The notes under the pieces: model-generated
The model's database searches: none
Told to the model about the DNA's origin: nothing
The model's input: the letters and a program-made list of their open reading frames with translations, nothing else
Source: a virus
Virus genome (UHGV): UHGV-0297460
DNA: 27,542 nucleotides
Reading direction: 5' to 3' (one strand)
Part shown: positions 1 to 27,542 of the stretch, in pieces
Position numbering within the stretch: position 1 is the stretch's first letter
How the letters are laid out: every line of letters begins with the position of its first letter
Made by a program: the position numbers and the translations under genes

Positions 1-318
1 CTCAAACTCTTCGGGGAATGCTGTAATAAGATTACGCATCTGCTCCCTGTCGCCGGACGCATAAGCATCCGCATAACCTTTCTGGAATGCCGCTTTACGC
101 TCCTGCTTTTGCTGCTGCTTATAAATATCAGCAACTCCAGCCAGACCACGAAGACCTGTCAGAGCAACGTTATTTGCACCTGATCGAGCCAGTTCATTGT
201 TTTCGCGGATCAGACCAAGCGTTGCGTTAATGTCGCTTGCCTTTGGCGCATTCTCATTTTGCGTACCGATGCCAGCCAGAAACCCACCAGAATTAATACC
301 CTGTTGCCACGTAGCCAT
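1..318 (-). CDS. Ejection (injection) protein, P22 gp20-like; N-terminal part only, gene continues beyond window start
   Basis: ATG at 316-318 on minus strand preceded by AAGGGG; own translation [58 protein letters not shown] resembles P22 gp20 N-terminus; sits after gp7 as in P22 order 14-7-20. Confidence 0.75.
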
Positions 319-328
319 TGATTACCCC

Positions 329-1021
329 TTAAAACAACGAGCCAAGCAGACCAAGACCAGCACCGATACCAGCACCCCACGGAGTTGATAGCTCGAGAGC
401 ACTGGCTATGCCACCACCCAAAAGCGCACCGGATGCAGCACCACTAACACCCTGCTGCAATGCTGACGGTCGGTTGGCGTTTGCCGCTGCAAGAGCCGCG
501 CTTTGCTGTGAAATCTGACTCATGTTGTTGGCATATGTTTGCCCGGCGTTTGCCTGCCCCTGAAGAGCGCCAAGACCGATATTTGCCAGGTTGTTGTAAT
601 TGTTCATTTGTCCAGATAGCCATTGCTGACCAAGCGTTGGTGCGATTGTTGCTAACTGATTACTGGTTGCGGTGGAACCCAATCCACCTGTTGCTTCCGC
701 TGCCGCCAGACTCTGATAGCGAGCCTGACCTGCAAGGTCTTTATACTGCTGAGAGTTGTAATACTGGTTAAGTGCCTGACCTTGCCCTTCCAGAGACGAT
801 AAGTTCTCAAGGCTGCCGACATACTTCCCAGCCAGAGGAGTAAACAGCTTCAGGTTGTTCATGATGGTGTTGAACTGCTGATTTTGCAGGTCTGCGGCAT
901 ACTTCTGAGCTTCTGCTGCATACTTTGCGCTTTTATCAGAACTGCCACCTTTCCCGCCTTTTTCAGGGTAATAAGGTTCCTCGCCGCGCAGTTTTCTGCC
1001 CAGCGTAAATGCATATAACAT
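329..1021 (-). CDS. Ejection protein, P22 gp7-like
   Basis: 230 aa ORF; position and composition (Gln/Ala/Gly-rich) match P22 gp7, recalled as about 229 aa. Confidence 0.8.
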   Translation of the reverse strand: MLYAFTLGRKLRGEEPYYPEKGGKGGSSDKSAKYAAEAQKYAADLQNQQFNTIMNNLKLFTPLAGKYVGSLENLSSLEGQGQALNQYYNSQQYKDLAGQARYQSLAAAEATGGLGSTATSNQLATIAPTLGQQWLSGQMNNYNNLANIGLGALQGQANAGQTYANNMSQISQQSAALAAANANRPSALQQGVSGAASGALLGGGIASALELSTPWGAGIGAGLGLLGSLF

Positions 1022-1023
1022 GG

Positions 1024-1479
1024 CTATCTCCCGTGATTCAGGAAGTCGATTAGTTCTTCGCGTGTGGCGCTGTAAAACGTCACGTCATCCACGCCTTTGA
1101 AGTATTTCTTGATGGTTCCTACACGCTTAAGGCCAATCATTGCGCAGTACATCTGCCCGTGGCGGAATTTGCGTGCAGCAAATGATGTGACGCACTGAAC
1201 GGTGGTGTTGGTCAGAATGTATCGCCAGAACGCCAGCCCTATTTCCTTGCTGAAGCCGCGAATCTCTGGCAGGTACATGGCGTGGCAATCGAATGTAAGC
1301 GGCTGAATCTCCTGATAGTAAACAATGCCGCCAAACTGACCGTGCACGTTCACCTCAAAGTAACGGCAATCAGGTTTGTAGTCGTATCCATCACCGTTGT
1401 TGCTCCCGGCGATGATGTCAGGGTGATTTCCTACTGCTTCGATCAGGTCGATGTTTCGCGTTGGTTTGAATGTAATCAT
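1024..1479 (-). CDS. P22 gp14-like virion protein
   Basis: 151 aa ORF between tail needle and gp7 genes as in P22 order 26-14-7. Confidence 0.7.
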   Translation of the reverse strand: MITFKPTRNIDLIEAVGNHPDIIAGSNNGDGYDYKPDCRYFEVNVHGQFGGIVYYQEIQPLTFDCHAMYLPEIRGFSKEIGLAFWRYILTNTTVQCVTSFAARKFRHGQMYCAMIGLKRVGTIKKYFKGVDDVTFYSATREELIDFLNHGR

Positions 1480-2180
1480 CAGTCAATCAGCCCATGTAAT
1501 CTAAGTGCTGTTTCAAGCGCCAGAATACGCTGCCGCGCCTGCTCCAAACCTGTAGCGATAGCTGCGACTTCGGATTGTGTGTACGTAGTGCCGACCGTGT
1601 ATGACTGGTTAGCGTTGAATGAGCCAAGAAGTGGTGTGCCTGTGGCCGCTGTCCATCCGGTCTGCCTTGCTCCAACGACCTGAATTCCATCAACTGAATA
1701 TGATGTTTTTACATCCAGCGGTGACGCAAGAGACTGCGATTCTGTTACGGTTTTCGATACGTAATCACTCTTAATGTCAGATATATCGCTTTCTACGCCA
1801 TCCAGTCTTTGGTCAACAGTGACCAGATGCGCCTGAATATCGATAACCTCATCCAGCAAGTAATCAACATCGCTACGCAGTACAACTATCTTCCCTTCGG
1901 CGGTTGTTAACCTGACCTCAAGGAGATTTATCGCTTTTGTGTTTGCGGTGATTCTTGCATCGTGGTCAGCCAGTTCGACATCCTGTTCATCGTTTTTCAC
2001 CTGAGCATCGTAAGCGCCCTGACCAGCCTGATTTGCTTTCCCGGCAATTGCGCCGACATCAGCCCCCTGATTAATGACATACAGCAGGTAAGACTGGCTG
2101 AATATATTGCGTGGAAGGATTGATGTATCGAGCCGCGTCGCCTGCACAATAACAGGGGTGTTGAGATTCGAATCAGCCAT
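1479..2180 (-). CDS. Tail needle protein, P22 gp26-like
   Basis: Internal start [25 protein letters not shown]... of the 267 aa track ORF gives 233 aa; coiled-coil heptads; C-terminus ...[12 protein letters not shown]; ATG at 2178-2180 overlaps gp10 stop (TAATG). Confidence 0.9.
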
Positions 2181-3598
2181 TACTCGATCCTTATCTGGCA
2201 GCCAGACAGAGTGACAGGTGACTTCGTGATAACGCGCAATTTGAAGCCGACATTTTTCCTGATGCGCCCGACTCGCTTCCACAAAACGCGTTTGTCGTAA
2301 ACAAACGGTTCATTCTGCTCAATCATCTGCTCACGACCGTAATTGATGCCGTCAGTGGTTGCAGAGAGAAAAAGGCGGTCGGCGTACTGCGCAACGCCAG
2401 TTGAAGATTCAACTTCAAGGTCGAAAACTCTGGCGTTATCCGCTTTGAACAGAGGAGTAAACAGCAGATGCTCCTGTTGCTTGTCGTACTGGCTGCTGAT
2501 GTCGAATTGCAATTTCCCGGTCACGGACTCCAGCTTATCGCCGCACGTTATCTGATTGCCTTCGTAAATGAAGTCGATAGCGCGGTACACATCGTCATAC
2601 AGACCTGTTTTCAGTACACACCATTGCGGAGCATTGGCGCTTGAAGATGCGTCGTATACGAGGACATGGCGCGGAAGATGGATAATCAGCAGCTCATGCG
2701 CATCAAATCGCAGAGACTCCATCACACCATCAGCCAGTTCATCAGCAGTGTAGGAGCGAAGAATTTTCTCAATGCTCGCGCTGGCGATTGGTGACACCTG
2801 CCCGGAACCGATGATGTATACAGACGGCGCACCTGTTGCCGGATTGCTGATGAACGCATAGGAATCAGCGAATGGCGTTTTGCAATAGGTTCCGGCGATG
2901 CCTTTTTGCACCATCAGTGATGGCTGTGCGACATACAAAGCAGCACCAACGGTGGTTGCGCCAGTCAGGGAGAAATATTCAATAGTCGATGAACCAAAGC
3001 AGACGATGAAGTCTCGCCATGTCCCGATACCGATGATGCCGTCCGGCTGCGATTCTGCGCGATATTGTGCACTGTATCGGTCAGGGTGCGATTCGTCTTC
3101 AAGGTCAGTGATAAACCATGAATCAGTTCCGTCTTTTGACCACGCATAACGCCCACGTAAGCGAGTAATGTCGCGAACTGAACCTAACTCATACTGCGTG
3201 AATCCACTGTCTGTAGGCCAGTTTGAGACGGTTTTAACCGTGCCATCATAACGATACTCGACCAGTTGACCATTAACGCCTACAGCCTGTGATGTTCGAC
3301 CATGCGCCATTGATACGCGACCACTTCCGGCGACGTCACCAACTTCGCTTTCTCCTTTGTACAGCTTGCCGCCACACACGCGATAAACAGCACTCTGCGC
3401 CATGTTGTACTCGACGCCGCGCGATATACCATTCACATCAGAACGTTTGGCAATGCCCGGGAATGAGCGAAGATATCCGCTGCTGTTCAGGATTTCTTTG
3501 GGCGTAGCCAACATATTCACTGGCAGATAGTCGATATAGTCGGCGTTTCGAAAGTCTTTGCCGACACCTTTCATAAGCGGAAGTTGCTGAATCGGCAT
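2180..3598 (-). CDS. Tail accessory (head completion) protein, P22 gp10-like
   Basis: 472 aa, [49 protein letters not shown]... near-identical in pattern to P22 gp10 as recalled. Confidence 0.9.
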
Positions 3599-3607
3599 TT
3601 ATTCACC

Positions 3608-4069
3608 TCACGTACTCGGATCATCTTTCTCGATGTAAAACCGATTCCACGTAAACGCGCTTTTGTTACCACTACCGCGAGGCATGTCATTTCGCCGCTC
3701 AAGTGGTGGTATTTTGGTTAAAGCGATACAGATTGTCTGATATGCACTGTCAGCAGCGGTAAGGAGAGCGTCTGACGGCTGAATGACGTTATCCATGCAC
3801 ACTTGCACAGCGAGTTTCAAAGCGACGCCATCATTTGCCCATGCAGGGATGCCTGAATCATCGTCAGGTAACGGCATGATGCCGTTTTCTGTATCAGCAA
3901 ACTGATACCCAAGCTCGATACCTTTCGCCTGCCATGCTGCCATCATGTCTTCGAGGTCATTAATGGCATCTTCAATTGCCTGAGGGTCAGCATCTGTCAA
4001 CGTGGCATTGGAATACAGCCCGGCTTTTCGTAAAGCCTTTAGAACGAGATCACCCTTCGTTTTCGCCAT
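3608..4069 (-). CDS. Tail accessory protein, P22 gp4-like
   Basis: 153 aa, MAKTKGDLVLKALRKAGLYSNATLTDADPQAIEDAINDLEDMMAAW... matches P22 gp4 pattern; position between coat and gp10. Confidence 0.85.
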   Translation of the reverse strand: MAKTKGDLVLKALRKAGLYSNATLTDADPQAIEDAINDLEDMMAAWQAKGIELGYQFADTENGIMPLPDDDSGIPAWANDGVALKLAVQVCMDNVIQPSDALLTAADSAYQTICIALTKIPPLERRNDMPRGSGNKSAFTWNRFYIEKDDPST

Positions 4070-4238
4070 CTTCTTCCGCCTTAGCCACTTTTTGCTTCGT
4101 TGCGGTTTCTTCAGGAGTTTTTACCCAACCTTTTTTCAGGTGAGATTTAACTTCTTCGTCATCAACAATGATGTAATCGACAGCAAACTGACCGCAGGTG
4201 ATCATGTTGCCTGGCTTATAGAGCATTGTTCGTGCCAT
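4050..4238 (-). CDS. Small hypothetical protein (62 aa)
   Basis: Internal ATG (MARTMLYKPGN...) of 75 aa track ORF preceded by GGGAGAAG; lies between coat terminator and gp4. Confidence 0.45.
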   Translation of the reverse strand: MARTMLYKPGNMITCGQFAVDYIIVDDEEVKSHLKKGWVKTPEETATKQKVAKAEEDGENEG

Positions 4239-4250
4239 TGTCTTCTCCCA

Positions 4251-4272
4251 ATAAAAATGGGGCCGAAGCCCC
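4251..4272 (-). terminator. Rho-independent terminator just after coat gene
   Basis: Minus-strand GGGGC-ttcg-GCCCC hairpin followed by ATTTTTATT. Confidence 0.6.
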
Positions 4273-4279
4273 ACCAAAA

Positions 4280-5533
4280 TTACTGCCCAGCAATAACGAT
4301 GCCCGTATATTCAGGAACCAGTACAGAGCAACCGTACAGAGTGGTGAAACGCGCAGTGGTTACGCCTTTGATGTGGTCGAAGGAGTAAGACATGATCAGC
4401 GTAGCGCCCTGCTCGGTGGTTGCTGTCATTACCTGTGGACCCTGACCAGTTGGGAACGCCAGTTTGCCGTACATCAGTTCAACAGAACCATCAGCCCAGA
4501 ACAGGTTAGCAGGTGCTGCGTTCTTGTTGAGAATGGTGATTGCTGCTGATTCTGCCGGTTTGGCATCGACGTTTGCATATGGACGACTCGCAACATCAGT
4601 ATTTTCAACAGGGAGAATCTTTGGAGAAATTGTTACGGTAGTTCCGCTAACAGCCAGAACACGGAATACCTGCGGTTGACCGGTGGTATCTTTTGTGATC
4701 TGGTGTACGGAATTCACACCGGCAATGGTGAACGCATCACCAACCTGCAAGCCAGATGCAGATACCGTAATAGTCCCCTGTCGGTTATCAACTGGCATAC
4801 CATTTGAATCTTTCGCTTCAACCTTGTGTTCAGGTTGGCCTGATACTGTCAAGGATTCAGTGCTTCCTTTCGGTAATCGACCAGAAATATCGGTCTTGTA
4901 GCTATCAAAGGAAGCAACCGGAGGGATCTGCGCTTTTTCGTATGCTGTCAGGGTTGCGCCCTGAGCGTAGGCTCGGTGACCAAGCTCGCCAGCAAGGTCT
5001 TTGTAGTTGAAGGGGTTCCAAAAAGAGCGGCGGTTGATACCCTGTGGCACACCAATCGCCGTCATGGTGGCATCAATACCTGCCGCACAGTTCCACAAAT
5101 CACGGCCCTGTGAACCAGTGGTTGAGTCAGCCATTGTGATCACGTTAGTAGCACGCTGCGTGACCATGGAAATCAGGTCAGAGTCAATCTGTGCAGCAAG
5201 GCGCATACCTGCGGCGCGACCAGCTTCAGTTTTATGCTCAGGGTCACGCATTTCACGCGCATCCAGAGTGTACAGAATGTTTTTCGGCTCCTTGAACACT
5301 GAAGGAACAAGGCGCTGAACCAGTGCTGTTGGCGTTTTGCTGCTGAGGTCGAGGCCTTCCTCAATGTTCATGTGGTAATGCTGCGGACGATACAGAACAT
5401 CACCTGCTCGCTGCATTGCTGTATCACCGGGACGGAATTTTTTAGCGTTACGGGAAACTACGCAGGCGGCCTCAAAGCCTTCAACGTAGTTTTCGAACAT
5501 GATTTCAAGGTCTTTTGCTAATTGGTTATCCAT
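4280..5533 (-). CDS. Major capsid (coat) protein, P22 gp5-type
   Basis: 417 aa; shares landmarks with P22 coat (AKKF/Y..P....MQR near N-terminus, C-terminal ...LYGCSVLVPEYTGIVIAGQ versus P22 ...GVGLPGQTA); follows scaffold gene. Confidence 0.85.
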   Translation of the reverse strand: MDNQLAKDLEIMFENYVEGFEAACVVSRNAKKFRPGDTAMQRAGDVLYRPQHYHMNIEEGLDLSSKTPTALVQRLVPSVFKEPKNILYTLDAREMRDPEHKTEAGRAAGMRLAAQIDSDLISMVTQRATNVITMADSTTGSQGRDLWNCAAGIDATMTAIGVPQGINRRSFWNPFNYKDLAGELGHRAYAQGATLTAYEKAQIPPVASFDSYKTDISGRLPKGSTESLTVSGQPEHKVEAKDSNGMPVDNRQGTITVSASGLQVGDAFTIAGVNSVHQITKDTTGQPQVFRVLAVSGTTVTISPKILPVENTDVASRPYANVDAKPAESAAITILNKNAAPANLFWADGSVELMYGKLAFPTGQGPQVMTATTEQGATLIMSYSFDHIKGVTTARFTTLYGCSVLVPEYTGIVIAGQ

Positions 5534-5551
5534 GCTTAATGCTCCGATAGG

Positions 5552-6445
5552 TTATTTTTTTGCCTTTTTAGCGGCGAAATACGGCGTCCAGTCACCAGTT
5601 TCCAGCGCCTTGGCTTTCAATTTGTCGAGGTTGTTGATTACTGCGCCGTTGCTCCCCTTAACCGTCGGGGTTGTGGCTGCCGTGGTTTTTGCTTTTGGCA
5701 TGATTCTGGCCTTCGATTCGATACGTTCCAGCAGACGACCAATTGCTACGGGGTTGGTAGCTTCTGCCAGTTGCTTGCGCAGTTCAGCGTTGCGACCAAG
5801 CGCCAGAACAACGATTTCCGGCTTCTCTGACTCAAACAGGATCGCGTTTTGTGTCTCGATGGGGATTTCCTCGAGTACGGCCTGCTCAGCTTCCTGATAG
5901 CCAGGAACTTTGAGAGCCTTAACACGTTGCTGATATTTGGATAATCGCTCTTGATAGGCAGCCTGAAGCTCCTGCTCCTTCTGCTTGCGAGCCATCTCCT
6001 GTTGCTGGTACTTGCCATTATCCTCTGCCCACTTAGCCATGCGTTGCTGGTAGATTTCTTCATCGAAACCGATGTCCTCATCATCCAGTTTTGGCATTCG
6101 CGGTGGTTGAGTGATTACCGGCTGCTGCTCGACGGGTTTCTGAGACTGACGCATCAGCTCTTTCAGCTCGCGGTCTTTCTCTTTAATCGTCTTGCGCAGG
6201 TGTTTTACCAGTCCATGCTCAGCGCCATCTTCGCTGGTTGGCGAATCCAGCTTTTCGTCACCAAAGTAGAATTCCTGTTCTGATTCGTCGTCATCAGTTT
6301 CAGTAGCCTCCTCTGCATCATTGCCTGAGGACTCACTGCCATCTTCTGTTTCGACTTTTTCAGCCAGTTCGACATCATCAGGAATCTGCTCTGACGCGTC
6401 GGTTTCGATTTCAACTTCTGGTGTGTTTTCTGCCATCTGGTCCAT
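5552..6445 (-). CDS. Scaffolding protein, P22 gp8-like
   Basis: 297 aa, highly acidic N-terminus, Gln/Glu/Lys-rich coiled-coil, basic C-terminal helix ...GDWTPYFAAKKAKK; between portal and coat. Confidence 0.85.
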   Translation of the reverse strand: MDQMAENTPEVEIETDASEQIPDDVELAEKVETEDGSESSGNDAEEATETDDDESEQEFYFGDEKLDSPTSEDGAEHGLVKHLRKTIKEKDRELKELMRQSQKPVEQQPVITQPPRMPKLDDEDIGFDEEIYQQRMAKWAEDNGKYQQQEMARKQKEQELQAAYQERLSKYQQRVKALKVPGYQEAEQAVLEEIPIETQNAILFESEKPEIVVLALGRNAELRKQLAEATNPVAIGRLLERIESKARIMPKAKTTAATTPTVKGSNGAVINNLDKLKAKALETGDWTPYFAAKKAKK

Positions 6446-6535
6446 TTGTTACCCCTGTTTACTCGATGTTCAGCCCATCGGAAGGCAATAGGGTGCCAGG
6501 CCTCATAAAGACAGCCATTGCACGTTATGGGTTAA

Positions 6536-8734
6536 TTACTGCTGTGGTTGTTGCTGAGTTGATTTTTGCAGGATGCTGCTGATGTCCATGCGCTGCGCAT
6601 GGCCCTGTGCCTGACTTTTCAGGACAAGCTCTGCATCAGCACGGGCATTGTCTCCTTGCTGTTGCTGGAACTGTCCGAGCAGTTTCAGAGCCTCGCGGAT
6701 ATCAGATTTCTGCTGGCTATCGGCAGATGCGAGGATTTTCACAACATTTGCCGCTGCAACCTGAGCATCAGTCTGTGCCTGGAATGCTTTAACCTGAATG
6801 GCTGCCTGCTCGTTCTGCGCTTTCTGCAATTCAGCCTGACCAGCAAGAAGCTGACCTTGCGCAGCAACCATAGCCGGATCTGGCTGACTGGCCTGTTGTT
6901 GTTTCGCCTGCTCAACCATCTGCTGTTCTTCTGGCGTTCTCGGCTTGATAACTCCAGACAGAAGCAACTGATTGCGGTTGTATTCTTTAAGGTCGTCCAT
7001 CCCTTCGCCGTCCATATTGTCGAGGATCATCGACGATACAAGGTCGTGTTTCGGCGTTCCGGGCGGGATAAGTGCCAGCATGGAAAGTAACGACTTAACC
7101 GTTGCGTCACGGCGAGTAGCGAACGACTGACCGACATCGACAGTCACTTCATAGTTACCCTGCGAAAGGTCGTTAAGCGCGATAACCTGCCCTGTCTGAC
7201 GGTCAACCACTTCACCAGTCATCAGCGCCACGTCATCGCTGCCGTCCTCATTAACGATACGCATCGGCGTATCGCTGCCATAGACTTCACGAGCCATAGA
7301 AAGCCACACAACGCCAGCGCGACGCATGGATTTAGCCATGTTGTCCATGTAGATATAGGACTGCGTATCCATCCGGTTAAAGATGCTATCAACGGTATCG
7401 GTAGCAACGTTGCTCGGCATGTTCTCAAGCTGCGACGCACCTGTAATTTGCTGAATAGCCGTTCCGGTGTACTGCAATAGCCCGGCAAGAGCTGGAGGCA
7501 TTTGTGTCGGAGGCGTATAACTGCTGACCTGAGCCTGCGCAGTAATATCTCCGTTTTTGTTTTTCAGACTGACCATCGGCAGGAACGCCGGGCGCTTTTT
7601 GTTGCGCTCCGCCCAATGAGTGGCGAGAGGACCAGGAATCATGTCAACATCAACTACAGGAATGCCATCACCGCCAGCCTGAGTAGCGTTATCTGCAATC
7701 ATGGAAACCATCAGGTTCTCAAGACGCTGTGCATCCATCGCTTTTGCTGCGTGGCCTTCGATTCGTTCCTGATTATCAACAAATGAGCGACGTCCATATA
7801 CCGGGATGAGAGGAATATGTTCGCCCGGAATACGCTTCGGTTCTTCCAGCCATTCAGCGCCAGACAGAAGGCCGCAATAAACGCGGCGTTTCTTCACCGT
7901 TCGCTCGCCAATCAGTTCGAATGCACCATCGGTCAGCTCGTCGACAATATCTTTGATTTGCTCTTCATCATAGATTGCCGTTTCTCCGCTAACAGGGTTG
8001 CGCCATGCCGTGAGCTTCACCTTCTCTATGCGAACTTCGTAGTAGCGCCCAACATAGATGGCATCTGGCGTTGACCAGTCATATTGAGTGCCAGTCTCAT
8101 CACGAGAAAGGCCTGCCGCGATGGAATCAGGGTATTCAGCCTCGAACGCTTTAGGCGTCATGGAGAACATTTCCATAGCCCACATAGCATCAGAACGGTC
8201 ATATTGCTTGCTGTCCTGATCGAAGAAGACGCATGTCGCTGGGTCGTAAACAGGAAGAAGGCTGATGCGTCGCTGCTCGTTACTTGGGTCCATTTCATCT
8301 TCGTAATCGGCACACATGCGGAAACAACCGAATCCGCCCGTTACAGCATCATCAAATGCGTTATCACACGCTTCGCCACCTGATGTTTCCTGATAGTCAG
8401 CGCGGAATTTGCCGTTCATCTTTTTGGCTAACGCTTCCGATGCCTTGTCATCCTTCGGCCTGAATTTAACGCTGATGCGATTCTGTCGATACTCGCCAAT
8501 GATGCGATCACATTCACGGGCAATCTTATTCAGTTCAAAGCGCGGGTAATGCTCAAACCTGCCTTCATCAAATGAGTAACCAGCGTTTGTGCTGCCTTCC
8601 CACTGTGCGCCGGATACCCGGACGAAACGTTGAGCCTCAATAATCTGCTCACGCATATCCTGCGTTGCTGACCAGGCATTATCAAAGTTGCACAGCACCT
8701 TGCGATGCCAGTCAGTCATCTTTTTTTCTGCCAT
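6536..8734 (-). CDS. Portal protein, P22 gp1-like
   Basis: 732 aa with Gln-rich C-terminal barrel region; directly downstream of large terminase. Confidence 0.9.
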   Translation of the reverse strand: MAEKKMTDWHRKVLCNFDNAWSATQDMREQIIEAQRFVRVSGAQWEGSTNAGYSFDEGRFEHYPRFELNKIARECDRIIGEYRQNRISVKFRPKDDKASEALAKKMNGKFRADYQETSGGEACDNAFDDAVTGGFGCFRMCADYEDEMDPSNEQRRISLLPVYDPATCVFFDQDSKQYDRSDAMWAMEMFSMTPKAFEAEYPDSIAAGLSRDETGTQYDWSTPDAIYVGRYYEVRIEKVKLTAWRNPVSGETAIYDEEQIKDIVDELTDGAFELIGERTVKKRRVYCGLLSGAEWLEEPKRIPGEHIPLIPVYGRRSFVDNQERIEGHAAKAMDAQRLENLMVSMIADNATQAGGDGIPVVDVDMIPGPLATHWAERNKKRPAFLPMVSLKNKNGDITAQAQVSSYTPPTQMPPALAGLLQYTGTAIQQITGASQLENMPSNVATDTVDSIFNRMDTQSYIYMDNMAKSMRRAGVVWLSMAREVYGSDTPMRIVNEDGSDDVALMTGEVVDRQTGQVIALNDLSQGNYEVTVDVGQSFATRRDATVKSLLSMLALIPPGTPKHDLVSSMILDNMDGEGMDDLKEYNRNQLLLSGVIKPRTPEEQQMVEQAKQQQASQPDPAMVAAQGQLLAGQAELQKAQNEQAAIQVKAFQAQTDAQVAAANVVKILASADSQQKSDIREALKLLGQFQQQQGDNARADAELVLKSQAQGHAQRMDISSILQKSTQQQPQQ

Positions 8735-8735
8735 A

Positions 8736-10151
8736 TCAACCTACACCACAAGGAATTGAGTAACTGGAATAGTCGGGTTGCGCAGCCGACTCCGGGCAAT
8801 GCATACACATCATCAGCGCATCAGCCAGGTTAGGAGATGGGATACCGAGCTTCTGCTTCATTTCGACCTTAGTCATAAGCTCCAGTTTCCCGTTATTATT
8901 GAATTTGCGCTGAATCTGCGTCAGTTCTGCAAACAGTTTCTCCAGCATCTTCTCGCCTATCGCTTCTTTGTCGAAGCTCAGCATGTCGTCGGGGTCTGCA
9001 TACTCACCGTGGACAACCGCCCGATATGTCAGATACAGCCTGTCAGCCAGCGCGTAATAGAATTGCGCTCGCTTATTGCGGAATACATCGCCAATAGTGC
9101 GAACGTTGTCACCCTGTACGACTTCATCAGCCCATGCTCCGGCCTGATACGGAGCATCTTCATCGAATGGCGATTCGCTGCCCTTGAACATCGTGGCGGT
9201 AATTTTCTTGCCGGAGAATGCTTCCGTTGTCTGTCTGCGTAGCCCTGCACCGACACCATCGCCATCCCACAGGTAATGGTCAGCGCCGTCTTCAATCGCC
9301 AGCGAAGTAGCCCAGTCAGCACCCTCGTTGATGTCCATCAGCAGACCTTCGGCAATGCGCTTAACTACCGAACCGTGACGCGATGCATAACCTTTAGCAT
9401 CTGGCCCTGTATCTGATGGGTCATGCGCAGAGACAACAGCGCCTTTCGCTTTCCATCCGAGTTTCTTGTGCGCATCGGTTGCGGCTTCAAGCCATTCACG
9501 TTTGATGATTGCCATATCACTTGCGCTTACTGGCTCACCAAGCCAGATGTGACGATACAGTGTCGGGTTTCTGCGTTTACACTCTTCCATCTCCAGACGG
9601 AGAACTTCAGGAAAGTGCGGGTTGTCGGTGTAGTTCACCGTCAGCAGACAAATATCATCGGGAGGGTTTACTACGAATCGCTGATAGGTATCGTCGAGGA
9701 TGTTTTTCGGGTTGAAGCTCACCCATATTTCGGAAAATGGCTTGCGGATGGTTGGTATCAGGATATCCCATGATTCCTTCGTTACCGCTTCCGCTTCCTC
9801 CACCCAGCAGATATCAATGCCTTCGAGCGATTTAATCTTCGTCGGGTTGTTTTTGATGCCGTAGAACATGAACTCAGCATTCGTCCCGAGATGACGAATC
9901 ATGGAACGCTGAATTTCAAACTCAGCCGTATACCCTTCACGCTCTATGGTGTCTTCAAGCAGCCGGATTACCGAATCGCTGATACTGTTTTGCAGTTCAC
10001 GAGCGCAGAGAATACGCACTGGCTGCCGACGCGCCGCTTCAACAAGCAGTCTCGCAATTGCCCATGATTTACCGCTACCTCGACCGCCTTTGGCGACTTT
10101 GTAGCGATGCGCCTCAATGAACGGTTCAAAGATAGGATTAATCGAGGTCAT
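8736..10151 (-). CDS. Terminase large subunit
   Basis: 471 aa; Walker A-like KVAKGGRGSGKSWAIA near N-terminus; overlaps small terminase stop. Confidence 0.9.
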   Translation of the reverse strand: MTSINPIFEPFIEAHRYKVAKGGRGSGKSWAIARLLVEAARRQPVRILCARELQNSISDSVIRLLEDTIEREGYTAEFEIQRSMIRHLGTNAEFMFYGIKNNPTKIKSLEGIDICWVEEAEAVTKESWDILIPTIRKPFSEIWVSFNPKNILDDTYQRFVVNPPDDICLLTVNYTDNPHFPEVLRLEMEECKRRNPTLYRHIWLGEPVSASDMAIIKREWLEAATDAHKKLGWKAKGAVVSAHDPSDTGPDAKGYASRHGSVVKRIAEGLLMDINEGADWATSLAIEDGADHYLWDGDGVGAGLRRQTTEAFSGKKITATMFKGSESPFDEDAPYQAGAWADEVVQGDNVRTIGDVFRNKRAQFYYALADRLYLTYRAVVHGEYADPDDMLSFDKEAIGEKMLEKLFAELTQIQRKFNNNGKLELMTKVEMKQKLGIPSPNLADALMMCMHCPESAAQPDYSSYSIPCGVG

Positions 10152-10588
10152 TTTCCGAATAGAGTACTCATCGGTGATGTTTCAATCTGGATTGCGCCGC
10201 CGTCTTTGCCTGTTAGCTCGTGATCAACCTTGTCGCGCCATTTATCCTTCTGTCGGTTCTTAAGCCAGAAGATGGCAGCTGTTGTATCAGGCGGGTAATA
10301 CTTCTCAAGAGGAGTTTCGACAATTCTGTTTTCAATAACACGAATATCGATGTCTGGAGCCACGAAGCCCATAGCGCGTTGATAAAGACGGTCACTAACT
10401 TCTGCATCAGCGACGGCCTTACCCTTTTTTATGGACTCCGAAAACTCAGGATAATCAAGCTTCCACTTGTTAATAGTTGACTCACTGACTTCGAAGAAAT
10501 CAGCAAGCTCTGCATCGGTGTAGCCCAGCAAGCACAGTTTGCGTGCCTGTTCGGCATACGCCTCTTGATACTTTGTTGGGCGCGCCAT
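10148..10588 (-). CDS. Terminase small subunit
   Basis: 146 aa, HTH-like N-terminus, C-terminus ...KDGGAIQIETSPMSTLFGK recalled from Sf6/P22-like small terminases. Confidence 0.8.
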   Translation of the reverse strand: MARPTKYQEAYAEQARKLCLLGYTDAELADFFEVSESTINKWKLDYPEFSESIKKGKAVADAEVSDRLYQRAMGFVAPDIDIRVIENRIVETPLEKYYPPDTTAAIFWLKNRQKDKWRDKVDHELTGKDGGAIQIETSPMSTLFGK

Positions 10589-10590
10589 GT

Positions 10591-10833
10591 TTATGCTCCG
10601 GTGGTGAACAGGTCTAACGCTTCCTTCGATTTACGCACCGCTTCGATAGTGCGGGTCGTGATATCTGAATTAGCGCCGCCTGACTGGAAGTGAATTTTGA
10701 ATAGCTCAAGCTTCAGTTCGTCAGTGCCAATGAACTGAAATGCTTCCTCTGCGGCTGCGTTCTGGTTCATGACCAGCTTGTAAATCTCTAACTGGAATTT
10801 CTGTTCTTCAGTCATGGGAATAATCTCTGCCAT
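10591..10833 (-). CDS. Hypothetical protein (80 aa) upstream of small terminase
   Basis: ORF separated by 2 nt from small terminase start; no family recognised. Confidence 0.5.
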   Translation of the reverse strand: MAEIIPMTEEQKFQLEIYKLVMNQNAAAEEAFQFIGTDELKLELFKIHFQSGGANSDITTRTIEAVRKSKEALDLFTTGA

Positions 10834-11060
10834 TGTTGGCTCCGTTTATCCGTTAAAAGGGATATCAGTTAAGTTATCCCGTGTAGGGTATAAGCCATTG
10901 TCGAGACCACTCATTGAATGGTCTCTGCAATAACCGATGTCTTTCCATCAGTCCGCCACCACAAAGAATCTTTTTTGCCATAAGGCAGGAGGTTCATCTT
11001 TCAGTGGCTGCCAGTGTTATTTCCCCACTTTCTGGCTTGGGTTGTTTCGCTGTACTGCCG

Positions 11061-11603
11061 TTAATTGGTGAGTCCGGGGATTACGGTTTGCCCGTGCTGT
11101 TCAAGGCGTTCAATTCTCGCCAGTAGCTGAGGCTTCTTAATTTTTCCCCAGCGATTAAGCAGGCGGCCTGACATGCTGGCAACATCCTTCTCTTTCATGT
11201 ACTCCAGCATTACGGCATTTCTCTCTTCTTCAAATTGACGATGACCAACCTGAAGCATGGCGTACATCCAGTTGAATGCGTTGATGTAAGCAATTTTGAT
11301 ACGCATTGCTTCTTTTTTGGTGTAGGACATAACCAAAAGCATCAACCCATCCTTGCGGAGACGGTAGAATTTTTGCGGCTTACCATTCTGTAACTCATTG
11401 TTTTTATAGCAAAGCTCAAAGTTGAGCTTTGTATCAAACTCAGGAGGGCAAGCTTCTATGGTTCGTTCAATGTCACGAACCACGTTCTTCGGCAGCTTTC
11501 CAAATGCTTTTGCCACCATAAAAGAATCTGTAACCGGATCGTTGTTTGCTACAAAAATTAGGTCTCTGAAATCTATATCGTTAACAACGGTTGGGTAGTT
11601 CAT
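11061..11603 (-). CDS. rha: Rha-family phage regulatory protein
   Basis: Internal start MNYPTVVNDIDF...; motif FYRLRKDGLMLLVMSYTKKEAMRIKIAYINAFNWM fits Rha family; location between lysis genes and terminase. Confidence 0.6.
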   Translation of the reverse strand: MNYPTVVNDIDFRDLIFVANNDPVTDSFMVAKAFGKLPKNVVRDIERTIEACPPEFDTKLNFELCYKNNELQNGKPQKFYRLRKDGLMLLVMSYTKKEAMRIKIAYINAFNWMYAMLQVGHRQFEEERNAVMLEYMKEKDVASMSGRLLNRWGKIKKPQLLARIERLEQHGQTVIPGLTN

Positions 11604-11748
11604 TGCGTCTTTACCTTTTAGAAAGATGAGCCTGTTCGCACAGAAAAGCCGCCCCGAGATGGTCGCCACCATATACGGCAGTTCTCAGGCTCAGCTTTCT
11701 GAAAGACTCGGGATTGTTACGCGCTGCGATGCGCGGTTTACTGCAGAT

Positions 11749-11774
11749 ATAAAAAAGCCCCGCGAATGCGAGGC
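11749..11774 (-). terminator. Rho-independent terminator downstream of Rz
   Basis: Minus-strand GCCUCGC-AUUC-GCGGGGC hairpin followed by UUUUUUAUAU. Confidence 0.55.
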
Positions 11775-11948
11775 TAAATCCTGGTATTTGTAATGACTGG
11801 CTCTTATCTCAACGCAGCCCCTTACCGCGCGCCAGATGCTCAATATCAAGCATCAGCAATGAGATGTTTAATCTGGATTCACTCCAGAAGTGATCACCAC
11901 CCTGTCTACAGAGCCAGATGTGAAGGATGATGAGTAAAATTATCGCTA

Positions 11949-12386
11949 TCATCGAAGGCATTGCGTCCTGATGTACTCCTGCAGGTAGTTAACCTGCGCG
12001 GTTATCCTGTCGATTCCACTTCGGAGACGGTAATAATTGAGTTCAGCATCTGCTGTAAGTCTTGGGTTTTCTCCATCGCCCATGCTGCTGGCTCCGGTCG
12101 TTGACTTTGCACAGGTGGCGGCGACTTGCAGGCGCTTACGCCCAGCAGAAACATCAGCACGGAGACTTTCGATAGTCGCGTTAGCATCAGCAAGCTCCTT
12201 TGTGTATCTTGCGTCGAGTTCTGCTACATCACGTTGACGCTTCCGCATATCAGCGATGATGGATGTGGCTTTATCGCGCTGCTCTTTGTAGGCGATTGCA
12301 TTATCACGGTAATGATTAACAGCCCATGACAGGCAGACGATGATGCAAATAATCAGAGCGGAGATAATCGCGGTGACTCTGCTCAT
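11949..12386 (-). CDS. Rz: Spanin inner-membrane subunit Rz (i-spanin)
   Basis: 145 aa; N-terminal TM segment, coiled-coil; start overlaps endolysin stop; lambda Rz-like. Confidence 0.85.
12002..12193 (-). CDS. Rz1: Spanin outer-membrane lipoprotein Rz1 (o-spanin), embedded in Rz in a different frame
   Basis: 63 aa ORF wholly inside Rz; signal peptide with lipobox ...LLGVSAC, proline-rich [13 protein letters not shown]. Confidence 0.75.
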
Positions 12387-12859
12387 ACCTCAATCTCTCT
12401 GACCGTTCCGCCAGCCTCTTTGAATTTTGCAATCAGGTTGTCAGCCTTATGCTCGAACTGACCATAACCAGCGCCCGGCAGTGAAGCCCAGATATTGCTG
12501 CAACGGTCGATTGCCTGACGAATATCACCGCGGTCAATCATCGGTAAAGCGCCACGCTCTTTAATCTGCTGCAATGCCACAGCGTCCTGACTTTTCGGAG
12601 AGAAGTCTTTCAGACCAAGCTGCTTACGGTAGGCATCCCACCAACGGGAAAGAAGCTGGTAGCGTCCGGCGGCTGTTGATTTGAGTTTTGGGTTTAGCGT
12701 GACAAGCTTGCGAGGGTGATCGGAGTAATCAGTAAATAGCTCTCCGCCTACAATGACGTCATAACCATGATTTCTGGTTTTCTGCCGTCCGTTATCAGTT
12801 CCCTCTGACCACGCCAGCATATCGAGGAACGCCTTACGTTGATTATTGATTTCCACCAT
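12383..12859 (-). CDS. R: Endolysin, lambda R-type lytic transglycosylase
   Basis: 158 aa, [51 protein letters not shown]... essentially lambda R as recalled. Confidence 0.95.
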
Positions 12860-13166
12860 CTTCTACTCCGGCTTTTTTAGCAGCGAAGCGTTTGATAAGC
12901 GAACCAATCGAGTCAGTACCGATGTAGCCGATGAACACGCTCGTTATATAAGCGAGATTGCTACTTAGTCCGGCGAAGTCGAGAAGGTCACGAATGAACC
13001 AGGCGATAATGGCGCACATCGTTGCGTCGATTACTGTTTTTGTAAACGCACCGCCATTATATCTGCCGCGAAGGTACGCCATTGCAAACGCAAGGATTGC
13101 CCCGATGCCTTGTTCCTTTGCCGCGAGAATGGCGGCTAACAGGTCATGTTTTTCTGGCATCTTCAT
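12843..13166 (-). CDS. S: Holin/antiholin, lambda S-type (S107/S105 dual start)
   Basis: 107 aa, [36 protein letters not shown]... essentially lambda S; Met1-Lys2-Met3 dual-start motif present. Confidence 0.95.
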
Positions 13167-13762
13167 GTCTTACCCCCAATAAGGGGATTTGCTCTATTTA
13201 ATTAGGAATAAGGTCGATTACTGATAGAACAAATCCAGGCTACTGTGTTTAGTAATCAGATTTGTTCGTGACCGATATGCACGGGCAAAACGGCATGAGG
13301 TTGTTAGCGCAACCTCATGCCACCCGCTTTCACGAAGGTCATGTGTAGAAGGCCGCAGCATAACTATCACTGATGAATTCAGGATAGCCAGTGGCTACGG
13401 CTCAGGTTGGGTTGTGGCGGTCGGTGCTGAACTCCGACTTAATGACGATAGGCGTGTACCGACGCCTCGTTTTACTTCCTCCGCTTTCACGGCTTCACCC
13501 TAGACCAGCTTTACGAAATCCTCGTAAACCTAACCGCGGCAGATATGACCGGCACGGTGTGCCATATCACGGACCGGCGGGTGTCTCGTTCACCTGATTA
13601 ACGCATCAGCCTGCGTATTCACCACAACGATAAGAGTACTGCGCGGCACCTTTCACCAATTCCGCGAGGTCTGCGGGTTCAATGCTCTTACCTGTTGTGC
13701 AAACAAAAAAGCCACCGTTGCAACTTAAGAGTCACTAACGGCAGCTTACCTTCTAATTATGG

Positions 13763-14281
13763 CTAAATGGATAATTGCATGTCAAGGTTTTTAACAGCAA
13801 CATGCTTAACTTTCTCAACACGTTTACGCATTTTGAAAGCATTTTGCATTGGCTGGTATAAAACAAATAATGACGCTTTCAGGATGTCGTCAATTTCGTT
13901 TCTACAGGTTGCCAGTGAAGGTTTTCTCCATCCCTCGCCACCACGTCCACACATCTTGCGTGGCTTTGCAGTCGCGTGATAGTAGGATGCAATTGCTCGC
14001 TTAGATGAACCATGAGCGTAGTAGCTGAGGAGGATGCCAAAGGCTTTCTTGTCAATGTACATGACGGAATCAACGACCTGAGAAATCAACATTCCATCAT
14101 CATCATTACACATTGGCCTTGTCATAATTCTTCCCGGCTCTACGCTCTCCATGAACTTCGCTATTACGCTGCTCATGCGCTTTTCCAGACGACCTGAATA
14201 AACCCATGCGCCCCACAGTTCAAGCCAGCCATTCAGCCACTCGTGCTGCTCTTTGGTGAGGTTTAGTTCTCTTATGCTCAT
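13763..14281 (-). CDS. Putative late-gene antiterminator (Q-like), non-lambda allele
   Basis: 172 aa ORF immediately downstream of ninH and about 600 bp upstream of S, the canonical Q position; sequence is not lambda Q; family not confirmed. Confidence 0.55.
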   Translation of the reverse strand: MSIRELNLTKEQHEWLNGWLELWGAWVYSGRLEKRMSSVIAKFMESVEPGRIMTRPMCNDDDGMLISQVVDSVMYIDKKAFGILLSYYAHGSSKRAIASYYHATAKPRKMCGRGGEGWRKPSLATCRNEIDDILKASLFVLYQPMQNAFKMRKRVEKVKHVAVKNLDMQLSI

Positions 14282-14466
14282 CGTCTTCCCCTCTTGCCTT
14301 GTTTGACCATCAGGACGCCGTTAACTATTACGTGACGCTCGCCTTTGCTGTCTCGGTTGTACTTGAGCACTGTTCCTCTTGCGCAGGAAAGCATCCTCGC
14401 CACTTCGGTCTGATTGCCTCGTGTCTGGATAAGAAGCTCTGGTATCGTTTGAATTGTGGCGTTCAT
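14278..14466 (-). CDS. ninH: NinH-like protein
   Basis: 62 aa, ...GNQTEVARMLSCARGTVLKYNRDSKGERHVIVNGVLMV... closely resembles lambda NinH. Confidence 0.8.
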   Translation of the reverse strand: MNATIQTIPELLIQTRGNQTEVARMLSCARGTVLKYNRDSKGERHVIVNGVLMVKQGKRGRR

Positions 14467-14825
14467 GCGTTCTCCAGTTCGGTGATTTTTATTCCAAGCC
14501 GTCCGCCTGGTACTTTCACACCACGAATTACGCGAATGTCATCGAATTGCTCGTCGTCTTCCGCAAATCCGGCGTGGATAAGGGAGTCGAGTAAACCTTT
14601 CAGGATGTTGTCGAGGTCGCGGCGGCGGGAGTCTGGAACGTCTGCGATGACTTTGATACGGAGTCGTGATTTGGTGAAAATGTCTAACTTGAGTTGGCGG
14701 ATGATTTGCTGAACGTCTTTTCGGTATTTCTGGCCTTTATCGCTTATGTAATATTGGCTTCCCCGTCTTCGCCAGTAGGTATTCACCGACGGCGGGTATG
14801 GAAGCACAAACTGATATTCGTTCAT
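14463..14825 (-). CDS. rusA: RusA-family Holliday junction resolvase
   Basis: 120 aa, ...VLPYPPSVNTYWRRRG...DVPDSRRRDLDNILKGLLDSL...GGRLGIKITE matches RusA motifs (RRDLDN, catalytic Asp residues). Confidence 0.85.
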   Translation of the reverse strand: MNEYQFVLPYPPSVNTYWRRRGSQYYISDKGQKYRKDVQQIIRQLKLDIFTKSRLRIKVIADVPDSRRRDLDNILKGLLDSLIHAGFAEDDEQFDDIRVIRGVKVPGGRLGIKITELENA

Positions 14826-15112
14826 GACTTAATCTTCCCCTCCCTCAGCAGTATCGCCTGCGTTCTGATCACGCCTTCGAGGTGGTAAAGTCTGGCGTCT
14901 TTGTTGTCGAGATTATGGGTGCGTCGGTCGATTTCATCGTGACACGCACTACAAGCCCATGCACCGATCAGGTCGTCAGGCTTCATTCCCGTTCCGCAAA
15001 TTCCAGCCATCCGGTAATGTGCCAGAACTGTAGTTTCAGGGTTGCCATTGCATACGCCGTAAATACGTACCTGACATTCTCTTCCGCGCGCTTCTTTGCG
15101 TAGGTTAGCCAT
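14822..15112 (-). CDS. DUF1364-family protein (DLP12 YbcO-like, putative nuclease)
   Basis: 96 aa, MANLRKEARGRECQVRIYGVCNGNPETTVLAH...ACSACHDEIDRR resembles E. coli YbcO; adjacent to rusA as in DLP12. Confidence 0.7.
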   Translation of the reverse strand: MANLRKEARGRECQVRIYGVCNGNPETTVLAHYRMAGICGTGMKPDDLIGAWACSACHDEIDRRTHNLDNKDARLYHLEGVIRTQAILLREGKIKS

Positions 15113-15834
15113 TAAGCAGCCTCCCCTGTTACTTTCAGCATTCCGTTATCGAGCAGCTTTCTGGTCAGCCACTGTTGACCACGCCCGGTGATTTTTGTGG
15201 TGAACGATATCTGTATTCCGTGATTTGTGTTGACCGCTGTTTCTTTCACTGTGAAATAGCCGCGATCCATATATTCCTGCATTGGCACATTGCGCCGGGA
15301 ACCTGAAGCAATAAGGATTTTGTGATCACGCATCCACGCAAACAGTTTGTTTTGACCAATACCAACAACCTTTGCAAAGTTTCCAATCAAAATTCCGCTG
15401 GCCTCGCCAACGCGATCGGCAAACTCAACTTTAGGTGCGACAATTGCGAGCTGGTTTTCCAGTTGCATTTTCTGCTCAGCAAGATCGGCAGCAAGGCGCA
15501 ACGCTTCCGGTAGCGTTTTGGGGATATTAACCGCAGCTTCTTCAAGCTCTCGCCAGCGGTCAACAAGGCGAGCGGTGAACTCTGGCGACAACTGGGCAAC
15601 AACGACAATACTGTCTCGCTTACCTTGTTCGCCCTCGAAGACGTAATGCTCGTACTGAACATTGAACCCTAAGTTATTGATTCTTTCGGAAACCTCAATT
15701 TGAGGAAGCCGGATAACACCATTTTTAGCCAGCGTTTCGATGGTACGTTTCACATTGTCATGACGCTTACCAACCAACTCAGCAATTTCAATGCTTGTCA
15801 TTTTGATGGCATTGCCATTCATTAACTCATTCAT
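15112..15834 (-). CDS. Antirepressor-like protein (Rha-like N-terminal region, KilA-C/ANT-type C-terminal domain)
   Basis: 240 aa; N-terminal IEIAELVGKRHDNVKRTIETL motif; C-terminal ...NKLFAWMRDHKILIASGSRRNVPMQEYMDRGYF typical of ANT/KilAC; domain call by memory only. Confidence 0.55.
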   Translation of the reverse strand: MNELMNGNAIKMTSIEIAELVGKRHDNVKRTIETLAKNGVIRLPQIEVSERINNLGFNVQYEHYVFEGEQGKRDSIVVVAQLSPEFTARLVDRWRELEEAAVNIPKTLPEALRLAADLAEQKMQLENQLAIVAPKVEFADRVGEASGILIGNFAKVVGIGQNKLFAWMRDHKILIASGSRRNVPMQEYMDRGYFTVKETAVNTNHGIQISFTTKITGRGQQWLTRKLLDNGMLKVTGEAA

Positions 15835-16003
15835 CGTCTTCTTCCTCGTACATTGAGCTATTCGGATCGCTCATCAGTTCTGCGCAGCAATCGGAGCACA
15901 CGTGAACTTCAAGCACATGCAGCTTCTGACCGCAGTTAGCGCACGTTAATGCCCGCTCGACGCTTTCTTTCTGGTATTGAAGGGATTGGGATGGGCTAAG
16001 CAT
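15827..16003 (-). CDS. Small Cys-rich (zinc-ribbon-like) nin-region protein, 58 aa, NinF-like position
   Basis: Own translation MLSPSQSLQYQKESVERALTCANCGQKLHVLEVHVCSDCCAELMSDPNSSMYEEEDDE; below the 60 aa track cutoff; stop overlaps next start (ATGAATGA). Confidence 0.5.
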   Translation of the reverse strand: MLSPSQSLQYQKESVERALTCANCGQKLHVLEVHVCSDCCAELMSDPNSSMYEEEDDE

Positions 16004-16169
16004 TATTGGCGTCCTGCATCATGAGAAATACAATCATGGCGGCGCGGAGTGGAGATTCACCGCAGAAGTAGTAGCCAGGAATATTTTCCCATTCCCAACA
16101 ACCTTCCTCTAAATCACCTCCTGACCATGCGCACCATTCTTTTTCCGCTGTCATCCACATAGTGCTGAT

Positions 16170-16283
16170 TTTGCTTTCAGTGATAATTGGCCACGCGTAT
16201 TCAGGATTATTGCAAGGATTGAAGCAATTTCCGTTTGAAGAACGGAAGCCATTAATATCCCTTTTTTGCGTCTGCCAAATAGG
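16170..16283. repeat. 114 bp inverted-repeat arm X (perfect reverse complement of 16581-16694)
   Basis: Base-by-base comparison of reverse complement; identity stops at both flanks. Confidence 0.9.
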
Positions 16284-16350
16284 ACGAAGTATCACCGACA
16301 TCATCTGCGAAAACTGCAAATACCTTCCAACGAAACGCACCAGAAATAAA
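16284..16350. repeat. 67 bp inverted-repeat arm Y (perfect reverse complement of 16695-16761)
   Basis: Base-by-base comparison; abuts arm X but in the order X-Y at both loci, not the Y-X expected of a simple inverted duplication. Confidence 0.9.
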
Positions 16351-16580
16351 CGCAAGCCAATCCCAAAAGAATCTGACGTAAAAACCTTCAACTACACGGC
16401 TCACCTGTGGGATATCCGGTTGCTAAGACATCGTGCGAGGAAATGACAATGGATTATTCACAGTTAAGTGATTTTGAAATTAACAGACGAGTATGTGAGG
16501 CTTTAGATATGGAGGAGCATTTCTTCATACCTGATGACGAAGCAGACTTCGATTCTGAGATCCCCACTGACGAAAGAGGT

Positions 16581-16694
16581 CCTATTTGGCAGACGCAAAA
16601 AAGGGATATTAATGGCTTCCGTTCTTCAAACGGAAATTGCTTCAATCCTTGCAATAATCCTGAATACGCGTGGCCAATTATCACTGAAAGCAAA
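16581..16694. repeat. 114 bp inverted-repeat arm X' (partner of 16170-16283)
   Basis: Perfect reverse-complement identity. Confidence 0.9.
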
Positions 16695-16761
16695 TTTATT
16701 TCTGGTGCGTTTCGTTGGAAGGTATTTGCAGTTTTCGCAGATGATGTCGGTGATACTTCGT
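16695..16761. repeat. 67 bp inverted-repeat arm Y' (partner of 16284-16350)
   Basis: Perfect reverse-complement identity. Confidence 0.9.
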
Positions 16762-16771
16762 CGCTGTCGCC

Positions 16772-17182
16772 TCATTCGTACCTCCTGTCGGTAAATCTGA
16801 CACCCTGACCAATAGCCCATGCTGTTGTGTACTCGATCAGACTTGCCATACGCTTCACACTCATCTGCGCGCTGCTTTCGCGAATGTTGACGTATTCGCC
16901 TTCAAGCCCGGGCAAAACATCAGCTTCCTGTTTTGTTGCCACTGCATGACCGCTGATCAACAAAACCTTCCATTGTTCTGGTTTTAACCATTTATCGCGC
17001 CACTGAACTTGCCTAGCGATATCTGCGACCATCGCGTGAAATTTTGCGTTCTGGTCAAGGTTGCGCTTGTAGTCAGTAATGCGGATGGTGACTGGCTTGT
17101 CTTTATCGAGTGGTGTTGCGAGGATGGCATTTATTGCAGCTTGCTGTTGTTGCTTAGTTCGGAGGAATATTGTTTGCTTCAC
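16772..17182 (-). CDS. ninB: NinB (Orf-family recombination mediator)
   Basis: 136 aa with GTG start and AAGGAG SD; ...[32 protein letters not shown]... parallels lambda NinB ...RNRSLDQNRKLWACLGDVSRQVEWHGRWL. Confidence 0.8.
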
Positions 17183-17193
17183 TGAATACTCCT

Positions 17194-17385
17194 TTATTTT
17201 TTATGCCTGTAACCCCATTCTTCCAGCAACCTTGCGGCGTACCACCCAAGAAACAAAGGAAAGAACATTACAATGAGATATTTCCCGCCACGGTCAATGT
17301 TCGAAATTGACCAGATTACGATGTAACCAGTGCAGGACAGGAATATTACAAACCCCAAAAAGCTACTTCGTCGACTCATGCTCAC
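17194..17385 (-). CDS. Small hydrophobic protein (63 aa), predicted membrane
   Basis: Two hydrophobic stretches; start overlaps upstream stop (ATGA). Confidence 0.45.
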   Translation of the reverse strand: MSMSRRSSFLGFVIFLSCTGYIVIWSISNIDRGGKYLIVMFFPLFLGWYAARLLEEWGYRHKK

Positions 17386-17696
17386 TCCTTCACTTTGATT
17401 CCAGCGGCGCGGATAGCCTCTACATCGCTTTCGTATTGCGATTCTGCACCTGAGTCATAGCCAATGTGATAATCACCGGGAAGTGGGCCTTTCTTTGGCT
17501 TTTGCAGCTCAATTTCAATAGCTGCTCTCGATGCCTGCCACGTTTGCCAGTGGCCTTGAACATCGTCCATCACGTATTGACCACCAATATCACCACTGCC
17601 AATTTCATGGTGATTTTCAGGGTAACGGATAAGGTCTGAAGATTCGCCCCCCACGTCGTAACCAACTCTCTTCAAACTGGCATCTGCTTTCGTCAT
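17382..17696 (-). CDS. Hypothetical protein (104 aa; start uncertain, may begin at internal Met near 17570)
   Basis: ORF coupled to downstream gene; 5' 80 nt overlap the upstream Cys-rich ORF in another frame. Confidence 0.4.
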   Translation of the reverse strand: MTKADASLKRVGYDVGGESSDLIRYPENHHEIGSGDIGGQYVMDDVQGHWQTWQASRAAIEIELQKPKKGPLPGDYHIGYDSGAESQYESDVEAIRAAGIKVKE

Positions 17697-17799
17697 CTTT
17701 CATAAGGCAGTCACATTCAATAAAAATCGGCTCTCCCCAAGGAGTAGAACCTCCGCTATCACACATTCCTGTGTTATTGCACTTTTGGCACTTGCTCAC
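17617..17799 (-). CDS. Small Cys-rich protein (60 aa, GTG start)
   Basis: GGAGG SD 5 nt upstream of GTG; CxxC...C...C.C pattern (MSKCQKCNNTGMCDSGG...IECDC). Confidence 0.4.
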   Translation of the reverse strand: MSKCQKCNNTGMCDSGGSTPWGEPIFIECDCLMKDDESRCQFEESWLRRGGRIFRPYPLP

Positions 17800-17811
17800 A
17801 TTAACCTCCGA

Positions 17812-18018
17812 TTAACTCACAAAACGCCACGCCACTTTTGCTACGACAACAGGCATAACACCGATAATCACCCACAGAAAAATGCTACCGAAAAGCACAC
17901 CAACCAGGTCTTTACCTTCGCCTACCAACCGGACAAAACTGCTGGCAACCACAATGAACGTCGCCACCATCCACATAGCACCGAGAATCCTCAATGCAGA
18001 AAAAATCAACTCAACCAC
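17812..18018 (-). CDS. Small membrane protein (68 aa)
   Basis: Two predicted TM helices; first ORF downstream of the tR2-like terminator. Confidence 0.45.
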   Translation of the reverse strand: MVELIFSALRILGAMWMVATFIVVASSFVRLVGEGKDLVGVLFGSIFLWVIIGVMPVVVAKVAWRFVS

Positions 18019-18033
18019 GATTTACCCTCCCCC

Positions 18034-18065
18034 AAATAAAAAGGCCTGCGATTACCAGCAGGCCT
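18034..18065 (-). terminator. Rho-independent terminator between helicase gene and nin region (lambda tR2 position)
   Basis: Minus-strand AGGCCTGC-tggtaatc-GCAGGCCT hairpin followed by TTTTTATTT. Confidence 0.7.
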
Positions 18066-18090
18066 GTTACAAGCTCAGTGATGTAGATGG

Positions 18091-19467
18091 TCATACGTCA
18101 GCCCCTTGTGCATATCGTCTGCCACGCGCAGCAGGTGCATTTGATGCTGTGCAAATCTGTCTGGCTTCATCCTGGTCACATGCAACAAAGTGTCCGTTGC
18201 AGAACCGCTGGTAAACCGTACCAAGTGAGCCAAAACGGTTTTTCGTCACGATGATTTCAGCAAATGGCGCGGCGCTACTGTTCTCGTCATATACCGCTTC
18301 CCGATAGAGCATGATGATTGAGTCTGCGTCCTGTTCAATGCTTCCTGAATCACGCAAATCTGCGTTTGTCGGGCGTTTGTTTGGTCGCTTCTCAACATCG
18401 CGTGAAAGCTGACTCAGGGAAATAACCGGTGTTTTCAGGTCTTTCGCCATCGCCTTCAGGCTTCCGGAGATGTGAGCAATTGCGAGGTCGTTGCGGTCTG
18501 CTTTCGGCTTCTCAATCAGGCCAAGATAATCCGCCATGATGAGTGAGAGGTTTGGATTTTCCTGTTTGTGCCGTTCTGCGATTGAGCGTATTTCTTCGAC
18601 CGATAATCGCGAGGCATCGACTACCCATACATCCAAATCTGCAAGCTGACTCATGCCGTTAGCAACACGTGCCCAGCCCTCGTCATCCATCGATGCAGGA
18701 TTTCGCAGTACGCTAACCGACATCCTCCCGGCGTTGGCAATGCTTCGCTCTGCAATCTGCAATGCGCTCATTTCCATTGAGAAAATCAATACCCCGCGCC
18801 GGACGTCAGAACCAGGAATAACGCGGCTTGCAACGCCTTCGGCAATCTTCAGCGCCAGTTCGGTTTTCCCCATACCAGGACGAGCAGCGATTATCACCAG
18901 GTCTTCCGCGTTCATCCCTCCGGTGATGGCATCAAGTTCTTCGATTCCGGTCTTCAGGGTATCGGACTCTTCTCCGTTCCTCAGACGCCTGTCAAGCGTG
19001 TCAGTGTAGTCGGTGATGATTTCCCCTAACCGTACAGGTTTAACCTCGTCACGGGGCTTTCTGATGGCTGAGAGACGTTTTACAAGTTCATCCATCGCCT
19101 GACTCAATGCGTCGATGGTTCCGCTTTGGATTGGTTCACGCATTTCATCCATGATTTCCAGCACCAGACGGCGGTGATAGTTATCCGCGACCATTCCGGC
19201 ATATCCCTTCAGGTTTGCGGCGCTCGGGCAGTTTTTGCTGGTCATCAGGATTGACGTGAAATGCTCCTCTCCGCACGCCTCGGCAACCATCAGCGCGTCG
19301 ATTAGGTTTCTGTTTCTCGCCTGCTTCCGGATAACCTCGAAGGCTTTCCGGTAGAGCGGAATTGAAAACGCTTCCGGCTCCAGCGTTGCAAGAACGTCAC
19401 TGGCGGTTGGAGTTAATCCACCAATCAGCAGGCCACCGATAACGCTCGCTTCGATATCCTGTCTCAT
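18091..19467 (-). CDS. Replicative DNA helicase, DnaB family (P22 gene 12 position)
   Basis: 458 aa; Walker [16 protein letters not shown], Walker B/H4 motifs ...[10 protein letters not shown]..., DnaB-like N-terminal domain. Confidence 0.9.
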
Positions 19468-20411
19468 GCAATCCCCCTGTCTGCAAACTTCCCTTCCCGA
19501 ACTCCCGTTAACGAGTCTTCTCTCAGCAGGTAATCAAAATCAGCCGTCCAGCCCGTGTCGTTGTCTCCGAAGTAAAACGGCTTGGCCTGATGCACAAACG
19601 CCCTGACATACGCTCTGAAACCGTCCACGTTTGGCGTTTTCAGTTGCGGGATGATTTTCTTCAGGCGGCGTTTTCGTTTCTCGTTGACCGCAACAGCGTG
19701 TGGCAGTCTGTCACCGACTTCGGTGTTGTAGGCGTTCAGGAAGGATTCGTAGTCGATTCGTTCTGCCTTGCGACGTTCAGGTTTAACCTGCCCATCGCCT
19801 CCCCCATTGGGGGGTAGGGGGGTATTATTTATATTCTTGTTAATACCTTCTTGTTCATGATGTGCGGTTGTTTGTGCGGCTTCATGTGCGCTTTCATGTG
19901 CGGCATGTACGCTGAAAGCCGCGCTATTGCTGGCTTCATCATGTGCGGCATCATGTGCGGTTGTTTGTGCGGCTTCATGTGCGGGTAAATTGTCCATTTT
20001 TTGAGCATATTCATGGTAATTTGTGATGGTTATCACACGGCCTTTTTGCTTCTCTCCATCAATGGAGATCATCCCCTCTTTCACAAAAACCTGAAGCATC
20101 CGCTCAACCTGATCACGGCTTGCTGGCTTGCCATGTCTGTCGCATAACTGAAGACCTAAATCAGCTGCTGTCACAACCAGTTGACCGGGTTGCAGATGCC
20201 ATTCATGACCTTTGAAATTCGCTTTGTATGGCTTTCTGGCGGCATTCAGGAGAAGGTTTTCCCACAGGGTGCGAAGATAAACATCTTTCGCCCATGACTG
20301 TTTCAGAATGCTCCGGTACAACGGAATGTAACCAGTTTTCTGGTTCTCCATCCTGTTGCTCCTGCGCTCGTGTGCGGCGCTGAAATCGTAGATTTTTGCT
20401 GTATTGCTCAT
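19464..20411 (-). CDS. Replication initiator / replisome organizer (lambda O-like), with iteron-encoded His/Ala-rich linker
   Basis: 315 aa; N-terminal replisome-organizer-like domain; internal repeats encode [14 protein letters not shown]...; immediately upstream of helicase. Confidence 0.8.
19857..19990. repeat. Putative replication origin iterons inside the O-like gene (two clusters of four 12 bp-spaced TGTGCGG repeats; 31 bp direct repeat at 19860-19890 and 19953-19983)
   Basis: TGTGCGG at 19861, 19873, 19885 (variant), 19897 and 19942, 19954, 19966, 19978; AT-rich tracts flank at 19820-19850 and 19985-20040. Confidence 0.65.
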
Positions 20412-20413
20412 AA

Positions 20414-20686
20414 CTACCTGCCTTGACGAAAGACCTTAAGAACATCGTTAAACTGACTTACGGATATGTCTTCTTTGAGAAGCTTTTCCAGAAATGCGTT
20501 TGGAATGAACGTATATCCCTCCTCTTTTGGTAGAGACGGGAGCAACGCCCTCGCCTCAGCCTTCAGAAGCTCAGTTCTGGCAACTTTCACAAAAGAGATT
20601 TGAGTTCTTTCATCAATGGAACGAAGGAAGCGCAAACGCTTAGCTTCTTTGTGTGTATCAGGTGGATTAAAGCCTTTGTTTCGCAT
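20414..20686 (-). CDS. Hypothetical protein (90 aa) between cII and replication initiator
   Basis: Internal ATG of the 181 aa track ORF (MRNKGFNPPDTHKEAKRLRF...) preceded by GAGG; the 5' portion of the long ORF overlaps cII and is taken as spurious. Confidence 0.5.
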   Translation of the reverse strand: MRNKGFNPPDTHKEAKRLRFLRSIDERTQISFVKVARTELLKAEARALLPSLPKEEGYTFIPNAFLEKLLKEDISVSQFNDVLKVFRQGR

Positions 20687-20708
20687 ATAATTACCTCGTT
20701 GGATGTTG

Positions 20709-21002
20709 TTAAAATTCCATTTGTATTTGATCAGAACGCTCGGTTGCCGCCGGGCGTTTTTTATTGGTGAGAATCGAAGCAACTTGTCGTGCCAATCGAG
20801 CCATGTCGTCGTCGACAACACCCCATTCAAGAACAGCAAGCAGCATTGAGAACTTTGGAATCCAGTCCCTCTTCCACCTGCTGATCTGCGACTTATCAAC
20901 GCCCACAGCTTCCGCTGTCTTCTCAGTTCCAAGCATTGCGATTTTGTTAAGCAACGCACTCTCGATTCTTAGAGCCTCGTTGCGTTTGTTTGCACGAACC
21001 AT
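20709..21002 (-). CDS. cII: Transcriptional activator CII (lambda cII-type)
   Basis: 97 aa from internal Met: MVRANKRNEALRIESALLNKIAMLGTEKTAEAVGVDKSQISRWKRDWIPKFSMLLAVLEWGVVDDDMARLARQVA... matches lambda CII as recalled. Confidence 0.92.
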   Translation of the reverse strand: MVRANKRNEALRIESALLNKIAMLGTEKTAEAVGVDKSQISRWKRDWIPKFSMLLAVLEWGVVDDDMARLARQVASILTNKKRPAATERSDQIQMEF

Positions 21003-21058
21003 ATGTAAGTATTTCCTTAACAAATAAGAAGTTATGCGCATCAACTTATGCGCGTTGT

Positions 21059-21104
21059 ATTCCCGCATTTCGGCGGGAATGAGGACCATGACTGTTAAAG
21101 AGCA
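21059..21104 (-). promoter_or_regulatory. nutR-like element: boxA-like TGCTCTTTAA followed by hairpin ATTCCCGC-cgaaat-GCGGGAAT; second hairpin plus U-rich run just downstream (tR1 candidate)
   Basis: Read on minus strand between cro stop and cII start. Confidence 0.45.
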
Positions 21105-21110
21105 ATTTGC

Positions 21111-21296
21111 TTATGCCGCTTTGCGGTAAGCGCTTTCTTGATACTTCAGGGCGCCAGCTGTAACGACTTCCAGTCGATAGGCGTCTTTCTCTGGGATGAC
21201 TTCCTTCCACTGAGAGACTGCTGCGTCGCTAATGCCTAACGCTTTAGCTACAGCACGCTGGGTTCCGAAGTGGTCGATAACATCTTTCTTGTACAT
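21111..21296 (-). CDS. cro: Cro repressor (P22 Cro-type)
   Basis: 61 aa, MYKKDVIDHFGTQRAVAKALGISDAAVSQWKEVIPEKDAYRLEVVTAGALKYQESAYRKAA matches P22 Cro as recalled. Confidence 0.92.
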   Translation of the reverse strand: MYKKDVIDHFGTQRAVAKALGISDAAVSQWKEVIPEKDAYRLEVVTAGALKYQESAYRKAA

Positions 21297-21310
21297 AGAC
21301 TCGCTCCGAA

Positions 21311-21376
21311 ATTAAAGAACACTTAAATTATCCACTAAAGGAATCTTAAGTCAAGTTTATTTAAGATGTCTTAACT
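21311..21376. promoter_or_regulatory. OR region: three 18 bp operators (21311-21328, 21334-21351, 21359-21376) with divergent PR/PRM
   Basis: Palindromic half-sites ATTAAAG/CTTAAAT, ACTAAAG/CTTAAGT, ATTTAAG/CTTAACT with 4 bp centres; PR -35 TTGACT and -10 GATAAT on minus strand. Confidence 0.75.
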
Positions 21377-22027
21377 ATGAAAACTCAATTGATGGGAGAG
21401 CGCATTCGCGCTCGGAGAAAAGAACTCAAGATCAGGCAGGCCGCACTTGGAAAGATGGTCGGCGTGTCTAATGTTGCCATATCTCAGTGGGAACGCTCTG
21501 AGACAGAGCCAAATGGAGAGAATCTTCTCGCCCTGGCTAATGCGTTGAAGTGTTCCCCTGACTATCTGATGAAAGGAGAGGAAAGTCTTTCAAACATTGC
21601 CTATCACAGTAGGCATGATCCAAGAGGGTCATACCCTCTGATTAGCTGGGTGAGCGCAGGATGCTGGATGGAAGCTGTAGAACCATATCATAAGCGTGCA
21701 ATAGATAACTGGTACGATACAACCGTAGACTGTTCAGAAGATTCGTTTTGGTTGGACGTGAAGGGAGACTCAATGACGGCTCCGGCCGGTCTCAGTATCC
21801 CTGAAGGAATGATAATACTCGTCGATCCTGAAGTAGAGCCGCGTAACGGGAAACTGGTAGTTGCAAAGCTCGAAGGAGAAAACGAGGCAACTTTCAAGAA
21901 GTTAGTTATTGATGCAGGCAGGAAGTTTCTAAAACCACTTAACCCACAATATCCGATGATCGAGATCAACGGAAACTGCAAAATCATCGGCGTAGTTGTC
22001 GATGCAAAACTAGCAAACCTTCCATAA
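21377..22027 (+). CDS. c2: Prophage repressor, P22 C2-type (LexA-like autocleavable)
   Basis: 216 aa, MKTQLMGERIRARRKELKIRQAALGKMVGVSNVAISQWERSETEPNGENLL... near-identical to P22 C2 as recalled; C-terminal S24 peptidase region (GDSM...K). Confidence 0.95.
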   Translation: MKTQLMGERIRARRKELKIRQAALGKMVGVSNVAISQWERSETEPNGENLLALANALKCSPDYLMKGEESLSNIAYHSRHDPRGSYPLISWVSAGCWMEAVEPYHKRAIDNWYDTTVDCSEDSFWLDVKGDSMTAPAGLSIPEGMIILVDPEVEPRNGKLVVAKLEGENEATFKKLVIDAGRKFLKPLNPQYPMIEINGNCKIIGVVVDAKLANLP

Positions 22028-22052
22028 GGGGGCATTCGCCCCTTTTTTTTTA
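22028..22052 (+). terminator. Rho-independent terminator after repressor gene
   Basis: GGGGGC-attc-GCCCC hairpin followed by T9. Confidence 0.7.
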
Positions 22053-22093
22053 TTTCCTTTAAAAATCAAAGCCAAACTTAAGTTACGAAAGAA

Positions 22094-22148
22094 AATTTAA
22101 GTTTTCTTCAAAAATGCTCTTGACCATTAATTAAAGAGATCTTAAATT
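22094..22148 (+). promoter_or_regulatory. OL/PL region: operators (perfect palindrome ATTAAAGagatCTTAAAT at 22130-22147; weaker site 22094-22111) overlapping PL (-35 TTGACC 22120-22125, -10 TAAATT 22143-22148)
   Basis: Same half-site family as OR; promoter hexamers with 17 bp spacing. Confidence 0.65.
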
Positions 22149-22464
22149 TAAGCCATCAGCAGGACGCTGGAAGCCAAACGGAACAGATTGGCAGGCTCTT
22201 TAACATTGATGGGATTGTCCCGCCGAAATGCGGGAACCAAAGAGTAGTTGGCTTTGGGGTGACGTGAAGTGCAGCTGCACGACGGCAACCGGAAGATAAG
22301 CACCCGGCGCGTCACCGCCAAAGTCAATTCCATAGGCGTTATGCAGCCGCCACCATATTCAAGAAAGCTGCACAAGAGGTAGGAGGATTTATGTGAATGC
22401 ATAACTTCAAAACCGAGGTTAATTAAATCTCTCGATCCGAGCATCGACCTATTAGGTGGCGAGA

Positions 22465-22493
22465 TGCTCTTTCTGCCCCTCAGTTCGAGGGGC
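22465..22493 (+). promoter_or_regulatory. nutL-like site: boxA-like TGCTCTTTC plus boxB-like hairpin GCCCCTC-agttc-GAGGGGC
   Basis: Located about 60 nt upstream of the N-like gene start. Confidence 0.5.
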
Positions 22494-22548
22494 CAGAAAC
22501 CACTTTGCAATCACTATCAATTCCAAAGTTGTTTCATCGGAGGTCAAC

Positions 22549-22848
22549 ATGACAGTAGTCATTACATATCTGGCTGACGATAACGCCAGAAATCGCCGCA
22601 GAGCACGCAGACAGGCTCAACGTGAACAGGCGATGCAAGAACAGCGACTGGCGCGAAAAATTGCGCTAAAGCTCTCTGGTTGCGTCAGAGCGGATAAAGC
22701 AGCATCACTCGGAATCCTTCGCTGCAAGAAGGCAGATGAAGTCGAGAGTAAACAGAATCGTATTTACTACCGCAAGCCACGCAGTGAAATGGGTGTGACT
22801 TGTGTTGGTCGCCAGAAAATGAAATTAGGCAGCAAACCACTTATTTGA
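22549..22848 (+). CDS. N-like early antiterminator (P22 gp24-like)
   Basis: 99 aa from internal ATG with GGAGG SD; arginine-rich motif DNARNRRRARRQAQREQ near N-terminus; first gene of PL operon. Confidence 0.75.
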   Translation: MTVVITYLADDNARNRRRARRQAQREQAMQEQRLARKIALKLSGCVRADKAASLGILRCKKADEVESKQNRIYYRKPRSEMGVTCVGRQKMKLGSKPLI

Positions 22849-22856
22849 GGTGATAT

Positions 22857-23327
22857 ATGACAAAATCATGGAGCGTACCTTTTCCTGAATCAGAAACTGA
22901 ACATGATGGAATGCCTGTTTTCTGGAGATTCCAAGCGACAGTTGAAGAAGATGGAATCAAAATATTCGCACTTCAATATATAGCTTTTCATCAGACAGAG
23001 CATTATGCATGGTTGGTTCCTGCGCATTGGATTGTTAATTTTAAACCAGCACCAAATCAGTGGTTACAGGAATGGAAACAAAGGAGAAATAGATATGCAA
23101 TTAAGAAAGTAGCAAAAAATGCAGAAAGATCTTTTGCATTCCCGACGAAGAAACTTGCCATTGAAAGTTTATTGCGCCGGAAGAAATACCATTTGATGAG
23201 AATCAAACAAGATTTGGCTGTTGTATCAACTCTTGTTGATGGGATGAAGAATATTGATACATCAACACCAGGTATTGAATATAACTTTGGACACAACCAA
23301 GAAACAGAAAACTGGGTGTTTTATTAG
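22857..23327 (+). CDS. Hypothetical protein (156 aa), low-GC accessory gene downstream of N
   Basis: GAGGTG SD; visibly AT-rich relative to neighbours; followed by its own hairpin and terminator; no family recognised. Confidence 0.55.
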   Translation: MTKSWSVPFPESETEHDGMPVFWRFQATVEEDGIKIFALQYIAFHQTEHYAWLVPAHWIVNFKPAPNQWLQEWKQRRNRYAIKKVAKNAERSFAFPTKKLAIESLLRRKKYHLMRIKQDLAVVSTLVDGMKNIDTSTPGIEYNFGHNQETENWVFY

Positions 23328-23431
23328 TACGAATAAGCACTGTGTATTCATTCCAACGAGTGAATACACGGAGCAATGTCGCTCGTAACTAAACAGGAGC
23401 CGACTTGTTCTGATTATTGGAAATCTTCTTT

Positions 23432-23457
23432 GCCCTCCAGTGTGAGGGCTTTTTTAT
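23432..23457 (+). terminator. Rho-independent terminator (tL1-like)
   Basis: GCCCTC-cagtgt-GAGGGC followed by TTTTTTAT. Confidence 0.65.
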
Positions 23458-23521
23458 ATGCATACCAATAACGCTTCACTCGAGGCGTTTTCGTTATGCA
23501 ATCAAACAGAAGGAGCATCCT

Positions 23522-23692
23522 ATGCAACAGTTCGCTATTGCAGGGGCGGCATCGGTTCGCCCTTTCAACCCGATTTTATCGGTACAGCATTCACGAAAAA
23601 ACATTTTAACCGGAGCAGACTTTAAACAACCAAGAATGAAAAGCTTGCTCGAAAAGCTTTGGGATATTTTGAAACAACAAGGCCGTCCATGA
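23522..23692 (+). CDS. cIII: CIII-like protease-inhibitor peptide (lambda cIII / P22 c3 homolog)
   Basis: 56 aa, MQQFAIAGAASVRPF...SLLEKLWDILKQQGRP parallels lambda CIII MQYAIAG...ESLLERITRKLRDGWKRLIDILNQPGVP; AAGGAG SD. Confidence 0.65.
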   Translation: MQQFAIAGAASVRPFNPILSVQHSRKNILTGADFKQPRMKSLLEKLWDILKQQGRP

Positions 23693-23847
23693 GTTTTACG
23701 GATAACTGGTCAGACGAAGAATTCATTCGTCAGATAAAAGAATTAATCGGTAACGAAGGAGATATTCATGTCACTTGCAACCACAGTGAAGGAGAGCAAG
23801 TTACAGAGACGCATGTACACGCAGAAAGCTCTCTGGTATCGCCATAA
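23689..23847 (+). CDS. Small hypothetical protein (52 aa; kil position)
   Basis: ATG overlaps cIII stop (ATGA); MSFTDNWSDEEFIRQIKELIGNEGDIHVTCNHSEGEQ... Confidence 0.4.
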   Translation: MSFTDNWSDEEFIRQIKELIGNEGDIHVTCNHSEGEQVTETHVHAESSLVSP

Positions 23848-23948
23848 TGGTGACCGCGAAGGAATGCGGGTATGCCTTAATTTGTCCCGAGTCGAAGTAT
23901 TAAATCAGCGTTATTTCCTTGGGCCGTGTCCATTCTGAGAGCAATCAT

Positions 23949-24554
23949 ATGAGCAAAGAATTTTACGCAAGACTGGCAGCTATTCAGGAGAATCTGAACG
24001 CGCCAAAGAATCAGTACAACTCATTCGGCAAATATAAATACAGAAGCTGCGAAGATATTCTTGAAGGCGTTAAGCCGTTACTGAACGGTCTGTTTTTATC
24101 AATCAGCGATGAAGTTGTGTTGATTGGTGATCGGTATTACGTGAAAGCCACGGCAACTATTACCGATGGCGAAAACAGTCATACGGCAACCGCTCTTGCA
24201 CGAGAGGAAGAAAGCAAGAAAGGAATGGATTCTGCACAAGTTACGGGAGCTACAAGCTCTTATGCACGCAAGTATTGCCTCAATGGTTTGTTCGGCATTG
24301 ATGATGCGAAAGATGCAGATACAGACGAGCATAAACATCAGCAGAACGCAGCAGCAAAGCAATCAAAACCATCACTTACACCTGAACAGGTTCTAAAAGC
24401 ATTCACTGACGCAGCAATGCAGAAAAACACCGTAGAAGAGCTTAAACAGGCGTTCGCCAAAGCGTGGAAGATGCTCGAAGGGACGCCGGAGCAGCACAAA
24501 GCGCAGGACGTTTACAACATCAGACGAGACGAATTAGAAGGGGCAACTGCTTAA
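23949..24554 (+). CDS. erf: Erf-family single-strand annealing recombination protein
   Basis: Internal start MSKEFYARLAAIQENLNAPKNQYNSFGKYKYRSCEDILEGVKPLLNGLFLSISDEVVLIGDRYYVKATATITDGENSH... matches P22 Erf as recalled. Confidence 0.9.
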   Translation: MSKEFYARLAAIQENLNAPKNQYNSFGKYKYRSCEDILEGVKPLLNGLFLSISDEVVLIGDRYYVKATATITDGENSHTATALAREEESKKGMDSAQVTGATSSYARKYCLNGLFGIDDAKDADTDEHKHQQNAAAKQSKPSLTPEQVLKAFTDAAMQKNTVEELKQAFAKAWKMLEGTPEQHKAQDVYNIRRDELEGATA

Positions 24555-24937
24555 TGGCACATTCGATTACAGTAAGACTAAACAAACCCGCAAGAGAGTT
24601 TCAGGGCGGGGAAAATATCGGATTCAACATCCGTGCTGGCGTTCAGTATTACGATCGCCAGACAAAAAAGAAAGAATGGACAAACTACAGCGCCGTTGTA
24701 TTTGCCAAGCCGGGAGCGCAAGCGGATTACTATCGTAGCGTTCTGGTTGAAGGAGGCATTGTAGAAATTACCGGAGAAAACATCAGGGTTGATGTTTATC
24801 AGGGGCAAAATGGTCAATCAATCACTCTTGAATTACTGAATGCAAAGATTGGATTTGCAACTTCAGGAAACAGCCAACAGCAGCAAAGTAGCAATCATCA
24901 AAATAATCCTGAATACGACGATTCCATCCCATTCTGA
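24554..24937 (+). CDS. Single-stranded DNA-binding protein (SSB-like, acidic C-terminal tail DDSIPF)
   Basis: 127 aa from ATG overlapping erf stop (TAATG); Gln/Ser-rich linker and SSB-type C-terminal tail ...PEYDDSIPF. Confidence 0.7.
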   Translation: MAHSITVRLNKPAREFQGGENIGFNIRAGVQYYDRQTKKKEWTNYSAVVFAKPGAQADYYRSVLVEGGIVEITGENIRVDVYQGQNGQSITLELLNAKIGFATSGNSQQQQSSNHQNNPEYDDSIPF

Positions 24938-24960
24938 TTTAGAAAAATAAGGATTTAATT

Positions 24961-25257
24961 ATGCCAGCGCCTTTGTATGGTGCGGATGACCCGCGCCGCT
25001 GTTCCGGCAATTCCGTATCGGAGGTGCTGGATAAATTCAGAAAAAACTACGATCGAATAATGTCTCTACCGCAGGAAACGAAAGAGGAAAAGGAATTTCG
25101 CCACTGTATATGGCTTGCAGAGAAAGAAGAACGCGAGCGAATTTACCAGACATCAATCCGACCATTCCGCAAAGCCACATATACCCACTTCCCTGAATAT
25201 ATCGACCCGCGCCTGCGTAATTACCGCTCACGCTATGGCGCTATCAGTAATGACTGA
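24961..25257 (+). CDS. Hypothetical protein (98 aa), possibly Abc2-like anti-RecBCD factor (positional guess)
   Basis: AAGGA SD; located after erf/ssb where P22 carries abc genes; sequence identity not verified. Confidence 0.4.
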   Translation: MPAPLYGADDPRRCSGNSVSEVLDKFRKNYDRIMSLPQETKEEKEFRHCIWLAEKEERERIYQTSIRPFRKATYTHFPEYIDPRLRNYRSRYGAISND

Positions 25258-25351
25258 GGAATTTACCATGAGAGGACTTGCTTAAGAGAAAGAGTTTCGG
25301 TTCTGTTAATGACAACAAATATCTGAATGCGATGTGGCGGAGTGGGAAGAA

Positions 25352-25870
25352 ATGAAACAAATGTCACTAATTGAGATGGATGGTTTTCTGAAAGGTAAAT
25401 GCATCCCAAGTGATTTAAAGGTTAACGAAACAAACGCTGAATACCTTGTCCGTAAGTTCGGTGAACTTGAATCAAAACTGGAAACGGCGTTGCGGGAGTG
25501 TAGTTCTGCTGGAATCACGATTGATAACCTTGAGGCTAAATGCGCGAAGATGGCTGCTGAAAATACCTCACTTAAGCAATCTGAGAAGGAATTTAATGAC
25601 TTTTGTCGTGAGGAGTTTAGCGAATGGGAAGATGATGTTACTGAAACCCCAGCCACCGATGCTTTTCTGGCTGAAGTGCGGGCGCAGGGGGTGGATGCTG
25701 CTATAGAAGCTGCAAAAAATCTGGTGGCCCAAGAATATGAGTATAAGGATTTCAAAGCGGCGCAGAGTGATTGCTGTATGCACCCTGGTTCAGACCTGGT
25801 AGGGAAGGTTGAAATGACTGAGTGGTTAGTTGACTTTGCTGCCCAGCTTCGCAAAGGAGGCAACCAGTGA
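25352..25870 (+). CDS. Hypothetical protein (about 172 aa)
   Basis: ATG with GGAG/GGGAAG upstream; acidic coiled-coil-like protein; no family recognised. Confidence 0.45.
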   Translation: MKQMSLIEMDGFLKGKCIPSDLKVNETNAEYLVRKFGELESKLETALRECSSAGITIDNLEAKCAKMAAENTSLKQSEKEFNDFCREEFSEWEDDVTETPATDAFLAEVRAQGVDAAIEAAKNLVAQEYEYKDFKAAQSDCCMHPGSDLVGKVEMTEWLVDFAAQLRKGGNQ

Positions 25871-26166
25871 CTGTATGTCTTATTGATAAACGTCGACGTG
25901 GGCAACAAATACCATCTGTTGAAATGCCGAATCACACATGGTTTTGCGTACTTGATATCGATGGTATGGATACGTTGGTTGACACTCGTCATTACTGCGA
26001 TACCGCAACAGCTACTCCGGCGAAAGCAAAGAAAATGGCTGCTCTGATAGAAAACTGGACTCCACCTGATGGTTGGTGCAATGGGAATGATCGAGATTGG
26101 CACGAAAAAATGAAGGGCTATATCTGCGATTTTTTACGTAAATGCAACGGCTTCAGGGGGATGTGA
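25867..26166 (+). CDS. Hypothetical Cys/Trp-rich protein (99 aa, GTG start)
   Basis: GGAGG 6 nt upstream of GTG that overlaps the preceding stop (GTGA). Confidence 0.45.
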   Translation: MTVCLIDKRRRGQQIPSVEMPNHTWFCVLDIDGMDTLVDTRHYCDTATATPAKAKKMAALIENWTPPDGWCNGNDRDWHEKMKGYICDFLRKCNGFRGM

Positions 26167-26167
26167 T

Positions 26168-26740
26168 ATGACCAAAATTAACTATCAGGCACTGCGTGAG
26201 GCGGCAGAACGTGCAATTCCGGCAATGGAACGCCTGTTAATGTTGCCAGTTGATGATGATTTGTTAAGTGAACAGGAACTTAAGGATTACGGTGTGGATA
26301 TTGATGCGCTCAACGCCTTCAAATTTCTGACCGGACCAGAAACCGTGCTGGCGCTGCTGGATGAACGGGAAAGAAACCAGCAATACATCAAACGCCGCGA
26401 CCAGGAGAACGAGGAAATTGCGCTAACGGTAGGGAAGCTGCGCGTTGAGCTGGAAGCTGCAGAGAAGCGCATTGCAGAACTGGAAGCCGAACCTGTAAGC
26501 CAAACTTACAAGTTGAACGAGCTGTCGGGCAACTATCCGGTAACTCCGGATGGTTGGATAAGCTGTAGTGAGCGAATGCCCGCTCAAGATGATTGGATTT
26601 TAATTTATTCAAAGCACGGCGAGTATATGGCAGGACAGGTACAAGGGGAATACGTGGAGTTGAGCGACGGCACTTTATCGTGGTTAGGGAACGCCTTGTA
26701 CTGGATGCCTCTACCGGAACCGCCGCAGGAGGTTAATTGA
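26168..26740 (+). CDS. Ead/Ea22-like protein with C-terminal DUF551-like domain
   Basis: 190 aa; coiled-coil N-terminus and C-terminal ...PDGWISCSERMPAQDDWILIYSKHGEYMAG...WMPLPEPP recalled from lambdoid early-left region proteins. Confidence 0.55.
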   Translation: MTKINYQALREAAERAIPAMERLLMLPVDDDLLSEQELKDYGVDIDALNAFKFLTGPETVLALLDERERNQQYIKRRDQENEEIALTVGKLRVELEAAEKRIAELEAEPVSQTYKLNELSGNYPVTPDGWISCSERMPAQDDWILIYSKHGEYMAGQVQGEYVELSDGTLSWLGNALYWMPLPEPPQEVN

Positions 26741-26934
26741 TGGTCTCCTTCGCGAAATATACGATTATTGACTGGATAGCATTCATTCAGGTTTTGCTCA
26801 TCTGGTTTTATATGGCTTACAGGAGTGGACAGTGGATTGTCAGTGTAGCCTGTAGCAATGGATGGCGTTGGTGGAACCGAAAGAATAAAAAAAGCGCTGG
26901 CCTTGGCTTCGTTTTACGAAGCATTCAATCTTAA
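26737..26934 (+). CDS. Small membrane protein (65 aa)
   Basis: Hydrophobic/aromatic core; start overlaps upstream stop. Confidence 0.4.
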   Translation: MMVSFAKYTIIDWIAFIQVLLIWFYMAYRSGQWIVSVACSNGWRWWNRKNKKSAGLGFVLRSIQS

Positions 26935-27017
26935 CAGTCTTCAGCCTGGTTCTGTCGTTGTAGTCACCACTCAAAGCGGCATGACGATACAAATTCACAA
27001 GCCAAAGGAGGAAGGTC

Positions 27018-27302
27018 GTGGCTAACCTGCAACTTGCCGTTAAAGGTGAATACTTCGATGCCATGATTCGCGGAGAGAAAACGGAAGAGTATCGCCTGTG
27101 TAATGACTACTGGAATAAGCGAATTATGTTCCGCGAGTATGACCGCCTGATTATCACAAAGGGATATCCGAAGCGCGACGATTCCAGCCGCAGAATTGAC
27201 GTCCCGTATGACGGATATGAAATCAAGACAATCACACATCCGCACTTCGGCGATAAACCGGTAAAGGTGTTCGCTATAAAGGTGAATATCGACAATGAAT
27301 GA
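27018..27302 (+). CDS. ASCH/PUA-like small protein (94 aa, GTG start)
   Basis: AGGAGG SD; ...AVKGEYFDAMIRGEKTEEYR... beta-barrel-like motif; family call tentative. Confidence 0.45.
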   Translation: MANLQLAVKGEYFDAMIRGEKTEEYRLCNDYWNKRIMFREYDRLIITKGYPKRDDSSRRIDVPYDGYEIKTITHPHFGDKPVKVFAIKVNIDNE

Positions 27303-27374
27303 TAATCCTCGCACTCGCGGGGATTTCTTTTATCTGAACTCGCTACGGCGGGTTTTGTTTTATGGAGATGATAA

Positions 27375-27542
27375 ATGCACTTCCGAGTCACAGGTGAATG
27401 GAATGGAGAGCCATTCAACAGAGTTATCGAAGCAGAGAACATCAACGACTGCTATGACCACTGGATGCTGTGGGCGCAGATAGCACATGCAGACGTAACT
27501 AATATTCGAATTGAAGAACTGAAAGAACACCAAGCCGCCTGA
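27375..27542 (+). CDS. Small hypothetical protein (55 aa), ends at window edge
   Basis: Own translation MHFRVTGEWNGEPFNRVIEAENINDCYDHWMLWAQIAHADVTNIRIEELKEHQAA; GGAGATG SD; below the track cutoff. Confidence 0.4.
   Translation: MHFRVTGEWNGEPFNRVIEAENINDCYDHWMLWAQIAHADVTNIRIEELKEHQAA

Follow-up and report, generated by a model that had tools for sequence, protein, structure and literature searches.

A CUS-3-like P22-type prophage as a mosaic of known lambdoid tiles with junctions enriched at gene boundaries

The DNA studied here (viral genome UHGV-0297460; 27,542 nucleotides, hereafter the window, i.e. the whole stretch analysed) was described in a first-pass annotation as P22-type morphogenesis and immunity genes combined with a lambda-type lysis cassette and cII, with exchanges at gene boundaries. 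Does this description hold gene by gene, from which relatives do the modules come, and where do they join?

Closest relatives of the window

The window very probably represents a 27.5-kb part of a P22-like lambdoid prophage of the CUS-3 type, a mosaic of tiles common to other lambdoid phages. It begins within gene 20, at the start of that gene, and takes in the head, lysis, nin, replication, immunity and early-left genes. Phage CUS-3 (CP000711.1; Lederbergvirus; host E. coli K1 RS218) has the same gene order and is colinear with 24,637 of the 27,542 nt. The genes for head, terminase, lysis, Q, replication, immunity and Erf are identical in the two, and CUS-3 has the same Q–S spacer between the annotated boundary sequences bsq3 and bsq4. 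The differences are two replaced segments (nin, 16051–18062, and early-left, 22860–23688), a divergence inside gene 20 to the left of nt 65, and patches of 92–98% identity in the coat, helicase/O and c2–N spacer regions. The ICTV species criterion is a nucleotide identity of at least 95% over the full length; the colinear match to CUS-3 has 98.1–99.9% nucleotide identity and covers 89.5% of the window, and about 13 kb of the phage lies beyond it.

Moreover, at least 69 complete E. coli genomes, among them APEC O1, S88 and ATCC 11775, contain a prophage about 100% identical across the whole window. The window belongs to the prophage type named 'APEC-1' in the APEC O1 genome, a CUS-3-type prophage of K1 E. 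coli that is found in O1/O2:K1:H7 and APEC/ExPEC genomes. In ATCC 11775, the matching prophage adjoins dsdC and also carries the tailspike gene and gene 16, both beyond the window edge. No public copy matches the window exactly, as it carries a private 181-bp inverted duplication in ninX/ninE; the prophages of APEC O1, S88 and ATCC 11775 are without it and their ninX and ninE are intact. A single known phage comes close to matching the entire window at uniform identity. This near-uniform match removes the novelty of the mosaic but does not refute it: the mosaic make-up is real and was already known. The APEC O1 prophage has been counted among the P22-like prophages, for which highly mosaic early regions and a coat identity of 14–28% between the E. 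coli/Shigella and Salmonella types have been reported (PMC2629481), and Sf101 is a CUS-3/Sf6 mosaic (PMC4159516).

The other reference phages resemble the window in parts only. HK620 and Sf6 share its P22-like gene order, TerL (98–100% aa identity), gp10 and gp14 (98–99%) and lambda-type S and R; HK620 is also similar in the nin genes and in N with its nut sites, and Sf6 in Q with pR'. They differ in the coat (no match), scaffold (33%), portal (55–56%), replication genes and immunity. P22 shares the gene order, c2, cro, gp10, gp14, gp7, abc2, helicase and coat family, but its genes for head and terminase have either diverged strongly or show no sequence relationship, and its Q, cII (P22 c1), endolysin and nin set differ. 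Lambda is similar in S, R and cII (98–99% aa), and HK97 in erf, helicase, the C-terminal domain of O, RusA, the YbcO-like protein, Rz and gp45 (94–99%), whereas the virion genes of these two siphoviruses are unrelated and their immunity and Q differ.

Virion genes

The virion genes form four groups:
1–318, minus strand: N-terminal 106 codons of the gp20 ejection protein (annotated so in RefSeq for the identical prophage); the rest of the gene lies beyond the left window end
329–3598, minus strand: gp7 (329–1021), gp14 (1024–1479), gp26 tail needle (1479–2180) and gp10 (2180–3598), a P22/HK620-type tail-proximal tile
3608–8734, minus strand: gp4, orf62, coat, scaffold and portal, a CUS-3-type head tile (98–100% identical to CUS-3)
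8736–10588, minus strand: TerL (8736–10151; 100% identical to Sf6) and TerS (10148–10588)

From 10588 down to 1, the genes follow each other as TerS, TerL, portal, scaffold, coat, gp4, gp10, gp26, gp14, gp7 and gp20, so that the P22 virion order (3-2-1-8-5-4-10-26-14-7-20) is kept, as judged by tblastn or by position relative to P22, HK620 and CUS-3. The morphogenesis genes are P22-type in this order and in the coat family (PF11651 P22_CoatProtein, full length, E = 1.6e-75), but the label does not extend to the head sequences: the coat is 29% identical to P22 gp5, the portal 35% and gp4 41%, and no P22 match was returned for the scaffold, TerL and TerS. At the nucleotide level, positions 4000–10500 gave no match to P22, and positions of about 4000–7000 gave none to P22, HK620 or Sf6.

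The tail-proximal tile is closer to P22 than the head tile is, with 86–93% aa identity apart from the needle and 78–91% nucleotide identity; aa identity to HK620 is 90–99%. The tail needle, gp10 and gp4 had been grouped as P22-type. This is confirmed for gp10 (93%) but not for gp4 or for the needle, which is 62% identical to P22 vs. 95% to HK620 and whose Sf6 match is limited to the N-terminal 141 aa. Two further genes are internally composite. In gp20, aa 1–90 share 84% identity with CUS-3 and HK620 and the remainder diverges, the CUS-3 nucleotide match beginning at nt 65. In TerS, a junction lies near nt 10243: only aa 116–146 match HK620 and Sf6 (84%), and these C-terminal 31 aa travel with the Sf6-type TerL.

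Lysis genes, Q and late promoter

The lysis and late-control genes, assigned by per-gene identity, are the following:
11949–13166, minus strand: Rz (with Rz1 embedded), R and S (S = PF05106)
13167–13416, minus strand: lambda-type leader upstream of S, corresponding to the CUS-3 misc_feature 'bsq3' (lambda match 12138–13416, Sf6 match 11787–13405)
13705–13785, minus strand: late promoter pR' (13785–13756) and terminator-like hairpin tR' (13742–13705), identical to the Sf6 PR', qut and tR' annotation
13763–14281, minus strand: Q antiterminator, phage-21/Sf6 type

S and R are, as first described, lambda-type (99% and 98% aa identity), and they are equally close (97–100%) to HK620, Sf6 and HK97. 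The lambda nucleotide match covers 12138–13416 at 93%, with about 97% over S and R. For the third gene the description fails: Rz is 57% identical to lambda, 97% to Sf6 and 93% to P22. Rz is of the Sf6/P22/HK97 type, so that the cassette is lambda-type only in part.

The statement that the Q-like protein is not lambda Q was correct. Membership in the lambda Q family was rejected, as tblastn found no match to lambda (207-aa Q) at E <= 1e-3, and the protein (PF06530) is 97% identical to Sf6 gp59, which is annotated as phage-21-Q-like. The pR' promoter, also of phage-21/Sf6 type (TTGACA-18-CATAAT; promoter-like score 11/12), overlaps the Q stop codon and is followed on its 3' side by the candidate tR', a hairpin with a T run. 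The window therefore has the lambdoid late order of Q, late promoter, terminator and lysis genes. Between Q and S, three tiles are joined: the Sf6/21-type pR'–tR', a 294-nt non-coding cassette, and lambda-type sequence upstream of S. At the site of the cassette, Sf6 has a tRNA-Asn and a tRNA-Thr gene.

The nin region, replication genes and immunity

The right part of the window contains these features:
14278–16003, minus strand: nin tile of HK620/HK97 type with NinH, RusA, YbcO-like, Roi and NinF (HK620 nucleotide match 14277–15969, 97.2%)
16051–18062, minus strand: nin segment unlike CUS-3 (no colinear match), with disrupted ninX and ninE, HK620-type ninB and small ORFs
16170–16762, unstranded: private inverted duplication, X1-A-rc(A m B)-B-X2, +181 bp
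18091–20351, minus strand: DnaB-type helicase (18091–19467) and O-type initiator (19464–20351), by identity to HK97, P22 and CUS-3
19854–19996, unstranded: candidate origin iterons, 12-nt periodic ..CATGTGCGG units, in O at the domain junction
20709–21019, minus strand: lambda-type cII (20709–21002; 98% aa identity to lambda) and the 20-mer TAAGGAAATACTTACATATG (21019–21000)
21060–21103, minus strand: HK620-type nutR with boxA (21103–21093) and boxB hairpin (21079–21060)
21111–22027, divergent: P22-type immunity core, cro (21111–21296, minus) and c2 (21377–22027, plus)
22195–22848, plus strand: nutL (boxA 22195–22205, boxB 22219–22234) and N (22549–22848)
22860–23688, plus strand: early-left segment unlike CUS-3, with HK97 gp45-like orf156 and cIII-like orf56
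23949–27542, plus strand: Erf, orf127, Abc2 and ea-region genes (99.9% nucleotide identity to CUS-3)

RusA (PF05866) and the YbcO-like protein (PF07102) had been likened to DLP12. They do belong to the DLP12 families, but at only 43% and 70% identity vs. 95–100% to HK620 and HK97. NinH, RusA, YbcO-like and Roi are all 95–100% aa-identical to HK620, while NinF is 79% identical to HK620 and has P22 as its closest relative (95%). NinB is 96% identical to HK620 and 37% to CUS-3. The inverted duplication, which disrupts ninX and ninE, consists of perfect repeats (16170–16285/16579–16694 and 16283–16350/16695–16762), and it is private to the window: of 5,426 E. coli genomes searched none carries it, and three public collections lack it as well.

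For the helicase, identity is 99% with HK97 and 90% with P22. Within O, a junction falls at about aa 165 (nt ~19859): aa 165–295 are 94% identical to HK97 and 58% to P22, and the N-terminal domain matches only CUS-3. The C-terminal domain travels with the helicase and the N-terminal domain adjoins the candidate iterons.

C2 and Cro are P22-type, as had been proposed, with 92% and 95% aa identity over the full length and a P22 nucleotide match of 84% over 21090–22211. Cro belongs to PF14549 (P22_Cro) and C2 to PF01381 (HTH_3) and PF00717 (Peptidase_S24). The layout is lambdoid, with divergent c2 repressor and cro and with cII (Phage_CII, 20709–21002, minus strand) downstream of cro. The lambda-type assignment of CII is likewise upheld by a lambda nucleotide match at 96.7% over 20713–21019. 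At the cro–cII junction, the tiles are P22-type cro, boxA, a 104-nt HK620 nutR stretch, the 20-mer and lambda-type cII. The 104-nt stretch (21000–21103) is 100% identical to HK620 9424–9527, annotated as nutR, tR1 and pRE, and the 20-mer, which spans the ribosome-binding site and the start codon of cII, has one and the same sequence in lambda, HK620, Sf6 and the window. The two junctions that had been singled out, cro–cII and Q–S, thus both exist, but each is a three-tile patchwork and not a single join.

On the other side of the immunity core, N has a junction at about aa 64: aa 1–64 are 95% identical to HK620 and the tail resembles lambda, Sf6 and HK97. This N-terminal part travels with identical boxB hairpins in nutL and nutR. 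From sequence, the lambdoid feature of an N-type antiterminator with nutL and nutR (boxA + boxB) appears to be present, and the P22-type c2–cro core is flanked by N, nutL and nutR of HK620 type. In the early-left segment, orf156 is 99% identical to HK97 gp45, and a kil gene sought in 22860–23688 was not found. Erf (PF04404), first taken as P22-type, is 75% identical to P22 but 99% to HK97 and is therefore HK97-type.

A structured element in the Q–S gap

The one unexpected item of the window is an unannotated, widely shared element with an RNA-like structure in the gap between Q and S:
13411–13627, minus strand: three-way-junction element, supported by covariation
13623–13699, minus strand: long-hairpin frame 'H-A' (CACAACAGGUAAGAGCAUUG ... 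CAGUACUCUUAUCGUUGUG), upstream of the element and 91–99% identical in unrelated phages

The element has a 7-bp closing helix (13626–13620 with 13419–13413), hairpin a (13616–13601), a variable arm of 162 nt and hairpin b (13438–13420); the 3' arm of H-A overlaps the 5' strand of the closing helix. It is present in hundreds of unrelated phages, with copies in phages of Klebsiella, Hafnia, Aeromonas, Edwardsiella and Erwinia. Across the unrelated phages, its sites are non-homologous and lie at the borders of modules, and the genes upstream of it belong to three Q families and two CI families. Covariation over 106 distinct frames supports the structure, and the middle arm is hypervariable (6 to 175 nt). 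Rfam 15 covariance models assigned the conserved frame to no family and matched only adjoining tRNAs or SSU rRNA cargo; at E <= 1, neither window positions 13300–13800 nor the shortest copies gave a match.

In its architecture only, the element resembles a tRNA: a closing helix of 7 bp is joined by 3 nt to the first hairpin, which has GG in its loop, a variable middle arm follows, and the last hairpin directly adjoins the 3' strand of that helix. In several phages, it abuts tRNA genes in the same orientation, and it is an exact swap for the two tRNA genes of Sf6. It differs in having no canonical T-loop, anticodon arm or encoded CCA. It is not recognised as a tRNA or tmRNA: ARAGORN called none in the window and the Rfam tRNA/tmRNA models were unmatched. 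The Pas sRNAs of pathogenic E. coli prophages have a 3' intrinsic terminator and are largely restricted to Escherichia/Shigella (bioRxiv 10.64898/2026.05.13.724894). Judged by this description, the element would not be one of them: in its supported sense the frame has no terminator hairpin with U tract, and its host range extends beyond these genera.

We consider it rather unlikely that the element is a MITE-like DNA element or a recombination 'linker' and not an RNA, with a DNA-binding enzyme keeping both ends alike. Its halves are indeed inverted repeats of each other, imperfect at the ends (GTTGTGGTG...GCTGAT), its scattered sites at module borders and its length-variable interior are MITE-like, and concerted change at both ends would mimic covariation of the closing helix. 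However, end-to-end symmetry gives no account of the internal covariation of hairpins a and b, nor of the excess of G.U over A.C pairs (44 vs. 14) in one strand sense. Furthermore, the variable arm of some copies is a structure-preserving mimic of 16S rRNA helix 11, no transposase gene lies consistently near the copies and no target duplication was noticed.

Junction positions and origin of the mosaic

Against seven reference genomes, 51 sharp junctions were identified; where similarity tapers off, the ends of BLAST matches are ill-defined. Of the 51 junctions, 63% are no more than 30 nt from a gene end (15% under the null), the median distance is 14 nt vs. 131 nt, and none of 5000 randomisations was as extreme. 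Exchange at gene boundaries is thus the prevailing pattern, but a sizeable minority of junctions is intragenic (O, N, TerS, tail needle, portal, Rz and gp20), those of O, N, TerS and the tail needle being at domain borders. The CUS-3 GenBank record itself annotates 'boundary sequences' (bsq) at the junctions of the window. The per-gene identities and the randomisation test support a mosaic built of modules, in which junctions are over-represented at the boundaries of genes.

None of this implies that lambda recombined with P22. A recent, first-generation hybrid of the two would agree with the 98–99% identity of S, R and CII to lambda and the 92–95% of C2 and Cro to P22. Yet the nucleotide match to lambda amounts to only about 2.5 kb, P22 has no nucleotide match in the head and terminase genes and is only 78–91% identical in the tail-proximal genes, the arrangement as a whole is fixed across no fewer than 69 genomes, and for each tile one of the E. 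coli phages CUS-3, HK620, Sf6 and HK97 is at least as close. A direct lambda × P22 origin is therefore very improbable and effectively refuted. An assembly chimera of several prophages of one genome is more improbable still: E. coli genomes do carry several lambdoid prophages (median of 3 matching places per genome) and the window holds one odd private rearrangement, but the arrangement recurs at about 100% in these independently assembled complete genomes and at 98.1–99.9% in the isolated phage CUS-3. Every tile is most closely related to other lambdoid or P22-like phages of E. coli.

How the junctions arose is a separate matter. The tiles, the places where they join and the sequences they share are direct observations; from them, we infer either exchange by homology at short stretches common to both partners or illegitimate exchange at random sites that selection then filtered, and the junction test is compatible with both. 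It is quite possible, if not our preferred reading, that the exchange was random and illegitimate, that border positions reflect only selection against broken genes and that the shared sequences are non-causal. At many junctions (e.g. 3608, 10593, 17181 and 23689), no shared sequence was detected between the flanking references, and selection alone predicts intragenic junctions at domain borders. Against this, where junctions were read base by base, the cross-over interval coincides with sequence common to both parental types, namely boxA and the 20-nt cII RBS–ATG stretch at cro–cII, the flanks of the Q–S cassette, and overlaps of 64–65 nt at 22148–22211 and 22795–22859.

In the proposed scenario, lambdoid phages, co-infecting or resident, would recombine and generate such mosaics. 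The surviving junctions would be those where function is unbroken, i.e. between genes, between protein domains, or in short sequences common to both parents, such as the nut boxA or the 20 nt that span the start codon of cII and its ribosome-binding site, which may serve as joining sequences.

Identity of the prophage and its private rearrangement

Among 50,697 phage records searched with megablast, CUS-3 (CP000711.1, Lederbergvirus, host E. coli K1 RS218) was by far the best match, with a coverage of 89% for nt 1-25000 (99.3% identity) and of 91% for nt 20000-27542 (99.1% identity). Local blastn resolved this similarity into three colinear blocks, which sum to 24,637 of the 27,542 nt of the window.

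Colinear blocks between the window and CUS-3 (local blastn)
Window 65-16050 corresponds to CUS-3 12182-28167, 99.5% identity
Window 18063-22859 corresponds to CUS-3 29323-34119, 98.1% identity
Window 23689-27542 corresponds to CUS-3 36317-40169, 99.9% identity

At least 80% of the window was also found at about 100% identity in 69 of 5,426 complete E. coli genomes, including APEC O1, S88, the type strain ATCC 11775 and several O1/O2:K1:H7 APEC strains. The prophage of ATCC 11775, which adjoins torI and dsdC, is 99.8-100% identical to the window in every part (500-nt bins). Because of these matches to CUS-3, APEC O1 and ATCC 11775, and because the APEC O1 prophage was listed as 'APEC-1' among P22-like prophages (Villafane et al. 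2008, PMC2629481), the window is an already known prophage type. Because CUS-3 and at least 69 complete genomes show this arrangement too, an assembly chimera was ruled out. In the RefSeq annotation of the ATCC 11775 prophage, four features (a hypothetical gene, DUF2737, an ead/Ea22-like gene and DUF4752) are flagged as frameshifted or partial; mapped to the window, they lie at 17382-17703, 25272-25355, 26168-26479 and 26740-27025. RefSeq also records an IS21-family insertion beside the tailspike gene of ATCC 11775, beyond the span of the window. The flagged genes and this insertion suggest some decay in this prophage lineage.

In every matching genome, the corresponding stretch is 181 bp shorter, and the region 16170-16762 of the window contains two perfect inverted repeats.

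16170-16285 and 16579-16694, inverted repeat of 116 nt
16283-16350 and 16695-16762, inverted repeat of 68 nt

Relative to ATCC 11775, the structure reads X1-A-rc(A m B)-B-X2: a 412-bp piece extending from mid-ninX to mid-ninE is inserted inverted next to the copy from which it derives, one joint having an overlap of 3 nt (GAC), and both ninX and ninE are disrupted in the window copy. Across the 5,426 complete E. coli genomes, coverage of this region at any one place is 57% at most, the 30-nt duplication junction is absent from IMG/VR, the GTDB representative genomes and the JGI metagenome contigs, and no record of the chimeric ORF was found. The duplication would be a template-switch mutation private to the source strain or else an artefact of sequencing or assembly.

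Mosaic tiling of the genome

The first-pass annotation had described a mosaic in which P22-type morphogenesis and immunity genes are combined with a lambda-type lysis cassette and cII. We translated 45 ORFs, guided by the RefSeq annotation of the identical prophage, and compared them by tblastn with seven references (CUS-3, P22, HK620, Sf6, lambda, HK97 and the DLP12 prophage of K-12); ten of the 45 were also run against Pfam. C2 and Cro are indeed of P22 type (92% and 95% identity to P22, Cro matching PF14549, P22_Cro), and S, R and CII are of lambda type (99%, 98% and 98% identity to lambda; PF05106, PF05269), HK620, Sf6 and HK97 being equally close for S and R. The Q-like protein was correctly set apart from lambda Q: it matches PF06530 and, at 97% identity, Sf6 gp59 (phage-21-type), but nothing in lambda.

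Other labels have to be revised. RusA and the YbcO-like protein share their families with DLP12 (PF05866, PF07102), but their identity to the DLP12 proteins is just 43% and 70%, compared with 95-100% to HK620/HK97. Erf, taken as P22-type, is 75% identical to P22 yet 99% to HK97, and the tail needle 62% to P22 yet 95% to HK620. The morphogenesis genes are distantly P22-like (gp4 41%, coat 29%, portal 35%), with no P22 match by tblastn for the scaffold, TerL and TerS; TerL is 100% identical to Sf6, and P22 has no nucleotide match across about 4000-10500 of the window. This lack of likeness to the P22 head genes agrees with the 14-28% identity reported between the coat proteins of HK620/CUS-3/Sf6 and those of Salmonella P22-like phages (PMC2629481). 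The lysis cassette is itself mosaic, since Rz is 57% identical to lambda versus 97% to Sf6 and 93% to P22. The original observation was essentially right, with several tiles (segments of one phage type) mislabelled.

Two segments, 16051-18062 and 22860-23688, differ from CUS-3 and are common to the APEC O1/ATCC 11775 prophage. The former is a nin patchwork of HK620/P22/Sf6 type, in which NinB shares 96% identity with HK620 but 37% with CUS-3, and the NinE copies share 93-96% with P22 NinE. The latter encodes a homologue of HK97 gp45 (99%) and a cIII-like 56-codon ORF, whereas this early-left position is taken up in CUS-3 by ral, four further ORFs, cIII and kil. No kil homologue was found in the window.

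23522-23692, + strand, orf56, starting MQQFAIAG like CIII proteins and ending ..SLLEKLWDILKQQGRP

This ORF has no significant match to any CIII, and it may be a degenerate or divergent cIII. In addition, identity to CUS-3 falls to 92-98.8% in patches (3501-5500, 18001-19500 and 22001-22859, i.e. the coat gene, the helicase/O region and the c2-N spacer) amid otherwise 100% identical sequence, which suggests further small exchanges or short recombination tracts among CUS-3-like prophages.

Position of the junctions

Junctions, i.e. the borders between tiles, were defined as the ends of blastn matches to the seven references whose terminal 50 nt were at least 88% identical ('sharp' ends), ends at most 15 nt apart being merged. 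From the 51 sites obtained, 63% lie within 30 nt of a gene end (15% for random positions), the median distance to a gene end is 14 nt (131 nt for random positions) and 41% are intergenic (10% for random positions). The observed values were reached in none of 5000 randomisations. Together with the per-gene identities, this supports module mosaicism with junctions enriched at gene boundaries. The proposal that exchanges fall at gene boundaries is thus statistically right, but it is not a rule, as several junctions are intragenic.

Protein-level mapping placed one of these inside O: residues 165-295 have 94% identity to HK97 and 58% to P22, whereas for the N-terminal domain CUS-3 is the only match. 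The domain border, at nt ~19859, is beside a series of repeats which, from its sequence, could be the origin of replication.

19854-19996, iteron-like 12-nt periodic repeats (..CATGTGCGG) inside O, at the border between the CUS-3-specific N-domain and the HK97/P22-type C-domain

Similarly, residues 1-64 of N are of HK620 type, and TerS is of Sf6/HK620 type in its last 31 residues only, adjoining the Sf6-type TerL. Further intragenic junctions were found in the tail needle C-terminal domain, the portal, Rz and gene 20. The intragenic junctions are domain borders, and parts that are obliged to interact are kept together. A worked example of interacting parts travelling together is given by N and the nut sites, by the helicase and the C-terminal domain of O, and by TerL and the tail of TerS.

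The cro-cII and Q-S junctions

In the direction of transcription, the P22-type end of cro is followed by a boxA (CGCTCTTTAACA, 21103-21093) common to P22 and HK620 in the alignment. From this boxA starts a stretch of 104 nt (21103-21000) that is 100% identical to HK620 and carries the nutR boxB hairpin, tR1 and pRE annotated in HK620. It ends in the 20-mer TAAGGAAATACTTACATATG (21019-21000), identical in lambda, HK620 and Sf6, and the lambda-type cII sequence starts at the ATG. A nutL with the same boxB as nutR is located at 22195-22234, upstream of the HK620-type N.

At the Q-S junction, the late promoter (13785-13756, Sf6/phage-21-type, over the Q stop codon) and a terminator-like hairpin (13742-13705) are identical to Sf6. 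They are followed by a non-coding cassette.

13699-13406, 294 nt, Q-S non-coding cassette, then lambda-type sequence upstream of S (13416-13167)

Compared with Sf6, a pair of tRNA genes (tRNA-Asn and tRNA-Thr) is exactly replaced by this cassette, the flanks rejoining a few bases from the tRNA ends. No tRNA gene of the kind present in the Sf6 and phage 21 gaps was detected here by ARAGORN or Rfam. In the GenBank record of CUS-3, each flank of the cassette is annotated as a boundary sequence (bsq3 and bsq4), and a further one, bsq5, is assigned to the c2-N spacer; these junctions were therefore already recognised when CUS-3 was published.

The tiles, their junctions and, at the junctions inspected base by base, short shared sequences are directly visible. 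Exchange between lambdoid phages would have taken place by recombination, either as homologous exchange within short shared sequences or as illegitimate joining followed by selection. Homologous exchange at boundary sequences has reportedly been proposed for HK620, Sf6 and CUS-3. For the junctions examined, the homologous route has a modest edge over illegitimate joining; many other junctions have no shared sequence detectable with our small panel of seven references. Mosaicism is already known for this phage type, the identical prophage being present in dozens of sequenced K1/ExPEC/APEC genomes. Since lambdoid and P22-like mosaicism, CUS-3 included, has long been described, the finding as stated is not new. 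The search for conserved linkers, which the first-pass annotation had suggested, showed at the Q-S junction that the cassette is common to unrelated phages.

A structured element in the Q-S cassette

In the late-transcript sense (minus strand of the window), the cassette contains two frames, i.e. conserved paired parts that hold a variable insert (arm or cargo).

13411-13627, - strand, three-way-junction element
13699-13623, - strand, second frame, a long hairpin around a variable cargo of its own, CACAAC..AAGAGC(cargo)GCUCUU..GUUGUG

The element starts with a 7-bp closing helix (UGUGGUG/CACCACA) and a linker AAU, followed by hairpin a (GCGCA-GGCUGA-UGCGC). The hypervariable arm comes next; its length ranges from 6 to 175 nt (162 nt in the window copy). 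Hairpin b (GCCGG-AGAUCAGCA-CCGGC) is last and directly adjoins the closing helix on its 3' strand. In its shortest complete copy, the element measures 61 nt. The loops of hairpins a and b are complementary (GCUGA/UCAGC) and invariant, making a loop-loop contact a candidate. The 3' arm of the long hairpin overlaps the 5' strand of the closing helix, so that the two structures are mutually exclusive there. The long hairpin is found without the element in other phages, such as Salmonella phage SeSz-2 (L010 1501-1579; L-numbers denote the loci compared).

Covariation was assessed on 106 distinct frames collected with two independent probes, each of which fixes one half of the element. In this set, which only admitted frames with most positions paired and whose rows are not independent, 94.9% of the cells pair, against 25-52% in slid-partner controls. 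Changes on both sides were observed in 13 pairs versus 4.6 +/- 1.2 in shuffles (0 of 500 reached 13), and hairpin a shows covariation in all five pairs. As the energy z-scores of the whole-tile fold (-0.17 and -1.05) are not significant, the structural support comes from covariation and not from thermodynamics. Moreover, G.U pairs exceed A.C pairs (44 vs. 14), a sequence asymmetry that points to a single-stranded mode of action of the element, in the late sense.

We rejected the idea that the tile encodes a protein, as there is no late-sense ORF and the annotated 'hypothetical proteins' sit on the opposite strand; the length of the arm shows no 3-periodicity (78, 84 and 62 copies). No family of Rfam 15 matches the frame, shortest copies included; known ribozymes (hammerhead, twister and others) and the prophage sRNAs AsxR, AgvB, DicF and STnc100 were dismissed on this basis. 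Nor does the element have the features of the Pas sRNAs known from E. coli prophages, and no description of it was found in the literature by sequence strings and keywords.

Distribution and genomic neighbours of the element

An exact 25-nt block of the cassette was detected in more than 120 IMG/VR contigs (at least) and in 35 GTDB species genomes. Its carriers are mostly Enterobacterales and Aeromonas; the few MAGs or small scaffolds attributed to other phyla might be misbinned. By blastn, the element was found in 107 isolated phages and is annotated in none. They include T1-like and Webervirus-type siphophages, Taipeivirus myophages of ~158 kb, Stx2 phages and HK620. The three-way-junction frame occurs in hundreds of unrelated phages, both temperate and virulent, and the element lies downstream of three Q families and of two CI-type repressor families.

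Co-oriented tRNA genes abut the element in several phages, among them KP591P1, L072, L188, Hafnia phage Meifeng and Aeromonas phage 62AhydR11PP. In KP591P1 (L207 2501-2872), it is located 5 nt upstream of a tRNA-Ser/Arg/Met cluster, with which it forms an island on the strand opposite to the flanking structural genes. In Klebsiella phage UPM 2146 (L208 1393-4729), it is held in 3.3 kb without annotated CDS that ends with tRNA-Met and tRNA-Arg. An obligatory association was rejected, as a tRNA is present within 1.5 kb downstream in just 9 of 148 loci. HK620 (L003 about 16094-16194) carries a full short copy between the annotated qut (15610-15652) and the late terminator tQ (16241-16267). If pR' acts as in lambda, this copy would lie within the short constitutive leader RNA made without Q.

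Possible nature of the element

In three loci (L097 4600-4646, L103 624-670 and L146 3337-3383), the arm mimics helix 11 of 16S rRNA over 47 nt, matching positions 237-283 of the bacterial SSU model (E = 9e-6; E = 1.4e-7 with a related SSU model), with one base pair flipped and the helix preserved. Just upstream of the element, five loci show weak matches to the tmRNA model on the same strand (E = 0.13-0.47), none of them significant alone.

Weak tmRNA-model matches upstream of the element
L068 5378-5479
L146 3004-3191
L133 1806-1907
L072 1003-1110
L188 1810-1865

An ORF resembling an SsrA tag (ANDEQFLAVA*) was also found at most 700 nt upstream of four copies of the element. These tmRNA-like matches and this ORF are no more than hints.

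Our best guess, of low confidence, is that the element is a mobile, tRNA-shaped stable RNA presenting a variable arm. Its main rival is a MITE-like DNA element. Compensatory changes and the late-sense G.U asymmetry speak for the three-way-junction frame, which can take the place of tRNA genes, has no counterpart in Rfam 15 and holds the helix-11 mimic in some copies; the Q-S element may represent a new RNA family. That the cassette as a whole consists of two RNA frames rather than recombination junk, and belongs to a new mobile family of phage stable RNAs with a tRNA-like scaffold and a cargo resembling host translation RNAs, is a tentative proposal that we consider somewhat less probable than its contrary.

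This follow-up outweighs the mosaicism in importance, as it concerns an unannotated structured element, very widespread in phages, that the Q-S junction exposes. If the stable-RNA reading is true, the variable cargo could provide, for example, decoys for host factors that bind or cleave RNA, and the conserved 25-nt blocks would also offer homology for the exchange of modules between unrelated phages.

Follow-up and report, generated by a model that had tools for sequence, protein, structure and literature searches.

Roi and Rha of a P22-like Escherichia coli prophage as candidate self-binding DNA regulators

Introduction

Rha-domain regulators carry the label 'antirepressor' in database records from thousands of genomes. 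The locus studied here, with two genes of this kind in one phage, raises the question of what such proteins do. The original prediction held that the one in the nin region, which combines a Rha-like N-terminus with an ANT/KilAC domain, could inactivate C2-type repressors or act against a co-resident prophage. We analyzed both genes and their homologs, starting from the 27,542-nt viral genome UHGV-0297460 (the window, i.e., the whole stretch of DNA analyzed, to which all coordinates refer).

Results

The phage and its two Rha-domain genes

DNA comparison identifies the window as an E. coli prophage of the P22-like CUS-3/S88 type, with 99.3–99.8% identity to CUS-3 and 99.96–99.99% identity to the S88 prophage; 5 SNPs, a single indel and one rearrangement separate it from the latter. 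As a separate observation, the nin region contains an unusual inversion (16170–16762) with inverted duplications at its flanks, the junction of which had no match in IMG/VR or the GTDB species genomes. Both genes are already annotated, as roi and rha, in CUS-3 and E. coli S88, and the finding as posed is therefore ordinary. Relatives of both were the subject of studies in the 1980s and 1990s. The literature that we recovered on the function of Roi, Rha or KilAC consists of annotation-level mentions and a paper on the Listeria protein AriS (PMC9043618).

The two genes and the neighboring features are as follows:

11061–11603, minus strand: rha, 180 aa (203 aa from the alternative start at 11672), Rha winged HTH and ORF11CD3 (Pfam, TIGR02681)
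11756–11775, minus strand: terminator-like hairpin between Rz and rha (consensus scan only)
14822–15112, minus strand: ybcO/hkbD, the start of which overlaps the roi stop (TAATG)
15112–15834, minus strand: roi, 240 aa, Rha-type winged HTH, long linker helix and ANT/KilAC (Pfam, identity to CUS-3 and HK022, AF2)
15151–15459, minus strand: part of roi coding for ANT/KilAC (aa 126–228), 98–100% conserved among E. coli alleles
15538–15801, minus strand: part of roi coding for Phage_pRha (aa 12–99; Pfam)
15827–16003, minus strand: ninF, with an 8-nt overlap with the roi start

The protein encoded at 15112–15834 shows 100% identity to the product annotated as roi in CUS-3 and 87% identity to HK022 Roi over 240 aa. 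Its residues 12–99 match Phage_pRha (PF09669; 36.7 bits against a cut-off of 29.9) and residues 126–228 match ANT/KilAC (PF03374; 113.5 bits against 25.3), whereas a search with TIGR02681 gave no match. It also matches PHROG 63, 'anti-repressor Ant' (E = 1.6e-99). One search recovered more than 7,000 proteins at E ≤ 1e-5 to Roi; among the best-scoring matches listed, all have the ANT domain and most also Phage_pRha. An AF2 model built from 81 diverse homologs (pLDDT 72.6) shows a strand–HTH–hairpin architecture in both Roi domains; a shallow model from 18 close homologs (pLDDT 36) was discarded.

Rha gives stronger matches to Phage_pRha (77.1 bits against 29.9) and to TIGR02681 (84.8 bits against 45.95), and its residues 125–176 constitute an ORF11CD3 domain (PF10549; 91.2 bits against 25); the ANT/KilAC domain was absent in the Pfam search. 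BLASTP finds no match between the N-terminal domains of Roi and Rha, but profile–profile comparison (hhalign) relates them with 88% probability (E = 3e-6). Sequence searches of both proteins against PDB chains returned nothing useful, and neither matched the PADLOC defense-system models. Thus, the domain HMM searches that had been proposed as the check uphold both the Rha and the ANT assignments, and the Phage_pRha matches bear out the presence of two Rha-domain genes in one genome.

Both ORFs lie exactly where they had been placed, although rha codes for 180 rather than the 181 residues given for it. It does sit between the lysis genes and terminase, with Rz on one side and DUF2560 and the small terminase on the other. 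This slot is the same in P22-type and Stx phages, with P22 and phi80 carrying rha there. Promoter- and terminator-like sites of the region were no commoner than in shuffles. The start of rha is ambiguous: the longer form from the ATG at 11672 (203 aa) is annotated in the CUS-3 record and a similarly long one (201 aa) in that of the P22-type phage As3, but the ATG at 11603 is kept in three alleles and chosen by PGAP and a Stx-phage record. The protein is ~53–54% identical to Rha (the ORF201 homolog) of the P22-type Salmonella phages As3 and HT105/1.

The location of roi in the nin region also proved correct. Its product is flanked by NinF one way and by YbcO, RusA, NinH and Q the other, and the overlaps of roi with both neighbors are real (ATGAATGA with ninF; TAATG with ybcO) and recur in 73–75 of 80 related contigs. 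Such start/stop overlaps are, however, common to lambdoid nin regions generally (PMC8022706); we therefore rejected translational coupling as a special feature of roi. The two genes as a linked pair were likewise rejected, since only 16 of the 60 contigs bearing this roi allele also have a rha homolog.

Intragenic palindromes and IHF cores

Each gene contains a perfect palindrome and an IHF-type core within the region coding for its winged HTH:

15724–15768, minus strand: roi codons 23–37, turn and predicted recognition helix (AF2 helix 25–37), with K23, N27 and R30 co-varying with the palindrome (covariation tables)
15625–15774, minus strand: mosaic, allele-variable patch of roi, nt 61–210 (DNA identity of six alleles)
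15693–15705, unstranded: perfect 13-bp palindrome CCTCAA-A-TTGAGG in roi, proposed Roi operator, its core unique to this spot in the window
15670–15682, minus strand: IHF core consensus AATCAATAACTTA in roi (exact match), 10 nt downstream of the palindrome
11410–11431, unstranded: perfect 22-bp palindrome CAAAGCTCAA-CT-TTGAGCTTTG (10+2+10) in rha, proposed Rha operator, its core unique in the window
11391–11403, minus strand: IHF-like core AAACAATGAGTTA in rha (1 mismatch), 7 nt downstream of its palindrome

The roi palindrome core occurs in the window only in roi and the rha core only in rha, each lying ~20 codons downstream of the recognition-helix codons. The exact IHF core WATCAANNNNTTR has a single occurrence in the 27.5-kb window, inside roi, and is kept in 5 of 6 E. 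coli roi alleles. The spacers upstream and downstream of rha have no IHF core. Across 62 unique rha sequences examined, the palindrome core is conserved in all 23 distinct N-terminal variants listed, and the P22-type rha has a near-palindrome and an exact IHF core at the equivalent place. In roi, the palindrome falls into the mosaic patch: across nt 61–210, six alleles have a mean pairwise DNA identity of 54–70%, as against 76–100% elsewhere in the gene.

Covariation of helix residues and palindrome bases

We then surveyed 86 Roi-family genes. These contain 72 perfect 6+1+6 palindromes, compared to 14.3 expected by chance, and 47 of the genes have one at nt 120–150, as against 0–8 genes for control windows of the same size. 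The site takes 14 distinct palindrome sequences, the half-sites of which change together such that all are perfect. A good palindrome is missing in the 933W-type roi allele and ~10 other homologs, and among the 5/6 palindromes G:T accounts for 15 of the 29 mismatched pairs.

The identity of the half-site shows a one-to-one relationship with residues of the predicted recognition helix. Residue 27 goes with base 3 (N with T in 28/28, K with C in 11/11, S with A in 13/13 and D with G in 5/5), residue 30 with base 4 (R/Q with C in 46/46, V/I with G in 11/11) and residue 23 with base 5 (K with A in 11/11, S/A with C in 44/44). In 10,000 shuffles, an association as strong as that observed never arose. 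Only residues 23, 27, 30 and 34 reduced the conditional entropy of a base to zero, and of these 27, 30 and 34 have helical spacing; far more variable residues did not show this. Part of this covariation could reflect linkage, because the recognition-helix codons lie only ~50 nt from the palindrome; the codons between helix and palindrome, however, diverge within classes, with 3–12 different wing types per class. The same residue-to-base rule also fits four rha alleles, and the rha half-site (CTCAA in the window, CGCA(A) in the P22/Stx types) matches the recognition-helix N versus D.

Discussion

A model of self-binding regulation

Given the gene identities, domains and synteny, and given palindromes that are conserved in the family and co-vary with residues of the helix, we consider Roi and Rha likely to be self-binding, IHF-assisted DNA-binding regulators, with the operator inside their own genes. 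The two proteins share a Rha-type winged HTH and differ in the C-terminal module (KilAC versus ORF11CD3). The DNA binding itself, the part of IHF, the direction of regulation and any function of the two C-terminal modules are inferred from these patterns. Of the two genes, roi belongs to the early-right nin operon, and rha to the late operon, where it separates the lysis genes from terminase. Each protein, as a dimer, would bind the palindrome in its own gene, aided by IHF, and the complex so formed inside the gene would restrain its expression. A possible second effect would be less read-through into the downstream genes, namely Q in the case of roi and the packaging and head genes in that of rha. 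Without IHF this restraint would be lost and the surplus of protein would prevent lytic growth, which would explain the phenotypes published for HK022 Roi and for phi80 and P22 Rha.

HK022 is among the closest known systems. Its Roi reportedly binds within the roi gene, at a site adjoining one for IHF; IHF is said to stabilize this binding, and Roi to block lytic growth in IHF mutants. HK022 and the window share the ninF–roi–ybcO–rusA order, and HK022 roi has an exact IHF core at the same position of the gene (nt 153–165) and a palindrome at nt 130–142. In contrast, the window allele differs in aa 22–63, the recognition region, and its palindrome reads CCTCAAATTGAGG as against CCTGCATTGCAGC in HK022. 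We infer that the roi palindrome corresponds to the published Roi-binding site of HK022. Later papers that cite Clerget & Boccard 1996 (J Bacteriol 178:4077) characterize HK022 Roi as binding DNA and influencing lytic growth. As to rha, the P22-type gene is regulated by IHF according to the literature (PMC4936722, which summarizes the work of Henthorn & Friedman 1995 and Mozola & Friedman 1985 on P22 ORF201 and phi80 Rha). P22 ORF201 and phi80 Rha reportedly inhibit growth when IHF is missing. The window rha resembles them in its slot between Rz and DUF2560/orf80, its Rha plus ORF11CD3 architecture, a nearly identical C-terminal 56 aa, and an intragenic palindrome with an IHF-type core, whereas its N-terminal domain is only ~40–50% identical.

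With somewhat less assurance, we lean toward extending the model to Rha-domain regulators generally: these would carry their own operator within the coding sequence, residues 23, 27 and 30 would set its half-site (27 N/K/S/D giving T/C/A/G; 30 R or Q giving C, and V or I giving G; 23 K giving A, and S giving C), and codons and site would travel as a mosaic cassette. The early Roi and late Rha might also cross-talk in this phage, as the half-site CTCAA is common to both, with a different spacing.

Alternative explanations

It seems quite improbable that Roi is a true antirepressor that binds and inactivates CI- or C2-type repressors, whether the phage's own or those of co-resident prophages. 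The Roi C-terminal domain does belong to a Pfam family named after P1 Ant and KilA (the ANT/KilAC name goes back to the C-terminal half of P1 Ant), the label 'antirepressor' is common to Roi, P22 Ant (immI) and P1 Ant1/2, PHROGs and NCBI use it for the Roi family, and in Stx phages an annotated antirepressor adjoins roi in the nin region. The labels of the Roi family are, however, given by homology only, and in the CUS-3 reference a P22-type ant is present as a gene of its own, along with mnt genes in an immI-like region. P22-type Ant consists of P22_AR_N and P22_AR_C; in Pfam searches the CUS-3 immI ant matches both, whereas Roi and Rha match neither. The P22 ant is under the control of mnt, arc and sar; of these, CUS-3 has mnt genes and apparently lacks arc. 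Further, the repressor of the prophage belongs to the LexA family (S24), whose members lose activity when RecA stimulates them to cleave themselves and hence need no antirepressor for induction. Roi homologs are also present in the genomes of Jerseyvirus and ICP1, both presumably virulent and devoid of a repressor, and the N-terminal domain of Roi clearly tracks a DNA site. Finally, the AriS paper calls the exact domain function unclear and reports inhibited induction, not antirepression (PMC9043618). The original prediction is thus partly supported: the domains, the nin location and the count of two genes were right, but the antirepressor function is unsupported, given that the one homolog studied, that of HK022, binds DNA and that CUS-3 has a separate ant.

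The AriS paper bears equally on a different reading, which we regard as unlikely, though less so than antirepression: that the main effector of Roi is its KilAC domain, damping the host SOS response (probably via RecA) like Listeria AriS, with the Rha domain serving self-control only. The ANT/KilAC domain of AriS by itself suppresses SOS, and its authors name pRha plus KilAC as a natural AriS-like architecture (PMC9043618). The Roi KilAC is 98–100% conserved across alleles of differing N-terminal specificity, and this constancy suggests a constant partner. Yet the AriS data concern proteins of Firmicutes, a different host phylum, that are distant in sequence from Roi, native AriS levels leave SOS unchanged in Listeria (PMC9043618), and the HTH-plus-hairpin shape of the Roi KilAC in the AF2 model fits DNA binding equally well. 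A role in SOS would in any case be compatible with self-binding, as an added function. As doubtful as antirepression is the possibility that the palindromes are RNA hairpins or recombination or mosaic-joint signals, their association with helix residues being due to linkage. Imperfect copies are rich in G:T mismatches, the roi palindrome sits in the middle of a mosaic patch, and the rha palindrome could give a 9–10 bp RNA stem. In the roi type, however, the central A-n-T pair leaves a one-base loop, which is impossible in RNA; its half-sites change together; and the bases are set only by the four helix-region residues and not by their more variable neighbors.

Implications and related systems

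Self-binding regulation remains our preferred reading. The 'antirepressor' label of this very large family comes from homology alone, whereas the sequence evidence makes its Rha-domain members look like self-binding DNA regulators. A palindrome inside the gene that is tied one-to-one to helix residues offers a testable model of how Roi and Rha are controlled and of why these proteins harm the phage when IHF is absent, and predicts specificity swaps. A partial parallel is found in the lambdoid replication initiators, namely lambda O, P22 gp18 and L gp18, which bind iterons in their own coding region, such that here too a DNA target in the protein's own gene varies by allele (PMC8022706). Their targets are multiple direct repeats that serve as a replication origin, whereas in roi and rha the proposed target is one palindrome with an IHF-type core nearby.

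Identity and setting of the two genes

The DNA of the window is 99.3–99.8% identical to that of Enterobacteria phage CUS-3, a P22-like Lederbergvirus of E. coli K1 strain RS218. Relative to the corresponding prophage in E. coli S88, which is of the CUS-3 type, it shows 2 mismatches across positions 1–16285, and 3 mismatches with one gap across 16695–27542, the sole large difference being a rearrangement at 16170–16762. The genes around our finding all lie on the minus strand:

15112–15834, minus strand: roi (240 aa), with NinF, YbcO, RusA, NinH and Q as flanking genes
11061–11603, minus strand: rha (180 aa), with Rz, DUF2560 and the small terminase as flanking genes
11076–11231, minus strand: ORF11CD3 module of Rha, ERNAVMLEYMKEKDVASMSGRLLNRWGKIKKPQLLARIERLEQHGQTVIPGLTN
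11756–11775: strong terminator-like hairpin, after the following ORF and upstream of rha
11809–11961, minus strand: 50-aa hydrophobic ORF overlapping the end of Rz, a hypothetical protein in the S88 annotation

Both genes are already known and annotated. Roi is 100% identical to the CUS-3 product annotated as "roi: DNA-binding protein" and 87% identical to Roi of HK022, where the context is ninF–roi–ybcO–rusA as in the window; PGAP names it "phage antirepressor KilAC domain-containing protein". Rha, the "Rha family transcriptional regulator" of PGAP, occupies the position of rha in P22-type and Stx phages. The original prediction had located this ORF correctly, with a length of 181 aa instead of 180. 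Where the ORF starts is ambiguous: a long form appears in the records of CUS-3 and the P22-type phage As3, and the ATG at 11603, conserved in three alleles, is used by PGAP and a Stx-phage record.

Profile searches upheld the claim of two Rha-domain genes in one genome, one with an ANT domain, with scores above the family cut-off. Roi matches Phage_pRha at aa 12–99 (36.7 bits against a cut-off of 29.9) and ANT/KilAC at aa 126–228 (113.5 bits), while Rha matches Phage_pRha (77.1 bits), ORF11CD3 (91.2 bits) and TIGR02681 (84.8 bits). BLASTP found no similarity between Roi and Rha; profile comparison pairs Roi 1–84 with Rha 20–119 at 88% probability, and thus the description as two Rha-domain genes stands. 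The Roi family exceeds 7,000 proteins at E <= 1e-5 in one search; ANT is present in all 120 of the best-scoring matches listed, most of which also have Phage_pRha, and in a second, profile-based search all 120 matches listed have both. The translational coupling of roi on both sides was likewise confirmed, the overlaps ATGAATGA (ninF/roi) and TAATG (roi/ybcO) being real and conserved. All lambdoid nin regions typically show start/stop overlaps of this kind (PMC8022706).

An AlphaFold model of Roi, built from 81 diverse homologues (pLDDT 72.6), predicts an N-terminal domain comprising a strand, a helix-turn-helix (HTH; helices 14–21 and 25–37), a β-hairpin forming a wing (45–67) and two helices. 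A long helix (108–142) links it to a C-terminal domain with a second HTH (150–157, 161–170) and a hairpin (194–215). In the Rha proteins of CUS-3, P22-type and Stx phages, the C-terminal 56 aa are almost invariant and the N-terminal domain is divergent, a pattern of sequence conservation that suggests a conserved partner for the shared ORF11CD3 tail. An alignment of this module (A1) showed it to be near-identical in CUS-3-type, P22-type and Stx phages.

Palindromes beside IHF-type cores inside roi and rha

Each of the two genes contains a perfect palindrome adjoining an IHF core or a close variant of it:

15693–15705 (roi nt 130–142): perfect palindrome CCTCAA-A-TTGAGG, 10 nt upstream of the IHF core
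15670–15682: exact IHF core WATCAANNNNTTR, its single occurrence in the whole window, inside roi
11410–11431: perfect 10+2+10 palindrome CAAAGCTCAA-CT-TTGAGCTTTG, inside rha
11391–11403: IHF-like core with one mismatch, 7 nt downstream of the rha palindrome
15807–15819 (roi nt 16–28): second perfect palindrome, ATGGCA-A-TGCCAT, within the 5' end of roi, which is conserved among E. coli alleles

The palindrome core CTCAANTTGAG occurs exactly once in the window, inside roi, and the palindrome core CTCAANNTTGAG exactly once, inside rha. The 10.7 kb of HK022 covered by the scan also has a single exact IHF core, located in its roi at the position equivalent to that in the window. The roi IHF core falls within a mosaic patch (nt 61–210), where six alleles are 54–70% identical, as against 76–100% outside it. 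The roi palindrome at nt 130–142 has another sequence in other E. coli alleles, namely CCTGCATTGCAGC, CCTGCATTGCAGG, CCCCCAATGGTGG or CCGCCAATGGCTG. In the 933W-type allele, neither a good palindrome nor an IHF core was found. In this type (L089:3001–3723, from the Stx2a phage phiXuzhou21; also L091), the palindrome has decayed to CCTTCAATGCAAA, with 3/6 pairs; a Phlomobacter homologue with the 933W-type "VENKQ" wing is similar. The proposed self-control may have been lost in these alleles.

The layout of rha is that of roi, and hhalign aligns the positions of the two palindromes. Further rha alleles have AGCGCAA-TT-TTGCGCT (a Stx phage), ACGCAA-TT-TTGCGT, and, in the P22 type, AGCGCAT-TT-TTGCGTT with an exact IHF core after it. 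The rule given below for the Roi family also fits rha: K36-N40-R43 goes with CTCAA and K-D-R with CGCAA.

A residue-to-base rule across the Roi family

We then considered 86 genes, i.e., 80 species-level homologues (39–87% identical, from many Proteobacteria) and the six E. coli alleles. These contain 72 perfect 6+1+6 palindromes compared to 14.3 expected by chance. A perfect palindrome lies at nt 120–150 in 47 of the 86, against 0–8 genes for control windows of equal size. There are 14 distinct palindrome sequences, and the peptides that they encode differ (PQIE, PPMG, PPLV, PAMQ and others), which places the constraint at the DNA level. A minor cluster of perfect palindromes was also seen near nt 570–585 in 8 family members.

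Three residues, 23, 27 and 30 in the numbering of the window protein, predict the bases of the palindrome in full; they lie in the turn and recognition helix.

Roi residues and the palindrome bases that they predict
Residue 27 = N: T at base 3 (28/28)
Residue 27 = K: C at base 3 (11/11)
Residue 27 = S: A at base 3 (13/13)
Residue 27 = D: G at base 3 (5/5)
Residue 30 = R or Q: C at base 4 (46/46)
Residue 30 = V or I: G at base 4 (11/11)
Residue 23 = K: A at base 5 (11/11)
Residue 23 = S or A: C at base 5 (44/44)

The observed residue–base mutual information was not attained in any of 10,000 shuffles. Only residues 23, 27, 30 and 34 gave zero conditional entropy for a base; residues 15, 37, 42 and 43 are far more variable, yet their conditional entropy is not zero. 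Residues 27, 30 and 34 lie on one face of the predicted helix 25–37. Each specificity class includes 3–12 different wing sequences, and the codons between the recognition helix and the palindrome are divergent within classes, both of which argue against simple linkage. A word-based literature search found no description of either a family-wide self-operator or such a rule, and we offer them as a lead rather than as a discovery.

Proposed self-binding and its alternatives

A 1996 study of Roi reportedly placed its site within its own gene, adjoining an IHF site, with IHF stabilizing Roi binding. Published work describes Roi as a DNA-binding protein that affects lytic growth, and IS629 insertions in roi have been reported in Stx2a prophages. 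A further study has rha regulated by IHF, and the late-operon products Rha of phi80 and orf201 of P22 blocking lytic growth without IHF (PMC4936722).

The evidence best supports a reading in which Roi and Rha each act as a dimer that binds the palindrome inside its own gene, assisted by IHF. We infer both this binding and the direction of the regulation by which each protein would control its own level; transcription into downstream genes might also be affected. If IHF were lost, this control would be lifted and Roi and Rha would become harmful to lytic growth. What the KilAC and ORF11CD3 modules would contribute is presumptive. A reading of the palindromes as RNA hairpins is less probable.

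The proposal that Roi inactivates C2-type repressors or acts against co-resident prophages is not supported, and a true antirepressor role is unlikely. CUS-3 has a separate ant gene (P22_AR_N and P22_AR_C) along with mnt genes, outside the window, and the prophage repressor is a LexA-family protein. Moreover, Roi homologues with 30–33% identity are present in Jerseyvirus and ICP1 genomes. As these are virulent phages, a role for Roi beyond lysogeny control can be argued. The proteins from ICP1 and Salmonella phage S120 (a Jerseyvirus; L096) combine pRha with KilAC. The sole functional study of a KilAC domain that we found reports SOS inhibition, not antirepression (PMC9043618); an AriS-like effect on SOS is possible as an added function of Roi, alongside self-binding.

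Cargo slot and rearranged nin region

Among viral contigs with the roi allele of the window, 72 of 80 keep the order NinF-Roi-YbcO-RusA-NinH. A rha homologue was present in only 16 of the 60 with enough downstream DNA, and roi and rha were on this count rejected as a linked pair. In contigs with this roi allele, the Rz/DUF2560 slot (window 10834–11948; related loci L008–L087) is a cargo hotspot with gap lengths of 450–2966 nt and many alternative occupants: different Rha alleles, ORFs that appear KilA-N-like by eye, a 159-aa and a 126-aa ORF family, or little. The KilA-N-like ORFs end in a C-terminal tail related to the ORF11CD3 module of Rha.

Just upstream of ninF, the nin region at 16170–16762 is rearranged with respect to the S88 and CUS-3 prophages, disrupting ninX and ninE. 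Positions 16283–16694 are the reverse complement of the native S88 sequence. Perfect inverted duplications flank this segment, one of 116 nt (16170–16285/16579–16694) and one of 68 nt (16283–16350/16695–16762), and one junction has a 3-nt microhomology. Neither 5,426 complete E. coli genomes nor 80 related viral contigs contained the arrangement, and searches for its junction in IMG/VR and among the GTDB species genomes gave no match; it may reflect a real inversion by template switching or an artefact of assembly. Pairing between the 116-nt arms in the pR transcript could give a long dsRNA upstream of ninF-roi-Q.

Follow-up and report, generated by a model that had tools for sequence, protein, structure and literature searches.

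A probable composite late leader between Q and S of phage CUS-3, with two structured RNA modules in a slot used by other phages for tRNA genes

What fills the leader between the late terminator tR' and the holin gene S? In lambda the late leader consists of pR', the 6S RNA and tR', followed by about 400 nt of non-coding DNA before S, and the content of this 'empty' stretch has long been unexplained in lambdoid phages. This is where the value of the present interval lies. The window that we analysed, i.e. the whole stretch of 27,542 nucleotides, is identical over its full length (100% over the whole query) to phage CUS-3, which its record (CP000711.1) describes as a P22-like phage of E. coli K1 RS218. 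Around the interval the minus strand carries roi, hkbD, rus, ninH and Q, then S, R and Rz/Rz1, and the interval between Q and S measures 596 nt (13167-13762). A listing of open reading frames confirmed that no minus-strand frame of 60 aa or more lies there; the longest have 50 aa (13218-13370) and 31 aa (13395-13490), and the plus strand has one GTG frame of 68 aa. The CUS-3 record calls both ends 'boundary sequences' (bsq4, 13762-13699, and bsq3, 13407-13167) and leaves 13698-13408 without annotation. We propose to read the interval as a late-operon leader of composite build, in which a phage-21-type Q cassette, two RNA modules that we call A and B, and a lambda-type S leader form three blocks, and we give this reading a probability of roughly two in three.

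The first block belongs with its antiterminator. The gene upstream of the interval (13763-14281, minus strand) encodes a protein of 172 aa that phmmer, Pfam (PF06530) and the CUS-3 annotation all identify as Q, and its match to phage 21 Q (PDB 6JNX/6P18) has a phmmer E of about 1e-91 and spans all 162 residues of Q21. It is thus not lambda Q, as a preliminary description of this DNA had stated. Promoter prediction returned one near-consensus promoter at the Q-proximal edge, pR' (13756-13785, minus strand), which scores 11/12 against the consensus and is the sole strong minus-strand match in 12800-14400. Its -35 hexamer, TTGACA (13785-13780), lies within the coding region of Q, and its -10 hexamer, CATAAT (13761-13756), follows after a spacer of 18 nt, 2 nt past the Q stop codon. 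Aligned to the annotated pR' of HK75 and Sf6, the hexamers show no mismatch, and the Sf6 record calls its own pR' 'nearly identical to phage 21 late promoter'.

Two further elements of this block were picked out by eye on the minus strand. The promoter spacer holds a direct repeat, ATTATCCA / TTTAGCCA (13760-13775), which is probably the Q21-binding element (QBE). The initial transcribed region holds a -10-like hexamer, TAAGCT (13743-13748), which falls inside the 'qut site' annotation of Sf6 once the two phages are aligned and is probably a sigma-dependent pause element (SDPE). In phage 21 the QBE consists of two directly repeated subsites of 8 bp each, loading of Q21 needs no more than the SDPE and positions -40 to -1 of pR'21, and two Q21 protomers bind the repeat beside the sigma-dependent pause, Q21 then being a nozzle on the RNA exit channel that blocks terminator hairpins (10.1101/651190). 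In CUS-3, the promoter overlapping the end of Q, the repeat and the -10-like pause element would together load Q21 onto RNA polymerase.

Folding and alignment place the terminator of the short late leader RNA, tR', at 13705-13747 on the minus strand. Its stem (13747-13709, 17 bp with one bulge, -21 kcal/mol) runs into UUUUUU (the U6 run at 13710-13705), and a simple terminator scan missed it because the stem is bulged. It lies about 45 nt from the start site, and the annotated Tr' of HK75 and of Sf6 aligns to it; without Q, it would end the leader RNA at that length. The promoter, the qut region and the terminator of HK75 and Sf6 are annotated at the same aligned columns, without gaps, and CUS-3 is like the phage 21 late cassette, as annotated in these two phages, in Q, promoter, qut region and terminator. 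Nothing here departs from the ordinary, and sister phages have it annotated already. The preliminary description had foreseen a late promoter, a qut site and a tR'-type hairpin between Q and S. The promoter and tR' are there, at the Q-proximal edge, and alignment places the qut region there too, but the -35 hexamer is inside Q rather than inside the interval, and the hairpin that had been singled out is not tR'.

The third block is of another origin. The S leader (bsq3, 13167-13407, minus strand), delimited by alignment and by the CUS-3 annotation, is near-identical in lambda, Sf6 and HK75 and about 95-100% conserved throughout. Alignment to the late region of lambda showed this S-proximal block to be common to the four phages: CUS-3 and lambda have the same 240 nt next to S, whereas the sequences of lambda's Q, promoter, 6S RNA and tR' show no relation to their CUS-3 counterparts. 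The S holin gene itself (12843-13166, minus strand; Pfam PF05106 and CUS-3 annotation) is of the lambda type, and alignment to lambda together with Pfam bears out the earlier description of S and R as lambda-like. Just upstream of the S start codons a hairpin identical to that of lambda, CCCCUUAUUGGGGG (13173-13186, minus strand), is presumably linked to the lambda sdi structure, which controls the choice between the S107 and S105 starts. Because the promoter, qut and terminator go with a Q of the phage 21 kind and the S-proximal part is of the lambda type, the interval contains a mosaic junction, and the earlier suggestion that the promoter and qut element fit a non-lambda Q and mark a recombination junction agrees with the alignments.

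The S leader also contains the hairpin on which the preliminary description had centred. Folding and alignment to lambda locate it at 13292-13321 on the minus strand, 5'-GGCATGAGGTTG / CGCTAA / CAACCTCATGCC in DNA and GGCAUGAGGUUG-CGCUAA-CAACCUCAUGCC in RNA. The inverted repeat is real, with a perfect stem of 12 bp; only its end had been set 2 nt too far, at 13290 rather than 13292. It is followed on the minus strand by GUUUUGCC, as had been noted, that is by G-UUUU (13291-13287) and then GCC, a run of four U's only. The fold is strong (-31 kcal/mol, z = -4.9, with 0/200 shuffles as stable), and the terminator scan made no call there. An outer helix around it (GCGGGU/GCCCGU) was also considered and rejected, the variants giving it no support. 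One might speculate that tR' is backed up by the hairpin, acting as an additional and weaker terminator or as an RNase III or stability hairpin that Q-modified polymerase passes, a possible but somewhat unlikely role. Its shape and position fit, the site is kept in lambda, Sf6 and HK75, pair 5 shows an exchange, with T-A in CUS-3 against G-C in lambda, and Luk and Szybalski reportedly described, in 1983, tandem terminators downstream of lambda tR'. Yet the U tract is short, and among the 23 distinct versions of the hairpin in the fetched loci the stem is perfect only in the CUS-3 type and one other, most of the rest having 1-2 mismatches; at pair 5 the combinations T·C, G·A, A·C and A·A are common. 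Since the whole S leader is 95-100% conserved, conservation of the hairpin is not specific. It would at most be a weak secondary terminator or a processing or stability hairpin, read through by the modified polymerase.

Between tR' and the S leader, the central 290 nt or so hold two structured RNA modules, A and B, that the preliminary description overlooked. In Sf6 and phage 21 the same slot, directly after tR', is taken by tRNA-Asn and tRNA-Thr genes, and at their 3' ends B (...CCGACCGCCACAACCCA) and tRNA-Thr align. Searches for known RNAs returned nothing at this place. ARAGORN found 0 tRNA or tmRNA genes in the window, and none in HK75 either. On the window, the 4227 covariance models of Rfam 15 gave nothing at the gathering level, only a chance snoRNA with E = 3.2, and the Rfam tRNA model gave no match at E up to 10. 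On 16 related loci (E up to 0.1) Rfam found nothing at B, and tRNAs, C4, isrK and DicF elsewhere. BLAST found pieces of the 290 nt again, always between genes, in unrelated phages whose hosts are Salmonella, Klebsiella, Hafnia, Erwinia and Aeromonas. The whole stretch of 301 nt is no stabler than its shuffles (z = -0.9); the case rests on comparative data because this single-sequence energy gave no support.

Element A (13623-13699, minus strand) was delimited by its fold and by its recurrence with compensatory changes. It starts directly after tR', with a long irregular frame helix CACAAC-AG-GUAAGAGCA ... UACUCUUAU-C-GUUGUG around an interior that has 40 nt in CUS-3, and its fold reaches -27.9 kcal/mol (z = -3.1). 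The frame recurs in dozens of viral contigs and in Skatevirus phages, with unrelated interiors (24-125 nt, which is the range searched) and with compensatory changes such as GUAAGAGCA/UGCUCUUAU, GAGAAGAGCA/UGCUCUUCUC and AUGAGAGCA/UGCUCUCAG. Some interiors hold pieces that resemble a T arm (GGUUCGA) or an anticodon arm, and A may be tRNA-derived too. It usually lies immediately upstream of B, and in CUS-3 its 3' strand (GUUGUG) and B's 5' acceptor strand have 4 nt in common, so that the two helices cannot both form fully. Lambda has its own element A at 44787-44862, 7 nt after the U-run of its tR', and in the position of B comes a closing helix of 9 bp, GUUGUGCUG...CAGCACAAC, with AAU after it (44857-44941, z = -3.95). 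This B-like element of lambda lacks the conserved D-like and T-like hairpins of B.

Element B, 214 nt of RNA in a tRNA-like frame (13413-13626, minus strand), was defined by motif scans, covariation and RNAalifold. It is closed by an acceptor-like stem of 7 bp, UGUGGUG/CGCCACA (13626-13620 with 13419-13413). Within this stem follow an AAU linker (13619-13617), a D-like hairpin ACGCA[GGCUGA]UGCGU (13616-13601), a structured core of about 160 nt in the place of the anticodon arm (13600-13439) and a T-like hairpin GUCGG-AGUUCAGCA-CCGAC (13438-13420) that abuts the 3' acceptor strand. The 3' tail reads ACCCAA, and CCA is not encoded. In the family at large, considering all true matches listed, the frame consists of the 7-bp closing stem, (G)AAU, GCGCA[GGCUGA]UGCGC, an insert of about 30-230 nt, GCCGG-AGAUCAGCA-CCGGC and the 3' closing strand. 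The CUS-3 copy fits this definition, and its D and T stems (ACGCA/UGCGU and GUCGG/CCGAC) depart from the consensus by compensatory changes. In some records B is covered by protein annotations ('hypothetical protein', 'polyubiquitin-A', 'Plp'); interior indels of tens of nt and the compensatory changes in the helices led us to reject a protein-coding reading.

Scans of IMG/VR with three different anchors (the motif on the 5' side, the one on the 3' side, and nothing but the two loops) each recovered the frame among the matches listed, and it is present in more than 250 fetched loci. We aligned 90 distinct frames, with the insert swapped for a fixed linker. In this alignment 98.3% of the cells are paired, a percentage that is inflated by a filter demanding mostly paired stems, which leaves the counts of double changes unaffected. 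Double changes occur in 16/22 pairs, i.e. in all 7 pairs of the acceptor, all 5 of the D stem and 4/5 of the T stem. There are 122 compensatory cells where shuffles lead to expect 16.5, a value that 0/500 shuffles reach, and sliding the partners abolishes the signal (0.02-0.07 in the controls, against 0.25 observed). Covariation thus shows the three helices of the frame.

The sequences GCUGA, in the D-like loop, and UCAGC, in the T-like loop, are complementary and near-invariant in the alignment, and their proposed pairing can be seen as a Watson-Crick version of the elbow that D loop and T loop make in tRNA. The HK75 variant supports such an elbow, since it places canonical tRNA loops in the same frame: its T arm is the canonical GCCGG-UUCGAUU-CCGGC, its D arm comes after a 7-nt strand complementary to the 3' end, and the whole folds as a five-arm cloverleaf-like RNA. 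The CUS-3 copy falls into a subfamily, 65 contigs in size, that has further conserved blocks. RNAalifold on this subclade recovers the frame and predicts an inner domain closed by a helix GGUGAaCGA/UCGUCAUU, within which lie several hairpins with compensatory changes and GNRA loops.

The distribution of B is very broad. An exact 20-mer of the D-like hairpin occurs in the genomes of at least 120 species, from Enterobacterales, Pseudomonas, Xanthomonadales, Burkholderiales and Rhizobiales, with a few MAGs of other phyla among the matches listed. The complete frame accompanies it in 84 of the 120 matches listed, with 48 different acceptor pairs and mostly with the AGAUCAGCA/G loop, though this loop was not an anchor. 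In Gamma-, Beta- and Alphaproteobacteria alike, the two hairpins, D-like and T-like, hardly vary, while the acceptor sequence varies freely and yet stays paired. Such constancy between hosts so far apart suggests that a conserved host factor recognises the hairpins, or else a tertiary or catalytic role. One common variant, with no annotated feature over B, turns up in at least 1580 of the 5426 complete genomes of E. coli (about 30%), as well as in mEp460, in Stx2a and Stx2c phages and in P1-type phage-plasmids, where it lies 84 nt after tRNA-Asn/tRNA-Thr under the annotation 'Plp lipoprotein'. The CUS-3 type of A plus B is found in 348 genomes. E. coli K-12 lacks B in its CPS-53 and e14 regions, which carry it in other strains.

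Recurrent neighbours are nearly all co-oriented with B, with Q-type antiterminators upstream and holin, lysozyme and Rz downstream or, in an alternative context, a LexA-like repressor (ymfK) upstream and yfdP/Q/R downstream; a CI-like repressor and an HNH endonuclease also recur. Clustering of the neighbours of B revealed context genes only and no universal partner protein. Neighbouring tRNA genes lie on the same strand as B in 45 cases and on the opposite strand in 0. Some copies have a consensus promoter of their own, about 12 nt upstream (locus L149), and about 23% of the distinct copies have a terminator-like hairpin at most 150 nt downstream, ten of them within 13 nt. A promoter of its own or an immediate terminator at some copies fits an RNA product.

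What might such an RNA do? We tentatively propose, at somewhat less than an even chance, that B, and perhaps A, represents an undescribed family of phage-borne tRNA-like 'scaffold' RNAs spread across Proteobacteria, in which the frame, with its Watson-Crick 'elbow', would be processed and stabilised like a tRNA and a hypervariable structured cargo would work in trans on such targets as host defences, competing phages or host RNA enzymes. Within the composite-leader reading, A and B of CUS-3 would be transcribed only as part of the Q-antiterminated late transcript, once polymerase has passed tR'. Judging from shape, the acceptor, the T arm and the elbow of B would offer a substrate to RNase P on the 5' side and to 3' trimming enzymes, and the released RNA would accumulate in stable form. 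The variable core would then carry the activity, the frame serving as a scaffold for folding, processing and stability.

Alternatively, A and B might act in cis on the late transcript, as processing sites, as a polymerase-modifying RNA like put of HK022 or as a regulator of S translation, and never be released. This would account for their co-oriented position in operon leaders (from Q to B to holin, or from repressor to B to yfdP), for the place of A directly after tR' in CUS-3 and lambda alike, and for the long helix of A, which seems to resemble an RNase III substrate. We consider it rather improbable. B also occurs in unrelated contexts (in P1 it follows tRNA genes, elsewhere it precedes terminase or tRNAs), a terminator-like hairpin closely follows nearly a quarter of the distinct copies, and the variable core argues against a single shared target in cis.

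Lower still we rank the idea that A and B have no RNA function, being either decayed tRNA genes or mere 'boundary sequences', DNA conserved for recombination between lambdoids. The label given to the flanks in the CUS-3 record, the genuine tRNA genes in this slot of Sf6 and phage 21, the swapping of interiors between otherwise similar frames and the silence of ARAGORN all speak for it. But neither decay nor recombination would keep compensatory changes in three helices, and this idea is also at variance with hairpins that stay near-invariant in three classes of Proteobacteria next to an acceptor that changes and remains paired, with the strict strand bias relative to tRNA genes (45 to 0), and with the promoters or terminators that some copies own.

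Least probable is the original proposal that the hairpin at 13292-13321 is itself the tR'-type terminator of a short leader RNA like the lambda 6S transcript, which could invoke the strength of the hairpin (z = -4.9) and the GUUUUGCC behind it: an annotated and aligned tR' with its U6 run occupies 13747-13705, whereas this hairpin comes about 430 nt after the start site, has four U's where tR' of the 6S type calls for a G+C-rich hairpin with at least 5 U near pR', drew no call from the scan, has 1-2 mismatches in most homologues, and in lambda (about 45040-45071) sits some 260-290 nt beyond lambda's own tR' U-run (44774-44779).

The B family is large and strongly supported and, judged by its absence from Rfam 15, RefSeq annotation and the searchable literature, apparently undescribed. 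Its carriers include P1 (under 'plp'), Stx2 phages, CUS-3 of neonatal-meningitis E. coli and many other proteobacterial prophages. On the scaffold reading, well-studied phages such as P1, Stx phages and the relatives of lambda carry an overlooked class of RNA genes, and its confirmation would add a new class of phage RNA genes and correct several spurious protein annotations. The position of B in the slot of other phages' tRNA genes suggests that the tRNA fold has been put to use by phages to carry other functions of RNA. Should the scaffold reading be true, the 'empty' leader of lambda between tR' and S would be made of remnants of the same modules.

How does B compare with known RNAs? With tRNA it shares the 7-bp acceptor-like stem, the 2-3 unpaired nt, the D-like hairpin and a 5-bp T-like stem leading into the 3' acceptor strand. 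It differs in having neither an anticodon arm nor an encoded CCA, and in its loops, GGCUGA on the D side and 9 nt (AGAUCAGCA or AGUUCAGCA) on the T side instead of UUCRANY, with UUCGAUU in the HK75 variant only. With tmRNA it shares a large insert in the place of the anticodon arm, but its acceptor, UGUGGUG/CGCCACA, has no G3-U70 pair, and ARAGORN finds no tmRNA or tag peptide. The Rfam tmRNA model has no match in the window, and matches the HK75 variant weakly through the T arm.

Other phage RNAs invite the same comparison. YrlA, a bacterial Y RNA, and the stable 'species 1/2' RNAs from T4's tRNA cluster are encoded by phages or prophages among tRNA genes and contain tRNA-like modules; the ends of YrlA are on the anticodon side, unlike those of B. 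The Rfam YrlA model has no match in the window or in the 16 related loci. Pas sRNAs adjoin the holin genes of Stx-type prophages (10.64898/2026.05.13.724894), which is a parallel to A and B and not an identification. In the searchable literature we found nothing on tRNA-like phage RNAs that is relevant to A or B, nor the sequence strings of the B frame. C4 of P1/P7 and CI of P4, from the C4/isrK clan of Rfam, are small structured phage RNAs that RNase P cuts from longer transcripts and whose closing stem mimics an acceptor stem. C4 lacks the pair of D-like and T-like hairpins, and the Rfam C4 model has no match on B. On one contig, a C4/isrK pair lies 2.3 kb from a copy of B.

Element A usually lies directly upstream of element B, and in CUS-3 the two share sequence. 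The 3' strand of A (GUUGUG, window 13623-13628) and the 5' acceptor strand of B (UGUGGUG, 13620-13626) overlap by 4 nt, and the motif CACAAC is present both at 13699-13694 and at 13416-13411. Because of this strand overlap and the presence of CACAAC at both sites, the helix of A cannot coexist with the complete acceptor of B in CUS-3. The acceptor itself is by far the commonest one, found in 57 of the 102 distinct frames of B. The CUS-3 copy of A also reads GUACUC at window 13636-13641 where most relatives have GUGCUC, which leaves a C·A mismatch within the frame helix; this variant is common to 19 of the fetched loci.

The seemingly 'empty' stretch that leads from tR' to S in lambda itself contains element A, right behind the U-run of tR'. 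Where B would be, a 9-bp helix, GUUGUGCUG...CAGCACAAC, closes a structure (z = -3.95), and AAU comes directly after its first strand. The two elements together span lambda 44787-44941 (988-1142 of the fetched lambda locus). HK629 (H3/H36) carries the gene of an HNH endonuclease of the AP2 type as an insertion that separates element A from tR', and in 14 IMG/VR loci an ORF related to this gene ends ~127 nt upstream of B. These positions of the endonuclease genes hint at homing-endonuclease traffic at this site. As for the lysis genes nearby, the search at E up to 0.001 assigned S to a Pfam family, unlike the lambda-R-like endolysin (158 aa, window 12383-12859), which matched none.

Within the interval, the sole terminator-like site that was called belongs to the plus strand, at window 13450-13467. 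It is the antisense of the conserved AAAACG-AGGCG[loop]CGCCU block of B, and this block would therefore read as a hairpin followed by a U-run for antisense transcription. In one B copy, from an IMG/VR contig (L120), an apparently complete tRNA, whose T arm is GGTTCGATTCC, is nested in the variable core.

In the prophage of E. coli 120899 (L284 1969-3692), the variant of B that is most frequent in E. coli lies ~360 nt downstream of ymfK, which encodes a LexA-like repressor, and upstream of yfdP/yfdQ/yfdR, all on one strand. Judging from this gene order, the prophage could express some copies of B together with the repressor. Another viral contig (L015) contains, at 2965-3153 and ~2.3 kb away from a copy of B, one C4 antisense RNA and one RNA of the isrK type, each of which exceeds its Rfam gathering score. 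In P1-like phages, B is found 84 nt past tRNA-Asn/tRNA-Thr (OP279344.1 65636-65769; plasmid L285 2501-2634; also RCS47 and JL22). There, a gene annotated as 'putative lipoprotein Plp' extends over it, and other records label it 'hypothetical protein' or 'polyubiquitin-A'; these protein annotations are probably spurious calls.

Follow-up and report, generated by a model that had tools for sequence, protein, structure and literature searches.

Genes and repeats at the ninE-ninX locus

The locus described here lies in the nin region of a prophage. The window, by which we mean the entire stretch of 27,542 nucleotides that was analysed, belongs to a CUS-3-type, P22-like prophage of ST95-type E. coli, of which it represents the late and early region. 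It covers 89% of phage CUS-3 with 99.4% identity, and the same prophage is carried by ST95-type strains such as APEC O1, S88 and ATCC 11775. In the relatives, the wild-type minus strand carries a chain of overlapping genes that consists of ninB, ninE (58 aa), ninX (141 aa) and ninF. In the window, ninB and ninF are intact, and mapping of codons onto the segments between them revealed that ninX and ninE are both broken by a rearrangement. The genes, segments, junctions and repeats are as follows:

15827-16003, minus strand: ninF, intact, on the downstream side; the ninX stop overlaps its start, and its product is identical to the annotated NinF of APEC O1
up to 16169: L, outside the rearrangement
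15996-16169, minus strand: 3' part of ninX (codons 85-141 plus stop), located in L; the X/L boundary lies at NinX codon 84.0
16170-16283, minus strand: X', ninX codons 47-84 in operon orientation, the outer copy of the 114-bp duplication
16283/16284: J1, the X'/Y' junction (AATAGG/ACGAAG), with a 3-nt microhomology, GAC, at 16283-16285
16284-16694, plus strand: inverted block Y'-M-X, 411 bp, the reverse complement of wild-type X'-M'-Y
16284-16350, plus strand: Y', inverted copy of ninE codons 5-27; ORF 16162-16446 matches PF05322 positions 5-58
16351-16580, plus strand: M, the single-copy core, inverted in the window
16351-16446, plus strand: ninE part of M, codons 28-58 plus stop
16443-16580, plus strand: ninX part of M, codons 1-46
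16581-16694, plus strand: X, inverted copy of ninX codons 47-84
16694/16695: J2, the X/Y junction (AGCAAA/TTTATT), blunt, with 0 nt of microhomology
16695-16761, minus strand: Y, ninE codons 5-27 in original orientation, the outer copy of the 67-bp duplication; ORF 16626-16820 matches PF05322 positions 1-27
from 16762: R, outside the rearrangement
16762-16775, minus strand: start of ninE, covering codons 1-4 and a portion of codon 5; it lies outside the rearranged part, and ninE begins 14 nt inside R
16772-17182, minus strand: ninB (Orf-family recombination mediator), intact, the upstream flank
16170-16285 and 16579-16694: inverted-repeat pair I1 from the repeat scan, 116 nt, 100% identity
16283-16350 and 16695-16762: inverted-repeat pair I2 from the repeat scan, 68 nt, 100% identity

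The repeat scan of the window thus returned two perfect inverted-repeat pairs. I1 and I2 are the sole long inverted repeats within the 27.5 kb and are far beyond chance. The original prediction had described this architecture as a segment X of 114 nt (16581-16694) and an adjacent segment Y of 67 nt (16695-16761), which recur as perfect reverse complements at 16170-16283 and 16284-16350, respectively. Direct string tests bore out both identities, and the order X-Y indeed holds at the left locus and the right locus alike. The arms of I1 and I2 as found by the scan are 2 and 1 nt longer than X and Y, because the 3-nt GAC at 16283-16285 fits both pairs.

It had also been proposed that X encodes the centre of a small protein whose ends lie on opposite strands, and this assignment proved right. 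The plus-strand ORF 16407-16808 comprises the NinX N-terminus plus X, and the minus-strand ORF 15996-16391 comprises X' plus the NinX C-terminus, its own N-terminus being antisense-derived. The length of 139 aa given for the reconstructed protein is correct when counted from MDYSQ, but the intact form begins with MTMDYSQ and has 141 aa. As had been suspected, this 141-aa protein belongs to the NinX family, matching PF10765 (formerly DUF2591) over profile positions 1-114 with 54.2 bits at a gathering cut-off of 22.6 bits. The NinX ORFs present in the window are fragments, which match profile positions 44-114 (39.1 bits) and 1-65 (22.3 bits, below the cut-off). The description of the locus as one split gene was accurate for ninX but incomplete, as ninE is broken as well, Y being ninE codons 5-27. 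Wild-type NinE of 58 aa matches PF05322 over its full length (profile positions 1-58, 142.9 bits); in the window NinE is represented by two PF05322 fragments, one on the minus strand (profile positions 1-27) and one on the plus strand (5-58).

Comparison with related prophages and public collections

Interleaved perfect inverted repeats in the order X-Y/X-Y are the diagnostic footprint of an inversion plus duplicated ends and not of a switch, and comparison with close relatives settles the choice between the two at once. Apart from the repeat feature, identity to APEC O1 is 99.98% along the entire window. A blastn alignment with this strain fell into three blocks, the middle one of which (16283-16694) corresponds to L002 20782-20371 on the opposite strand with 412 of 412 positions identical. 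The relatives have the layout L-X'-M'-Y-R, as opposed to L-X'-[Y'-M-X]-Y-R in the window, and the 1,220-bp string composed of L, X', the reverse complement of M, Y and R occurs verbatim in APEC O1, as established by exact string match. When the rearrangement was undone, the window agreed with FDAARGOS_1298 at 27,361 of 27,361 positions. One event only separates these two sequences: there are 0 mismatches elsewhere, and the only new junctions are J1 and J2. The net gain of 181 bp corresponds to X' (114 bp) and Y (67 bp), which were retained outside the inverted 411-bp block.

Exact reconstruction from APEC O1 and FDAARGOS_1298 further showed that the derived sequence equals A, followed by the reverse complement of A-B-C, followed by C. 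[quoted passage not shown] The proposal that an inversion separates the window from its relatives was therefore confirmed, both by alignment and by a reconstruction that is exact. A single intact ninX is found in related prophages, where the aligned region shows ninB-ninE-ninX-ninF unbroken. The wild-type layout is present in 69 of the 69 complete genomes that carry at least 80% of the prophage, and the simple intact layout also occurs in the divergent phages Kapi1, HK629 and P22 relatives. We rejected the idea that the layout of the window is the ancestral state, since thousands of genomes, as well as divergent phages, have ninE-ninX intact.

Every isomer that recombination between the repeats could produce carries J1 and J2, so that a single search for these junctions covers all three isomers. 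With a 1.4-kb query, megablast found no place with at least 80% coverage in 5,426 complete E. coli genomes and 50,697 phage records; the best coverage, 71% and 69%, was obtained at wild-type places. Junction-centred 120-mers were spanned (at least 80%) in 0 genomes, each half being present in about 2,133 genomes. An exact scan for J1 and J2 found neither of them in IMG/VR, GTDB representative genomes and JGI metagenome contigs, and the wild-type junction, which served as positive control, was found in 19 IMG/VR contigs. On the protein level, exact look-up of the chimeric ORFs in nine start variants gave no entry in a collection of 15 billion proteins. A homology search with the chimeric protein returned no chimera; its matches were ordinary NinX proteins, unrelated truncations and spurious antisense ORFs. 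The rearrangement is private to this sequence among the public collections searched. The 28-mer GTCTGCCAAATAGGACGAAGTATCACCG could serve to recognize the rearranged allele. Homology searching also showed that other broken forms of NinX occur in public data.

The question of an invertible switch

The interleaved repeats had originally been read as the signature of a DNA inversion or an invertible switch, and a good part of the observations behind this reading stands. Recombination between the X arms does generate an intact NinX ORF, and its product is identical to WP_000177653.1. In this isomer, L-X'-M'-Y-X-Y-R, ninE is broken; recombination between the Y arms leads to L-X'-Y'-X'-M'-Y-R and gives the opposite result, with ninE intact and ninX broken, and in the present orientation neither of the two genes is intact. 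Both are intact solely in the repeat-free wild type. A single flip had to be rejected as a route to the wild type, as neither the X nor the Y flip reproduced the reference in a string test. To reach the wild type, a flip has to be followed by a deletion: the flip turns the other repeat pair into direct repeats, and the deletion takes place between these.

These alternating ORFs would suit a programmed invertible switch or shufflon-like element toggling ninX (and ninE), served by a recombinase in trans or by phage recombination functions. The 114- and 67-bp arms are long enough for homologous recombination, and the prophage encodes NinB next door as well as RusA, Erf and an anti-RecBCD protein. 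All of these recombination genes, however, belong to homologous recombination. The original prediction had noted that no recombinase is encoded nearby, and annotation supports it on this point: relatives that are 99.98% and 100% identical to the window have no site-specific recombinase annotated anywhere along it, and the RefSeq annotation of two relatives lists neither an invertase nor an integrase over the whole window. The arms simply duplicate coding sequence of ninX and ninE and are not recombinase sites, and sequence comparison of J1 and J2 revealed no common crossover core. Site-specific recombination was rejected on the basis of the annotation and the junction sequences. In addition, all isomers share J1 and J2, which are absent from every collection searched, the simple intact layout is found in all 69 prophage-bearing genomes as well as in Kapi1, HK629 and P22 relatives, and no state other than the repeat-free wild type has both genes intact. 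With no isomer in the collections, no invertase, no shared core and a layout that is not conserved, the switch reading did not hold up, and we consider a programmed element of this kind hardly credible.

Comparison with established switches leads to the same distinction. The G segment of Mu with Gin, the C segment of P1 with Cin, Salmonella Hin and the shufflons share with the locus a segment in a phage genome that is bounded by inverted repeats and whose flip changes which ORF is intact. In those systems, however, a serine or tyrosine recombinase is encoded adjacently and acts at short conserved crossover sites, and the window locus has neither. Both orientations of those segments are present in populations and their layout is conserved, whereas neither was found for the window locus. 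Inversion mediated by an IS element or transposon was likewise rejected, as the repeats consist of ninX/ninE sequence that is single-copy in the wild type and the annotation shows no transposase in the vicinity. That the arms are perfectly identical had been taken to indicate recent or ongoing exchange. The first part of this claim stands and the second is not needed: the arms are identical because the event is so recent that, this feature aside, the window matches another genome at 100%.

Origin and consequences of the rearrangement

We give about an even chance to the reading that the locus carries a single, very recent and unprogrammed lesion of the dupINVdup class, produced by two polymerase strand switches in vivo. 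Followed from left to right, the sequence path leads through ninX codons 84-47 (X'), then along the opposite strand back over Y'-M-X (411 bp), and forward again from Y. According to this model, one DNA polymerase would have switched strands twice within one replication fork before resuming the original template, and the strand switching could have taken place during chromosomal or phage replication. A double strand switch is the simplest process for the locus because exactly two new junctions are present and the path returns to the original template, and an origin in one fork fits because the span is 411 bp. Two inverted template switches in one fork have been proposed as the source of small inversions with almost reciprocal junctions in E. 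coli (PMC3161906), and short-range template switching has been formalized in a four-point model (PMC7954356). In four-point notation, the switch-point order on the ancestor is 3-1-4-2 according to our own derivation, and this order is absent from the published list (PMC7954356).

The inversions in E. coli reported by Lin, Gibson, ... Hastings 2011 (PMC3161906) provide the nearest bacterial parallel. They likewise have the size of one fork, two non-homologous, non-reciprocal junctions and sequence gained at the ends, and neither a recombinase nor an IS element is involved. Their offsets amount to a few tens of bp and their junctions lie in potential stems, whereas the offsets are 114 and 67 bp at the window locus, both of them duplications, the breakpoints do not lie in notable hairpins and one junction is blunt. 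When the wild-type sequence was folded as DNA in 50-nt windows, none of the four breakpoints was found in an unusually stable hairpin. With percentiles of 0.25-0.62 of the local distribution, a version of the template-switch model in which hairpins stall the fork is unsupported. Microhomology amounts to 3 nt at J1, whereas J2 has 0 nt, and 10% of random events simulated on this sequence reach at least 3 nt at one or both of their two junctions. The two junctions thus offer no positive indication that microhomology guided the switches.

Human dupINVdup events (Brand et al. 2015; Collins et al. 2017, PMC5338099) and the template-switch model (PMC7954356) share an identical topology with the locus, in which A-B-C becomes A-C'-B'-A'-C. 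In each case there are two junctions, and inverted duplications flank an inverted single-copy core. The human events measure kilobases to megabases, whereas the event in the window measures 411 bp and is one private occurrence in a prophage. Events of this kind are already known, both as dupINVdup and as double template switch; what is new is this instance, which no sequence in the public collections searched carries. If real, it would be a clean bacterial dupINVdup at base-pair resolution and possible starting material for homologous flipping, and as such would be of modest interest for the field of template switching.

A different explanation holds that no bacterial cell ever contained the rearrangement and that it instead originated from strand switching in vitro during amplification (for example MDA or PCR chimeras that took over a library), from an error in long reads or in assembly, or from manipulation after assembly. 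The original prediction had rightly left an artefact as a possibility. The event is unique among all collections searched and a public complete genome matches the remainder of the window with 100% identity, and this combination fits an origin in vitro or in silico equally well. A blunt J2, a J1 with 3 nt and breakpoints outside of hairpins are what arbitrary breakpoints would give. Moreover, MDA mostly yields inverted chimeras, formed when displaced 3' ends prime on nearby strands (PMC1855051), and such chimeras resemble the locus in having strand-switch junctions with nearby sequence inverted within the same molecule (Lasken and Stockwell 2007, PMC1855051). They differ in that they usually have a single junction with deletions and occur in individual reads, whereas the event in the window has two junctions, is of the duplication type and is part of an assembled consensus. 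Fold-back chimeras from MDA or long reads typically show one inverted junction, often with a deletion; here, two coordinated junctions and a precise return to the template are found within a 27-kb contig. In addition, more than 70% of MDA junctions have 2-21 nt of complementarity (PMC1855051), compared to none at J2. The wild type is repeat-free at this place, so that a graph assembler given wild-type reads would find no k-mers across J1 or J2, and reads bearing both junctions would have had to exist. It is therefore unlikely that computation alone produced the layout by misassembling wild-type reads. On balance, an artefact is a serious possibility that we place short of an even chance.

Inversions in Drosophila (Ranz et al. 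2007, PMC1885836) are likewise flanked on both sides by inverted duplications, which consist of non-repetitive and in part coding sequence, and the sizes of these duplications, 46 bp to 1.9 kb, overlap those in the window. They are fixed, megabase-scale and dependent on end joining, whereas the event in the window spans 411 bp and concerns a bacterium without classical end joining. The model proposed for them (PMC1885836), in which staggered breaks are followed by end joining, would agree with the blunt J2 and near-blunt J1, which suit end joining better than annealing. Applied to the locus, it would yield the same product, but only if four nicks were made and 114 nt and 67 nt were unwound on a piece of 411 bp, and no independent evidence speaks for it. 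To our knowledge, E. coli lacks the Ku/LigD end-joining pathway. We therefore regard staggered breaks as quite improbable here.

Under the template-switch reading, the repeats are by-products of the rearrangement, and they could support rare homologous flipping. Homologous recombination requires less than the 114 and 67 bp of these repeats. Flipping on rare occasions, and reversion in the long run, would be expected. It is a good deal more doubtful, and in our judgement unlikely, that a genuine double template switch in vivo has given rise to a metastable locus in which two perfect inverted-repeat pairs are interleaved, and at which host RecA or the phage functions Erf/NinB could flip the DNA among three isomers and the wild type could be regained by deletion. 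If this were true, the locus would offer a natural snapshot of an invertible segment arising from ordinary coding sequence.

The likeliest meaning of the rearrangement is small, namely a private knockout of two dispensable genes without assigned function in a well-studied prophage family, or else an artefact. From the reading frames we infer that ninE would yield 27 native residues followed by a nonsense tail of 22 residues. The predicted ninX products are an N-terminal chimera of 84 residues, encoded on the non-operon strand, and a C-terminal fragment with a substituted N-terminus, encoded on the operon strand. Lambda still forms plaques when its nin region is deleted (PMC10695390), and in the P22-like phage Sf6 the nin genes are non-essential and often lost (PMC5630979). 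The prophage is probably viable despite the lesion, because the nin region is dispensable and other broken forms of NinX exist. A terminator search on the operon strand found no new terminator resulting from the inversion. The PR transcript is predicted to carry a perfect 116-bp duplex, and we speculate that this duplex might be a target of RNase III upstream of Q.

Predicted RNA folding and an antisense frame in the rearranged segment

In the operon-sense transcript across the rearranged segment (16120-16810, minus strand), the two copies of ninX codons 47-84, X' and X, are predicted to pair as a perfect 116-bp helix, and the predicted fold of this transcript stretch has a minimum free energy of -314 kcal/mol (z = -22 relative to shuffled sequences). 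A helix between the two copies of ninE codons 5-27, Y' and Y, would cross the X'/X helix, and the two long helices would therefore be mutually exclusive.

On the plus strand, the tail of the chimeric ORF (16695-16808) lies in a frame antisense to ninE/ninB. In the homology search with the chimeric protein as query, ORFs antisense to these genes were found to have been called repeatedly by gene callers in other phages (P0066, P0071 and P0076), and the tail corresponds to the antisense frame called in these three entries. It is therefore most likely non-coding read-through.

Defects in ninX and upstream of ninB in other genomes

The same search recovered several further damaged NinX proteins from public data (P0002, P0005, P0009 and P0024), comprising a 124-aa form with a swapped C-terminus, an 84-aa form and 82- and 84-aa frameshift forms. 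This repeated pseudogenisation of ninX in other genomes is consistent with dispensability of the gene.

In the close relatives APEC O1 and FDAARGOS_1298, a frameshifted gene is annotated immediately upstream of ninB. Its counterpart in the window (about 17382-17800, minus strand) consists of two overlapping entries in the ORF list:

17382-17696, minus strand, ORF directly upstream of ninB
17617-17799, minus strand, second ORF of this gene, overlapping the former

This frameshift defect is common to all close relatives and is unconnected with the 411-bp rearrangement.

Replication gene repeats and window ends

The repeat scan detected a 35-nt direct repeat in four overlapping copies (family D1, 19856-19983), composed of the 12-bp units CATGATGTGCGG, TTGTTTGTGCGG and CTTCATGTGCG, inside the following gene:

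about 19464-20351, lambda-O-like replication-protein gene, placed by coordinate transfer from 20741-21628 of the relative locus L003

These repeats look like ordinary lambdoid-phage ori iterons.

The right end of the window (27542) corresponds to position 40169 of the 40,207-bp CUS-3 phage record and, in APEC O1, to the end of the last gene ahead of torI/dsdC, which places the prophage boundary about 40 bp beyond the window. At the left end, position 1 falls within the DNA-ejection-protein gene.

Follow-up and report, generated by a model that had tools for sequence, protein, structure and literature searches.

A candidate replication origin of phased 12-bp repeats within the O-like initiator gene of phage CUS-3

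Introduction

The closest described counterparts of the locus analyzed here are the replication origins of lambdoid phages. In phage lambda, the initiator gene O itself houses the origin, at a point between the regions for the N-terminal domain, which binds the origin, and the C-terminal domain, which binds a partner protein; this origin contains four 18-bp iterons of dyad symmetry (TCCCTC..GAGGGA) placed 20, 24 and 23 bp apart. Lambda O, a Phage_rep_O protein, has been described as dimeric (PMC7466680). In phage P22, gene 18 contains three sites with dyad symmetry (TCGGTAAA..TTTACCGA) at intervals of 20 and 24 bp, and the P22 origin feature is itself annotated as 'similar to phage lambda'. 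The prophage origins of the Stx phages 933W and P27 are also found within O, where iterons six in number, unlike lambda's, lengthen the protein; binding of O to the iterons has been demonstrated in vitro for both phages (PMC7466680).

Because textbooks already describe lambdoid origins within the initiator gene, another instance would in itself be unsurprising. Replication controls toxin output in Stx phages, however, so that the origins of replication modules other than lambda's are of practical value, and iterons are not discussed in a paper on Stx-phage replication modules (Llarena et al.). Here we analyze a viral sequence of 27,542 nt (UHGV-0297460; the window, meaning the whole stretch of DNA examined) that is 100% identical to phage CUS-3, an E. 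coli K1 prophage. A sequence-only reading had proposed that phased TGTGCGG repeats in this DNA form a replication origin with an initiator specificity of its own. The architecture that we describe appears to be new to the literature that we searched.

Results

The repeats lie in an ORF of 315 codons on the minus strand (19464-20411) that is identical to gene O of CUS-3 (CP000711.1, 30724-31671). Its proposed identity as an O-like initiator was borne out by a match to Pfam Phage_rep_O (PF04492) that covers the whole profile at amino acids 20-132 and scores 56.9 bits (E 3e-15), compared with a gathering cut-off of 28.7 bits. This was the only Pfam match in the protein (there was no Rep_3 match), and the proteins retrieved by database searches with the initiator likewise belong to the Phage_rep_O family. 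Directly downstream, and overlapping the stop codon of O, is a DnaB-like replicative helicase gene of the P22 gene 12 type (18091-19467, minus strand), identified by Pfam DnaB_C (261 bits), the DnaB N-terminal domain and NCBIfam DnaB families; its product presumably interacts with the C-terminal domain of O. The gene layout is lambdoid (cI/cro/cII/O/helicase), and a pR-like promoter, TTGACT-16-GATAAT (21327-21354, minus strand), precedes cro-cII-O-helicase, so early rightward-type transcription would cross the candidate origin. The sole DnaA box with no more than one mismatch was found at 21328 in the operator region, with none near the candidate origin, and an Rfam search of the window returned no match.

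Exact copies of TGTGCGG occur seven times on the plus strand between 19861 and 19984 (at 19861, 19873, 19897, 19942, 19954, 19966 and 19978), and an eighth slot at 19885 holds TGTGCGC, with one mismatch. Thus the eight identical copies counted earlier are seven exact copies and one variant, although the remainder of that description stands: the units fall into two clusters of four and are spaced by exactly 12 bp within each cluster. All of them share a single orientation. TRF reported two period-12 arrays, and the 31-bp direct repeat noted earlier is exact (19860-19890 and 19953-19983). Over the entire window, TGTGCGG was counted nine times on both strands, compared with 3.8 ± 1.8 in shuffled sequences, none of which reached nine. 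Read in the coding orientation, cluster A (19937-19984, minus strand) consists of the 12-bp units CCGCACATGAAG, CCGCACAAACAA, CCGCACATGATG and CCGCACATGATG, and cluster B (19856-19903, minus strand) of CCGCACATGAAA, GCGCACATGAAG (the variant core), CCGCACAAACAA and CCGCACATCATG. Between them is a central spacer with a fixed length of 33 bp (19904-19936, minus strand), which holds an element conserved at the DNA level, CCAGCAATAGCGCGGCT (19917-19933). The end of cluster B overlaps a junction, CATCATGAACAA (19851-19862, minus strand), in which the codons CAT, GAA and CAA show no change, even at third positions, among all 51 related loci described below.

An isolated exact core near the 5′ end of O (20371-20377), the ninth, was taken as a chance occurrence, since it is not conserved in relatives and since core 8-mers are not enriched elsewhere: 349 kb outside the arrays contained 17 of them, a number expected by chance. 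A scan for inverted repeats that detected the control dyads of lambda and P22 found no dyad involving the CUS-3 cores. We dropped two other inverted repeats: GCTTTCA/TGAAAGC (19890-19896 and 19913-19919), which is absent from the family consensus, and a TGTGAT..ATCACA dyad at ∼20022-20037, which is a product of Val-Ile-Thr-Ile-Thr codons and is lost in a Yersinia phage.

The DNA adjoining cluster B is an AT-rich, purine-skewed tract and a candidate DNA-unwinding element (19822-19861). By nearest-neighbour energy, it contains both the least stable 30-mer (starting at 19823) and the least stable 40-mer (19822-19861) of the entire window, and its A+T content reaches 81% at 19825-19855. The AT-rich DNA reported on the other flank is also present but moderate (66% A+T at 19985-20040, roughly within the least stable 1%). 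Across the 51 related loci, the mean A+T content of the 40 nt that follow the final core was 78% (70-88%), compared with 49% in the DNA encoding the N-terminal domain. Beside the AT tract lies the palindrome that had been noticed there, a C/G-rich element that reads ACCCCCCTACCCCCCAATGGGGG in the coding orientation (19797-19824), with arms CCCCCA-T-TGGGGG at 19801-19813 and two tandem copies of GGGGGGTA at 19809-19824. This element is homologous to ACCCCCTTACCCCCTAAAGGGGG, found at the end of the origin annotated in P22. It is shared by mEp213, BTP1 and P22, whose iterons differ. By this distribution, the palindromic element is part of the C-domain module.

These elements occupy the place of the known origins. 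The repeats correspond to codons 143-185 of 315; the matching figures are codons 117-145 of 299 for the lambda iterons and 118-166 of 271 for the origin feature of P22. The array, which the sequence-only reading had likened to lambda's by its position in the middle of the gene, lies between N- and C-terminal domains at a place equivalent to that in lambda O and P22 gene 18. The resemblance extends to the flanking DNA: in lambda, too, the initiator sites are followed along pR transcription by a purine-skewed AT tract (76% A+T, compared with 81% in CUS-3), and the order of repeats, AT tract and ACCCCC..GGGGG palindrome is that of P22.

This collinearity bears on the most serious alternative, namely that the initiator or some other protein does bind the repeats, but with a function in autoregulation, titration, handcuffing-type copy control or the roadblocking of transcription, and with replication starting elsewhere. 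Plasmid iteron arrays do double as control elements, the CUS-3 record (CP000711.1) has no rep_origin annotation, and our literature search found no mapping of the CUS-3 origin and no experiment or paper on an initiator of this type. We nevertheless consider such a purely regulatory role improbable, because the array adjoins the least stable DNA of the window in an arrangement collinear with the lambda and P22 origins and because neither the window nor the flanking DNA of the 51 loci contains a second cluster of cores. Moreover, in lambda it is the iterons at the corresponding position that serve as the origin (PMC7466680).

Another explanation is that the repeats are maintained for the peptide. 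In that case, the array would be a low-complexity, flexible His/Ala-rich linker, born by slippage and kept or tolerated as peptide, and its DNA would have no function. The repeats do encode a repetitive AHxx peptide between two folded domains, and in-frame variants in length, which range from a 93-bp collapse to three units that lacks the central element (E. coli MS7163) to an expansion to 16 units (EC416), would suit a tolerant linker. A single-sequence scan of genome contigs recovered no relatives, and we obtained them by scanning contigs with an alignment-derived pattern, which yielded a comparison set of 51 related prophage genes with 349 repeat units. Throughout this set, the core NCG[C/A][A/G]CAT is kept at the DNA level. 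Position 2 of the unit is C in 346 of 349 units (99%; 1.95 bits), even though it is the third position of a codon that specifies any of 12 amino acids across the set. Proline in the repeat units is encoded solely by CCC (149 of 149), a rare proline codon in enterobacteria, and alanine solely by GCC (92 of 92), while the encoded residues vary (Ala/Glu; His/Gln/Leu/Asn/Arg) around unchanged core nucleotides. As a control, the third positions of 14 conserved four-fold degenerate codons of the N-terminal domain in the same genes retained only ∼0.5 bit, which is near-random.

The geometry is equally constrained. Array spans of 105 nt (28 loci), 129 nt (22 loci) and 93 nt (one locus) account for all 51 loci and imply a fixed offset between the clusters, and the distance from the last unit of cluster A to the first unit of cluster B is 45 bp in every locus; the register of cluster A is also the same in all 51. 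The central element persists although the amino acids that it encodes vary, and it is present in loci with different iterons as well, so that it seems to be independent of iteron specificity (as CCAGYAAYGGCGCGGCT). With third-codon bases among the most conserved positions, a fixed cluster offset and a repeat type that tracks the DNA-binding domain (see below), we regard upkeep of the peptide alone as very unlikely. Synonymous and amino-acid-changing positions thus both contradict the purely coding linker that the sequence-only reading had named as its own rival, and the replication-origin interpretation gains support.

Candidate origins of the CUS-3 type are common. Of 5,426 complete E. coli genomes, 272 have one (K1 and APEC strains and some O157:H7 Stx2a phages are examples), and prophages of many Enterobacterales genera have one as well; the match to other Stx2a phages is at 98% identity. 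We had initially equated the CUS-3 module with 'Eru2' (Llarena et al.) from a matching helicase accession. Comparison with O157:H7 TW14359 led us to reject this equivalence, because its 'Eru2' module has only the helicase and the O C-terminal domain in common with CUS-3, and not the N-terminal domain or the repeats.

The presumed origin-binding part of the initiator is its N-terminal domain (amino acids 1-142; 19986-20411, minus strand). An AlphaFold model of moderate confidence (pLDDT 71.8), made with an alignment from a large protein search whose matches were mostly 'partial' proteins, contains a single winged-helix domain with helices at 82-88 and 99-112 and a wing at 115-129; helix 99-112 is the predicted recognition helix. 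A PDB sequence search with the initiator found nothing, and Foldseek returned only generic wHTH matches for the model (CRP, CodY and MarR; E ≥ 3.5e-3), none of which singles out a particular structural relative. Residue 100, with which the predicted recognition helix begins, covaries perfectly with base 5 of the core. This base is uniform within each genome, being A in 22 loci and G in 29, and it is matched by D100 and H100 in 22 of 22 and 29 of 29 loci, respectively. The tracking holds over at least three switches on the N-domain tree. The repeats of one genome are not independent observations. The covariation could partly reflect co-transfer of neighbouring DNA.

The exchange of domains among phages points in the same direction. 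BTP1, mEp213 and CUS-3 have a common C-terminal domain (94.5-97.6% identical to that of CUS-3) joined to three different N-terminal domains, each with its own repeats. Conversely, the CUS-3-type N-terminal domain and its repeats are joined to a lambda-type C-terminal domain and a P-like loader gene in 48 of 50 species-level loci, while P22-type C-terminal domains always have a DnaB-like gene after them. More divergent N-terminal domains (47-51% identity) are accompanied by different 12-bp units in the same geometry. The repeats are inherited together with the N-terminal domain, and the C-terminal domain moves as a unit with the helicase or loader.

That the array is chiefly a hotspot for recombination and module exchange, or a contingency locus, conserved by repeated gene conversion instead of by selection for binding, would account for the concerted evolution of the clusters (the identical 31-bp block in CUS-3; clusters A and B with identical spacers in Yersinia loci), for the collapsed and expanded variants and for the junction of shared and exchanged DNA near 19840, within the AT tract, but it has very little probability in our estimate, since gene conversion homogenizes repeats within a genome whereas the core and the 12-bp and 45-bp geometry are shared by genera so diverged that their synonymous sites are saturated, since it leaves the link between a recognition-helix residue and a core base unexplained and since repeat lengths in multiples of three would give no on/off switching.

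Discussion

We conclude, with a probability of roughly 85%, that positions 19797-19984 are the vegetative replication origin of CUS-3, located where the phage's own initiator gene encodes the linker. This conclusion draws on the anatomy of the array, DNA-level selection on its repeats, their co-inheritance with the N-terminal domain and a position homologous to that of the origins in lambda and P22, from which we infer initiator binding, melting and helicase loading at the site. In the mechanism that we propose, the N-terminal winged-helix domain would read the 8-bp core CCGCACAT, which recurs head-to-tail at 12-bp intervals, four times in each of two clusters; the resulting O nucleoprotein complex would destabilize the adjoining AT-rich tract (19822-19861); and the O C-terminal domain would recruit the phage's own DnaB-type helicase. 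Transcription from pR would cross the origin, as it does in lambda. Because the units are direct and occur in threes and fours, binding of one N-terminal domain per unit is likelier than a lambda-like dimer per dyad.

A more detailed version of this mechanism is put forward tentatively, and we think it less likely than not to hold as a whole. The 12-bp spacing is larger than the helical repeat, so a filament that aligned the winged-helix domains would underwind the DNA. The 'O-some' of this O clade may therefore be built differently from lambda's, with single winged-helix domains head-to-tail on 12-bp units that drive underwinding into the AT tract, and with two equal clusters 45 bp apart that flank a central element read by a host factor or by shared replication machinery; Asp/His100 might act as a one-residue switch of base specificity.

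Two features make these loci useful beyond the phage itself. The CUS-3-type family constitutes a natural experiment on initiator specificity, in which several units share one geometry, one residue goes with one base and variants with 3 and 16 units exist. The array is also a clean case of a single stretch of DNA under selection for protein coding and protein binding at once.

As to known systems, the expectation that repeat unit and phasing would differ from lambda's proved correct. In place of lambda's dyad iterons, with their unrelated core, CUS-3 has eight 12-bp head-to-tail units lacking a dyad, arranged four and four around a conserved 33-bp spacer, and the binding mode of lambda is therefore not simply transferable. 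Its C-terminal domain is of the P22 gp18 type and pairs with a phage DnaB-like helicase, not with lambda P; 933W and P27 differ from it in the same way, having lambda-type iterons and lambda-type O/P. The comparison with P22 reveals a composite relationship. With gp18, the C-terminal domain shares 60.5% identity (amino acids 190-312), and in both phages a DnaB-like helicase gene, gene 12 in P22, follows the initiator gene. In a tblastn comparison with P22, no match was found in the N-terminal domain, the N-terminal domains align poorly in a multiple alignment, and repeats of the P22 TCGGTAAA type are absent from CUS-3.

In their direct, one-orientation repeats beside an AT-rich tract, the CUS-3-type loci also resemble plasmid iteron origins such as those of F, R6K, pPS10 and RK2, in which winged-helix Rep monomers bind direct repeats next to an AT-rich unwinding element. 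Plasmid iterons are ∼17-22 bp long, have a spacing of ∼22 bp and are each read by two winged-helix domains, whereas CUS-3 has 12-bp units with an 8-bp core, a Phage_rep_O protein with a single predicted winged helix and an array within coding DNA. A purely geometric analogy exists with parC of plasmid R1, a partition site at which ParR, a protein of unrelated fold, binds two clusters of five 11-bp direct repeats: in both, short repeats of nearly one helical turn form two equal clusters around a central spacer. By that analogy, the geometry of the CUS-3 array suggests a wrapped or helical protein scaffold.

A repeat array inside gene O of CUS-3

The 948-bp ORF at 19464-20411 (minus strand), which encodes the 315-aa initiator, matches gene O of Enterobacteria phage CUS-3 (CP000711.1) at 100% identity; CUS-3 is a P22-like prophage carried by E. 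coli K1 strain RS218. The surrounding genes follow the usual lambdoid early-right layout, with a cI-type repressor (21377-22027) on the plus strand and, on the minus strand, a P22-type cro, then cII (20709-21089), then the O-like gene, and a DnaB-family helicase gene (18091-19467) that overlaps the O stop codon; a pR-like promoter lies at 21354-21327. The CUS-3 GenBank record names the O product a 'phage replication protein' and contains no origin annotation. Antisense to the 3′ end of cII, at 20733-20760 on the plus strand, a strong hairpin of 12 pairs with a T run resembles an intrinsic terminator and occupies the place of the oop antisense RNA terminator in lambda and P22; Rfam returned no matches for it.

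The sequence-only reading had proposed a candidate origin within O, built of eight TGTGCGG iterons in two clusters of four with AT-rich DNA on both sides, and this observation was confirmed with one small correction, to copy identity. The two clusters of four and the spacing of exactly 12 bp were found as described, and TRF reported two period-12 arrays, but seven copies are exact (plus strand; 19861, 19873, 19897, 19942, 19954, 19966 and 19978) and the slot at 19885 holds the variant TGTGCGC. The whole window contains 9 copies of TGTGCGG, compared with 3.8 ± 1.8 in shuffled sequences. In the coding orientation, cluster A (19937-19984) reads CCGCACATGAAG, CCGCACAAACAA, CCGCACATGATG, CCGCACATGATG and, after a 33-bp spacer (19904-19936), cluster B (19856-19903) reads CCGCACATGAAA, GCGCACATGAAG, CCGCACAAACAA, CCGCACATCATG; together they encode residues 143-185 of O. 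The 31-bp direct repeat is exact. A degenerate ninth unit (19906-19912; GCGTACA on the coding strand), off the 12-bp register, precedes the first unit of cluster B by 9 bp. About 12 of 57 closely related viral contigs have a perfect GCGCACA here, but the unit is not conserved in the wider family. A lone exact core near the 5′ end of O (20371-20377, TGTGCGG on the plus strand), in the same orientation as the array, was judged a chance occurrence, as it is not conserved in relatives.

Downstream of the repeats along transcription, 19825-19855 has an A+T content of 81%, with 74% purines on the coding strand. Although it is coding DNA, the AT tract here contains the least stable 30-mer (starting at 19823) and the least stable 40-mer (19822-19861) in all 27.5 kb of the window. 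The opposite flank (19985-20040) is only moderately AT-rich (66% A+T). After the AT tract comes ACCCCCCTACCCCCCAATGGGGG, and within it, at 19801-19813, the palindrome CCCCCA-T-TGGGGG; a G-rich palindrome on this side had been noticed from the sequence.

Array geometry and natural variants

We gathered 61 loci from species-representative Enterobacterales genomes, with N-domains 47-87% identical to that of CUS-3 and genera including Xenorhabdus, Yersinia, Citrobacter, Enterobacter, Pantoea, Proteus, Morganella, Brenneria and Sodalis. In 51 'AH-type' array genes (CUS-3, two phage records and 48 of the 61 loci), the array spans 105 nt from first to last unit in 28 loci (3+3 units), 129 nt in 22 (4+4) and 93 nt in one (2+3), and the offset between clusters is therefore constant: cluster A's final unit and cluster B's first unit start 45 bp apart in 51 of 51. 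More divergent N-domains (47-51% identity) are accompanied by quite different units (GATGAACCATCC, GAGGTAACAAAC or GTCGAA-type), yet the geometry is unchanged, with a best self-match lag of 69 bp (24 + 45). The spacer holds a central element (19917-19933, CCAGCAATAGCGCGGCT in CUS-3; family consensus CCAGYAAYGGCGCGGCT) that is kept across iteron classes, including relatives with entirely different iterons. One of its codons is NCC for four different amino acids, which is the behavior of a DNA-level element; a host-factor site or a site for shared machinery are both possibilities.

Of the closely related viral contigs, 57 could be parsed, and among these the 4+4 array with a 45-bp offset predominates. 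Two natural variants stay in frame: in E. coli MS7163 (NZ_CP026853.1) the array has lost 93 bp by collapse between the 31-bp repeats, leaving three units without the central element, and in E. coli EC416 (NZ_AP027404.1) it has expanded to 4+8+4 = 16 units with two central elements. An array that is simply a recombination hotspot would account for these variants and for the concerted evolution of the two clusters, but it leaves conservation across genera unexplained. Most N-domain homologues from the protein search are truncated 'partial' replication proteins of 146-250 aa, which suggests that short-read assemblies often break in or just past the array.

Conservation of the repeats at the DNA level

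The 349 units registered from the 51 genes share an 8-bp core: C (0.83), C (0.99), G (0.99), C (0.80) or A (0.20), A (0.40) or G (0.60), C (0.96), A (0.93) and T (0.89) at positions 1 to 8, with little constraint at positions 9-12. At position 2, the third base of its codon, C is found in 346 of 349 units even though that codon spells 12 amino acids (Pro CCC 149/149, Ala GCC 92/92, Thr ACC 25/25). Core-encoded residues vary (Ala/Glu; His/Gln/Leu/Asn/Arg) while the nucleotides are kept. By comparison, third positions of 14 conserved four-fold-degenerate N-domain codons in the same genes, whose N-domains have a median pairwise amino-acid identity of 70%, carry only ∼0.5 bit. The codons CAT, GAA and CAA immediately after the last unit are invariant in 51 of 51 loci, without a synonym, and the 40 nt after the last core average 78% A+T (range 70-88%), compared with 49% in N-domain coding DNA.

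A role in regulation only, with the origin elsewhere, is unlikely given the collinearity of the region with the lambda and P22 origins and the finding of no other core clusters in the window or in the flanks of the 51 loci. That the array is purely a coding linker is contradicted by the synonymous-site evidence: because the third-codon C, the core nucleotides and the post-array codons are kept against near-free control sites, a purely peptide-level explanation is ruled out.

Covariation of the core with the N-domain

Base 5 of the core is constant within each genome (3 exceptions in 349 units), and the loci divide into 22 with A and 29 with G. The 22 A-type loci all have Asp at N-domain residue 100 and the 29 G-type loci all have His there, and residue 82 likewise splits the two types perfectly; a neighbor-joining N-domain tree requires at least 3 A/G changes. 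Modeled with AlphaFold from a 27-sequence alignment (mean pLDDT 71.8), residues 1-142 form a winged-helix layout, with helices at 82-88 and 99-112 and a β-hairpin at 115-129, in which residue 100 falls at the start of the predicted recognition helix. Foldseek against the PDB retrieved only generic winged-helix DNA-binding domains with weak scores, and a PDB sequence search gave no matches. We infer that residue 100 may read base 5 directly; co-transfer of neighboring DNA could contribute to the association.

Modularity of the initiator gene

Identity in the C-terminal domain (aa 190-315) is 94.5-97.6% for mEp213, HK544, Stx phage 1717, BTP1 and many others and 60.5% for P22 gp18, while the N-domains of these proteins have no sequence relation to that of CUS-3. 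BTP1 combines a P22 N-domain and P22 repeats, and mEp213 an HK97-gp54-type N-domain and TTAGCTAA-type repeats, with the CUS-3-type C-domain and palindrome. The converse arrangement also occurs: of 50 species-level loci, 48 join a CUS-3-type N-domain and its repeats to a C-domain of lambda type, with a lambda-P-like gene downstream; a DnaB-like gene always comes next after a P22-type C-domain. In these combinations the repeats follow the DNA-binding domain and the type of C-domain follows the helicase or loader, the pattern expected if the N-domain binds at the repeats.

The full CUS-3-type gene is present in 272 of 5,426 complete E. coli genomes, and ∼440 further E. coli genomes match only nt 1-377 of the queried gene region (19464-19840), which puts the module junction at ∼19840, within the AT tract. 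Because the boundary of DNA common to phages with other N-domains and iterons falls there, the candidate unwinding element doubles as the recombination joint between a specificity module and a helicase-partner module.

The 'Eru2' module of E. coli O157:H7 TW14359 (NC_013008.1), described as lacking lambdoid O/P, has its helicase (WP_001248388.1) and O C-terminal domain (19464-19840) in common with CUS-3; since CUS-3 O is itself a Phage_rep_O member, the 'non-lambdoid' label may deserve a second look. A 2.7-kb wastewater contig, 'Staphylococcus phage SA 1298 Kay' (OR850084.1, UNVERIFIED_ORG), codes for an O protein of enterobacterial type and for a DnaB-like helicase with ∼90% identity to the CUS-3 helicase, and is almost certainly mislabelled or a contaminant.

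A model for the probable origin and comparison with lambda and P22

Building on the anatomy, selection and modularity demonstrated here, we propose that the N-domain of O binds every unit at its 8-bp core. Because the units are direct repeats, found in threes as often as fours, one domain per unit, head-to-tail, is more likely than the dimer per dyad of lambda. The assembled complex would destabilize the adjoining AT tract, and, on the pattern of P22 genes 18 and 12, the C-terminal domain would recruit the DnaB-type helicase of the phage, with pR transcription presumably passing across the site. We speculate that, because the 12-bp repeat exceeds the DNA helical repeat, aligned domains would underwind the DNA, and this strain could aid opening of the AT tract.

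Our literature search found no description of this repeat type, although older papers on P22, HK620 or HK97 may touch on it. Iterons and origins are not mentioned in a study of Stx-phage replication modules (PMC8044961), and the biochemical work on O proteins of Stx phages (PMC7466680) deals solely with iterons of the lambda type.

The lambda origin is described in the literature as iterons together with an AT-rich tract, located centrally in O (PMC7466680). Its four iterons, each of 18 bp and internally dyad-symmetric, lie 20, 24 and 23 bp apart in codons 117-145 and are followed by a purine-rich tract of 76% A+T. In P22, where one record annotates a rep_origin in gene 18 as 'similar to phage lambda', three dyad-symmetric sites (TCGGTAAA..TTTACCGA) precede an AT-rich tract and then ACCCCCTTACCCCCTAAAGGGGG. 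The CUS-3 parts follow the order of both, identical to P22 and with a homologous palindrome, which bears out the proposed parallel with lambda ori. Interpretation of the array and its flanks as a lambdoid intragenic origin, a known kind, is supported. The repeat design differs from lambda and P22, as had also been anticipated for lambda: all CUS-3 units point in one direction at 12-bp spacing, and a scan that recovers the lambda and P22 dyads found none involving CUS-3 cores. The repeat architecture is a distinct variant, with direct 12-bp units in a bipartite array of fixed 45-bp offset around a conserved central element.

Follow-up and report, generated by a model that had tools for sequence, protein, structure and literature searches.

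A lambdoid N leader apparently lengthened by an inserted, structured RNA cassette

Lambdoid phages switch on their whole early programme through the N protein, control over which is layered in the leader of its own message: by nutL, by RNase III and by translational autorepression. The elements follow one another in lambda, and likewise in P22 (gene 24), phage 21 and HK620, in the same order as in the phage described here—PL, ATCAGCAGGACGC, boxA, boxB, a hairpin, the Shine–Dalgarno sequence (SD) and N. N-dependent translational autoregulation by way of the lambda leader was reportedly worked out in the Court and Guarneros laboratories. Processing of that leader by RNase III is credited to Steege et al. 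(1987; cited as reference 19 in PMC5371410). The lambdoid phage HK022 has a further RNA in its early leftward leader, put, which consists of paired stem-loops; putL begins right at the PL transcript start (PMC9378689). This ~70-nt, two-stem RNA at the 5′ end of the PL transcript has a twin on the PR side.

Our subject is the corresponding leader of virus genome UHGV-0297460, analysed as one stretch of 27,542 nt (the window). From its predicted start to N (22549) the leader is 394 nt long, compared with about 190–226 nt in lambda, P22, phage 21 and HK620. Comparison with these relatives shows it to be a composite of two parts: a standard lambdoid N leader (22155–22328), with the conserved 5′ end, a genuine nutL and the long hairpin, and an inserted cassette. 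The elements of the first part, with N and the second nut site of the phage, are as follows.

22120–22148, plus strand: PL promoter (−35 TTGACC at 22120–22125, spacer of 17 nt, −10 TAAATT at 22143–22148; promoter scan).
22155–22194, plus strand: predicted PL start at A22155 and conserved 5′ leader segment ATCAGCAGGACGCTGGAAGCCAAACGGAACAGATTGGCA, assigned by homology.
22195–22205, plus strand: nutL boxA GCTCTTTAACA, the same motif as the nutR boxA after cro.
22218–22235, plus strand: nutL boxB hairpin TCCCGC-CGAAAT-GCGGGA (TCCCGCCGAAATGCGGGA), stem and loop identical to the nutR hairpin.
22252–22323, plus strand: long leader hairpin, 72 nt, with a basal stem of 15 bp and one bulged G (22317).
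22539–22848, plus strand: N gene (SD GGAGG at 22539–22543, ATG at 22549, 99 aa, arginine-rich motif DNARNRRRARRQAQREQ).
21060–21104, minus strand: nutR, between cro and cII (boxA TGCTCTTTAACA at 21104–21093, boxB TTCCCGCCGAAATGCGGGAA at 21079–21060; read from the sequence).

A reading made earlier from the letters alone (the sequence-only reading) had predicted PL with its −10 near 22143–22148, and the scan finds a sigma-70-like TTGACC-17-TAAATT there. Operator repeats of the P22 type surround the promoter (operator-like inverted repeats at 22093–22111 and 22131–22149), and the PL/OL regions annotated in phage 21 and CUS-3 align with it. Near the 5′ end of the leader the window shares ATCAGCAGGACGC with lambda, P22, phage 21 and HK620. 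The first A of this motif in lambda (position 35582), which we take to be PL +1, lies just downstream of operator OL1 (35591–35607); in the window, transcription should begin at A22155. The promoter scan passes no antisense promoter and none of the cassette's own, and the cassette is predicted to be transcribed as part of the N mRNA. A minus-strand TTGACC at the start of N was rejected as a promoter: no usable −10 accompanies it, and the L047 type does not conserve it. Nor does the leader contain an intrinsic terminator, the sole plus-strand one nearby being that of cI (22026–22045).

As in lambda, the two nut sites of the phage match each other, and the 5′ end of the leader and the base of the hairpin are homologous; the specificity of boxB, unlike lambda's, is of the HK620 type. 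In position the nutL boxA agrees with two annotated elements, the boxA-L of phage 21 and HK620's nutL, and the boxB falls inside the annotated HK620 nutL. Because boxA and boxB match the phage's own nutR, we place nutL at 22195–22235, where it would be expected to load an HK620-type N protein onto RNA polymerase. The true nutL thus lies 5′ of the inverted repeat, upstream of the hairpin, and not 3′ of it. This corrects the sequence-only reading, which had put a nutL-like boxA/boxB after the repeat, at about 22465–22493; that look-alike is two hairpins of the cassette. The first ~70 residues of N differ from those of HK620 N at one position only, and at its C-terminus the protein resembles N of phage 21 and of lambda; against Pfam N_peptide it gives a weak match (E = 0.0016), below the curated cut-off.

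The inverted repeat noted earlier is present: GGTGACG (22258–22264) and CGTCACC (22310–22316) form the base of the 72-nt hairpin (−32 kcal/mol, z = −3.9), and the palindrome enclosed by them, GTGCAGCTGCAC at 22269–22280, makes a small inner hairpin. The hairpin occupies the position of the lambda N-leader hairpin and shares flanking and basal sequence with it (lambda GGCTTTGGGGTGTGTG...CACACACCaCCAAAG, window GGCTTTGGGGTGACGTG...CGCGTCACCgCCAAAG); the closure CTTTGGGG.../...CCnCCAAAG is common to the window and lambda-type N leaders, whereas the interior is unrelated to lambda's. By this shared basal sequence the hairpin is homologous in lambda, P22, phage 21 and HK620. Eighteen variants, with mutually unrelated interiors of 40–130 nt, all have the same type of closing stem, and the basal stem covaries across 10 phage types: 88.7% of cells are paired (42–49% when slid), 9 of the 15 pairs have changed on both sides, and the covariation score is 0.441, as against 0.146 ± 0.037 in shuffles. 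An RNase III-type hairpin has been kept across lambda, P22, phage 21 and HK620-type phages while its interior was freely swapped. The window's hairpin is the homolog of the RNase III-processed lambda hairpin, and the homology supports a putative RNase III site, proposed earlier, in its 15-bp, bulged stem. The leader as a whole also folds beyond chance (z = −4.4; equally good folds in 0 of 100 shuffles). Structure prediction and covariance among related phages, two of the checks proposed for this leader, both come out positive.

In most relatives the leader consists of this first part alone, with no more than about 15 nt before the ribosome-binding site of N. In the window a ~206-nt cassette separates hairpin and ribosome-binding site, compared with about 10–20 nt in lambda-type leaders. 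All of the extra length is this insertion, so that of the earlier description, ‘unusually long, structured PL leader’, the structure stands and the length is unusual only because of the insertion. The features of the cassette are these.

22329–22534, plus strand: inserted RNA cassette, ~206 nt, whose exact ends the flanking repeats blur by a few nt.
22324–22332 and 22517–22525, plus strand: left and right copies of the direct repeat TCAATTCCA (repeat family D2).
22342–22372, plus strand: hairpin H0, UGCAGC / GCUGCA (97.8% of cells paired).
22381–22396, plus strand: SD AGGAGG (22381–22386), AUG (22391–22393) and UGA (22394–22396), a start-stop; translation putative.
22397–22426, plus strand: mini-ORF MHNFKTEVN*, 9 codons, its AUG directly after the UGA.
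22439–22469, plus strand: hairpin H1, GAGCAUC / GAUGCUC with an inner stem; the 3′ arm is the ‘boxA-like’ TGCTCTT.
22475–22493, plus strand: hairpin H2, GCCCCUC-AGUUC-GAGGGGC, the ‘boxB-like’ hairpin of the sequence-only reading.
22496–22535, plus strand: hairpin H3 (14 paired positions out of 16), which stops 4 nt short of the N SD.

The cassette is missing from leaders that are otherwise 98–99% identical. The HK620 leader reads ...CCAAAGTCAAT|CATCGGAGGTCAACATG, and the window carries 206 nt at the bar; HK140 has the cassette, as the window does, and HK620 lacks it just as cleanly. Another such pair, ENT47670 and L047, is 98.4% identical save for the cassette, which in L047 lies between perfect 14-bp repeats, CAAAGCCATTTCAC, a sequence that ENT47670 and P22 have once. 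In the window the flanking repeat is 9 bp, and CCAAAGT is duplicated as well (22318–22324 and 22522–22528). Such presence and absence between near-identical leaders, with flanking direct repeats of 9–14 bp, invites the view that the cassette is a neutral or selfish insertion, its hairpins reflecting its origin or its own propagation. The repeats coincide, however, with the conserved leader motif CCAAAG, and recombination explains them as well as target-site duplication does. Repeat analysis finds no terminal inverted repeats on the cassette, and copies lie at a median of one place per E. coli genome, in N-leader context in every copy examined. This counts against a MITE or IS-derived element, as does the lack of scattered copies in 5426 E. 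coli genomes. Recombination within the conserved flanks (CCAAAG... / ...TTTCAnnGAGG), rather than transposition, has probably carried the cassette from phage to phage.

Most lambdoid phages, close relatives included, do without the cassette, and it is therefore dispensable, which also suits a neutral insertion. It occurs in 3 of 50,697 phage records (2 distinct phages), or 3 of the 262 matching ones, and in 163 of 5426 E. coli genomes. Searched with a covariance model, the 27.5-kb window yields a single copy. The cassette accompanies at least four N/nut specificities, and because it is found with four different nutL/N types its role should be independent of N–boxB specificity. The one further context is a conjugative plasmid, a single MOBH lineage in 11 records, whose copy lay outside the model seed and yet scores 87 bits (E = 1.5e-23). 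It is ~10 kb downstream of mobI(A/C), within a long run of co-oriented genes, and is followed by no gene on its own strand before the convergent hok/sok locus. A sequence pattern did not find the cassette in representative genomes of 185,579 species, and a metagenome scan returned known lineages only. With about 9 sequence lineages, this is a small and shallow family.

Nor does it match a described family. Against Rfam 15 the window scores nothing that reaches a gathering threshold; at E up to 10, 22150–22550 gives no hit and 21900–22900 none of relevance, and no family turns up in the leaders of 10 related loci or in the plasmid cassette copy. The only gathering-level Rfam hits in the related loci—sok, a tRNA and Lambda_thermo—lie elsewhere. 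Neither sequence nor description of the cassette was found in the literature searched, and existing annotation is limited to ‘boundary sequence’ in CUS-3 and ‘hypothetical protein’ in HK140.

The cassette appears to keep its four hairpins, H0–H3, through compensatory change. Over all its helices 94% of cells are paired, as against about 43% when slid. Eleven pairs have changed on both sides, where shuffles give 3.6 ± 1.3 and 0 of 500 reach 11; the independent events behind these figures are few, and the alignment used was fitted to the model, a MAFFT-only alignment having also been made. Four of the 6 pairs of H0 have changed on both sides with the L049 and plasmid copies aligned. In H1, GC becomes AU in L065, L082 and the plasmid, and L049 has a wholly different stem. 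The stem of H2 is kept with changes, as CCCCGUC/GGCGGGG in CUS-3 and CCCCACC/GGUGGGG in L049, and H1 and H2 together (22436–22495) fold at −27.7 kcal/mol (z = −3.6). H3 folds at −10.4 kcal/mol (z = −4.9), with 3 pairs changed on both sides, and is missing from the plasmid copy. ARAGORN finds no tRNA-like motif in the L082 hairpin. The H0 loop CGCCACC could pair with GGUGGCG in H1, a pairing that has an analogue in the plasmid copy and is lost in the CUS-3 type; it is at most an attractive candidate. The earlier suggestion of a regulatory RNA is plausible, on these comparisons, for the extra ~206 nt as a covarying, structured cassette.

Mosaicism extends to the cassette itself: H0 exists in two versions, H1 and H3 in several; a compact core of ~170 nt, H0 to H2, is conserved, and stands alone in the plasmid. 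Both the mosaicism and the unrelated plasmid context sit well with a neutral or selfish insertion. Set against that view are the constant place and orientation with respect to N, one copy per prophage, and the four covarying helices with the invariant 18-mer described below, which point to selection on the plus-strand RNA. On balance we think a neutral insertion rather unlikely.

H1 and H2 with TGCTCTTTC might also be taken for a second nut- or put-like site, one that modifies RNA polymerase or blocks Rho and might serve long early operons in phage and plasmid alike. TGCTCTTTC adjoins a GC-rich hairpin and agrees at 8 of 9 bases with what we take to be the rrn boxA consensus; the plasmid copy does lie in a long co-oriented run, past mobI(A/C). 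The two-hairpin layout is loosely like that of HK022 put (PMC9378689). These boxA-like bases form the 3′ arm of H1, however, where GAGCAUC/GAUGCUC changes to GAACAUC/GAUGUUC in compensation and the motif becomes GUUCUUUC or GGGCUUUC; they are paired and compensated, and therefore what is constrained is the pairing, not a single-stranded NusB/E site. The H2 loop is not conserved (AGUUC, UAAUU, UUAU and CAAU in different lineages), and no U-tract follows H2. On the PR side there is no copy of the element: the nutR boxB differs, and nutR is without such hairpins. On the comparison with nutR and on covariation, a second nut site at 22465–22493 was rejected.

A put-like element fares no better: the covariance model has no match in two HK022 stretches (L087 and L088, taken to include the put sites), nor in P22, HK620, phage 21 or the lambda N-leader region. 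The cassette lies at about +175 to +380 from the predicted PL start, is single-copy and coexists with N and nut; H1 and H2 are about 290 nt downstream, whereas putL is at the transcript start itself. The C-rich, G-poor composition of a rut site is likewise absent. A second nut- or put-like site is accordingly highly improbable, and the additional terminator or antiterminator target once suggested for this leader is not borne out.

Between H0 and H1 the cassette carries what looks like a site for ribosomes. The bar minigenes of lambda, 2-codon ORFs located in PL transcripts, lie elsewhere in the PL operon. In E. coli, ribosomes bind at AUGUGA and start-stop sites, and these sites influence expression (bioRxiv 10.1101/520783; PMC9841429); minigenes sequester tRNA in pth-defective cells (PMC2490762). 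The cassette shares with such elements a strong SD, an AUG with an immediate stop and a very short ORF, here on the early leftward transcript; it differs from bar in lying in the N leader, among four conserved hairpins, on a portable element. AGGAGGRTTTATGTRAAT is present in all cassette lineages, the plasmid copy included; the 18-mer AGGAGGRUUUAUGURAAU is invariant, and SD and start-stop are free of conserved pairing in every lineage. The SD is suitably spaced (AGGAGG-AUUU-AUG-UGA-AUG), the stop is immediate and the region is one that is transcribed; we infer that ribosomes use the start-stop/mini-ORF.

The mini-ORF that follows has 8–9 codons in 7 of 8 lineages. Its peptide is variable (MHNFKTEVN, MPTFNFEIN, MHEYQDYK), with codon changes that are partly synonymous (TTC/TTT, ACC/ACT, GAG/GAA). 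CUS-3 has lost the second AUG, a point against the cis-acting role favoured below; there an overlapping GUG opens a 9-codon frame to the same UUAAUUAA stop cluster. Conserved length and some synonymous changes could mean that the 9-residue peptide acts in trans, and the structured ~170-nt core, alone in a plasmid with no downstream gene, could be a small RNA freed by RNase III or RNase E. Such a product would have to come from a cassette that lacks its own promoter, shows no intrinsic terminator on the plus or the minus strand and matches no Rfam family; the peptide is poorly conserved, and its AUG is missing in the CUS-3 type. A trans-acting product seems improbable.

Longer frames can be set aside. 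One was listed on the minus strand.

22148–22510, minus strand: antisense ORF, 120 aa, not a gene.

Between PL and N no plus-strand ORF exceeds 37 aa, in keeping with the earlier finding of no convincing one, and the longest (22269–22382) is not conserved. The antisense frame had been dismissed as spurious, and it is not conserved among relatives despite DNA identity of 92–99% (HK140, HK620, L011 and others): it is broken or shifted in HK140, HK620, L011, L018, L065 and L082, and 2-nt indels make its N-terminal part in the window type unrelated to that in the CUS-3 type. That either is a real gene might be argued from antisense ORFs of 120–134 aa, uninterrupted in the types of the window, CUS-3/UTI89 and VG38 and annotated by PGAP in UTI89 and VG38, and from a 41-aa ORF annotated in HK140 (HK140_048), the counterpart of the plus-strand 37-aa frame. 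The antisense composition is biased, however (Ser/Leu/Arg-rich), and the plus-strand ORF starts in the variable interior of the hairpin and is missing from other hairpin types; a gene here is scarcely credible.

The most likely role of the cassette, we infer, is control in cis of the translation or stability of the N mRNA, exerted post-transcriptionally. A cut by RNase III in the hairpin would part nutL from the N message and leave the cassette as a ~220-nt 5′ UTR, whose processed 5′ end would be shielded by the hairpins and by ribosomes at the start-stop/mini-ORF. In addition, or instead, the cassette may put ~200 nt between the N ribosome-binding site, on one side, and the RNase III stem and nutL/N/polymerase complex on the other. 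The dependence of N translation on RNase III, and N autorepression, would then change in strength. The 5′-UTR stabilisers of bacteria, such as the E. coli ompA 5′ UTR and the Bacillus STAB-SD, also combine a hairpin near the (processed) 5′ end with a strong ribosome-binding sequence at which the main gene does not begin; the likeness is one of function, not of sequence. With no H3 and no gene downstream on its strand before hok/sok, the plasmid copy fits poorly with a role specific to a downstream ribosome-binding site. The anatomy and homology assignments of the leader are very probably right; the cis-regulatory mechanism is tentative, possible and not more. Taken jointly, we give anatomy and mechanism a probability of roughly 0.5.

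A bolder view would unite phage and plasmid. The cassette would be a portable, cis-acting RNA device of phage early operons and of a conjugative plasmid's leading region, in which ribosome loading at the start-stop/mini-ORF, with the structured RNA, protects long early transcripts independently of N; it might do so by opposing attack by Rho or RNase, or through RNA polymerase. We regard this as a long shot. If true, the cassette would represent a new class of operon-protecting leader element, not a passive insertion.

A previously unannotated, conserved structure of ~206 nt thus occupies the N leader in about 3% of complete E. coli genomes, among them K1/ExPEC carriers of CUS-3-type prophages. 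Were it neutral, it would still be a recurrent source of mis-annotation. If instead it alters the translation or stability of N mRNA, it would amount to a swappable module, supplied by nature, for tuning the entry point to lysis or lysogeny. Near-isogenic leaders with the cassette (HK140) and without it (HK620) already occur naturally.

The window holds a lambdoid prophage immunity region; prophages of E. coli ATCC 11775 and of numerous ExPEC/APEC strains match it over 22030-22560 at 100% identity. Its features are as follows:

Features of the immunity region and leader (H0-H3, hairpins; SD, Shine-Dalgarno)
minus strand: lambda-like cII
21104-21093, -: nutR boxA TGCTCTTTAACA, after cro
21079-21060, -: nutR boxB TTCCCGCCGAAATGCGGGAA, after cro
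21111-21296, -: cro
21377-22027, +: P22-c2-like repressor gene
22026-22045, +: repressor-gene terminator
22120-22148, +: PL, TTGACC-17-TAAATT (promoter scan)
22195-22205, +: nutL boxA, same as nutR boxA
22218-22235, +: nutL boxB, same as nutR boxB
22252-22323, +: long leader hairpin, 72 nt (-32 kcal/mol, z = -3.9)
22342-22372, +: H0
22391, +: AUG with strong SD, immediately followed by UGA, or UAA in other lineages (start-stop)
22397-22426, +: mini-ORF, MHNFKTEVN then stop
22439-22469, +: H1
22475-22493, +: H2
22496-22535, +: H3
22549-22848, +: N-family gene

PL is present where the sequence-only reading had placed it. The leader contains ATCAGCAGGACGC, common to lambda, P22, phage 21 and HK620, whose first A in lambda we take to be the PL +1 position; by homology, the transcript should start at A22155. 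The leader would then be 394 nt long, vs about 190-226 nt in relatives. Its RNA folds better than all 100 of 100 shuffles (z = -4.4). Two terminator-like hairpins with T-runs (23432-23449 and 23470-23489, +) lie just past a 156-aa ORF without a Pfam match (22857-23327); one or both could be the PL operon's first N-suppressible terminator(s). Elsewhere, a 315-aa ORF (19464-20411, -) adjoining cII contains 12-bp periodic repeats, TGTGCGGCTTCA and CATCATGTGCGG (19873-19984; about 2.7 and 4 copies), which encode a His/Ala-rich repeat; its position suggests a replication-initiator (O-like) gene, and the repeats look like origin iterons.

The extra length is explained, on comparison with other phages, by an inserted cassette, 22329-22534. 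Over its first 180 nt (22148-22328) the leader has 99% identity with HK620, mEpX2, HK630 and Stx phages and 80% with phage 21, and in all of these the equivalent segment is the whole leader. HK620 runs from CCAAAGTCAAT straight into CATCGGAGGTCAACATG; at this junction the window carries 206 additional nt. The cassette is likewise present or absent where nutL is of the P22 type: Cronobacter phage ENT47670 lacks it, contig L047 has it, and the two are otherwise 98.4% identical. In L047 a perfect direct repeat of 14 bp, CAAAGCCATTTCAC, brackets the cassette; ENT47670 and P22 have this sequence once. The window cassette has flanking repeats too: TCAATTCCA, at 22324-22332 and 22517-22525, and CCAAAGT. 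In contig L044 (minus strand) an unrelated 66-aa ORF comes after the cassette and its H3/SD junction, with N beyond it, so the 3' junction is not tied solely to N.

The first part of the leader is, by comparison, a classical member of the lambdoid N-leader family, matching it at every sequence-level point, with RNase III cleavage predicted. The inverted repeat (GGTGACG 22258-22264, CGTCACC 22310-22316) and the palindrome GTGCAGCTGCAC (22269-22280) are present as claimed, and by homology the repeat forms the base of the hairpin conserved in N leaders, whose closing stem here has 15 bp and a single bulged base. Arrangement and basal sequence are the same in lambda, GGCTTTGGGGTGTGTG...CACACACCaCCAAAG, with the N ribosome-binding site shortly after. 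Eighteen collected leader variants have interiors of about 40 to 130 nt, unrelated in sequence; stem and bulge are kept in all 18. When the two arms of 10 types are aligned, 88.7% of cells are paired, vs 42-49% with the partner slid, 9/15 pairs have changed on both sides, and the covariation score is 0.441 vs 0.146 +/- 0.037 in shuffles. That RNase III processes the N-gene leader of lambda is established (Steege et al. 1987, as cited in PMC5371410). By homology, the suggestion of an RNase III site is supported, with 22252-22323 as a putative RNase III-type hairpin and cleavage in this phage as a prediction. Hairpin interiors seem to accept arbitrary inserts; that of contig L082 (6020-6165) contains a tRNA T-arm-like GGTTCGACTCC with a flanking stem, in which ARAGORN calls no tRNA.

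The sequence-only reading was right about its sequence features and wrong about nutL, which it placed after the inverted repeat, at ~22465-22493. The pair matching nutR lies upstream of the repeat, at 22195-22235, where nutL is annotated in HK620 and phage 21. N residues 1 to ~70, arginine-rich motif included, differ from HK620 N by one substitution, in agreement with this boxB, and the later pair is therefore a look-alike. The N gene itself is mosaic, its C-terminal ~30 residues (NRIYYRKPRSEMGVTCVGRQKMKLGSKPLI) being of phage 21/lambda type; in HK620 and P22 the C-terminus is a different one, common to both. Over 13 nt, the nutL boxA and spacer CTTTAACATTGAT (22198-22210) show 77% complementarity to the H3 loop/3' arm ATCAATTCCAAAG (22516-22528), which may be chance.

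The cassette contains four helices. In a MAFFT alignment, 94.4% of their cells are paired vs 37-44% slid, and 8 pairs have changed on both sides vs 2.9 +/- 1.1 in shuffles; an alignment that includes contig L049 and a plasmid copy, fitted to a covariance model and so biased towards it, gives 94.1% vs about 43%, and 11 changed pairs vs 3.6 +/- 1.3 (0/500 shuffles reach 11). H0 UGCAGC/GCUGCA becomes CCGCU/AGCGG in L049. H1 GAGCAUC/GAUGCUC becomes GAACAUC/GAUGUUC in contigs L065 and L082 and the plasmid, and is a wholly different stem in L049. H2 GCCCCUC/GAGGGGC becomes CCCCGUC/GGCGGGG in CUS-3 and CCCCACC/GGUGGGG in L049. The compensatory changes in H1 indicate that its boxA-like bases are held by pairing, and a second nut site is ruled out by these and the nutR comparison. 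The proposed additional terminator or antiterminator target is likewise unsupported: H1 pairing covaries, the H2 loop varies among lineages and no U-tract follows H2. The cassette has no match among Rfam families. A scan found no intrinsic terminator or promoter in it, its composition is not rut-like, and a put-like site was ruled out, the covariance model having no match in the two HK022 stretches scanned; an element directed at polymerase or Rho is most improbable.

Between H0 and H1, a stretch with no conserved pairing, every lineage carries an invariant 18-mer, AGGAGGRUUUAUGURAAU. In seven of eight lineages an AUG after the start-stop opens an 8-9-codon ORF; CUS-3 lacks this AUG, and an overlapping GUG opens a 9-codon frame ending in the same UUAAUUAA stop cluster. 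What the lineages conserve is ORF length and the place of the stop; the peptide itself is poorly conserved. A trans-acting RNA or peptide would be a long shot. The H0 loop CGCCACC (22348-22354) is an exact complement of GGTGGCG within H1 (22455-22461), and could form an alternative long-range pairing enclosing the SD and mini-ORF; the plasmid has an analogous CCAGATC/GATCTGG pair, and the CUS-3 type does not keep the pairing.

Longer frames fare poorly. Plus-strand ORFs reach 37 aa at most, and the 120-aa antisense ORF is, as had been suspected, spurious: it is broken or shifted in HK140, HK620, L011 and others 92-99% identical in DNA, and 2-nt indels shift it between window and CUS-3 types. 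PGAP annotates it in UTI89 and VG38 as 'hypothetical protein' (L008:1020-1409 and L009:1020-1424, -); the sense 'hypothetical protein' of HK140 (L003:1322-1447, +) starts within the variable hairpin interior. With frames unconserved among near-identical relatives, these CDSs appear to be annotation artefacts. CUS-3 labels the cassette region 'boundary sequence'.

The cassette occurs in 3 of 50,697 phage records (HK140, two records, and CUS-3), in 163 of 5426 complete E. coli genomes (median one copy, which with repeat analysis rules out a dispersed MITE), and in about 65 IMG/VR and 20 metagenome contigs; representative genomes of the 185,579 species searched lack it. The covariance model, built from 18 phage copies, detects one copy in the window; P22, HK620, phage 21 and the lambda N-leader region give no hit. 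Also detected are the divergent L049 copy (143 bits) and, outside the seed, one on a conjugative MOBH plasmid (87 bits, E = 1.5e-23; a single lineage, 11 records). This copy has H0, SD/start-stop/mini-ORF, H1 and H2, without H3, and lies ~10 kb downstream of mobI(A/C) amid co-oriented small genes, adjoining a convergent hok/sok locus. Its H2 3' arm GGAGGGGC runs directly into ATGAATTGA (L010:1601-1630), which would be a second minigene, of 2 codons, its SD sequestered in the hairpin. Cassette leaders span at least four nutL/N specificities (HK620-, P22-, L065- and L049-type), so its role cannot depend on one particular N-boxB pair. Comparative analysis places the cassette within the predicted N mRNA and shows selection to maintain four plus-strand helices with an exposed, very strong translation start.

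That start leads solely to the start-stop and mini-ORF. At start-stop and AUGUGA sites of E. coli, ribosomes bind, terminate and re-initiate, and expression is modulated (bioRxiv 10.1101/520783; PMC9841429). Minigenes can also affect tRNA pools (PMC2490762). The cassette might act post-transcriptionally in cis: a lambda-like RNase III cut in the upstream hairpin would leave it as the 5' UTR of the N message after processing, and a 5'-proximal hairpin, with a ribosome held at the start-stop or mini-ORF, could shield the processed end. In lambda, the RNase III stem and the nutL-bound N/polymerase complex govern N translation, and papers from the Court and Guarneros laboratories reportedly tie RNase III processing to N translational autoregulation; the extra ~200 nt would set the N ribosome-binding site apart from both. 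We give a cis regulator of N expression roughly three chances in ten, and a neutral or selfish insertion slightly less. Of the regulatory RNA envisaged earlier, the structured RNA with covarying helices is present and its function is putative. In the literature searched, sequence included, we found no described counterpart of the cassette; what we have is a known kind of leader, with a candidate new RNA motif carried in it.

What the first reader, a model, noticed from the sequence alone, without database searches (positions are those of the whole stretch)
22857..23460. Low-GC accessory gene directly after the N-like antiterminator, with its own hairpin and terminator
The 156 aa ORF at 22857-23327 is visibly more AT-rich than the flanking phage genes (by eye, not computed). 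It has a strong SD and is followed by a 9 bp-stem hairpin (23349-23376) and a rho-independent terminator (23432-23457). It occupies the slot where lambdoid phages carry superinfection-exclusion, restriction-alleviation or host-interference genes (lambda ral/sieB, P22 gene 17 region). No family was recognised, making it a candidate moron such as an anti-defence or exclusion factor.
Basis: partly seen in the sequence, partly recalled or inferred. Interest (0 to 1): 0.55.

Follow-up and report, generated by a model that had tools for sequence, protein, structure and literature searches.

The report
Uncharacterised phage early gene beside PreS
The AT-rich gene after the N antiterminator is real and strongly conserved, but it is the long-catalogued, function-unknown HK97 gp45 / 933W L0079 gene, and the hairpin and terminator after it belong to the lambda small-RNA PreS and terminator tL2a, not to the gene.

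Summary
The ORF at 22857-23327 is a genuine gene. Its GC is 0.367 and GC3 0.29, the lowest of 33 ORFs (z about -4). dN/dS against close relatives is 0.03-0.05. It is 99% identical to HK97 gp45 and 933W L0079 (PHROG 1636, unknown function) and occurs in about 10% of complete E. coli genomes.

It has no promoter of its own. Its Shine-Dalgarno sequence overlaps the N stop codon, and no intrinsic terminator lies between pL and its 3' end.

The hairpin and terminator are not its own. Window 23337-23449 is 113/113 identical to lambda between ral and ea10. That is the published Hfq-dependent sRNA PreS/LPR1, which ends at terminator tL2a. This block occurs in 2238 of 5426 E. coli genomes, four times more than the ORF.

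The moron label and any anti-defence or exclusion function remain unproven. My best guess, at low confidence, is an early lytic-cycle factor that binds a host protein or nucleic acid.

The parts
22120..22148 (+). pL-like sigma-70 promoter (TTGACC-17-TAAATT). It is the only promoter-like site on the + strand upstream of the ORF.
   Evidence: It is flanked by P22-type operator-like palindromes (I5, I8, I9).
22465..22493 (+). nutL-like site: boxA-like TGCTCTTT (22465-22472) and a boxB hairpin GCCCCTC-AGTTC-GAGGGGC (22475-22493).
   Evidence: (I18) and direct reading. Assigned by analogy with the nutL annotated in 933W and HK620; this is an inference.
22549..22848 (+). N-like antitermination protein (99 aa, arginine-rich N-terminus).
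   Evidence: PHROG 271, E 2.9e-36. The same gene is annotated 'antitermination protein N' in phage 611R6.
22847..22853 (+). Shine-Dalgarno GAGGTGA of the ORF, overlapping the N stop codon TGA (22846-22848). Translational coupling to N is likely.
   Evidence: Read directly. The junction is conserved in 933W and HK97.
22857..23327 (+). The 156-aa gene, orthologous to HK97 gp45, 933W L0079 (NP_049479) and WP_000167596.1; PHROG 1636. A soluble, basic, AT-rich cassette of unknown function.
23342..23369 (+). Conserved 12-bp hairpin (GUGUAUUCAUUC / GAGUGAAUACAC, loop CAAC). It is backbone sequence shared with lambda, HK620, HK97 and 933W, and lies immediately 5' of the PreS body.
   Evidence: (I2). 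It is absent from the diverged Salmonella copies, which start at 23371.
23370..23457 (+). Homologue of the lambda Hfq-dependent sRNA PreS (LPR1; about 88 nt, processed to about 68 nt). The 5' end is inferred from the published size; the 3' end is tL2a.
   Evidence: Identical to lambda through 23449. Literature: bioRxiv 10.1101/2024.10.31.621285 and PMC12197685. Fold.
23432..23457 (+). Intrinsic terminator tL2a (GCCCTC-CAGTGT-GAGGGC followed by T6).
   Evidence: The homologous site is annotated tL2A in HK620 and 'terminator' in HK97.
23470..23495 (+). Second terminator-like hairpin, the counterpart of tL2b. In lambda it lies after ea10; ea10 is absent here.
23522..23692 (+). cIII homologue, the next gene of the pL operon (context).
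   Evidence: PHROG 550, E 1e-22.

Best explanation
The finding combines two separable things.

(A) The ORF (shown). It is a real gene under strong purifying selection. It is the orthologue of HK97 gp45 / 933W L0079 (PHROG 1636). It is an AT-rich, single-gene cassette in the hypervariable slot between N and the PreS/tL2a block of the leftward early (pL) operon of a P22-like E. coli prophage. The product is an 18.6-kDa cytoplasmic protein. Its centre is strongly basic (residues 61-120, net +13) and its ends are acidic. The confidently predicted fold is a long three-stranded beta-meander, two short helices, a fourth strand, a 33-residue helix and a conserved C-terminal tail. No solved structure resembles it.

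Expression (inferred). The gene has no promoter. Its ribosome-binding site overlaps the N stop codon, and no intrinsic terminator lies between pL and tL2a. It should therefore be made together with N as soon as pL fires, on infection or induction, before antitermination is needed. It should be silent in the repressed prophage.

Function (inferred, low confidence, about 0.35). Like the other small pL-operon products (Gam, Kil, CIII, Ral, Abc2), it most likely acts early in lytic growth. It would bind and neutralise or redirect a host protein or nucleic acid, that is, counter-defence or host takeover. It is probably not a prophage-expressed exclusion function.

(B) The hairpin and terminator (shown). 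They are conserved lambdoid backbone, not part of the cassette. The terminator is tL2a, the 3' end of the Hfq-dependent sRNA PreS/LPR1. In lambda, PreS activates translation of host dnaN and supports phage DNA replication. The hairpin abuts the inferred PreS 5' end. It may mark a processing site or stabilise the upstream mRNA; that last point is inference.
For: Real gene:
- dN/dS is 0.03-0.05 against 933W and HK97 (8-9 synonymous changes against 1-2 non-synonymous).
- 40 columns are invariant across 22 orthologues of 55-99% identity.
- The profile search found 87 relatives.
- The AlphaFold model has pLDDT 95.6 and pTM 0.82.

Identity:
- PHROG 1636, E 1e-111, full length.
- 99% identical to 933W NP_049479 and HK97 Gp45.
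- The ORF region is 100% identical to the E. coli ATCC 11775 prophage, protein WP_000167596.1.
- Present in 563 of 5426 complete E. coli genomes.

Cassette:
- GC and GC3 z about -4.
- The right boundary is at the stop codon, where homology to lambda and HK620 begins.
- The left junction carries the 3' end of a 21-type N gene, which persists as a 58-nt non-coding remnant in 933W and HK97.
- Other phages hold unrelated genes between N and the same hairpin.
- No conserved partner gene was found across 7 loci.

Protein properties: pI 9.3, no hydrophobic segment (maximum Kyte-Doolittle over 19 residues 0.56), no Cys, basic core.

No known fold or family:
- Pfam, NCBIfam, PADLOC and PDB sequence searches were negative.
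- All 13 BFVD matches at E below 1e-3 are unnamed or 'uncharacterized' proteins, from phages of Erwinia, Achromobacter, Delftia, Tenacibaculum, Cellulophaga and Rhizobium where an organism is given.

Expression logic:
- pL is the only promoter-like site. There is no + strand terminator between 22046 and 23432.
- The Shine-Dalgarno sequence overlaps the N stop codon.

Early-operon context everywhere: orthologues and distant homologues lie in leftward early operons between recombination genes and int.

PreS/tL2a:
- 113/113 identity to lambda 34045-33933.
- HK620 annotates tL2A and tL2B at the aligned positions.
- The paper places LPR1/PreS between ral and ea10 with tL2a as its 3' end.
- The block is in 2238 of 5426 E. 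coli genomes.
Against: - Nothing here bears directly on function. The family has no characterised member, no catalytic motif, no recognisable DNA- or RNA-binding domain and no similarity to any solved anti-defence protein.
- The immediate-early position is not conserved. Pectobacterium and Brenneria orthologues sit at the distal end of the operon, next to xis-int. Timing therefore cannot be essential to the function.
- It co-occurs with ral in phi367, so it is not simply a Ral substitute.
- It is essentially absent from plasmids (11 of 72,556, none mobilisable). Many anti-restriction genes, by contrast, are plasmid-borne.
- Rho-dependent termination between N and the ORF cannot be excluded by sequence.
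- Orthologues in three other genera are each followed by an unrelated intrinsic terminator. So a recurrent gene-plus-terminator arrangement cannot be dismissed entirely.
Confidence: 0.4

Rival explanations
1. Restriction-alleviation or other anti-defence protein in the strict sense. It would be made first after DNA entry and would block a host nuclease or defence system. It would be a functional analogue of Ral, Ocr or Gam that occupies the ral slot.
For: - It occupies the same slot as lambda ral and Sf101 'restriction inhibitor'.
- It lies in the pre-terminator, N-coupled position.
- DNA methyltransferase genes lie within about 1.5 kb of four distant homologues.
- Fold relatives occur in virulent as well as temperate phages.
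- An AT-rich mobile cassette in a hotspot is typical of arms-race genes.
Against: - No similarity to Ral, an ECP1 'anti-restriction protein' or any solved anti-defence protein.
- It is basic, so not a DNA mimic.
- It co-occurs with ral in phi367.
- It is not found on mobilisable plasmids.
- The methylase association may only reflect the general content of early operons.
Confidence: 0.2
2. Nucleic-acid-binding regulator of phage development. It would be a DNA- or RNA-binding protein acting on the phage's own early transcription, RNA processing (possibly of the adjacent PreS) or site-specific recombination.
For: - Strongly basic core with a long amphipathic helix.
- Translational coupling to N, and historical linkage to the 21-type N 3' end.
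- Always directly upstream of PreS in E. coli phages.
- Directly upstream of xis-int in Pectobacteriaceae.
Against: - PreS occurs without the ORF in about three quarters of E. coli genomes that carry it.
- The position relative to N, PreS and xis differs between genera, so no single cis partner is conserved.
Confidence: 0.2
3. Prophage-expressed moron: a superinfection-exclusion or defence factor that protects the lysogen, like SieB, P22 gp17-region genes or HK97 gp15.
For: - Deviant GC.
- A terminator downstream here and, with unrelated sequences, downstream of orthologues in Pectobacterium, Brenneria and Rosenbergiella.
- The slot hosts sieB in lambda.
Against: - No promoter-like site; the ATG is 8 nt after the N stop codon; it sits downstream of repressor-controlled pL.
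- No transmembrane segment, unlike lambda SieB, whose N-terminus is visibly hydrophobic.
- No PADLOC hit.
- The terminator is lambda backbone.
- Fold relatives occur in phages of many hosts; by my own knowledge, not checked here, some of these are virulent phages with no lysogenic state.
Confidence: 0.08
4. Spurious or decaying ORF with no function: an AT-rich spacer between N and tL2a.
For: Annotated only as 'hypothetical' for 25 years. No domain hit.
Against: - dN/dS 0.03-0.05.
- Full-length conservation down to 55% identity across genera, and 20-30% identity in Vibrio, Pseudomonas and Marinobacterium elements.
- pLDDT 95.6.
Confidence: 0.01

Closest known systems
HK97 gp45, 933W L0079 (ST933Wp19, NP_049479), the H-19B, phi24B and BP-4795 orthologues; PHROG 1636
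   Same: Same gene: 98-99% amino-acid identity over all 156 residues. It has the same Shine-Dalgarno/ATG junction and the same downstream hairpin and tL2a.
   Different: Here the ORF follows an intact 21-type N by 8 nt. In 933W and HK97 a different N is followed by a 58-nt remnant of that N. The host phage here is a P22-like (Lederbergvirus-type) prophage with Erf/SSB/Abc2, not a Stx phage or an HK97-type siphovirus. None of these orthologues has an assigned function.
Lambda PreS (LPR1) sRNA with terminator tL2a, followed by tL2b
   Same: Window 23337-23449 is 113/113 identical to lambda 34045-33933. The position in the pL operon upstream of cIII is the same, and the G+C stem plus U-tail typical of Hfq sRNAs is present (bioRxiv 10.1101/2024.10.31.621285).
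   Different: In lambda the upstream gene is ral, and ea10 separates tL2a from tL2b. Here the upstream gene is the 156-aa ORF and ea10 is missing. No predicted intrinsic terminator precedes it here, so it may be made without N (inference). Expression was not tested.
Lambda Ral (restriction alleviation)
   Same: Small pL-operon accessory protein in the same N-to-hairpin slot, 42 nt upstream of the same hairpin.
   Different: No sequence similarity (HMM score about 0). Ral is 66 aa and Cys-rich; this protein is 156 aa with no Cys. Both genes coexist in phi367.
Lambda/P22 SieB and HK620 HkaP (superinfection exclusion)
   Same: Occupy the same variable slot after N.
   Different: They are encoded on the opposite strand in the records examined, and lambda SieB has a visibly hydrophobic N-terminus. 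By my own knowledge, not checked here, sieB has its own promoter and is expressed in lysogens. This ORF is on the pL strand, has no promoter, is soluble, and shows no similarity.
Morons as defined for HK97/HK022 (Juhala et al. 2000; Hendrix)
   Same: Deviant base composition, and insertion between two backbone genes.
   Different: It lacks its own promoter. The terminator is shared backbone rather than part of the insert.

Membership tests
PHROG 1636 (HK97 gp45 / 933W L0079 family) | Full-length match to the family profile | tested here: met
   E 1.1e-111, residues 1-156 on profile 1-156; 99% identity to the named members.
PHROG 1636 (HK97 gp45 / 933W L0079 family) | Location in the leftward early operon of a temperate phage | tested here: met
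   Lies between N and cIII here and in 933W, HK97 and PA28. Lies before xis-int in Pectobacterium and Brenneria.
Lambda PreS/LPR1 sRNA - tL2a | Sequence identity to the lambda ral-ea10 intergenic sRNA region | tested here: met
   113/113 identical to lambda 34045-33933.
Lambda PreS/LPR1 sRNA - tL2a | 3' end formed by a G+C stem plus U-tract (tL2a) | tested here: met
   Terminator scan 23432-23449 plus T6; HK620 annotates tL2A at the aligned site; the paper makes the same statement.
Lambda PreS/LPR1 sRNA - tL2a | Accumulates as ~88/68-nt Hfq-bound RNA in the lytic cycle and activates dnaN translation | not testable with these tools
   Needs northern blotting, RIL-seq or a reporter assay. Known only for lambda.
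Moron (promoter - gene - terminator insert expressed from the prophage) | Own promoter | tested here: not met
   No sigma-70-like site other than pL in 21900-24100. The ATG is 8 nt after the N stop codon. A consensus scan cannot exclude weak or atypical promoters.
Moron (promoter - gene - terminator insert expressed from the prophage) | Own terminator as part of the insert | tested here: not met
   The terminator and hairpin are identical to lambda and HK620, where different genes precede them.
Moron (promoter - gene - terminator insert expressed from the prophage) | Base composition different from its neighbours | tested here: met
   GC z -4.05, GC3 z -4.14.
Ral / Lar restriction-alleviation proteins | Sequence similarity to Ral | tested here: not met
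   The family HMM scores lambda Ral at about 0 bits; no Pfam or NCBIfam hit.
Ral / Lar restriction-alleviation proteins | Alleviates type I restriction in vivo | not testable with these tools
   Needs a plating assay on EcoKI+ hosts with unmodified phage.
SieB-type superinfection exclusion | Membrane protein homologous to SieB and expressed from the prophage | tested here: not met
   No hydrophobic segment; no similarity to lambda SieB or HK620 HkaP; no promoter.
Known anti-phage defence proteins (PADLOC-DB) | Match to any defence-system profile | tested here: not met
   Only Cas1_II at E 0.018, 12 bits, which is noise.
AP2 / integrase-arm type three-stranded-sheet DNA-binding domains | Profile or fold similarity | tested here: not met

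The most novel reading that the evidence does not exclude
The 156-aa protein is the founding, still uncharacterised member of a new-fold family of phage early proteins. The family spans lambdoid prophages of Enterobacterales and phages of Vibrio and Pseudomonas. More remote fold relatives occur in phages of Achromobacter, Delftia, Erwinia, Cellulophaga and Rhizobium. The protein would neutralise a host defence or hijack a host process. In this phage it would be made together with N before any antitermination. It is carried by about one in ten E. coli genomes, including the major Shiga-toxin phages.
Probability: 0.3. Interest if true: 0.6.

Novelty: already known. Interest (0 to 1): 0.33.

Why it matters
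The gene is one of the most widespread unexplained genes of lambdoid phages. It is present in 933W, H-19B, phi24B, BP-4795, HK97 and about 10% of complete E. coli genomes. It is under strong constraint, probably expressed at the very start of lytic growth, and predicted with high confidence to adopt a fold with no solved relative. That makes it a clean, cheap experimental target for discovering a new host-takeover or counter-defence activity in Shiga-toxin phages.

The re-assignment of the hairpin and terminator to PreS/tL2a matters for annotation. The same mistake, calling the backbone sRNA and terminator part of whatever cassette lies upstream, would recur across lambdoid prophages. It also shows that PreS sits directly downstream of a hypervariable gene slot. 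In this phage no intrinsic terminator lies between pL and PreS, so PreS might be produced without N.

Tried and rejected
Searches on the protein that found nothing useful:
- Pfam, NCBIfam and PADLOC on the protein, and Pfam on all 70 family members.
- PDB sequence search with the single sequence and with the profile; best E 0.2-0.4, noise.

Structure:
- Foldseek against AFDB50 was unavailable.
- An AP2/ERF or lambda-Int arm-binding fold, suggested by the 'RFAF-T-EEA' motif, gave hhalign probability below 1%.

Neighbouring genes:
- Tandem paralogues or a conserved partner gene next to distant homologues: none.
- Homology between the ORF and other occupants of the slot (Ral, orf28, Ea10, SieB, HkaQ/P, HK542_033, ECP1 gp57/59, Sf101 32-34, gp17-like): none.

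RNA: Rfam found nothing at gathering score over the whole window and nothing meaningful at E of 1 or less around the ORF. PreS is evidently not an Rfam family.

Literature: searches by accession, locus tag, PHROG number, peptide string and 'HK97 gp45' phrases found no paper on the protein.

Other:
- The search for related loci with the broad alignments failed for lack of a conserved peptide stretch.
- Plasmid search found only 11 non-mobilisable records, so there is no link to conjugative leading regions.

Full report
**What is there.**
The window is a P22-like lambdoid prophage. The stretch 22857-23460 is 100% identical to the chromosome of E. coli ATCC 11775, and the annotated gene order there matches the window's.

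Around the finding the + strand carries the leftward early operon:
- a LexA-type repressor (21377-22027);
- a pL-like promoter (22120-22148);
- a nutL-like boxA/boxB (22465-22493);
- an N-like antiterminator (22549-22848; PHROG 271, E 3e-36);
- the 156-aa ORF (22857-23327);
- a non-coding block;
- cIII (23522-23692), two small genes, Erf, SSB and Abc2.

**Checking the observation.**
The ORF is present as stated.

Its AT-richness is real. GC is 0.367 and GC3 0.288, against 0.483 ± 0.029 and 0.494 ± 0.050 for 32 other ORFs. That is z = -4.05 and -4.14, the lowest values in the window. Codon adaptation measured against the window's own codon usage is unremarkable (z -0.34), and rare codons are not enriched (z 0.7). 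So the gene is compositionally foreign but not obviously badly adapted.

The Shine-Dalgarno sequence GAGGTGA (22847-22853) overlaps the N stop codon, and the ATG follows 3 nt later.

The terminator at 23432-23449 plus T6 is found by the scan.

The hairpin exists, but its arms are 23342-23353 and 23358-23369 (12 bp, loop CAAC). The 122-nt block folds far better than shuffles (z -6.0).

A second terminator-like hairpin lies at 23470-23489.

**The gene is real and already catalogued.**
It matches PHROG 1636 ('unknown function') end to end (E 1e-111). It is 98-99% identical to HK97 Gp45, 933W ST933Wp19/L0079, and the corresponding ORFs of H-19B, phi24B, BP-4795, Min27, PA28 and many Stx1/Stx2 phages. 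All are annotated 'hypothetical protein'.

The ORF with its downstream block is found in 563 of 5426 complete E. coli genomes. It is in only 11 of 72,556 plasmids, none mobilisable.

Against 933W and HK97 there are 8-9 synonymous but only 1-2 non-synonymous differences (dN/dS 0.03-0.05).

Orthologues of 55-84% identity occur in Pectobacterium, Brenneria, Rosenbergiella, Cronobacter and Symbiopectobacterium, with 40 invariant columns.

A profile search of 1.8 billion representatives found 87 relatives. These include a distant group of about 140 aa at 20-30% identity. Members of that group sit in prophages of Marinobacterium and metagenomic contigs, and in phages of Vibrio and Pseudomonas.

**What the protein looks like.**
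It has no Pfam, NCBIfam, PADLOC or PDB-sequence match, alone or as a family.

It is 18.6 kDa with pI 9.3. It has no Cys and no hydrophobic segment. Residues 61-120 carry a net charge of +13, and both termini are acidic. 64 of 70 family members have pI above 8.

With only close orthologues AlphaFold was unsure (pLDDT 64). With the 70-sequence alignment it gave pLDDT 95.6 and pTM 0.82. The elements are:
- strands 19-30, 33-46 and 50-55;
- short helices 58-61 and 66-74;
- strand 83-86;
- one long helix 98-130;
- an ordered C-terminal tail carrying the invariant NFGHN-ET-W-F motif.

The fold therefore appears phage-restricted and unrepresented among solved structures. No enzyme-like constellation of invariant residues is evident. 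Across the wide family only G33, T47, K87 and A101 are near-invariant.

**The hairpin and terminator are not the gene's own.**
Megablast of 22857-23460 against E. coli genomes showed that the last 124 nt occur in 2238 genomes, four times as many as the ORF. One of them is a lambda lysogen. There the block lies between ral and ea10.

Window 23337-23449 is 113/113 identical to lambda 34045-33933. Homology to lambda and HK620 starts right after the ORF's stop codon.

HK620's record labels the aligned terminators tL2A and tL2B, and HK97's record marks the first as a putative terminator. In lambda, tL2b follows ea10. Here, as in HK97 and HK620, ea10 is missing and the two terminators are adjacent.

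A 2024 preprint (bioRxiv 10.1101/2024.10.31.621285; also reviewed in PMC12197685) describes an Hfq-dependent sRNA, LPR1/PreS, 'between ea10 and ral'. Its 3' end is tL2a. It is about 88 nt, processed to about 68 nt. It is made only in the lytic cycle, and it activates dnaN translation to support lambda DNA replication.

Counting 88 nt back from the U-tract puts the PreS 5' end at about 23370, the base of the hairpin. Diverged Salmonella copies (ES18, S137; 74% identity) begin at 23371 and lack the hairpin. The hairpin is therefore a separate, E. coli-lambdoid backbone element abutting PreS. A role in 5' processing or in protecting the upstream mRNA is my inference.

**The slot.**
Between N and this hairpin, different phages carry different genes:
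- lambda: sieB (opposite strand), orf28 and ral;
- HK620: hkaQ and hkaP;
- HK542: a 207-aa unknown;
- ECP1: two small unknowns;
- Sf101: orf28, ral and two unknowns;
- PA28: a small ORF and this gene;
- phi367: an unknown, ral and this gene.

None of these is detectably related to the 156-aa family.

In 933W and HK97 the 58 nt before the ORF are identical to the 3' end of this window's 21-type N gene. The cassette therefore seems to have travelled with that N end.

In Pectobacterium and Brenneria the orthologue sits instead at the far end of the early operon, just before xis-int. It is again followed by an unrelated intrinsic terminator. No partner gene is conserved.

**How it most likely works.**
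Shown: the gene has no promoter-like site of its own. It is 8 nt from N with an overlapping ribosome-binding site. No intrinsic terminator is predicted between pL and tL2a.

Inferred: it is transcribed and probably translationally coupled with N as an immediate-early product on infection or induction, and it is silent under repressor control. This argues against a lysogen-protecting exclusion function. So does the lack of any membrane segment.

The pL operon encodes several small proteins that bind host targets. This is established knowledge, not tested here: Gam binds RecBCD, Kil FtsZ, CIII FtsH, Ral EcoKI and Abc2 RecBCD. On that basis I think the most likely role is a cytoplasmic binder, through its basic core and long helix, of a host protein or nucleic acid. 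It would aid early lytic growth, whether by counter-defence or host takeover.

I put about 0.35 on that broad class. Strict anti-defence gets about 0.2, a phage-directed nucleic-acid-binding regulator about 0.2, and prophage exclusion below 0.1. Nothing computed here distinguishes these directly.

**Verdict.**
It is wrong on 'own hairpin and terminator' and on 'moron'.

The gene is already known as a sequence but unexplained. The RNA elements are already known and explained.

Interest is moderate to low as a discovery. It is nevertheless a good experimental target, given its prevalence in Shiga-toxin phages, strong constraint, probable immediate-early expression and apparently new fold.

Noticed in passing
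window 23376-23471 (+): A 31-aa ORF (MSLVTKQEPTCSDYWKSSLPSSVRAFLYAYQ) lies inside the PreS sequence, with GGAG 4 nt before its ATG. In phage 611R6 the same start is annotated as a 77-aa CDS. Whether PreS is also translated is unknown.
   Followed up: partly
L001 (933W) 3443-3500; L002 (HK97) 2943-3000; window 22795-22848: 933W and HK97 keep a 58-nt non-coding stretch upstream of the ORF. It is identical to the 3' coding end of this window's 21-type N gene. This is a recombination scar showing the cassette was once joined to that N type.
   Followed up: yes
window 23432-23495: tL2a and a tL2b-like terminator are adjacent because ea10, which separates them in lambda, is absent, as in HK97 and HK620. 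In PA28 a gp17-like gene occupies that second slot, and in ECP1 an 'anti-restriction protein' does.
   Followed up: partly
window 22046-23431 (+): No intrinsic terminator is predicted between pL and tL2a. There is no counterpart of the tL1 that HK620 annotates after N. In this phage the ORF and PreS may therefore be produced without N antitermination.
   Followed up: no
L025 4475-4560; L026 4472-4556; L027 508-590; L024 593-720: Orthologues in Brenneria, Pectobacterium and Rosenbergiella are each followed by an intrinsic terminator unrelated in sequence to tL2a (for example GGGCGTGTC-ATTG-GCACGCCC plus a T-run). In Pectobacterium betavasculorum xis-int follow.
   Followed up: partly
L006 8692-9576; L008 4374-6305; L009 4864-5595; L020 1501-3189: DNA methyltransferase genes lie within about 1.5 kb of four distant homologues of the ORF. 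This may only reflect the usual content of early operons.
   Followed up: no
window 22148-22548: The leader between pL and the N start is unusually long, about 400 nt. It holds nutL and an imperfect 16-nt inverted repeat just before the N start (22496-22511 / 22520-22535, I3). An antisense 98-aa ORF (22148-22444) has normal GC but is not annotated in the identical RefSeq prophage.
   Followed up: no
window 1-20400 (- strand): The rest of the window is a P22-like morphogenesis, lysis and replication module: a 732-aa portal-sized ORF, a 471-aa terminase-sized ORF and a 417-aa coat-sized ORF. The closest phage record over the query 22400-23700 is the Lederbergvirus vB_EcoP-611R6.
   Followed up: partly

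Follow-up and report, generated by a model that had tools for sequence, protein, structure and literature searches.

Accessory genes at the tail end of the early-left operon in a CUS-3-type prophage of Escherichia coli

The gene cluster at positions 24961-27542 of the UHGV virus genome UHGV-0297460 (27,542 nt in all; hereafter, the window) forms the last part of the early-left operon in an E. coli prophage that is P22-like and of the CUS-3 type. The region is ordinary rather than new: its DNA is already sequenced, annotated and present in public records, every gene in it belongs to an existing Pfam or PHROG family with nothing left unannotated, and nothing we found pointed to a system of a new kind. 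It matched phage CUS-3 (CP000711) at 100% bar one gap, a single extra A in the present sequence; identical copies (100%) sit in the prophages of 20 or more complete E. coli genomes. By sequence identity, the possibility that the window is not prophage DNA is excluded. At least 80% of the region was found in 110 complete E. coli genomes and some part of it in 3863. Among 591 matching phage records, only two carried at least 80% of the region, which shows its mosaicism. [quoted passage not shown] The features are as follows (aa, amino acids).

21377-22027, plus strand: cI, on the same strand as the cluster
22549-22848, plus strand: N-like gene (phrog_271), on the same strand as the cluster
23949-24554, plus strand: erf, directly 5' of the SSB-like gene
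24554-24937, plus strand: SSB-like gene (phrog_44, E = 3e-29) with C-terminal DDSIPF
24961-25257, plus strand: abc2 (hkaJ), anti-RecBCD protein 2, 98 aa (PF11043, E = 4e-62 at full length; phrog_656)
25268-25355, plus strand: DUF2737 relic (homologue of P22 orf56 and HK97 gp38) within the 94 nt that separate abc2 from hkaH
25352-25870, plus strand: hkaH, 172 aa, acidic EaE-like mosaic coiled-coil protein (phrog_614, E = 9e-66)
25867-26166, plus strand: DUF7739 protein, 99 aa, whose GTG start overlaps the hkaH stop (GTGA)
26168-26740, plus strand: Ea22-DUF551 protein, 190 aa, with Ead/Ea22-like N-terminus, coiled coil and C-terminal DUF551 of the YfdS type (PF13935, PF04448)
26740-27025, plus strand: frameshifted DUF4752 pseudogene, in fragments at about 26740-26934 (ORF from 26737) and 26858-27025
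26887-26893, plus strand: A7 homopolymer (A6 in CUS-3 and phiv205-1), source of the DUF4752 frameshift
27018-27302, plus strand: ASCH-domain protein, 94 aa, with GKER-type octapeptide G19-x-K21-x-x-E24-x-R26
27304-27335 and 27336-27365, plus strand: tandem pair of terminator-like hairpins with a U-run after each (pattern scan and RNA fold)
27375-27542, plus strand: 55-aa homologue of lambdap35, the lambda ORF just upstream of xis (phrog_676, E = 4e-40)

Operon context and expression

The gene order runs from cI through the N-like gene, erf and ssb to the cluster and then torI, the torI-type excisionase gene adjoining the end of the window directly in the identical prophage of strain APEC O1. 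Thus located between recombination genes and excisionase, on the PL strand and downstream of N, the cluster occupies the slot of the lambdoid exo-xis and P22 ea regions. The initial annotation had described a tightly packed run of plus-strand ORFs following erf and ssb, and had placed this run among the early-left accessory genes; both points hold, the cluster being non-core DNA at the end of the PL operon in a P22-like prophage. Of the translationally coupled overlaps it had listed, the GTGA at 25867-25870 is real and forms the hkaH/DUF7739 junction, whereas the sole case of an ATGA overlap involves a 62-aa ORF (27295-27483) that matched no library, overlaps both the hairpins and the p35-like gene, and is probably spurious. 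The remaining junctions are similarly tight: TAATG between erf and ssb, TGAnATG between the DUF7739 gene and ead, TGATG between ead and DUF4752, and an 8-nt overlap between DUF4752 and the ASCH gene.

Given that the cluster shares its strand with cI and the N-like antiterminator gene, and that a pattern scan returned no sigma-70-like promoter sites inside it (0 versus 4.8 ± 1.9 expected), the region would be silent in the lysogen and expressed as a delayed-early transcript. By analogy with lambda and P22, infection or induction would yield an N-antiterminated message, with transcription reading past both hairpins to cover the lambdap35-like gene and then the torI-type excisionase beyond the window. 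The pattern scan by itself did not set hairpins above chance (three found, 2.9 expected), but RNA folding of 27304-27365 gave -27.3 kcal/mol (z = -4.2), both hairpins are kept in lambda and HF4s, and the second is a predicted lambda terminator (PMC4195576, Table 4). An Rfam scan returned one sub-threshold match, to RsmY (19.7 bits against a cutoff of 57, E = 0.16), which we treated as chance.

Genes and gene relics of the cluster

A Shine-Dalgarno-like sequence goes with each of the retained ORFs, and each matched a family HMM at an E-value between 6e-11 and 4e-62. The profile search proposed in the initial annotation thus delivered a family for every one of them, the 62-aa ORF being left without a match. 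Scanning the nine candidate proteins with NCBIfam and PADLOC yielded nothing useful, and PDB sequence and profile searches with hkaH, DUF7739, Ea22-DUF551, DUF4752, ASCH and p35 gave no significant match. By content, the region comprises one well-understood gene, abc2, two genes in decay, and five intact ones whose phage families are catalogued but for the most part uncharacterised. The earlier description of the functions as largely unassigned holds, as far as experiments go, for five of the seven gene families; it fails for Abc2, which had been missed, and for the partly studied Ea22 family.

Abc2 aligned over residues 1-98 to positions 1-97 of PF11043 (206.8 bits, cutoff 25) and is 93% identical to its P22 counterpart, whose structure on RecBCD has been solved (PDB 8b1t/8b1u; eLife 2022, PMC9836394; 8b1t_A, E = 1e-56). 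Within the first 66 residues, 64 are as in P22 (the differences in the 8b1t_A alignment being R32/L and S65/A), so that the RecC-binding helical region (residues 3-66 in 8b1t/8b1u) is conserved, as is Pro68, the proposed PpiB substrate (residue roles from PMC9836394). The gene lies downstream of the recombinase in the order erf, ssb-like, abc2, as it does in P22, HK106 and HF4s. [quoted passage not shown] A UTI89 filamentation hit covering hkaJ/hkaH was rejected as an effect of these genes, as the neighbouring kil2 accounts for it.

The DUF2737 relic behind abc2 consists of a five-codon stub, MRGLA plus stop (25268-25285), and an out-of-frame C-terminal remnant that has 96% identity with the HK106 gp34 C-terminus. 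Comparison with HK106 and HF4s shows a clean 77-bp deletion between the direct repeats GAGAGGAcTTGC and GAGAGGAaTTGC, and in APEC O1 the gene is listed by RefSeq as an incomplete pseudogene.

hkaH matched no Pfam family, and its homologues fall into at least 7840 clusters. A constant N-terminal stretch of about 70 aa, the TPATDAFLAEVRAQGV motif and the end FAAQLRKGGNQ characterise this family, with a hypervariable middle. Over its full length, hkaH is 74% identical to HK106 gp33, and residues 60-113 are 64% identical to P22 EaE; hkaH would be an acidic EaE-like coiled-coil protein with swappable middle cassettes. We regard the 'hNH endonuclease' names on hkaH homologues as a misannotation, since Pfam searches allowing E-values of up to 10 gave no HNH match.

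The Cys/Trp-rich 99-aa protein that the initial annotation had singled out indeed contains six cysteines and four tryptophans (pI 7.6), and its family proved to be DUF7739 (PF24881, 77.6 bits, cutoff 27, residues 1-96, matched at full length). The family occurs in early-left operons of distant phages, and the operon position is kept in distant Plesiomonas prophages; the protein would be a small, stand-alone alpha/beta protein. Foldseek of its model against BFVD returned a same-family fragment only. The top fold match was DMP12, the matches being weak and resting on a single confident model; a DNA mimic was rejected on the pI. Zinc binding through the six cysteines was likewise rejected, as C93 alone is conserved and no CxxC pattern is present. 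As a weak inference, the likeliest role of DUF7739 would be to bind or inhibit a host protein.

The Ea22/DUF551-like label given to the next protein was accurate. PF13935 covers residues 3-104 (E = 1e-29, 104.3 bits, cutoff 27) and PF04448 residues 129-187 (E = 6e-11, 43.5 bits). Over residues 1-104, the protein is 54% identical to lambda Ea22, comprising the N-terminal and coiled-coil module. Past residue 104 the similarity ceases, and DUF551 stands in place of the lambda-type C-terminal domain, for which an NMR structure exists (PMC10834534). Segments of the protein also match P22 EaD, the EaA C-terminus and orf87. An oligomeric coiled coil with a DUF551 head would, if it works like Ea22 of lambda and the Stx phages, bias the lysis-lysogeny decision.

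The small membrane proteins previously annotated at 26737-26934 and 26858-27025 are in fact two halves of one DUF4752 gene. The CUS-3 A6 allele matches PF15944 (E = 3e-34, 117 bits); here, the extra A at 26887-26893 truncates the frame of about 94 aa after residue 51, and RefSeq labels the APEC O1 copy 'frameshifted'. With a hydrophobic segment at residues 8-26, DUF4752 would be a small protein with an N-terminal hydrophobic helix, inactivated in this prophage by the +1 A frameshift. Exact matches to the A7 81-mer were present in 30 complete E. coli genomes and to the A6 80-mer in 112, the frameshift allele making up about a fifth of near-identical E. coli copies. A slippage-prone A6/A7 tract acting as a DUF4752 switch is a lesser possibility; phase variation of neuO is already established in this prophage.

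The ASCH/PUA-like label of the following 94-aa protein stood by fold and motif, even though the Pfam HMM (PF04266) scored below its gathering threshold (14.3 versus 21.2 bits) and aligned to residues 6-28 alone. The protein adopts the beta-barrel ASCH/PUA-like fold in our analysis, and its octapeptide reads G19-E-K21-T-E-E24-Y-R26, with G19, K21, E24 and R26 invariant in 28 homologues; the GxKxxExR octapeptide, which lies between helix 1 and strand 2, was defined in PMC6803910. For GKER-type ASCH proteins, a 2026 preprint describes N4-acetylcytidine (ac4C) amidohydrolase activity (bioRxiv 10.64898/2026.02.27.708502), while an earlier report cited therein disagrees on their ac4C-eraser activity. 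The phage protein is most likely an RNA or nucleoside binder and possibly an N4-acetylcytidine deacetylase.

The 55-aa protein closing the region is identical to lambda NP_597778 at 54 of 55 positions, and 87 phage records contain its gene, including more diverged versions (77%, 51% and 36% identity). 'ORF55', a lead in the literature, turned out to be an unrelated phage T5 protein.

Relation to known phage regions

Neighbourhood comparison, another of the initial annotation's proposals, revealed that the equivalent region ends with xis in all four phages considered—P22, HK106, HF4s and lambda—and that all but lambda share the order erf, ssb or abc1, abc2 and, further on, xis. The P22 region (erf-abc1-abc2-orf56-eaE-orf45-eaF-eaD-eaI-eaA-eaG-eaC-xis-int) comes from the same virus genus and shares operon, gene order and strand logic with the present one. 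The modules orf56/DUF2737, EaE, EaD and EaA (DUF551) are recognisable here. In contrast to P22, an SSB-like gene replaces abc1, DUF2737 is deleted, the similarity of hkaH to EaE is confined to a central segment, and the excisionase is of the torI type; P22, for its part, lacks DUF7739, DUF4752, ASCH and an intact p35-like gene.

With the lambda region (exo-...-ea22-ea8.5-p35-xis, also containing orf60a, orf63 and orf61) the cluster shares the slot between recombination genes and xis, the hairpins upstream of p35, the Ea22 N-terminal/coiled-coil module and lambdap35 (98% identical). However, orf60a, orf61, orf63 and ea8.5 have no counterparts here, the Ea22 C-terminal domains differ, and Erf/SSB/Abc2 takes the place of the lambda recombination system Exo/Bet/Gam. 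Deletions in the P22 ea region and in lambda exo-xis are known to leave plaque formation intact (PMC6213356); the present cluster would likewise be dispensable, for which its two decayed cassettes give indirect support.

HF4s, HK106 and Salmonella phage ST104 (ORF6-ORF10) display nearly the same cassette order (abc2, DUF2737, EaE-like, Ea-type, DUF4752, ASCH, p35, xis); in HK106 and HF4s, the full arrangement is erf-ssb-abc2-DUF2737-EaE-like-...-DUF4752-(ASCH)-p35-xis-int. Protein identities to this group are 91-98% for abc2, DUF4752, ASCH and p35. Unlike the present cluster, these phages have intact DUF2737 and DUF4752 and other middle cassettes (EaD/EaA, HK620p07-like), the HF4s and HK106 loci are devoid of DUF7739, and HK106 has a gene named queuine tRNA-ribosyltransferase at the ASCH position.

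The chromosomal site is that of the KplE1/CPS-53 right end (yfdS ... torI, argW-dsdC), with dsdC following torI in APEC O1. KplE1/CPS-53, a cryptic prophage of E. coli K-12, likewise has a torI-type excisionase at the right end and the integrase at the left end. Both elements contain a DUF551 'YfdS family' protein, a likeness by annotation names, but KplE1 is a short remnant as opposed to a full P22-like prophage. Taken cassette by cassette, the gene content would represent a mosaic of non-core genes.

Possible roles of the cluster

Such regions had been suspected to hide anti-restriction, anti-CRISPR or host-takeover functions. With respect to host takeover this proved right, since abc2 is among the best characterised genes of that kind; for the remaining genes, we found no evidence of anti-restriction or anti-CRISPR. 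That the region is a counter-defence island, in which at least one of hkaH, DUF7739, Ea22-DUF551, ASCH and the p35-like protein inhibits an anti-phage system (anti-restriction, anti-CRISPR, anti-Abi or similar) alongside abc2, is rather doubtful. The genes do adjoin a proven takeover gene and are small, fast-shuffling cassettes; hkaH, Ea22-DUF551 and p35 are strongly acidic (pI 4.4-4.9), and Silas et al. treat Abc2 and its neighbourhood as a counter-defence accessory region. Yet their accessory-gene screens mention Abc2 and Abc1 and no other family of this cluster, and none of the proteins matched the named anti-defence families in Pfam, PHROGs or NCBIfam. The literature we searched held nothing on DUF4752 or DUF7739. 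DUF7739, near neutral in charge, does not resemble a DNA mimic, its weak fold matches trace back to one model, and two cassettes have been left to decay.

Alternatively, the genes may modulate lysis-lysogeny and host physiology, tuning lysogenisation frequency, induction efficiency and host survival as lambda and Stx exo-xis genes do, rather than fighting defences—a reading we hold to be possible, if short of probable. In its favour are the shared genomic slot and the two genes in common with lambda, ea22 (in its N-terminal/coiled-coil module) and lambdap35. Ea22 is pro-lysogenic in lambda and Stx phages, a DUF551-bearing 'V2' variant exists in the latter (PMC10834534, PMC7093339), and the DUF551 protein YfdS has been linked to oxidative-stress tolerance (as cited in PMC10834534). 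However, when the proteins of the cluster were compared with the lambda locus by tblastn, ea22 and p35 alone were matched, the four lambda genes with the clearest phenotypes (orf60a, orf61, orf63, ea8.5) being among those without a counterpart; the C-terminal domain is unlike that of lambda Ea22, and the literature searched gave no measured phenotype for any P22-type ea gene. We find it improbable that the cluster is for the most part DNA without function, hitch-hiking in a domesticated prophage, its ORFs persisting through recent acquisition only. The loss of two of nine original cassettes (by the 77-bp DUF2737 deletion and the A7 frameshift in DUF4752) is what would be expected of dispensable resident-prophage cargo, the frameshift allele is present in 30 complete genomes, and the p35-like gene is a 25-codon relic in P22. 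But the other six ORFs have kept their reading frames, and their starts, Shine-Dalgarno sequences and invariant residues are conserved across hundreds to thousands of homologue clusters. Free-living HF4s, HK106 and lambda carry the same genes, and DUF7739 keeps its operon position even in distant Plesiomonas prophages.

That one or more of the intact orphan genes encode a genuinely new factor for host takeover or counter-defence is unlikely. The candidate easiest to specify would be the GKER-type ASCH protein, which could remove N4-acetylcytidine from the tRNA or RNA of the host at an early stage of infection; another is DUF7739, whose modelled DMP12/CdiI-like fold could make it a new small inhibitor with a host-protein target.

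As DNA, genes and families are already in public records, the discovery value of this region is small. Its curation value lies in showing that the supposedly unassigned cluster starts with the well-understood RecBCD hijacker Abc2, that the putative membrane mini-proteins are a frameshifted DUF4752 pseudogene, and that the ASCH label is structurally sound. Beyond this single prophage, hkaH/EaE (with over 7800 clusters), the ASCH family and lambdap35, present even in lambda itself, are very widespread lambdoid genes that are open to cheap experiments.

Gene order, setting and distribution of the cluster

The early-left direction corresponds to the plus strand, along which the following features were annotated.

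Features in and upstream of the cluster
21377-22027, plus strand: cI-type repressor gene
22549-22848, plus strand: N-like antiterminator gene (phrog_271, E=3e-36)
23949-24554, plus strand: erf
24554-24937, plus strand: SSB-like gene (phrog_44; C-terminal DDSIPF)
24961-25257, plus strand: abc2 (PF11043, 206.8 bits, E=4e-62, full length)
25268-25355, plus strand: DUF2737 remains, a 5-codon stub (MRGLA, then stop; 25268-25285) and an out-of-frame C-terminal remnant
25352-25870, plus strand: hkaH, an EaE-like gene of 172 aa (phrog_614, E=9e-66; without Pfam family)
25867-26166, plus strand: DUF7739 gene (PF24881, 77.6 bits)
26168-26740, plus strand: Ea22-DUF551 gene (Ead_Ea22 PF13935, residues 3-104; DUF551 PF04448, residues 129-187)
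26740-27025, plus strand: DUF4752 gene (PF15944, E=3e-34 on the CUS-3 allele)
27018-27302, plus strand: ASCH gene (RefSeq annotation ASCH; phrog_625, E=1e-51)
27304-27335 and 27336-27365: pair of hairpins with a U-run after each, in the 72-nt gap before the 55-aa gene
27375-27542, plus strand: 55-aa gene, a lambdap35 homologue (phrog_676, E=4e-40)

From erf onwards, the junctions are, in order, TAATG, a 23-nt gap, a 94-nt gap, GTGA, TGAnATG, TGATG, an 8-nt overlap and a 72-nt gap. No sigma-70-like promoter was found in 24400-27542 (0 versus 4.8 ± 1.9 in shuffles), consistent with operon-internal DNA. The initial annotation had described a tight plus-strand run of seven small ORFs with GTGA and ATGA overlaps. 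The run is there, as is the GTGA, where the GTG start of the DUF7739 gene overlaps the hkaH stop, with AGGAGG 7 nt upstream. The sole ATGA overlap belongs to a 62-aa ORF (27295-27483), which we rejected as a gene because it has no Pfam, PHROGs or NCBIfam match and lies across the hairpins and the 55-aa gene.

Early-left gene order in comparison phages
P22: erf-abc1-abc2-orf56-eaE-orf45-eaF-eaD-eaI-eaA-eaG-eaC-xis-int
HK106, HF4s: erf-ssb-abc2-DUF2737-EaE-like-(Ea cassettes)-DUF4752-(ASCH in HF4s)-p35-xis-int
lambda: exo-orf60a-orf63-orf61-ea22-ea8.5-lambdap35-xis-int

This shared order, together with the torI-type excisionase gene (then dsdC) directly past the window-equivalent end in the prophage of APEC O1, identifies the cluster as the equivalent of the P22 'ea' or lambda 'exo-xis' region, between recombination module and xis. 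Clusters of this type have been described for decades under those two names.

Among phage records (megablast), CUS-3 (CP000711.1, 37589-40169), the P22-like E. coli RS218 prophage that O-acetylates the K1 capsule, matched 24961-27542 over its full length, and phiv205-1 at 99.9%. Among complete E. coli genomes, all 2582 bases were matched at 100.0% in at least 20 chromosomes, including APEC O1 and the type strain ATCC 11775; the APEC O1 prophage is 99.98% identical to the window from 21962 to its end. At least 80% of the cluster is held by 110 complete genomes, and some part by 3863 of 5426, while of the 591 phage records that match, only 2 contain 80% or more. The individual genes are thus very common, and their combination is specific to CUS-3-type prophages, the usual lambdoid mosaic pattern. 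Public databases already contain the sequence, its gene calls and all seven families.

Between the N-like gene and erf, 22860-23688 departs from CUS-3, with 0.83 kb instead of 2.2 kb carrying ral, three hypothetical genes, cIII and kil. The replacement contains a 156-aa ORF (22857-23327; phrog_1636) and a cIII-like ORF (23522-23692; phrog_550), and no kil or ral homologue was seen in 22860-23688. At the other end, the CUS-3 GenBank record stops at a 16-bp 'attR core' (TTGCAGGTTCGATTCC), 23 bp past the 55-aa gene. In APEC O1, phiv205-1 and the free phage HF4s, that gene is followed by a 201-nt torI-type excisionase gene. Because the sequence truly common to the CUS-3 left end, CTGCAGGGGACACCATT, sits after torI, the deposited record probably lacks the excisionase of the phage itself and has attR in the wrong place (comparison loci for this end: L001:8604-8619, L003:5583-5930, L002:6604-6929, L004:5435-5890 and L014:1-200).

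Abc2 and the intact accessory genes

The abc2 product is 93% identical to its P22 counterpart and matches the Abc2 chain of PDB 8b1t/8b1u (E=1e-56). P22 Abc2, an extended helical protein, binds RecC at its Chi-recognition ('inactivated helicase') domains, and its Pro68 serves to recruit PpiB, a prolyl isomerase of the host; it does not block RecBCD, apparently co-opting it for the phage recombinase (PMC9836394). As 64 of 66 residues of the ordered RecC-binding region are identical and Pro68 is kept, this mechanism should, with high confidence, be transferable to the window protein.

The hkaH start was set at ATG 25352 because all homologues begin MKQM(S/T)LIEMDGF. Its family (at least 7840 clusters) combines a constant N-terminus of ~70 residues, a TPATDAFLAEVRAQGV motif and a FAAQLRKGGNQ end with a hypervariable, indel-rich middle. 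The product is acidic (pI 4.5), has a central segment in common with P22 EaE, and looks like another cassette-swapping coiled-coil protein. Many of the homologues (proteins P0175-P0236) bear the NCBI name 'hNH endonuclease'; no HNH Pfam signal was found in hkaH even at E up to 10, and the label is likely a name-propagation error.

DUF7739 is a small family (46 clusters at 90% identity; 72 representatives at 50% identity among 1.84 billion) of stand-alone proteins of about 95 aa. The window member, singled out initially as a Cys/Trp-rich 99-aa protein, does contain 6 Cys and 4 Trp; since only N22, D45, W70, F89, C93, G95 and F96 are conserved, this richness is peculiar to the member and not shared family-wide. 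Distant phages also carry the gene in their early-left operon: in Plesiomonas it follows a cI-like repressor near rdgC, and elsewhere it comes after ERF-SSB.

The expected Ea22/DUF551-like protein carries both domains. Its N-terminus and coiled coil share 54% identity with lambda Ea22, whose C-terminal domain, in contrast, is unrelated to DUF551; the protein matches the Stx-phage Ea22 'V2' variant (PMC10834534). Ea22 proteins are reported to form tetramers and to have C-terminal domains that can be swapped (PMC10834534), and a pro-lysogenic effect is reported for them (PMC7093339). Pieces of the window protein recur in P22 EaD, EaA and orf87.

The ASCH label received structural confirmation. 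Although the Pfam score is sub-threshold (14.3 versus 21.2 bits), the defining GxKxxExR octapeptide is present (G19-K21-E24-R26) and invariant in 28 homologues, a motif that places the protein in the 'GKER' subtype. Both GKTR and GKER ASCH subtypes are reported to deacetylate ac4C in tRNA, with Lys and Glu essential (2026 preprint), making this a candidate, if unproven, activity here. Wholly opposite the ASCH gene and the 3' end of the DUF4752 gene lies a 116-aa minus-strand ORF (26964-27314; ECRS218_0062 in CUS-3; phrog_20945, E=3e-64), which is probably no gene but an over-annotation carried from record to record. Whereas the ASCH protein follows DUF4752 in the window, this slot in HK106 holds the 266-aa gp29 (locus L005:3884-4684), named queuine tRNA-ribosyltransferase by RefSeq, with gp30, a 29-codon hypothetical ORF, in between. 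Genes connected with nucleic-acid modification may be favoured in this slot.

Two decayed genes

The 'small membrane proteins' of the initial annotation are two halves of a frameshifted DUF4752 gene. Alignment revealed seven adenines (A7) at 26887-26893 versus six (A6) in CUS-3 and phiv205-1; the extra A shifts the frame after residue 51, yielding ORFs at 26737/26740-26934 and 26858-27025. The membrane impression arose because the N-terminal fragment retains the hydrophobic segment of the family (residues 8-26, with a mean Kyte-Doolittle hydropathy of 1.8). RefSeq labels the APEC O1 gene 'frameshifted'. An exact match to the A7 81-mer is present in 30 complete genomes, Sanger-era assemblies (APEC O1, S88) among them, so the frameshift is a real inherited allele, not a read error; the exact A6 80-mer occurs in 112. 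ExPEC XM (NZ_CP025328.1) carries both alleles in two different prophages (A7 at ~2.665 Mb, A6 at ~2.824 Mb). In MS7163 (NZ_CP026853.1, 2572685-2575265), the A7 allele is present yet the whole-region match is one base shorter than the query, implying a second single-base indel somewhere in that cluster.

The 94 nt separating abc2 from hkaH are what remains of a DUF2737 gene (P22 orf56, HK97 gp38), which, compared with HK106 and HF4s, has lost 77 bp in a clean deletion between the repeats GAGAGGAcTTGC and GAGAGGAaTTGC. The CUS-3 reference has the same deletion.

The xis-proximal module and the role of the cluster

A hairpin pattern scan alone was not above chance (3 found versus 2.9 expected); the hairpin segment of the 72-nt gap folds at -27.3 kcal/mol (z = -4.2) and has a nearly identical base sequence in lambda and HF4s. 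The second hairpin is a predicted lambda terminator (Bloch et al., PMC4195576, Table 4), and a third predicted terminator overlaps the stop codon of the 55-aa gene (PMC4195576). The stem of this third site extends beyond the window end. In lambdoid phages, N-modified polymerase reads through such terminator sites.

The 55-aa protein is identical to lambda lambdap35 at 54 of 55 residues, with 6 differences by our own count across the 168-nt ORF; its coding status is supported by diverged protein-level homologues (77%, 51% and 36% identity). The gene occurs in 87 phage records, adjacent to xis in every case inspected, and no mention of it was found in the literature searched. Hairpins and ORF (27304-27542) are nearly identical DNA in CUS-3-type prophages, lambda (29118-29370), HF4s and HK106, except that HK106 has a different first hairpin with the same T-run after it; the flanking genes differ between phages. 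P22 retains a 25-codon relic of the C-terminus, 64% identical (locus L008:3912-3986, between eaG and eaC), which adjoins the annotated aI RNA terminator. Hairpins and ORF are a very conserved, unstudied module beside xis.

On the best-supported account, the cluster is lambdoid accessory cargo of the ordinary kind that closes the early-left (PL) operon, and its expression would come early once infection or induction has begun. This account overlaps with three others. Some orphan genes could be counter-defence factors, as the initial annotation suggested, or, by analogy with the lambda exo-xis region, could tune the lysis-lysogeny decision; nothing computed discriminates between the two. The orphans might also be decaying baggage, but the conservation data argue against pure baggage.

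Within the accessory-cargo account, the description of functions as largely unassigned holds for four intact orphans; it does not for abc2, whose mechanism is known, or for the partly studied Ea22 family, and two genes are decayed. The initial observation is thus partly confirmed and its interpretation partly supported, with four useful corrections: the identity of abc2, the pseudogene source of the 'membrane' ORFs, the DUF2737 relic and the structurally confirmed ASCH label.
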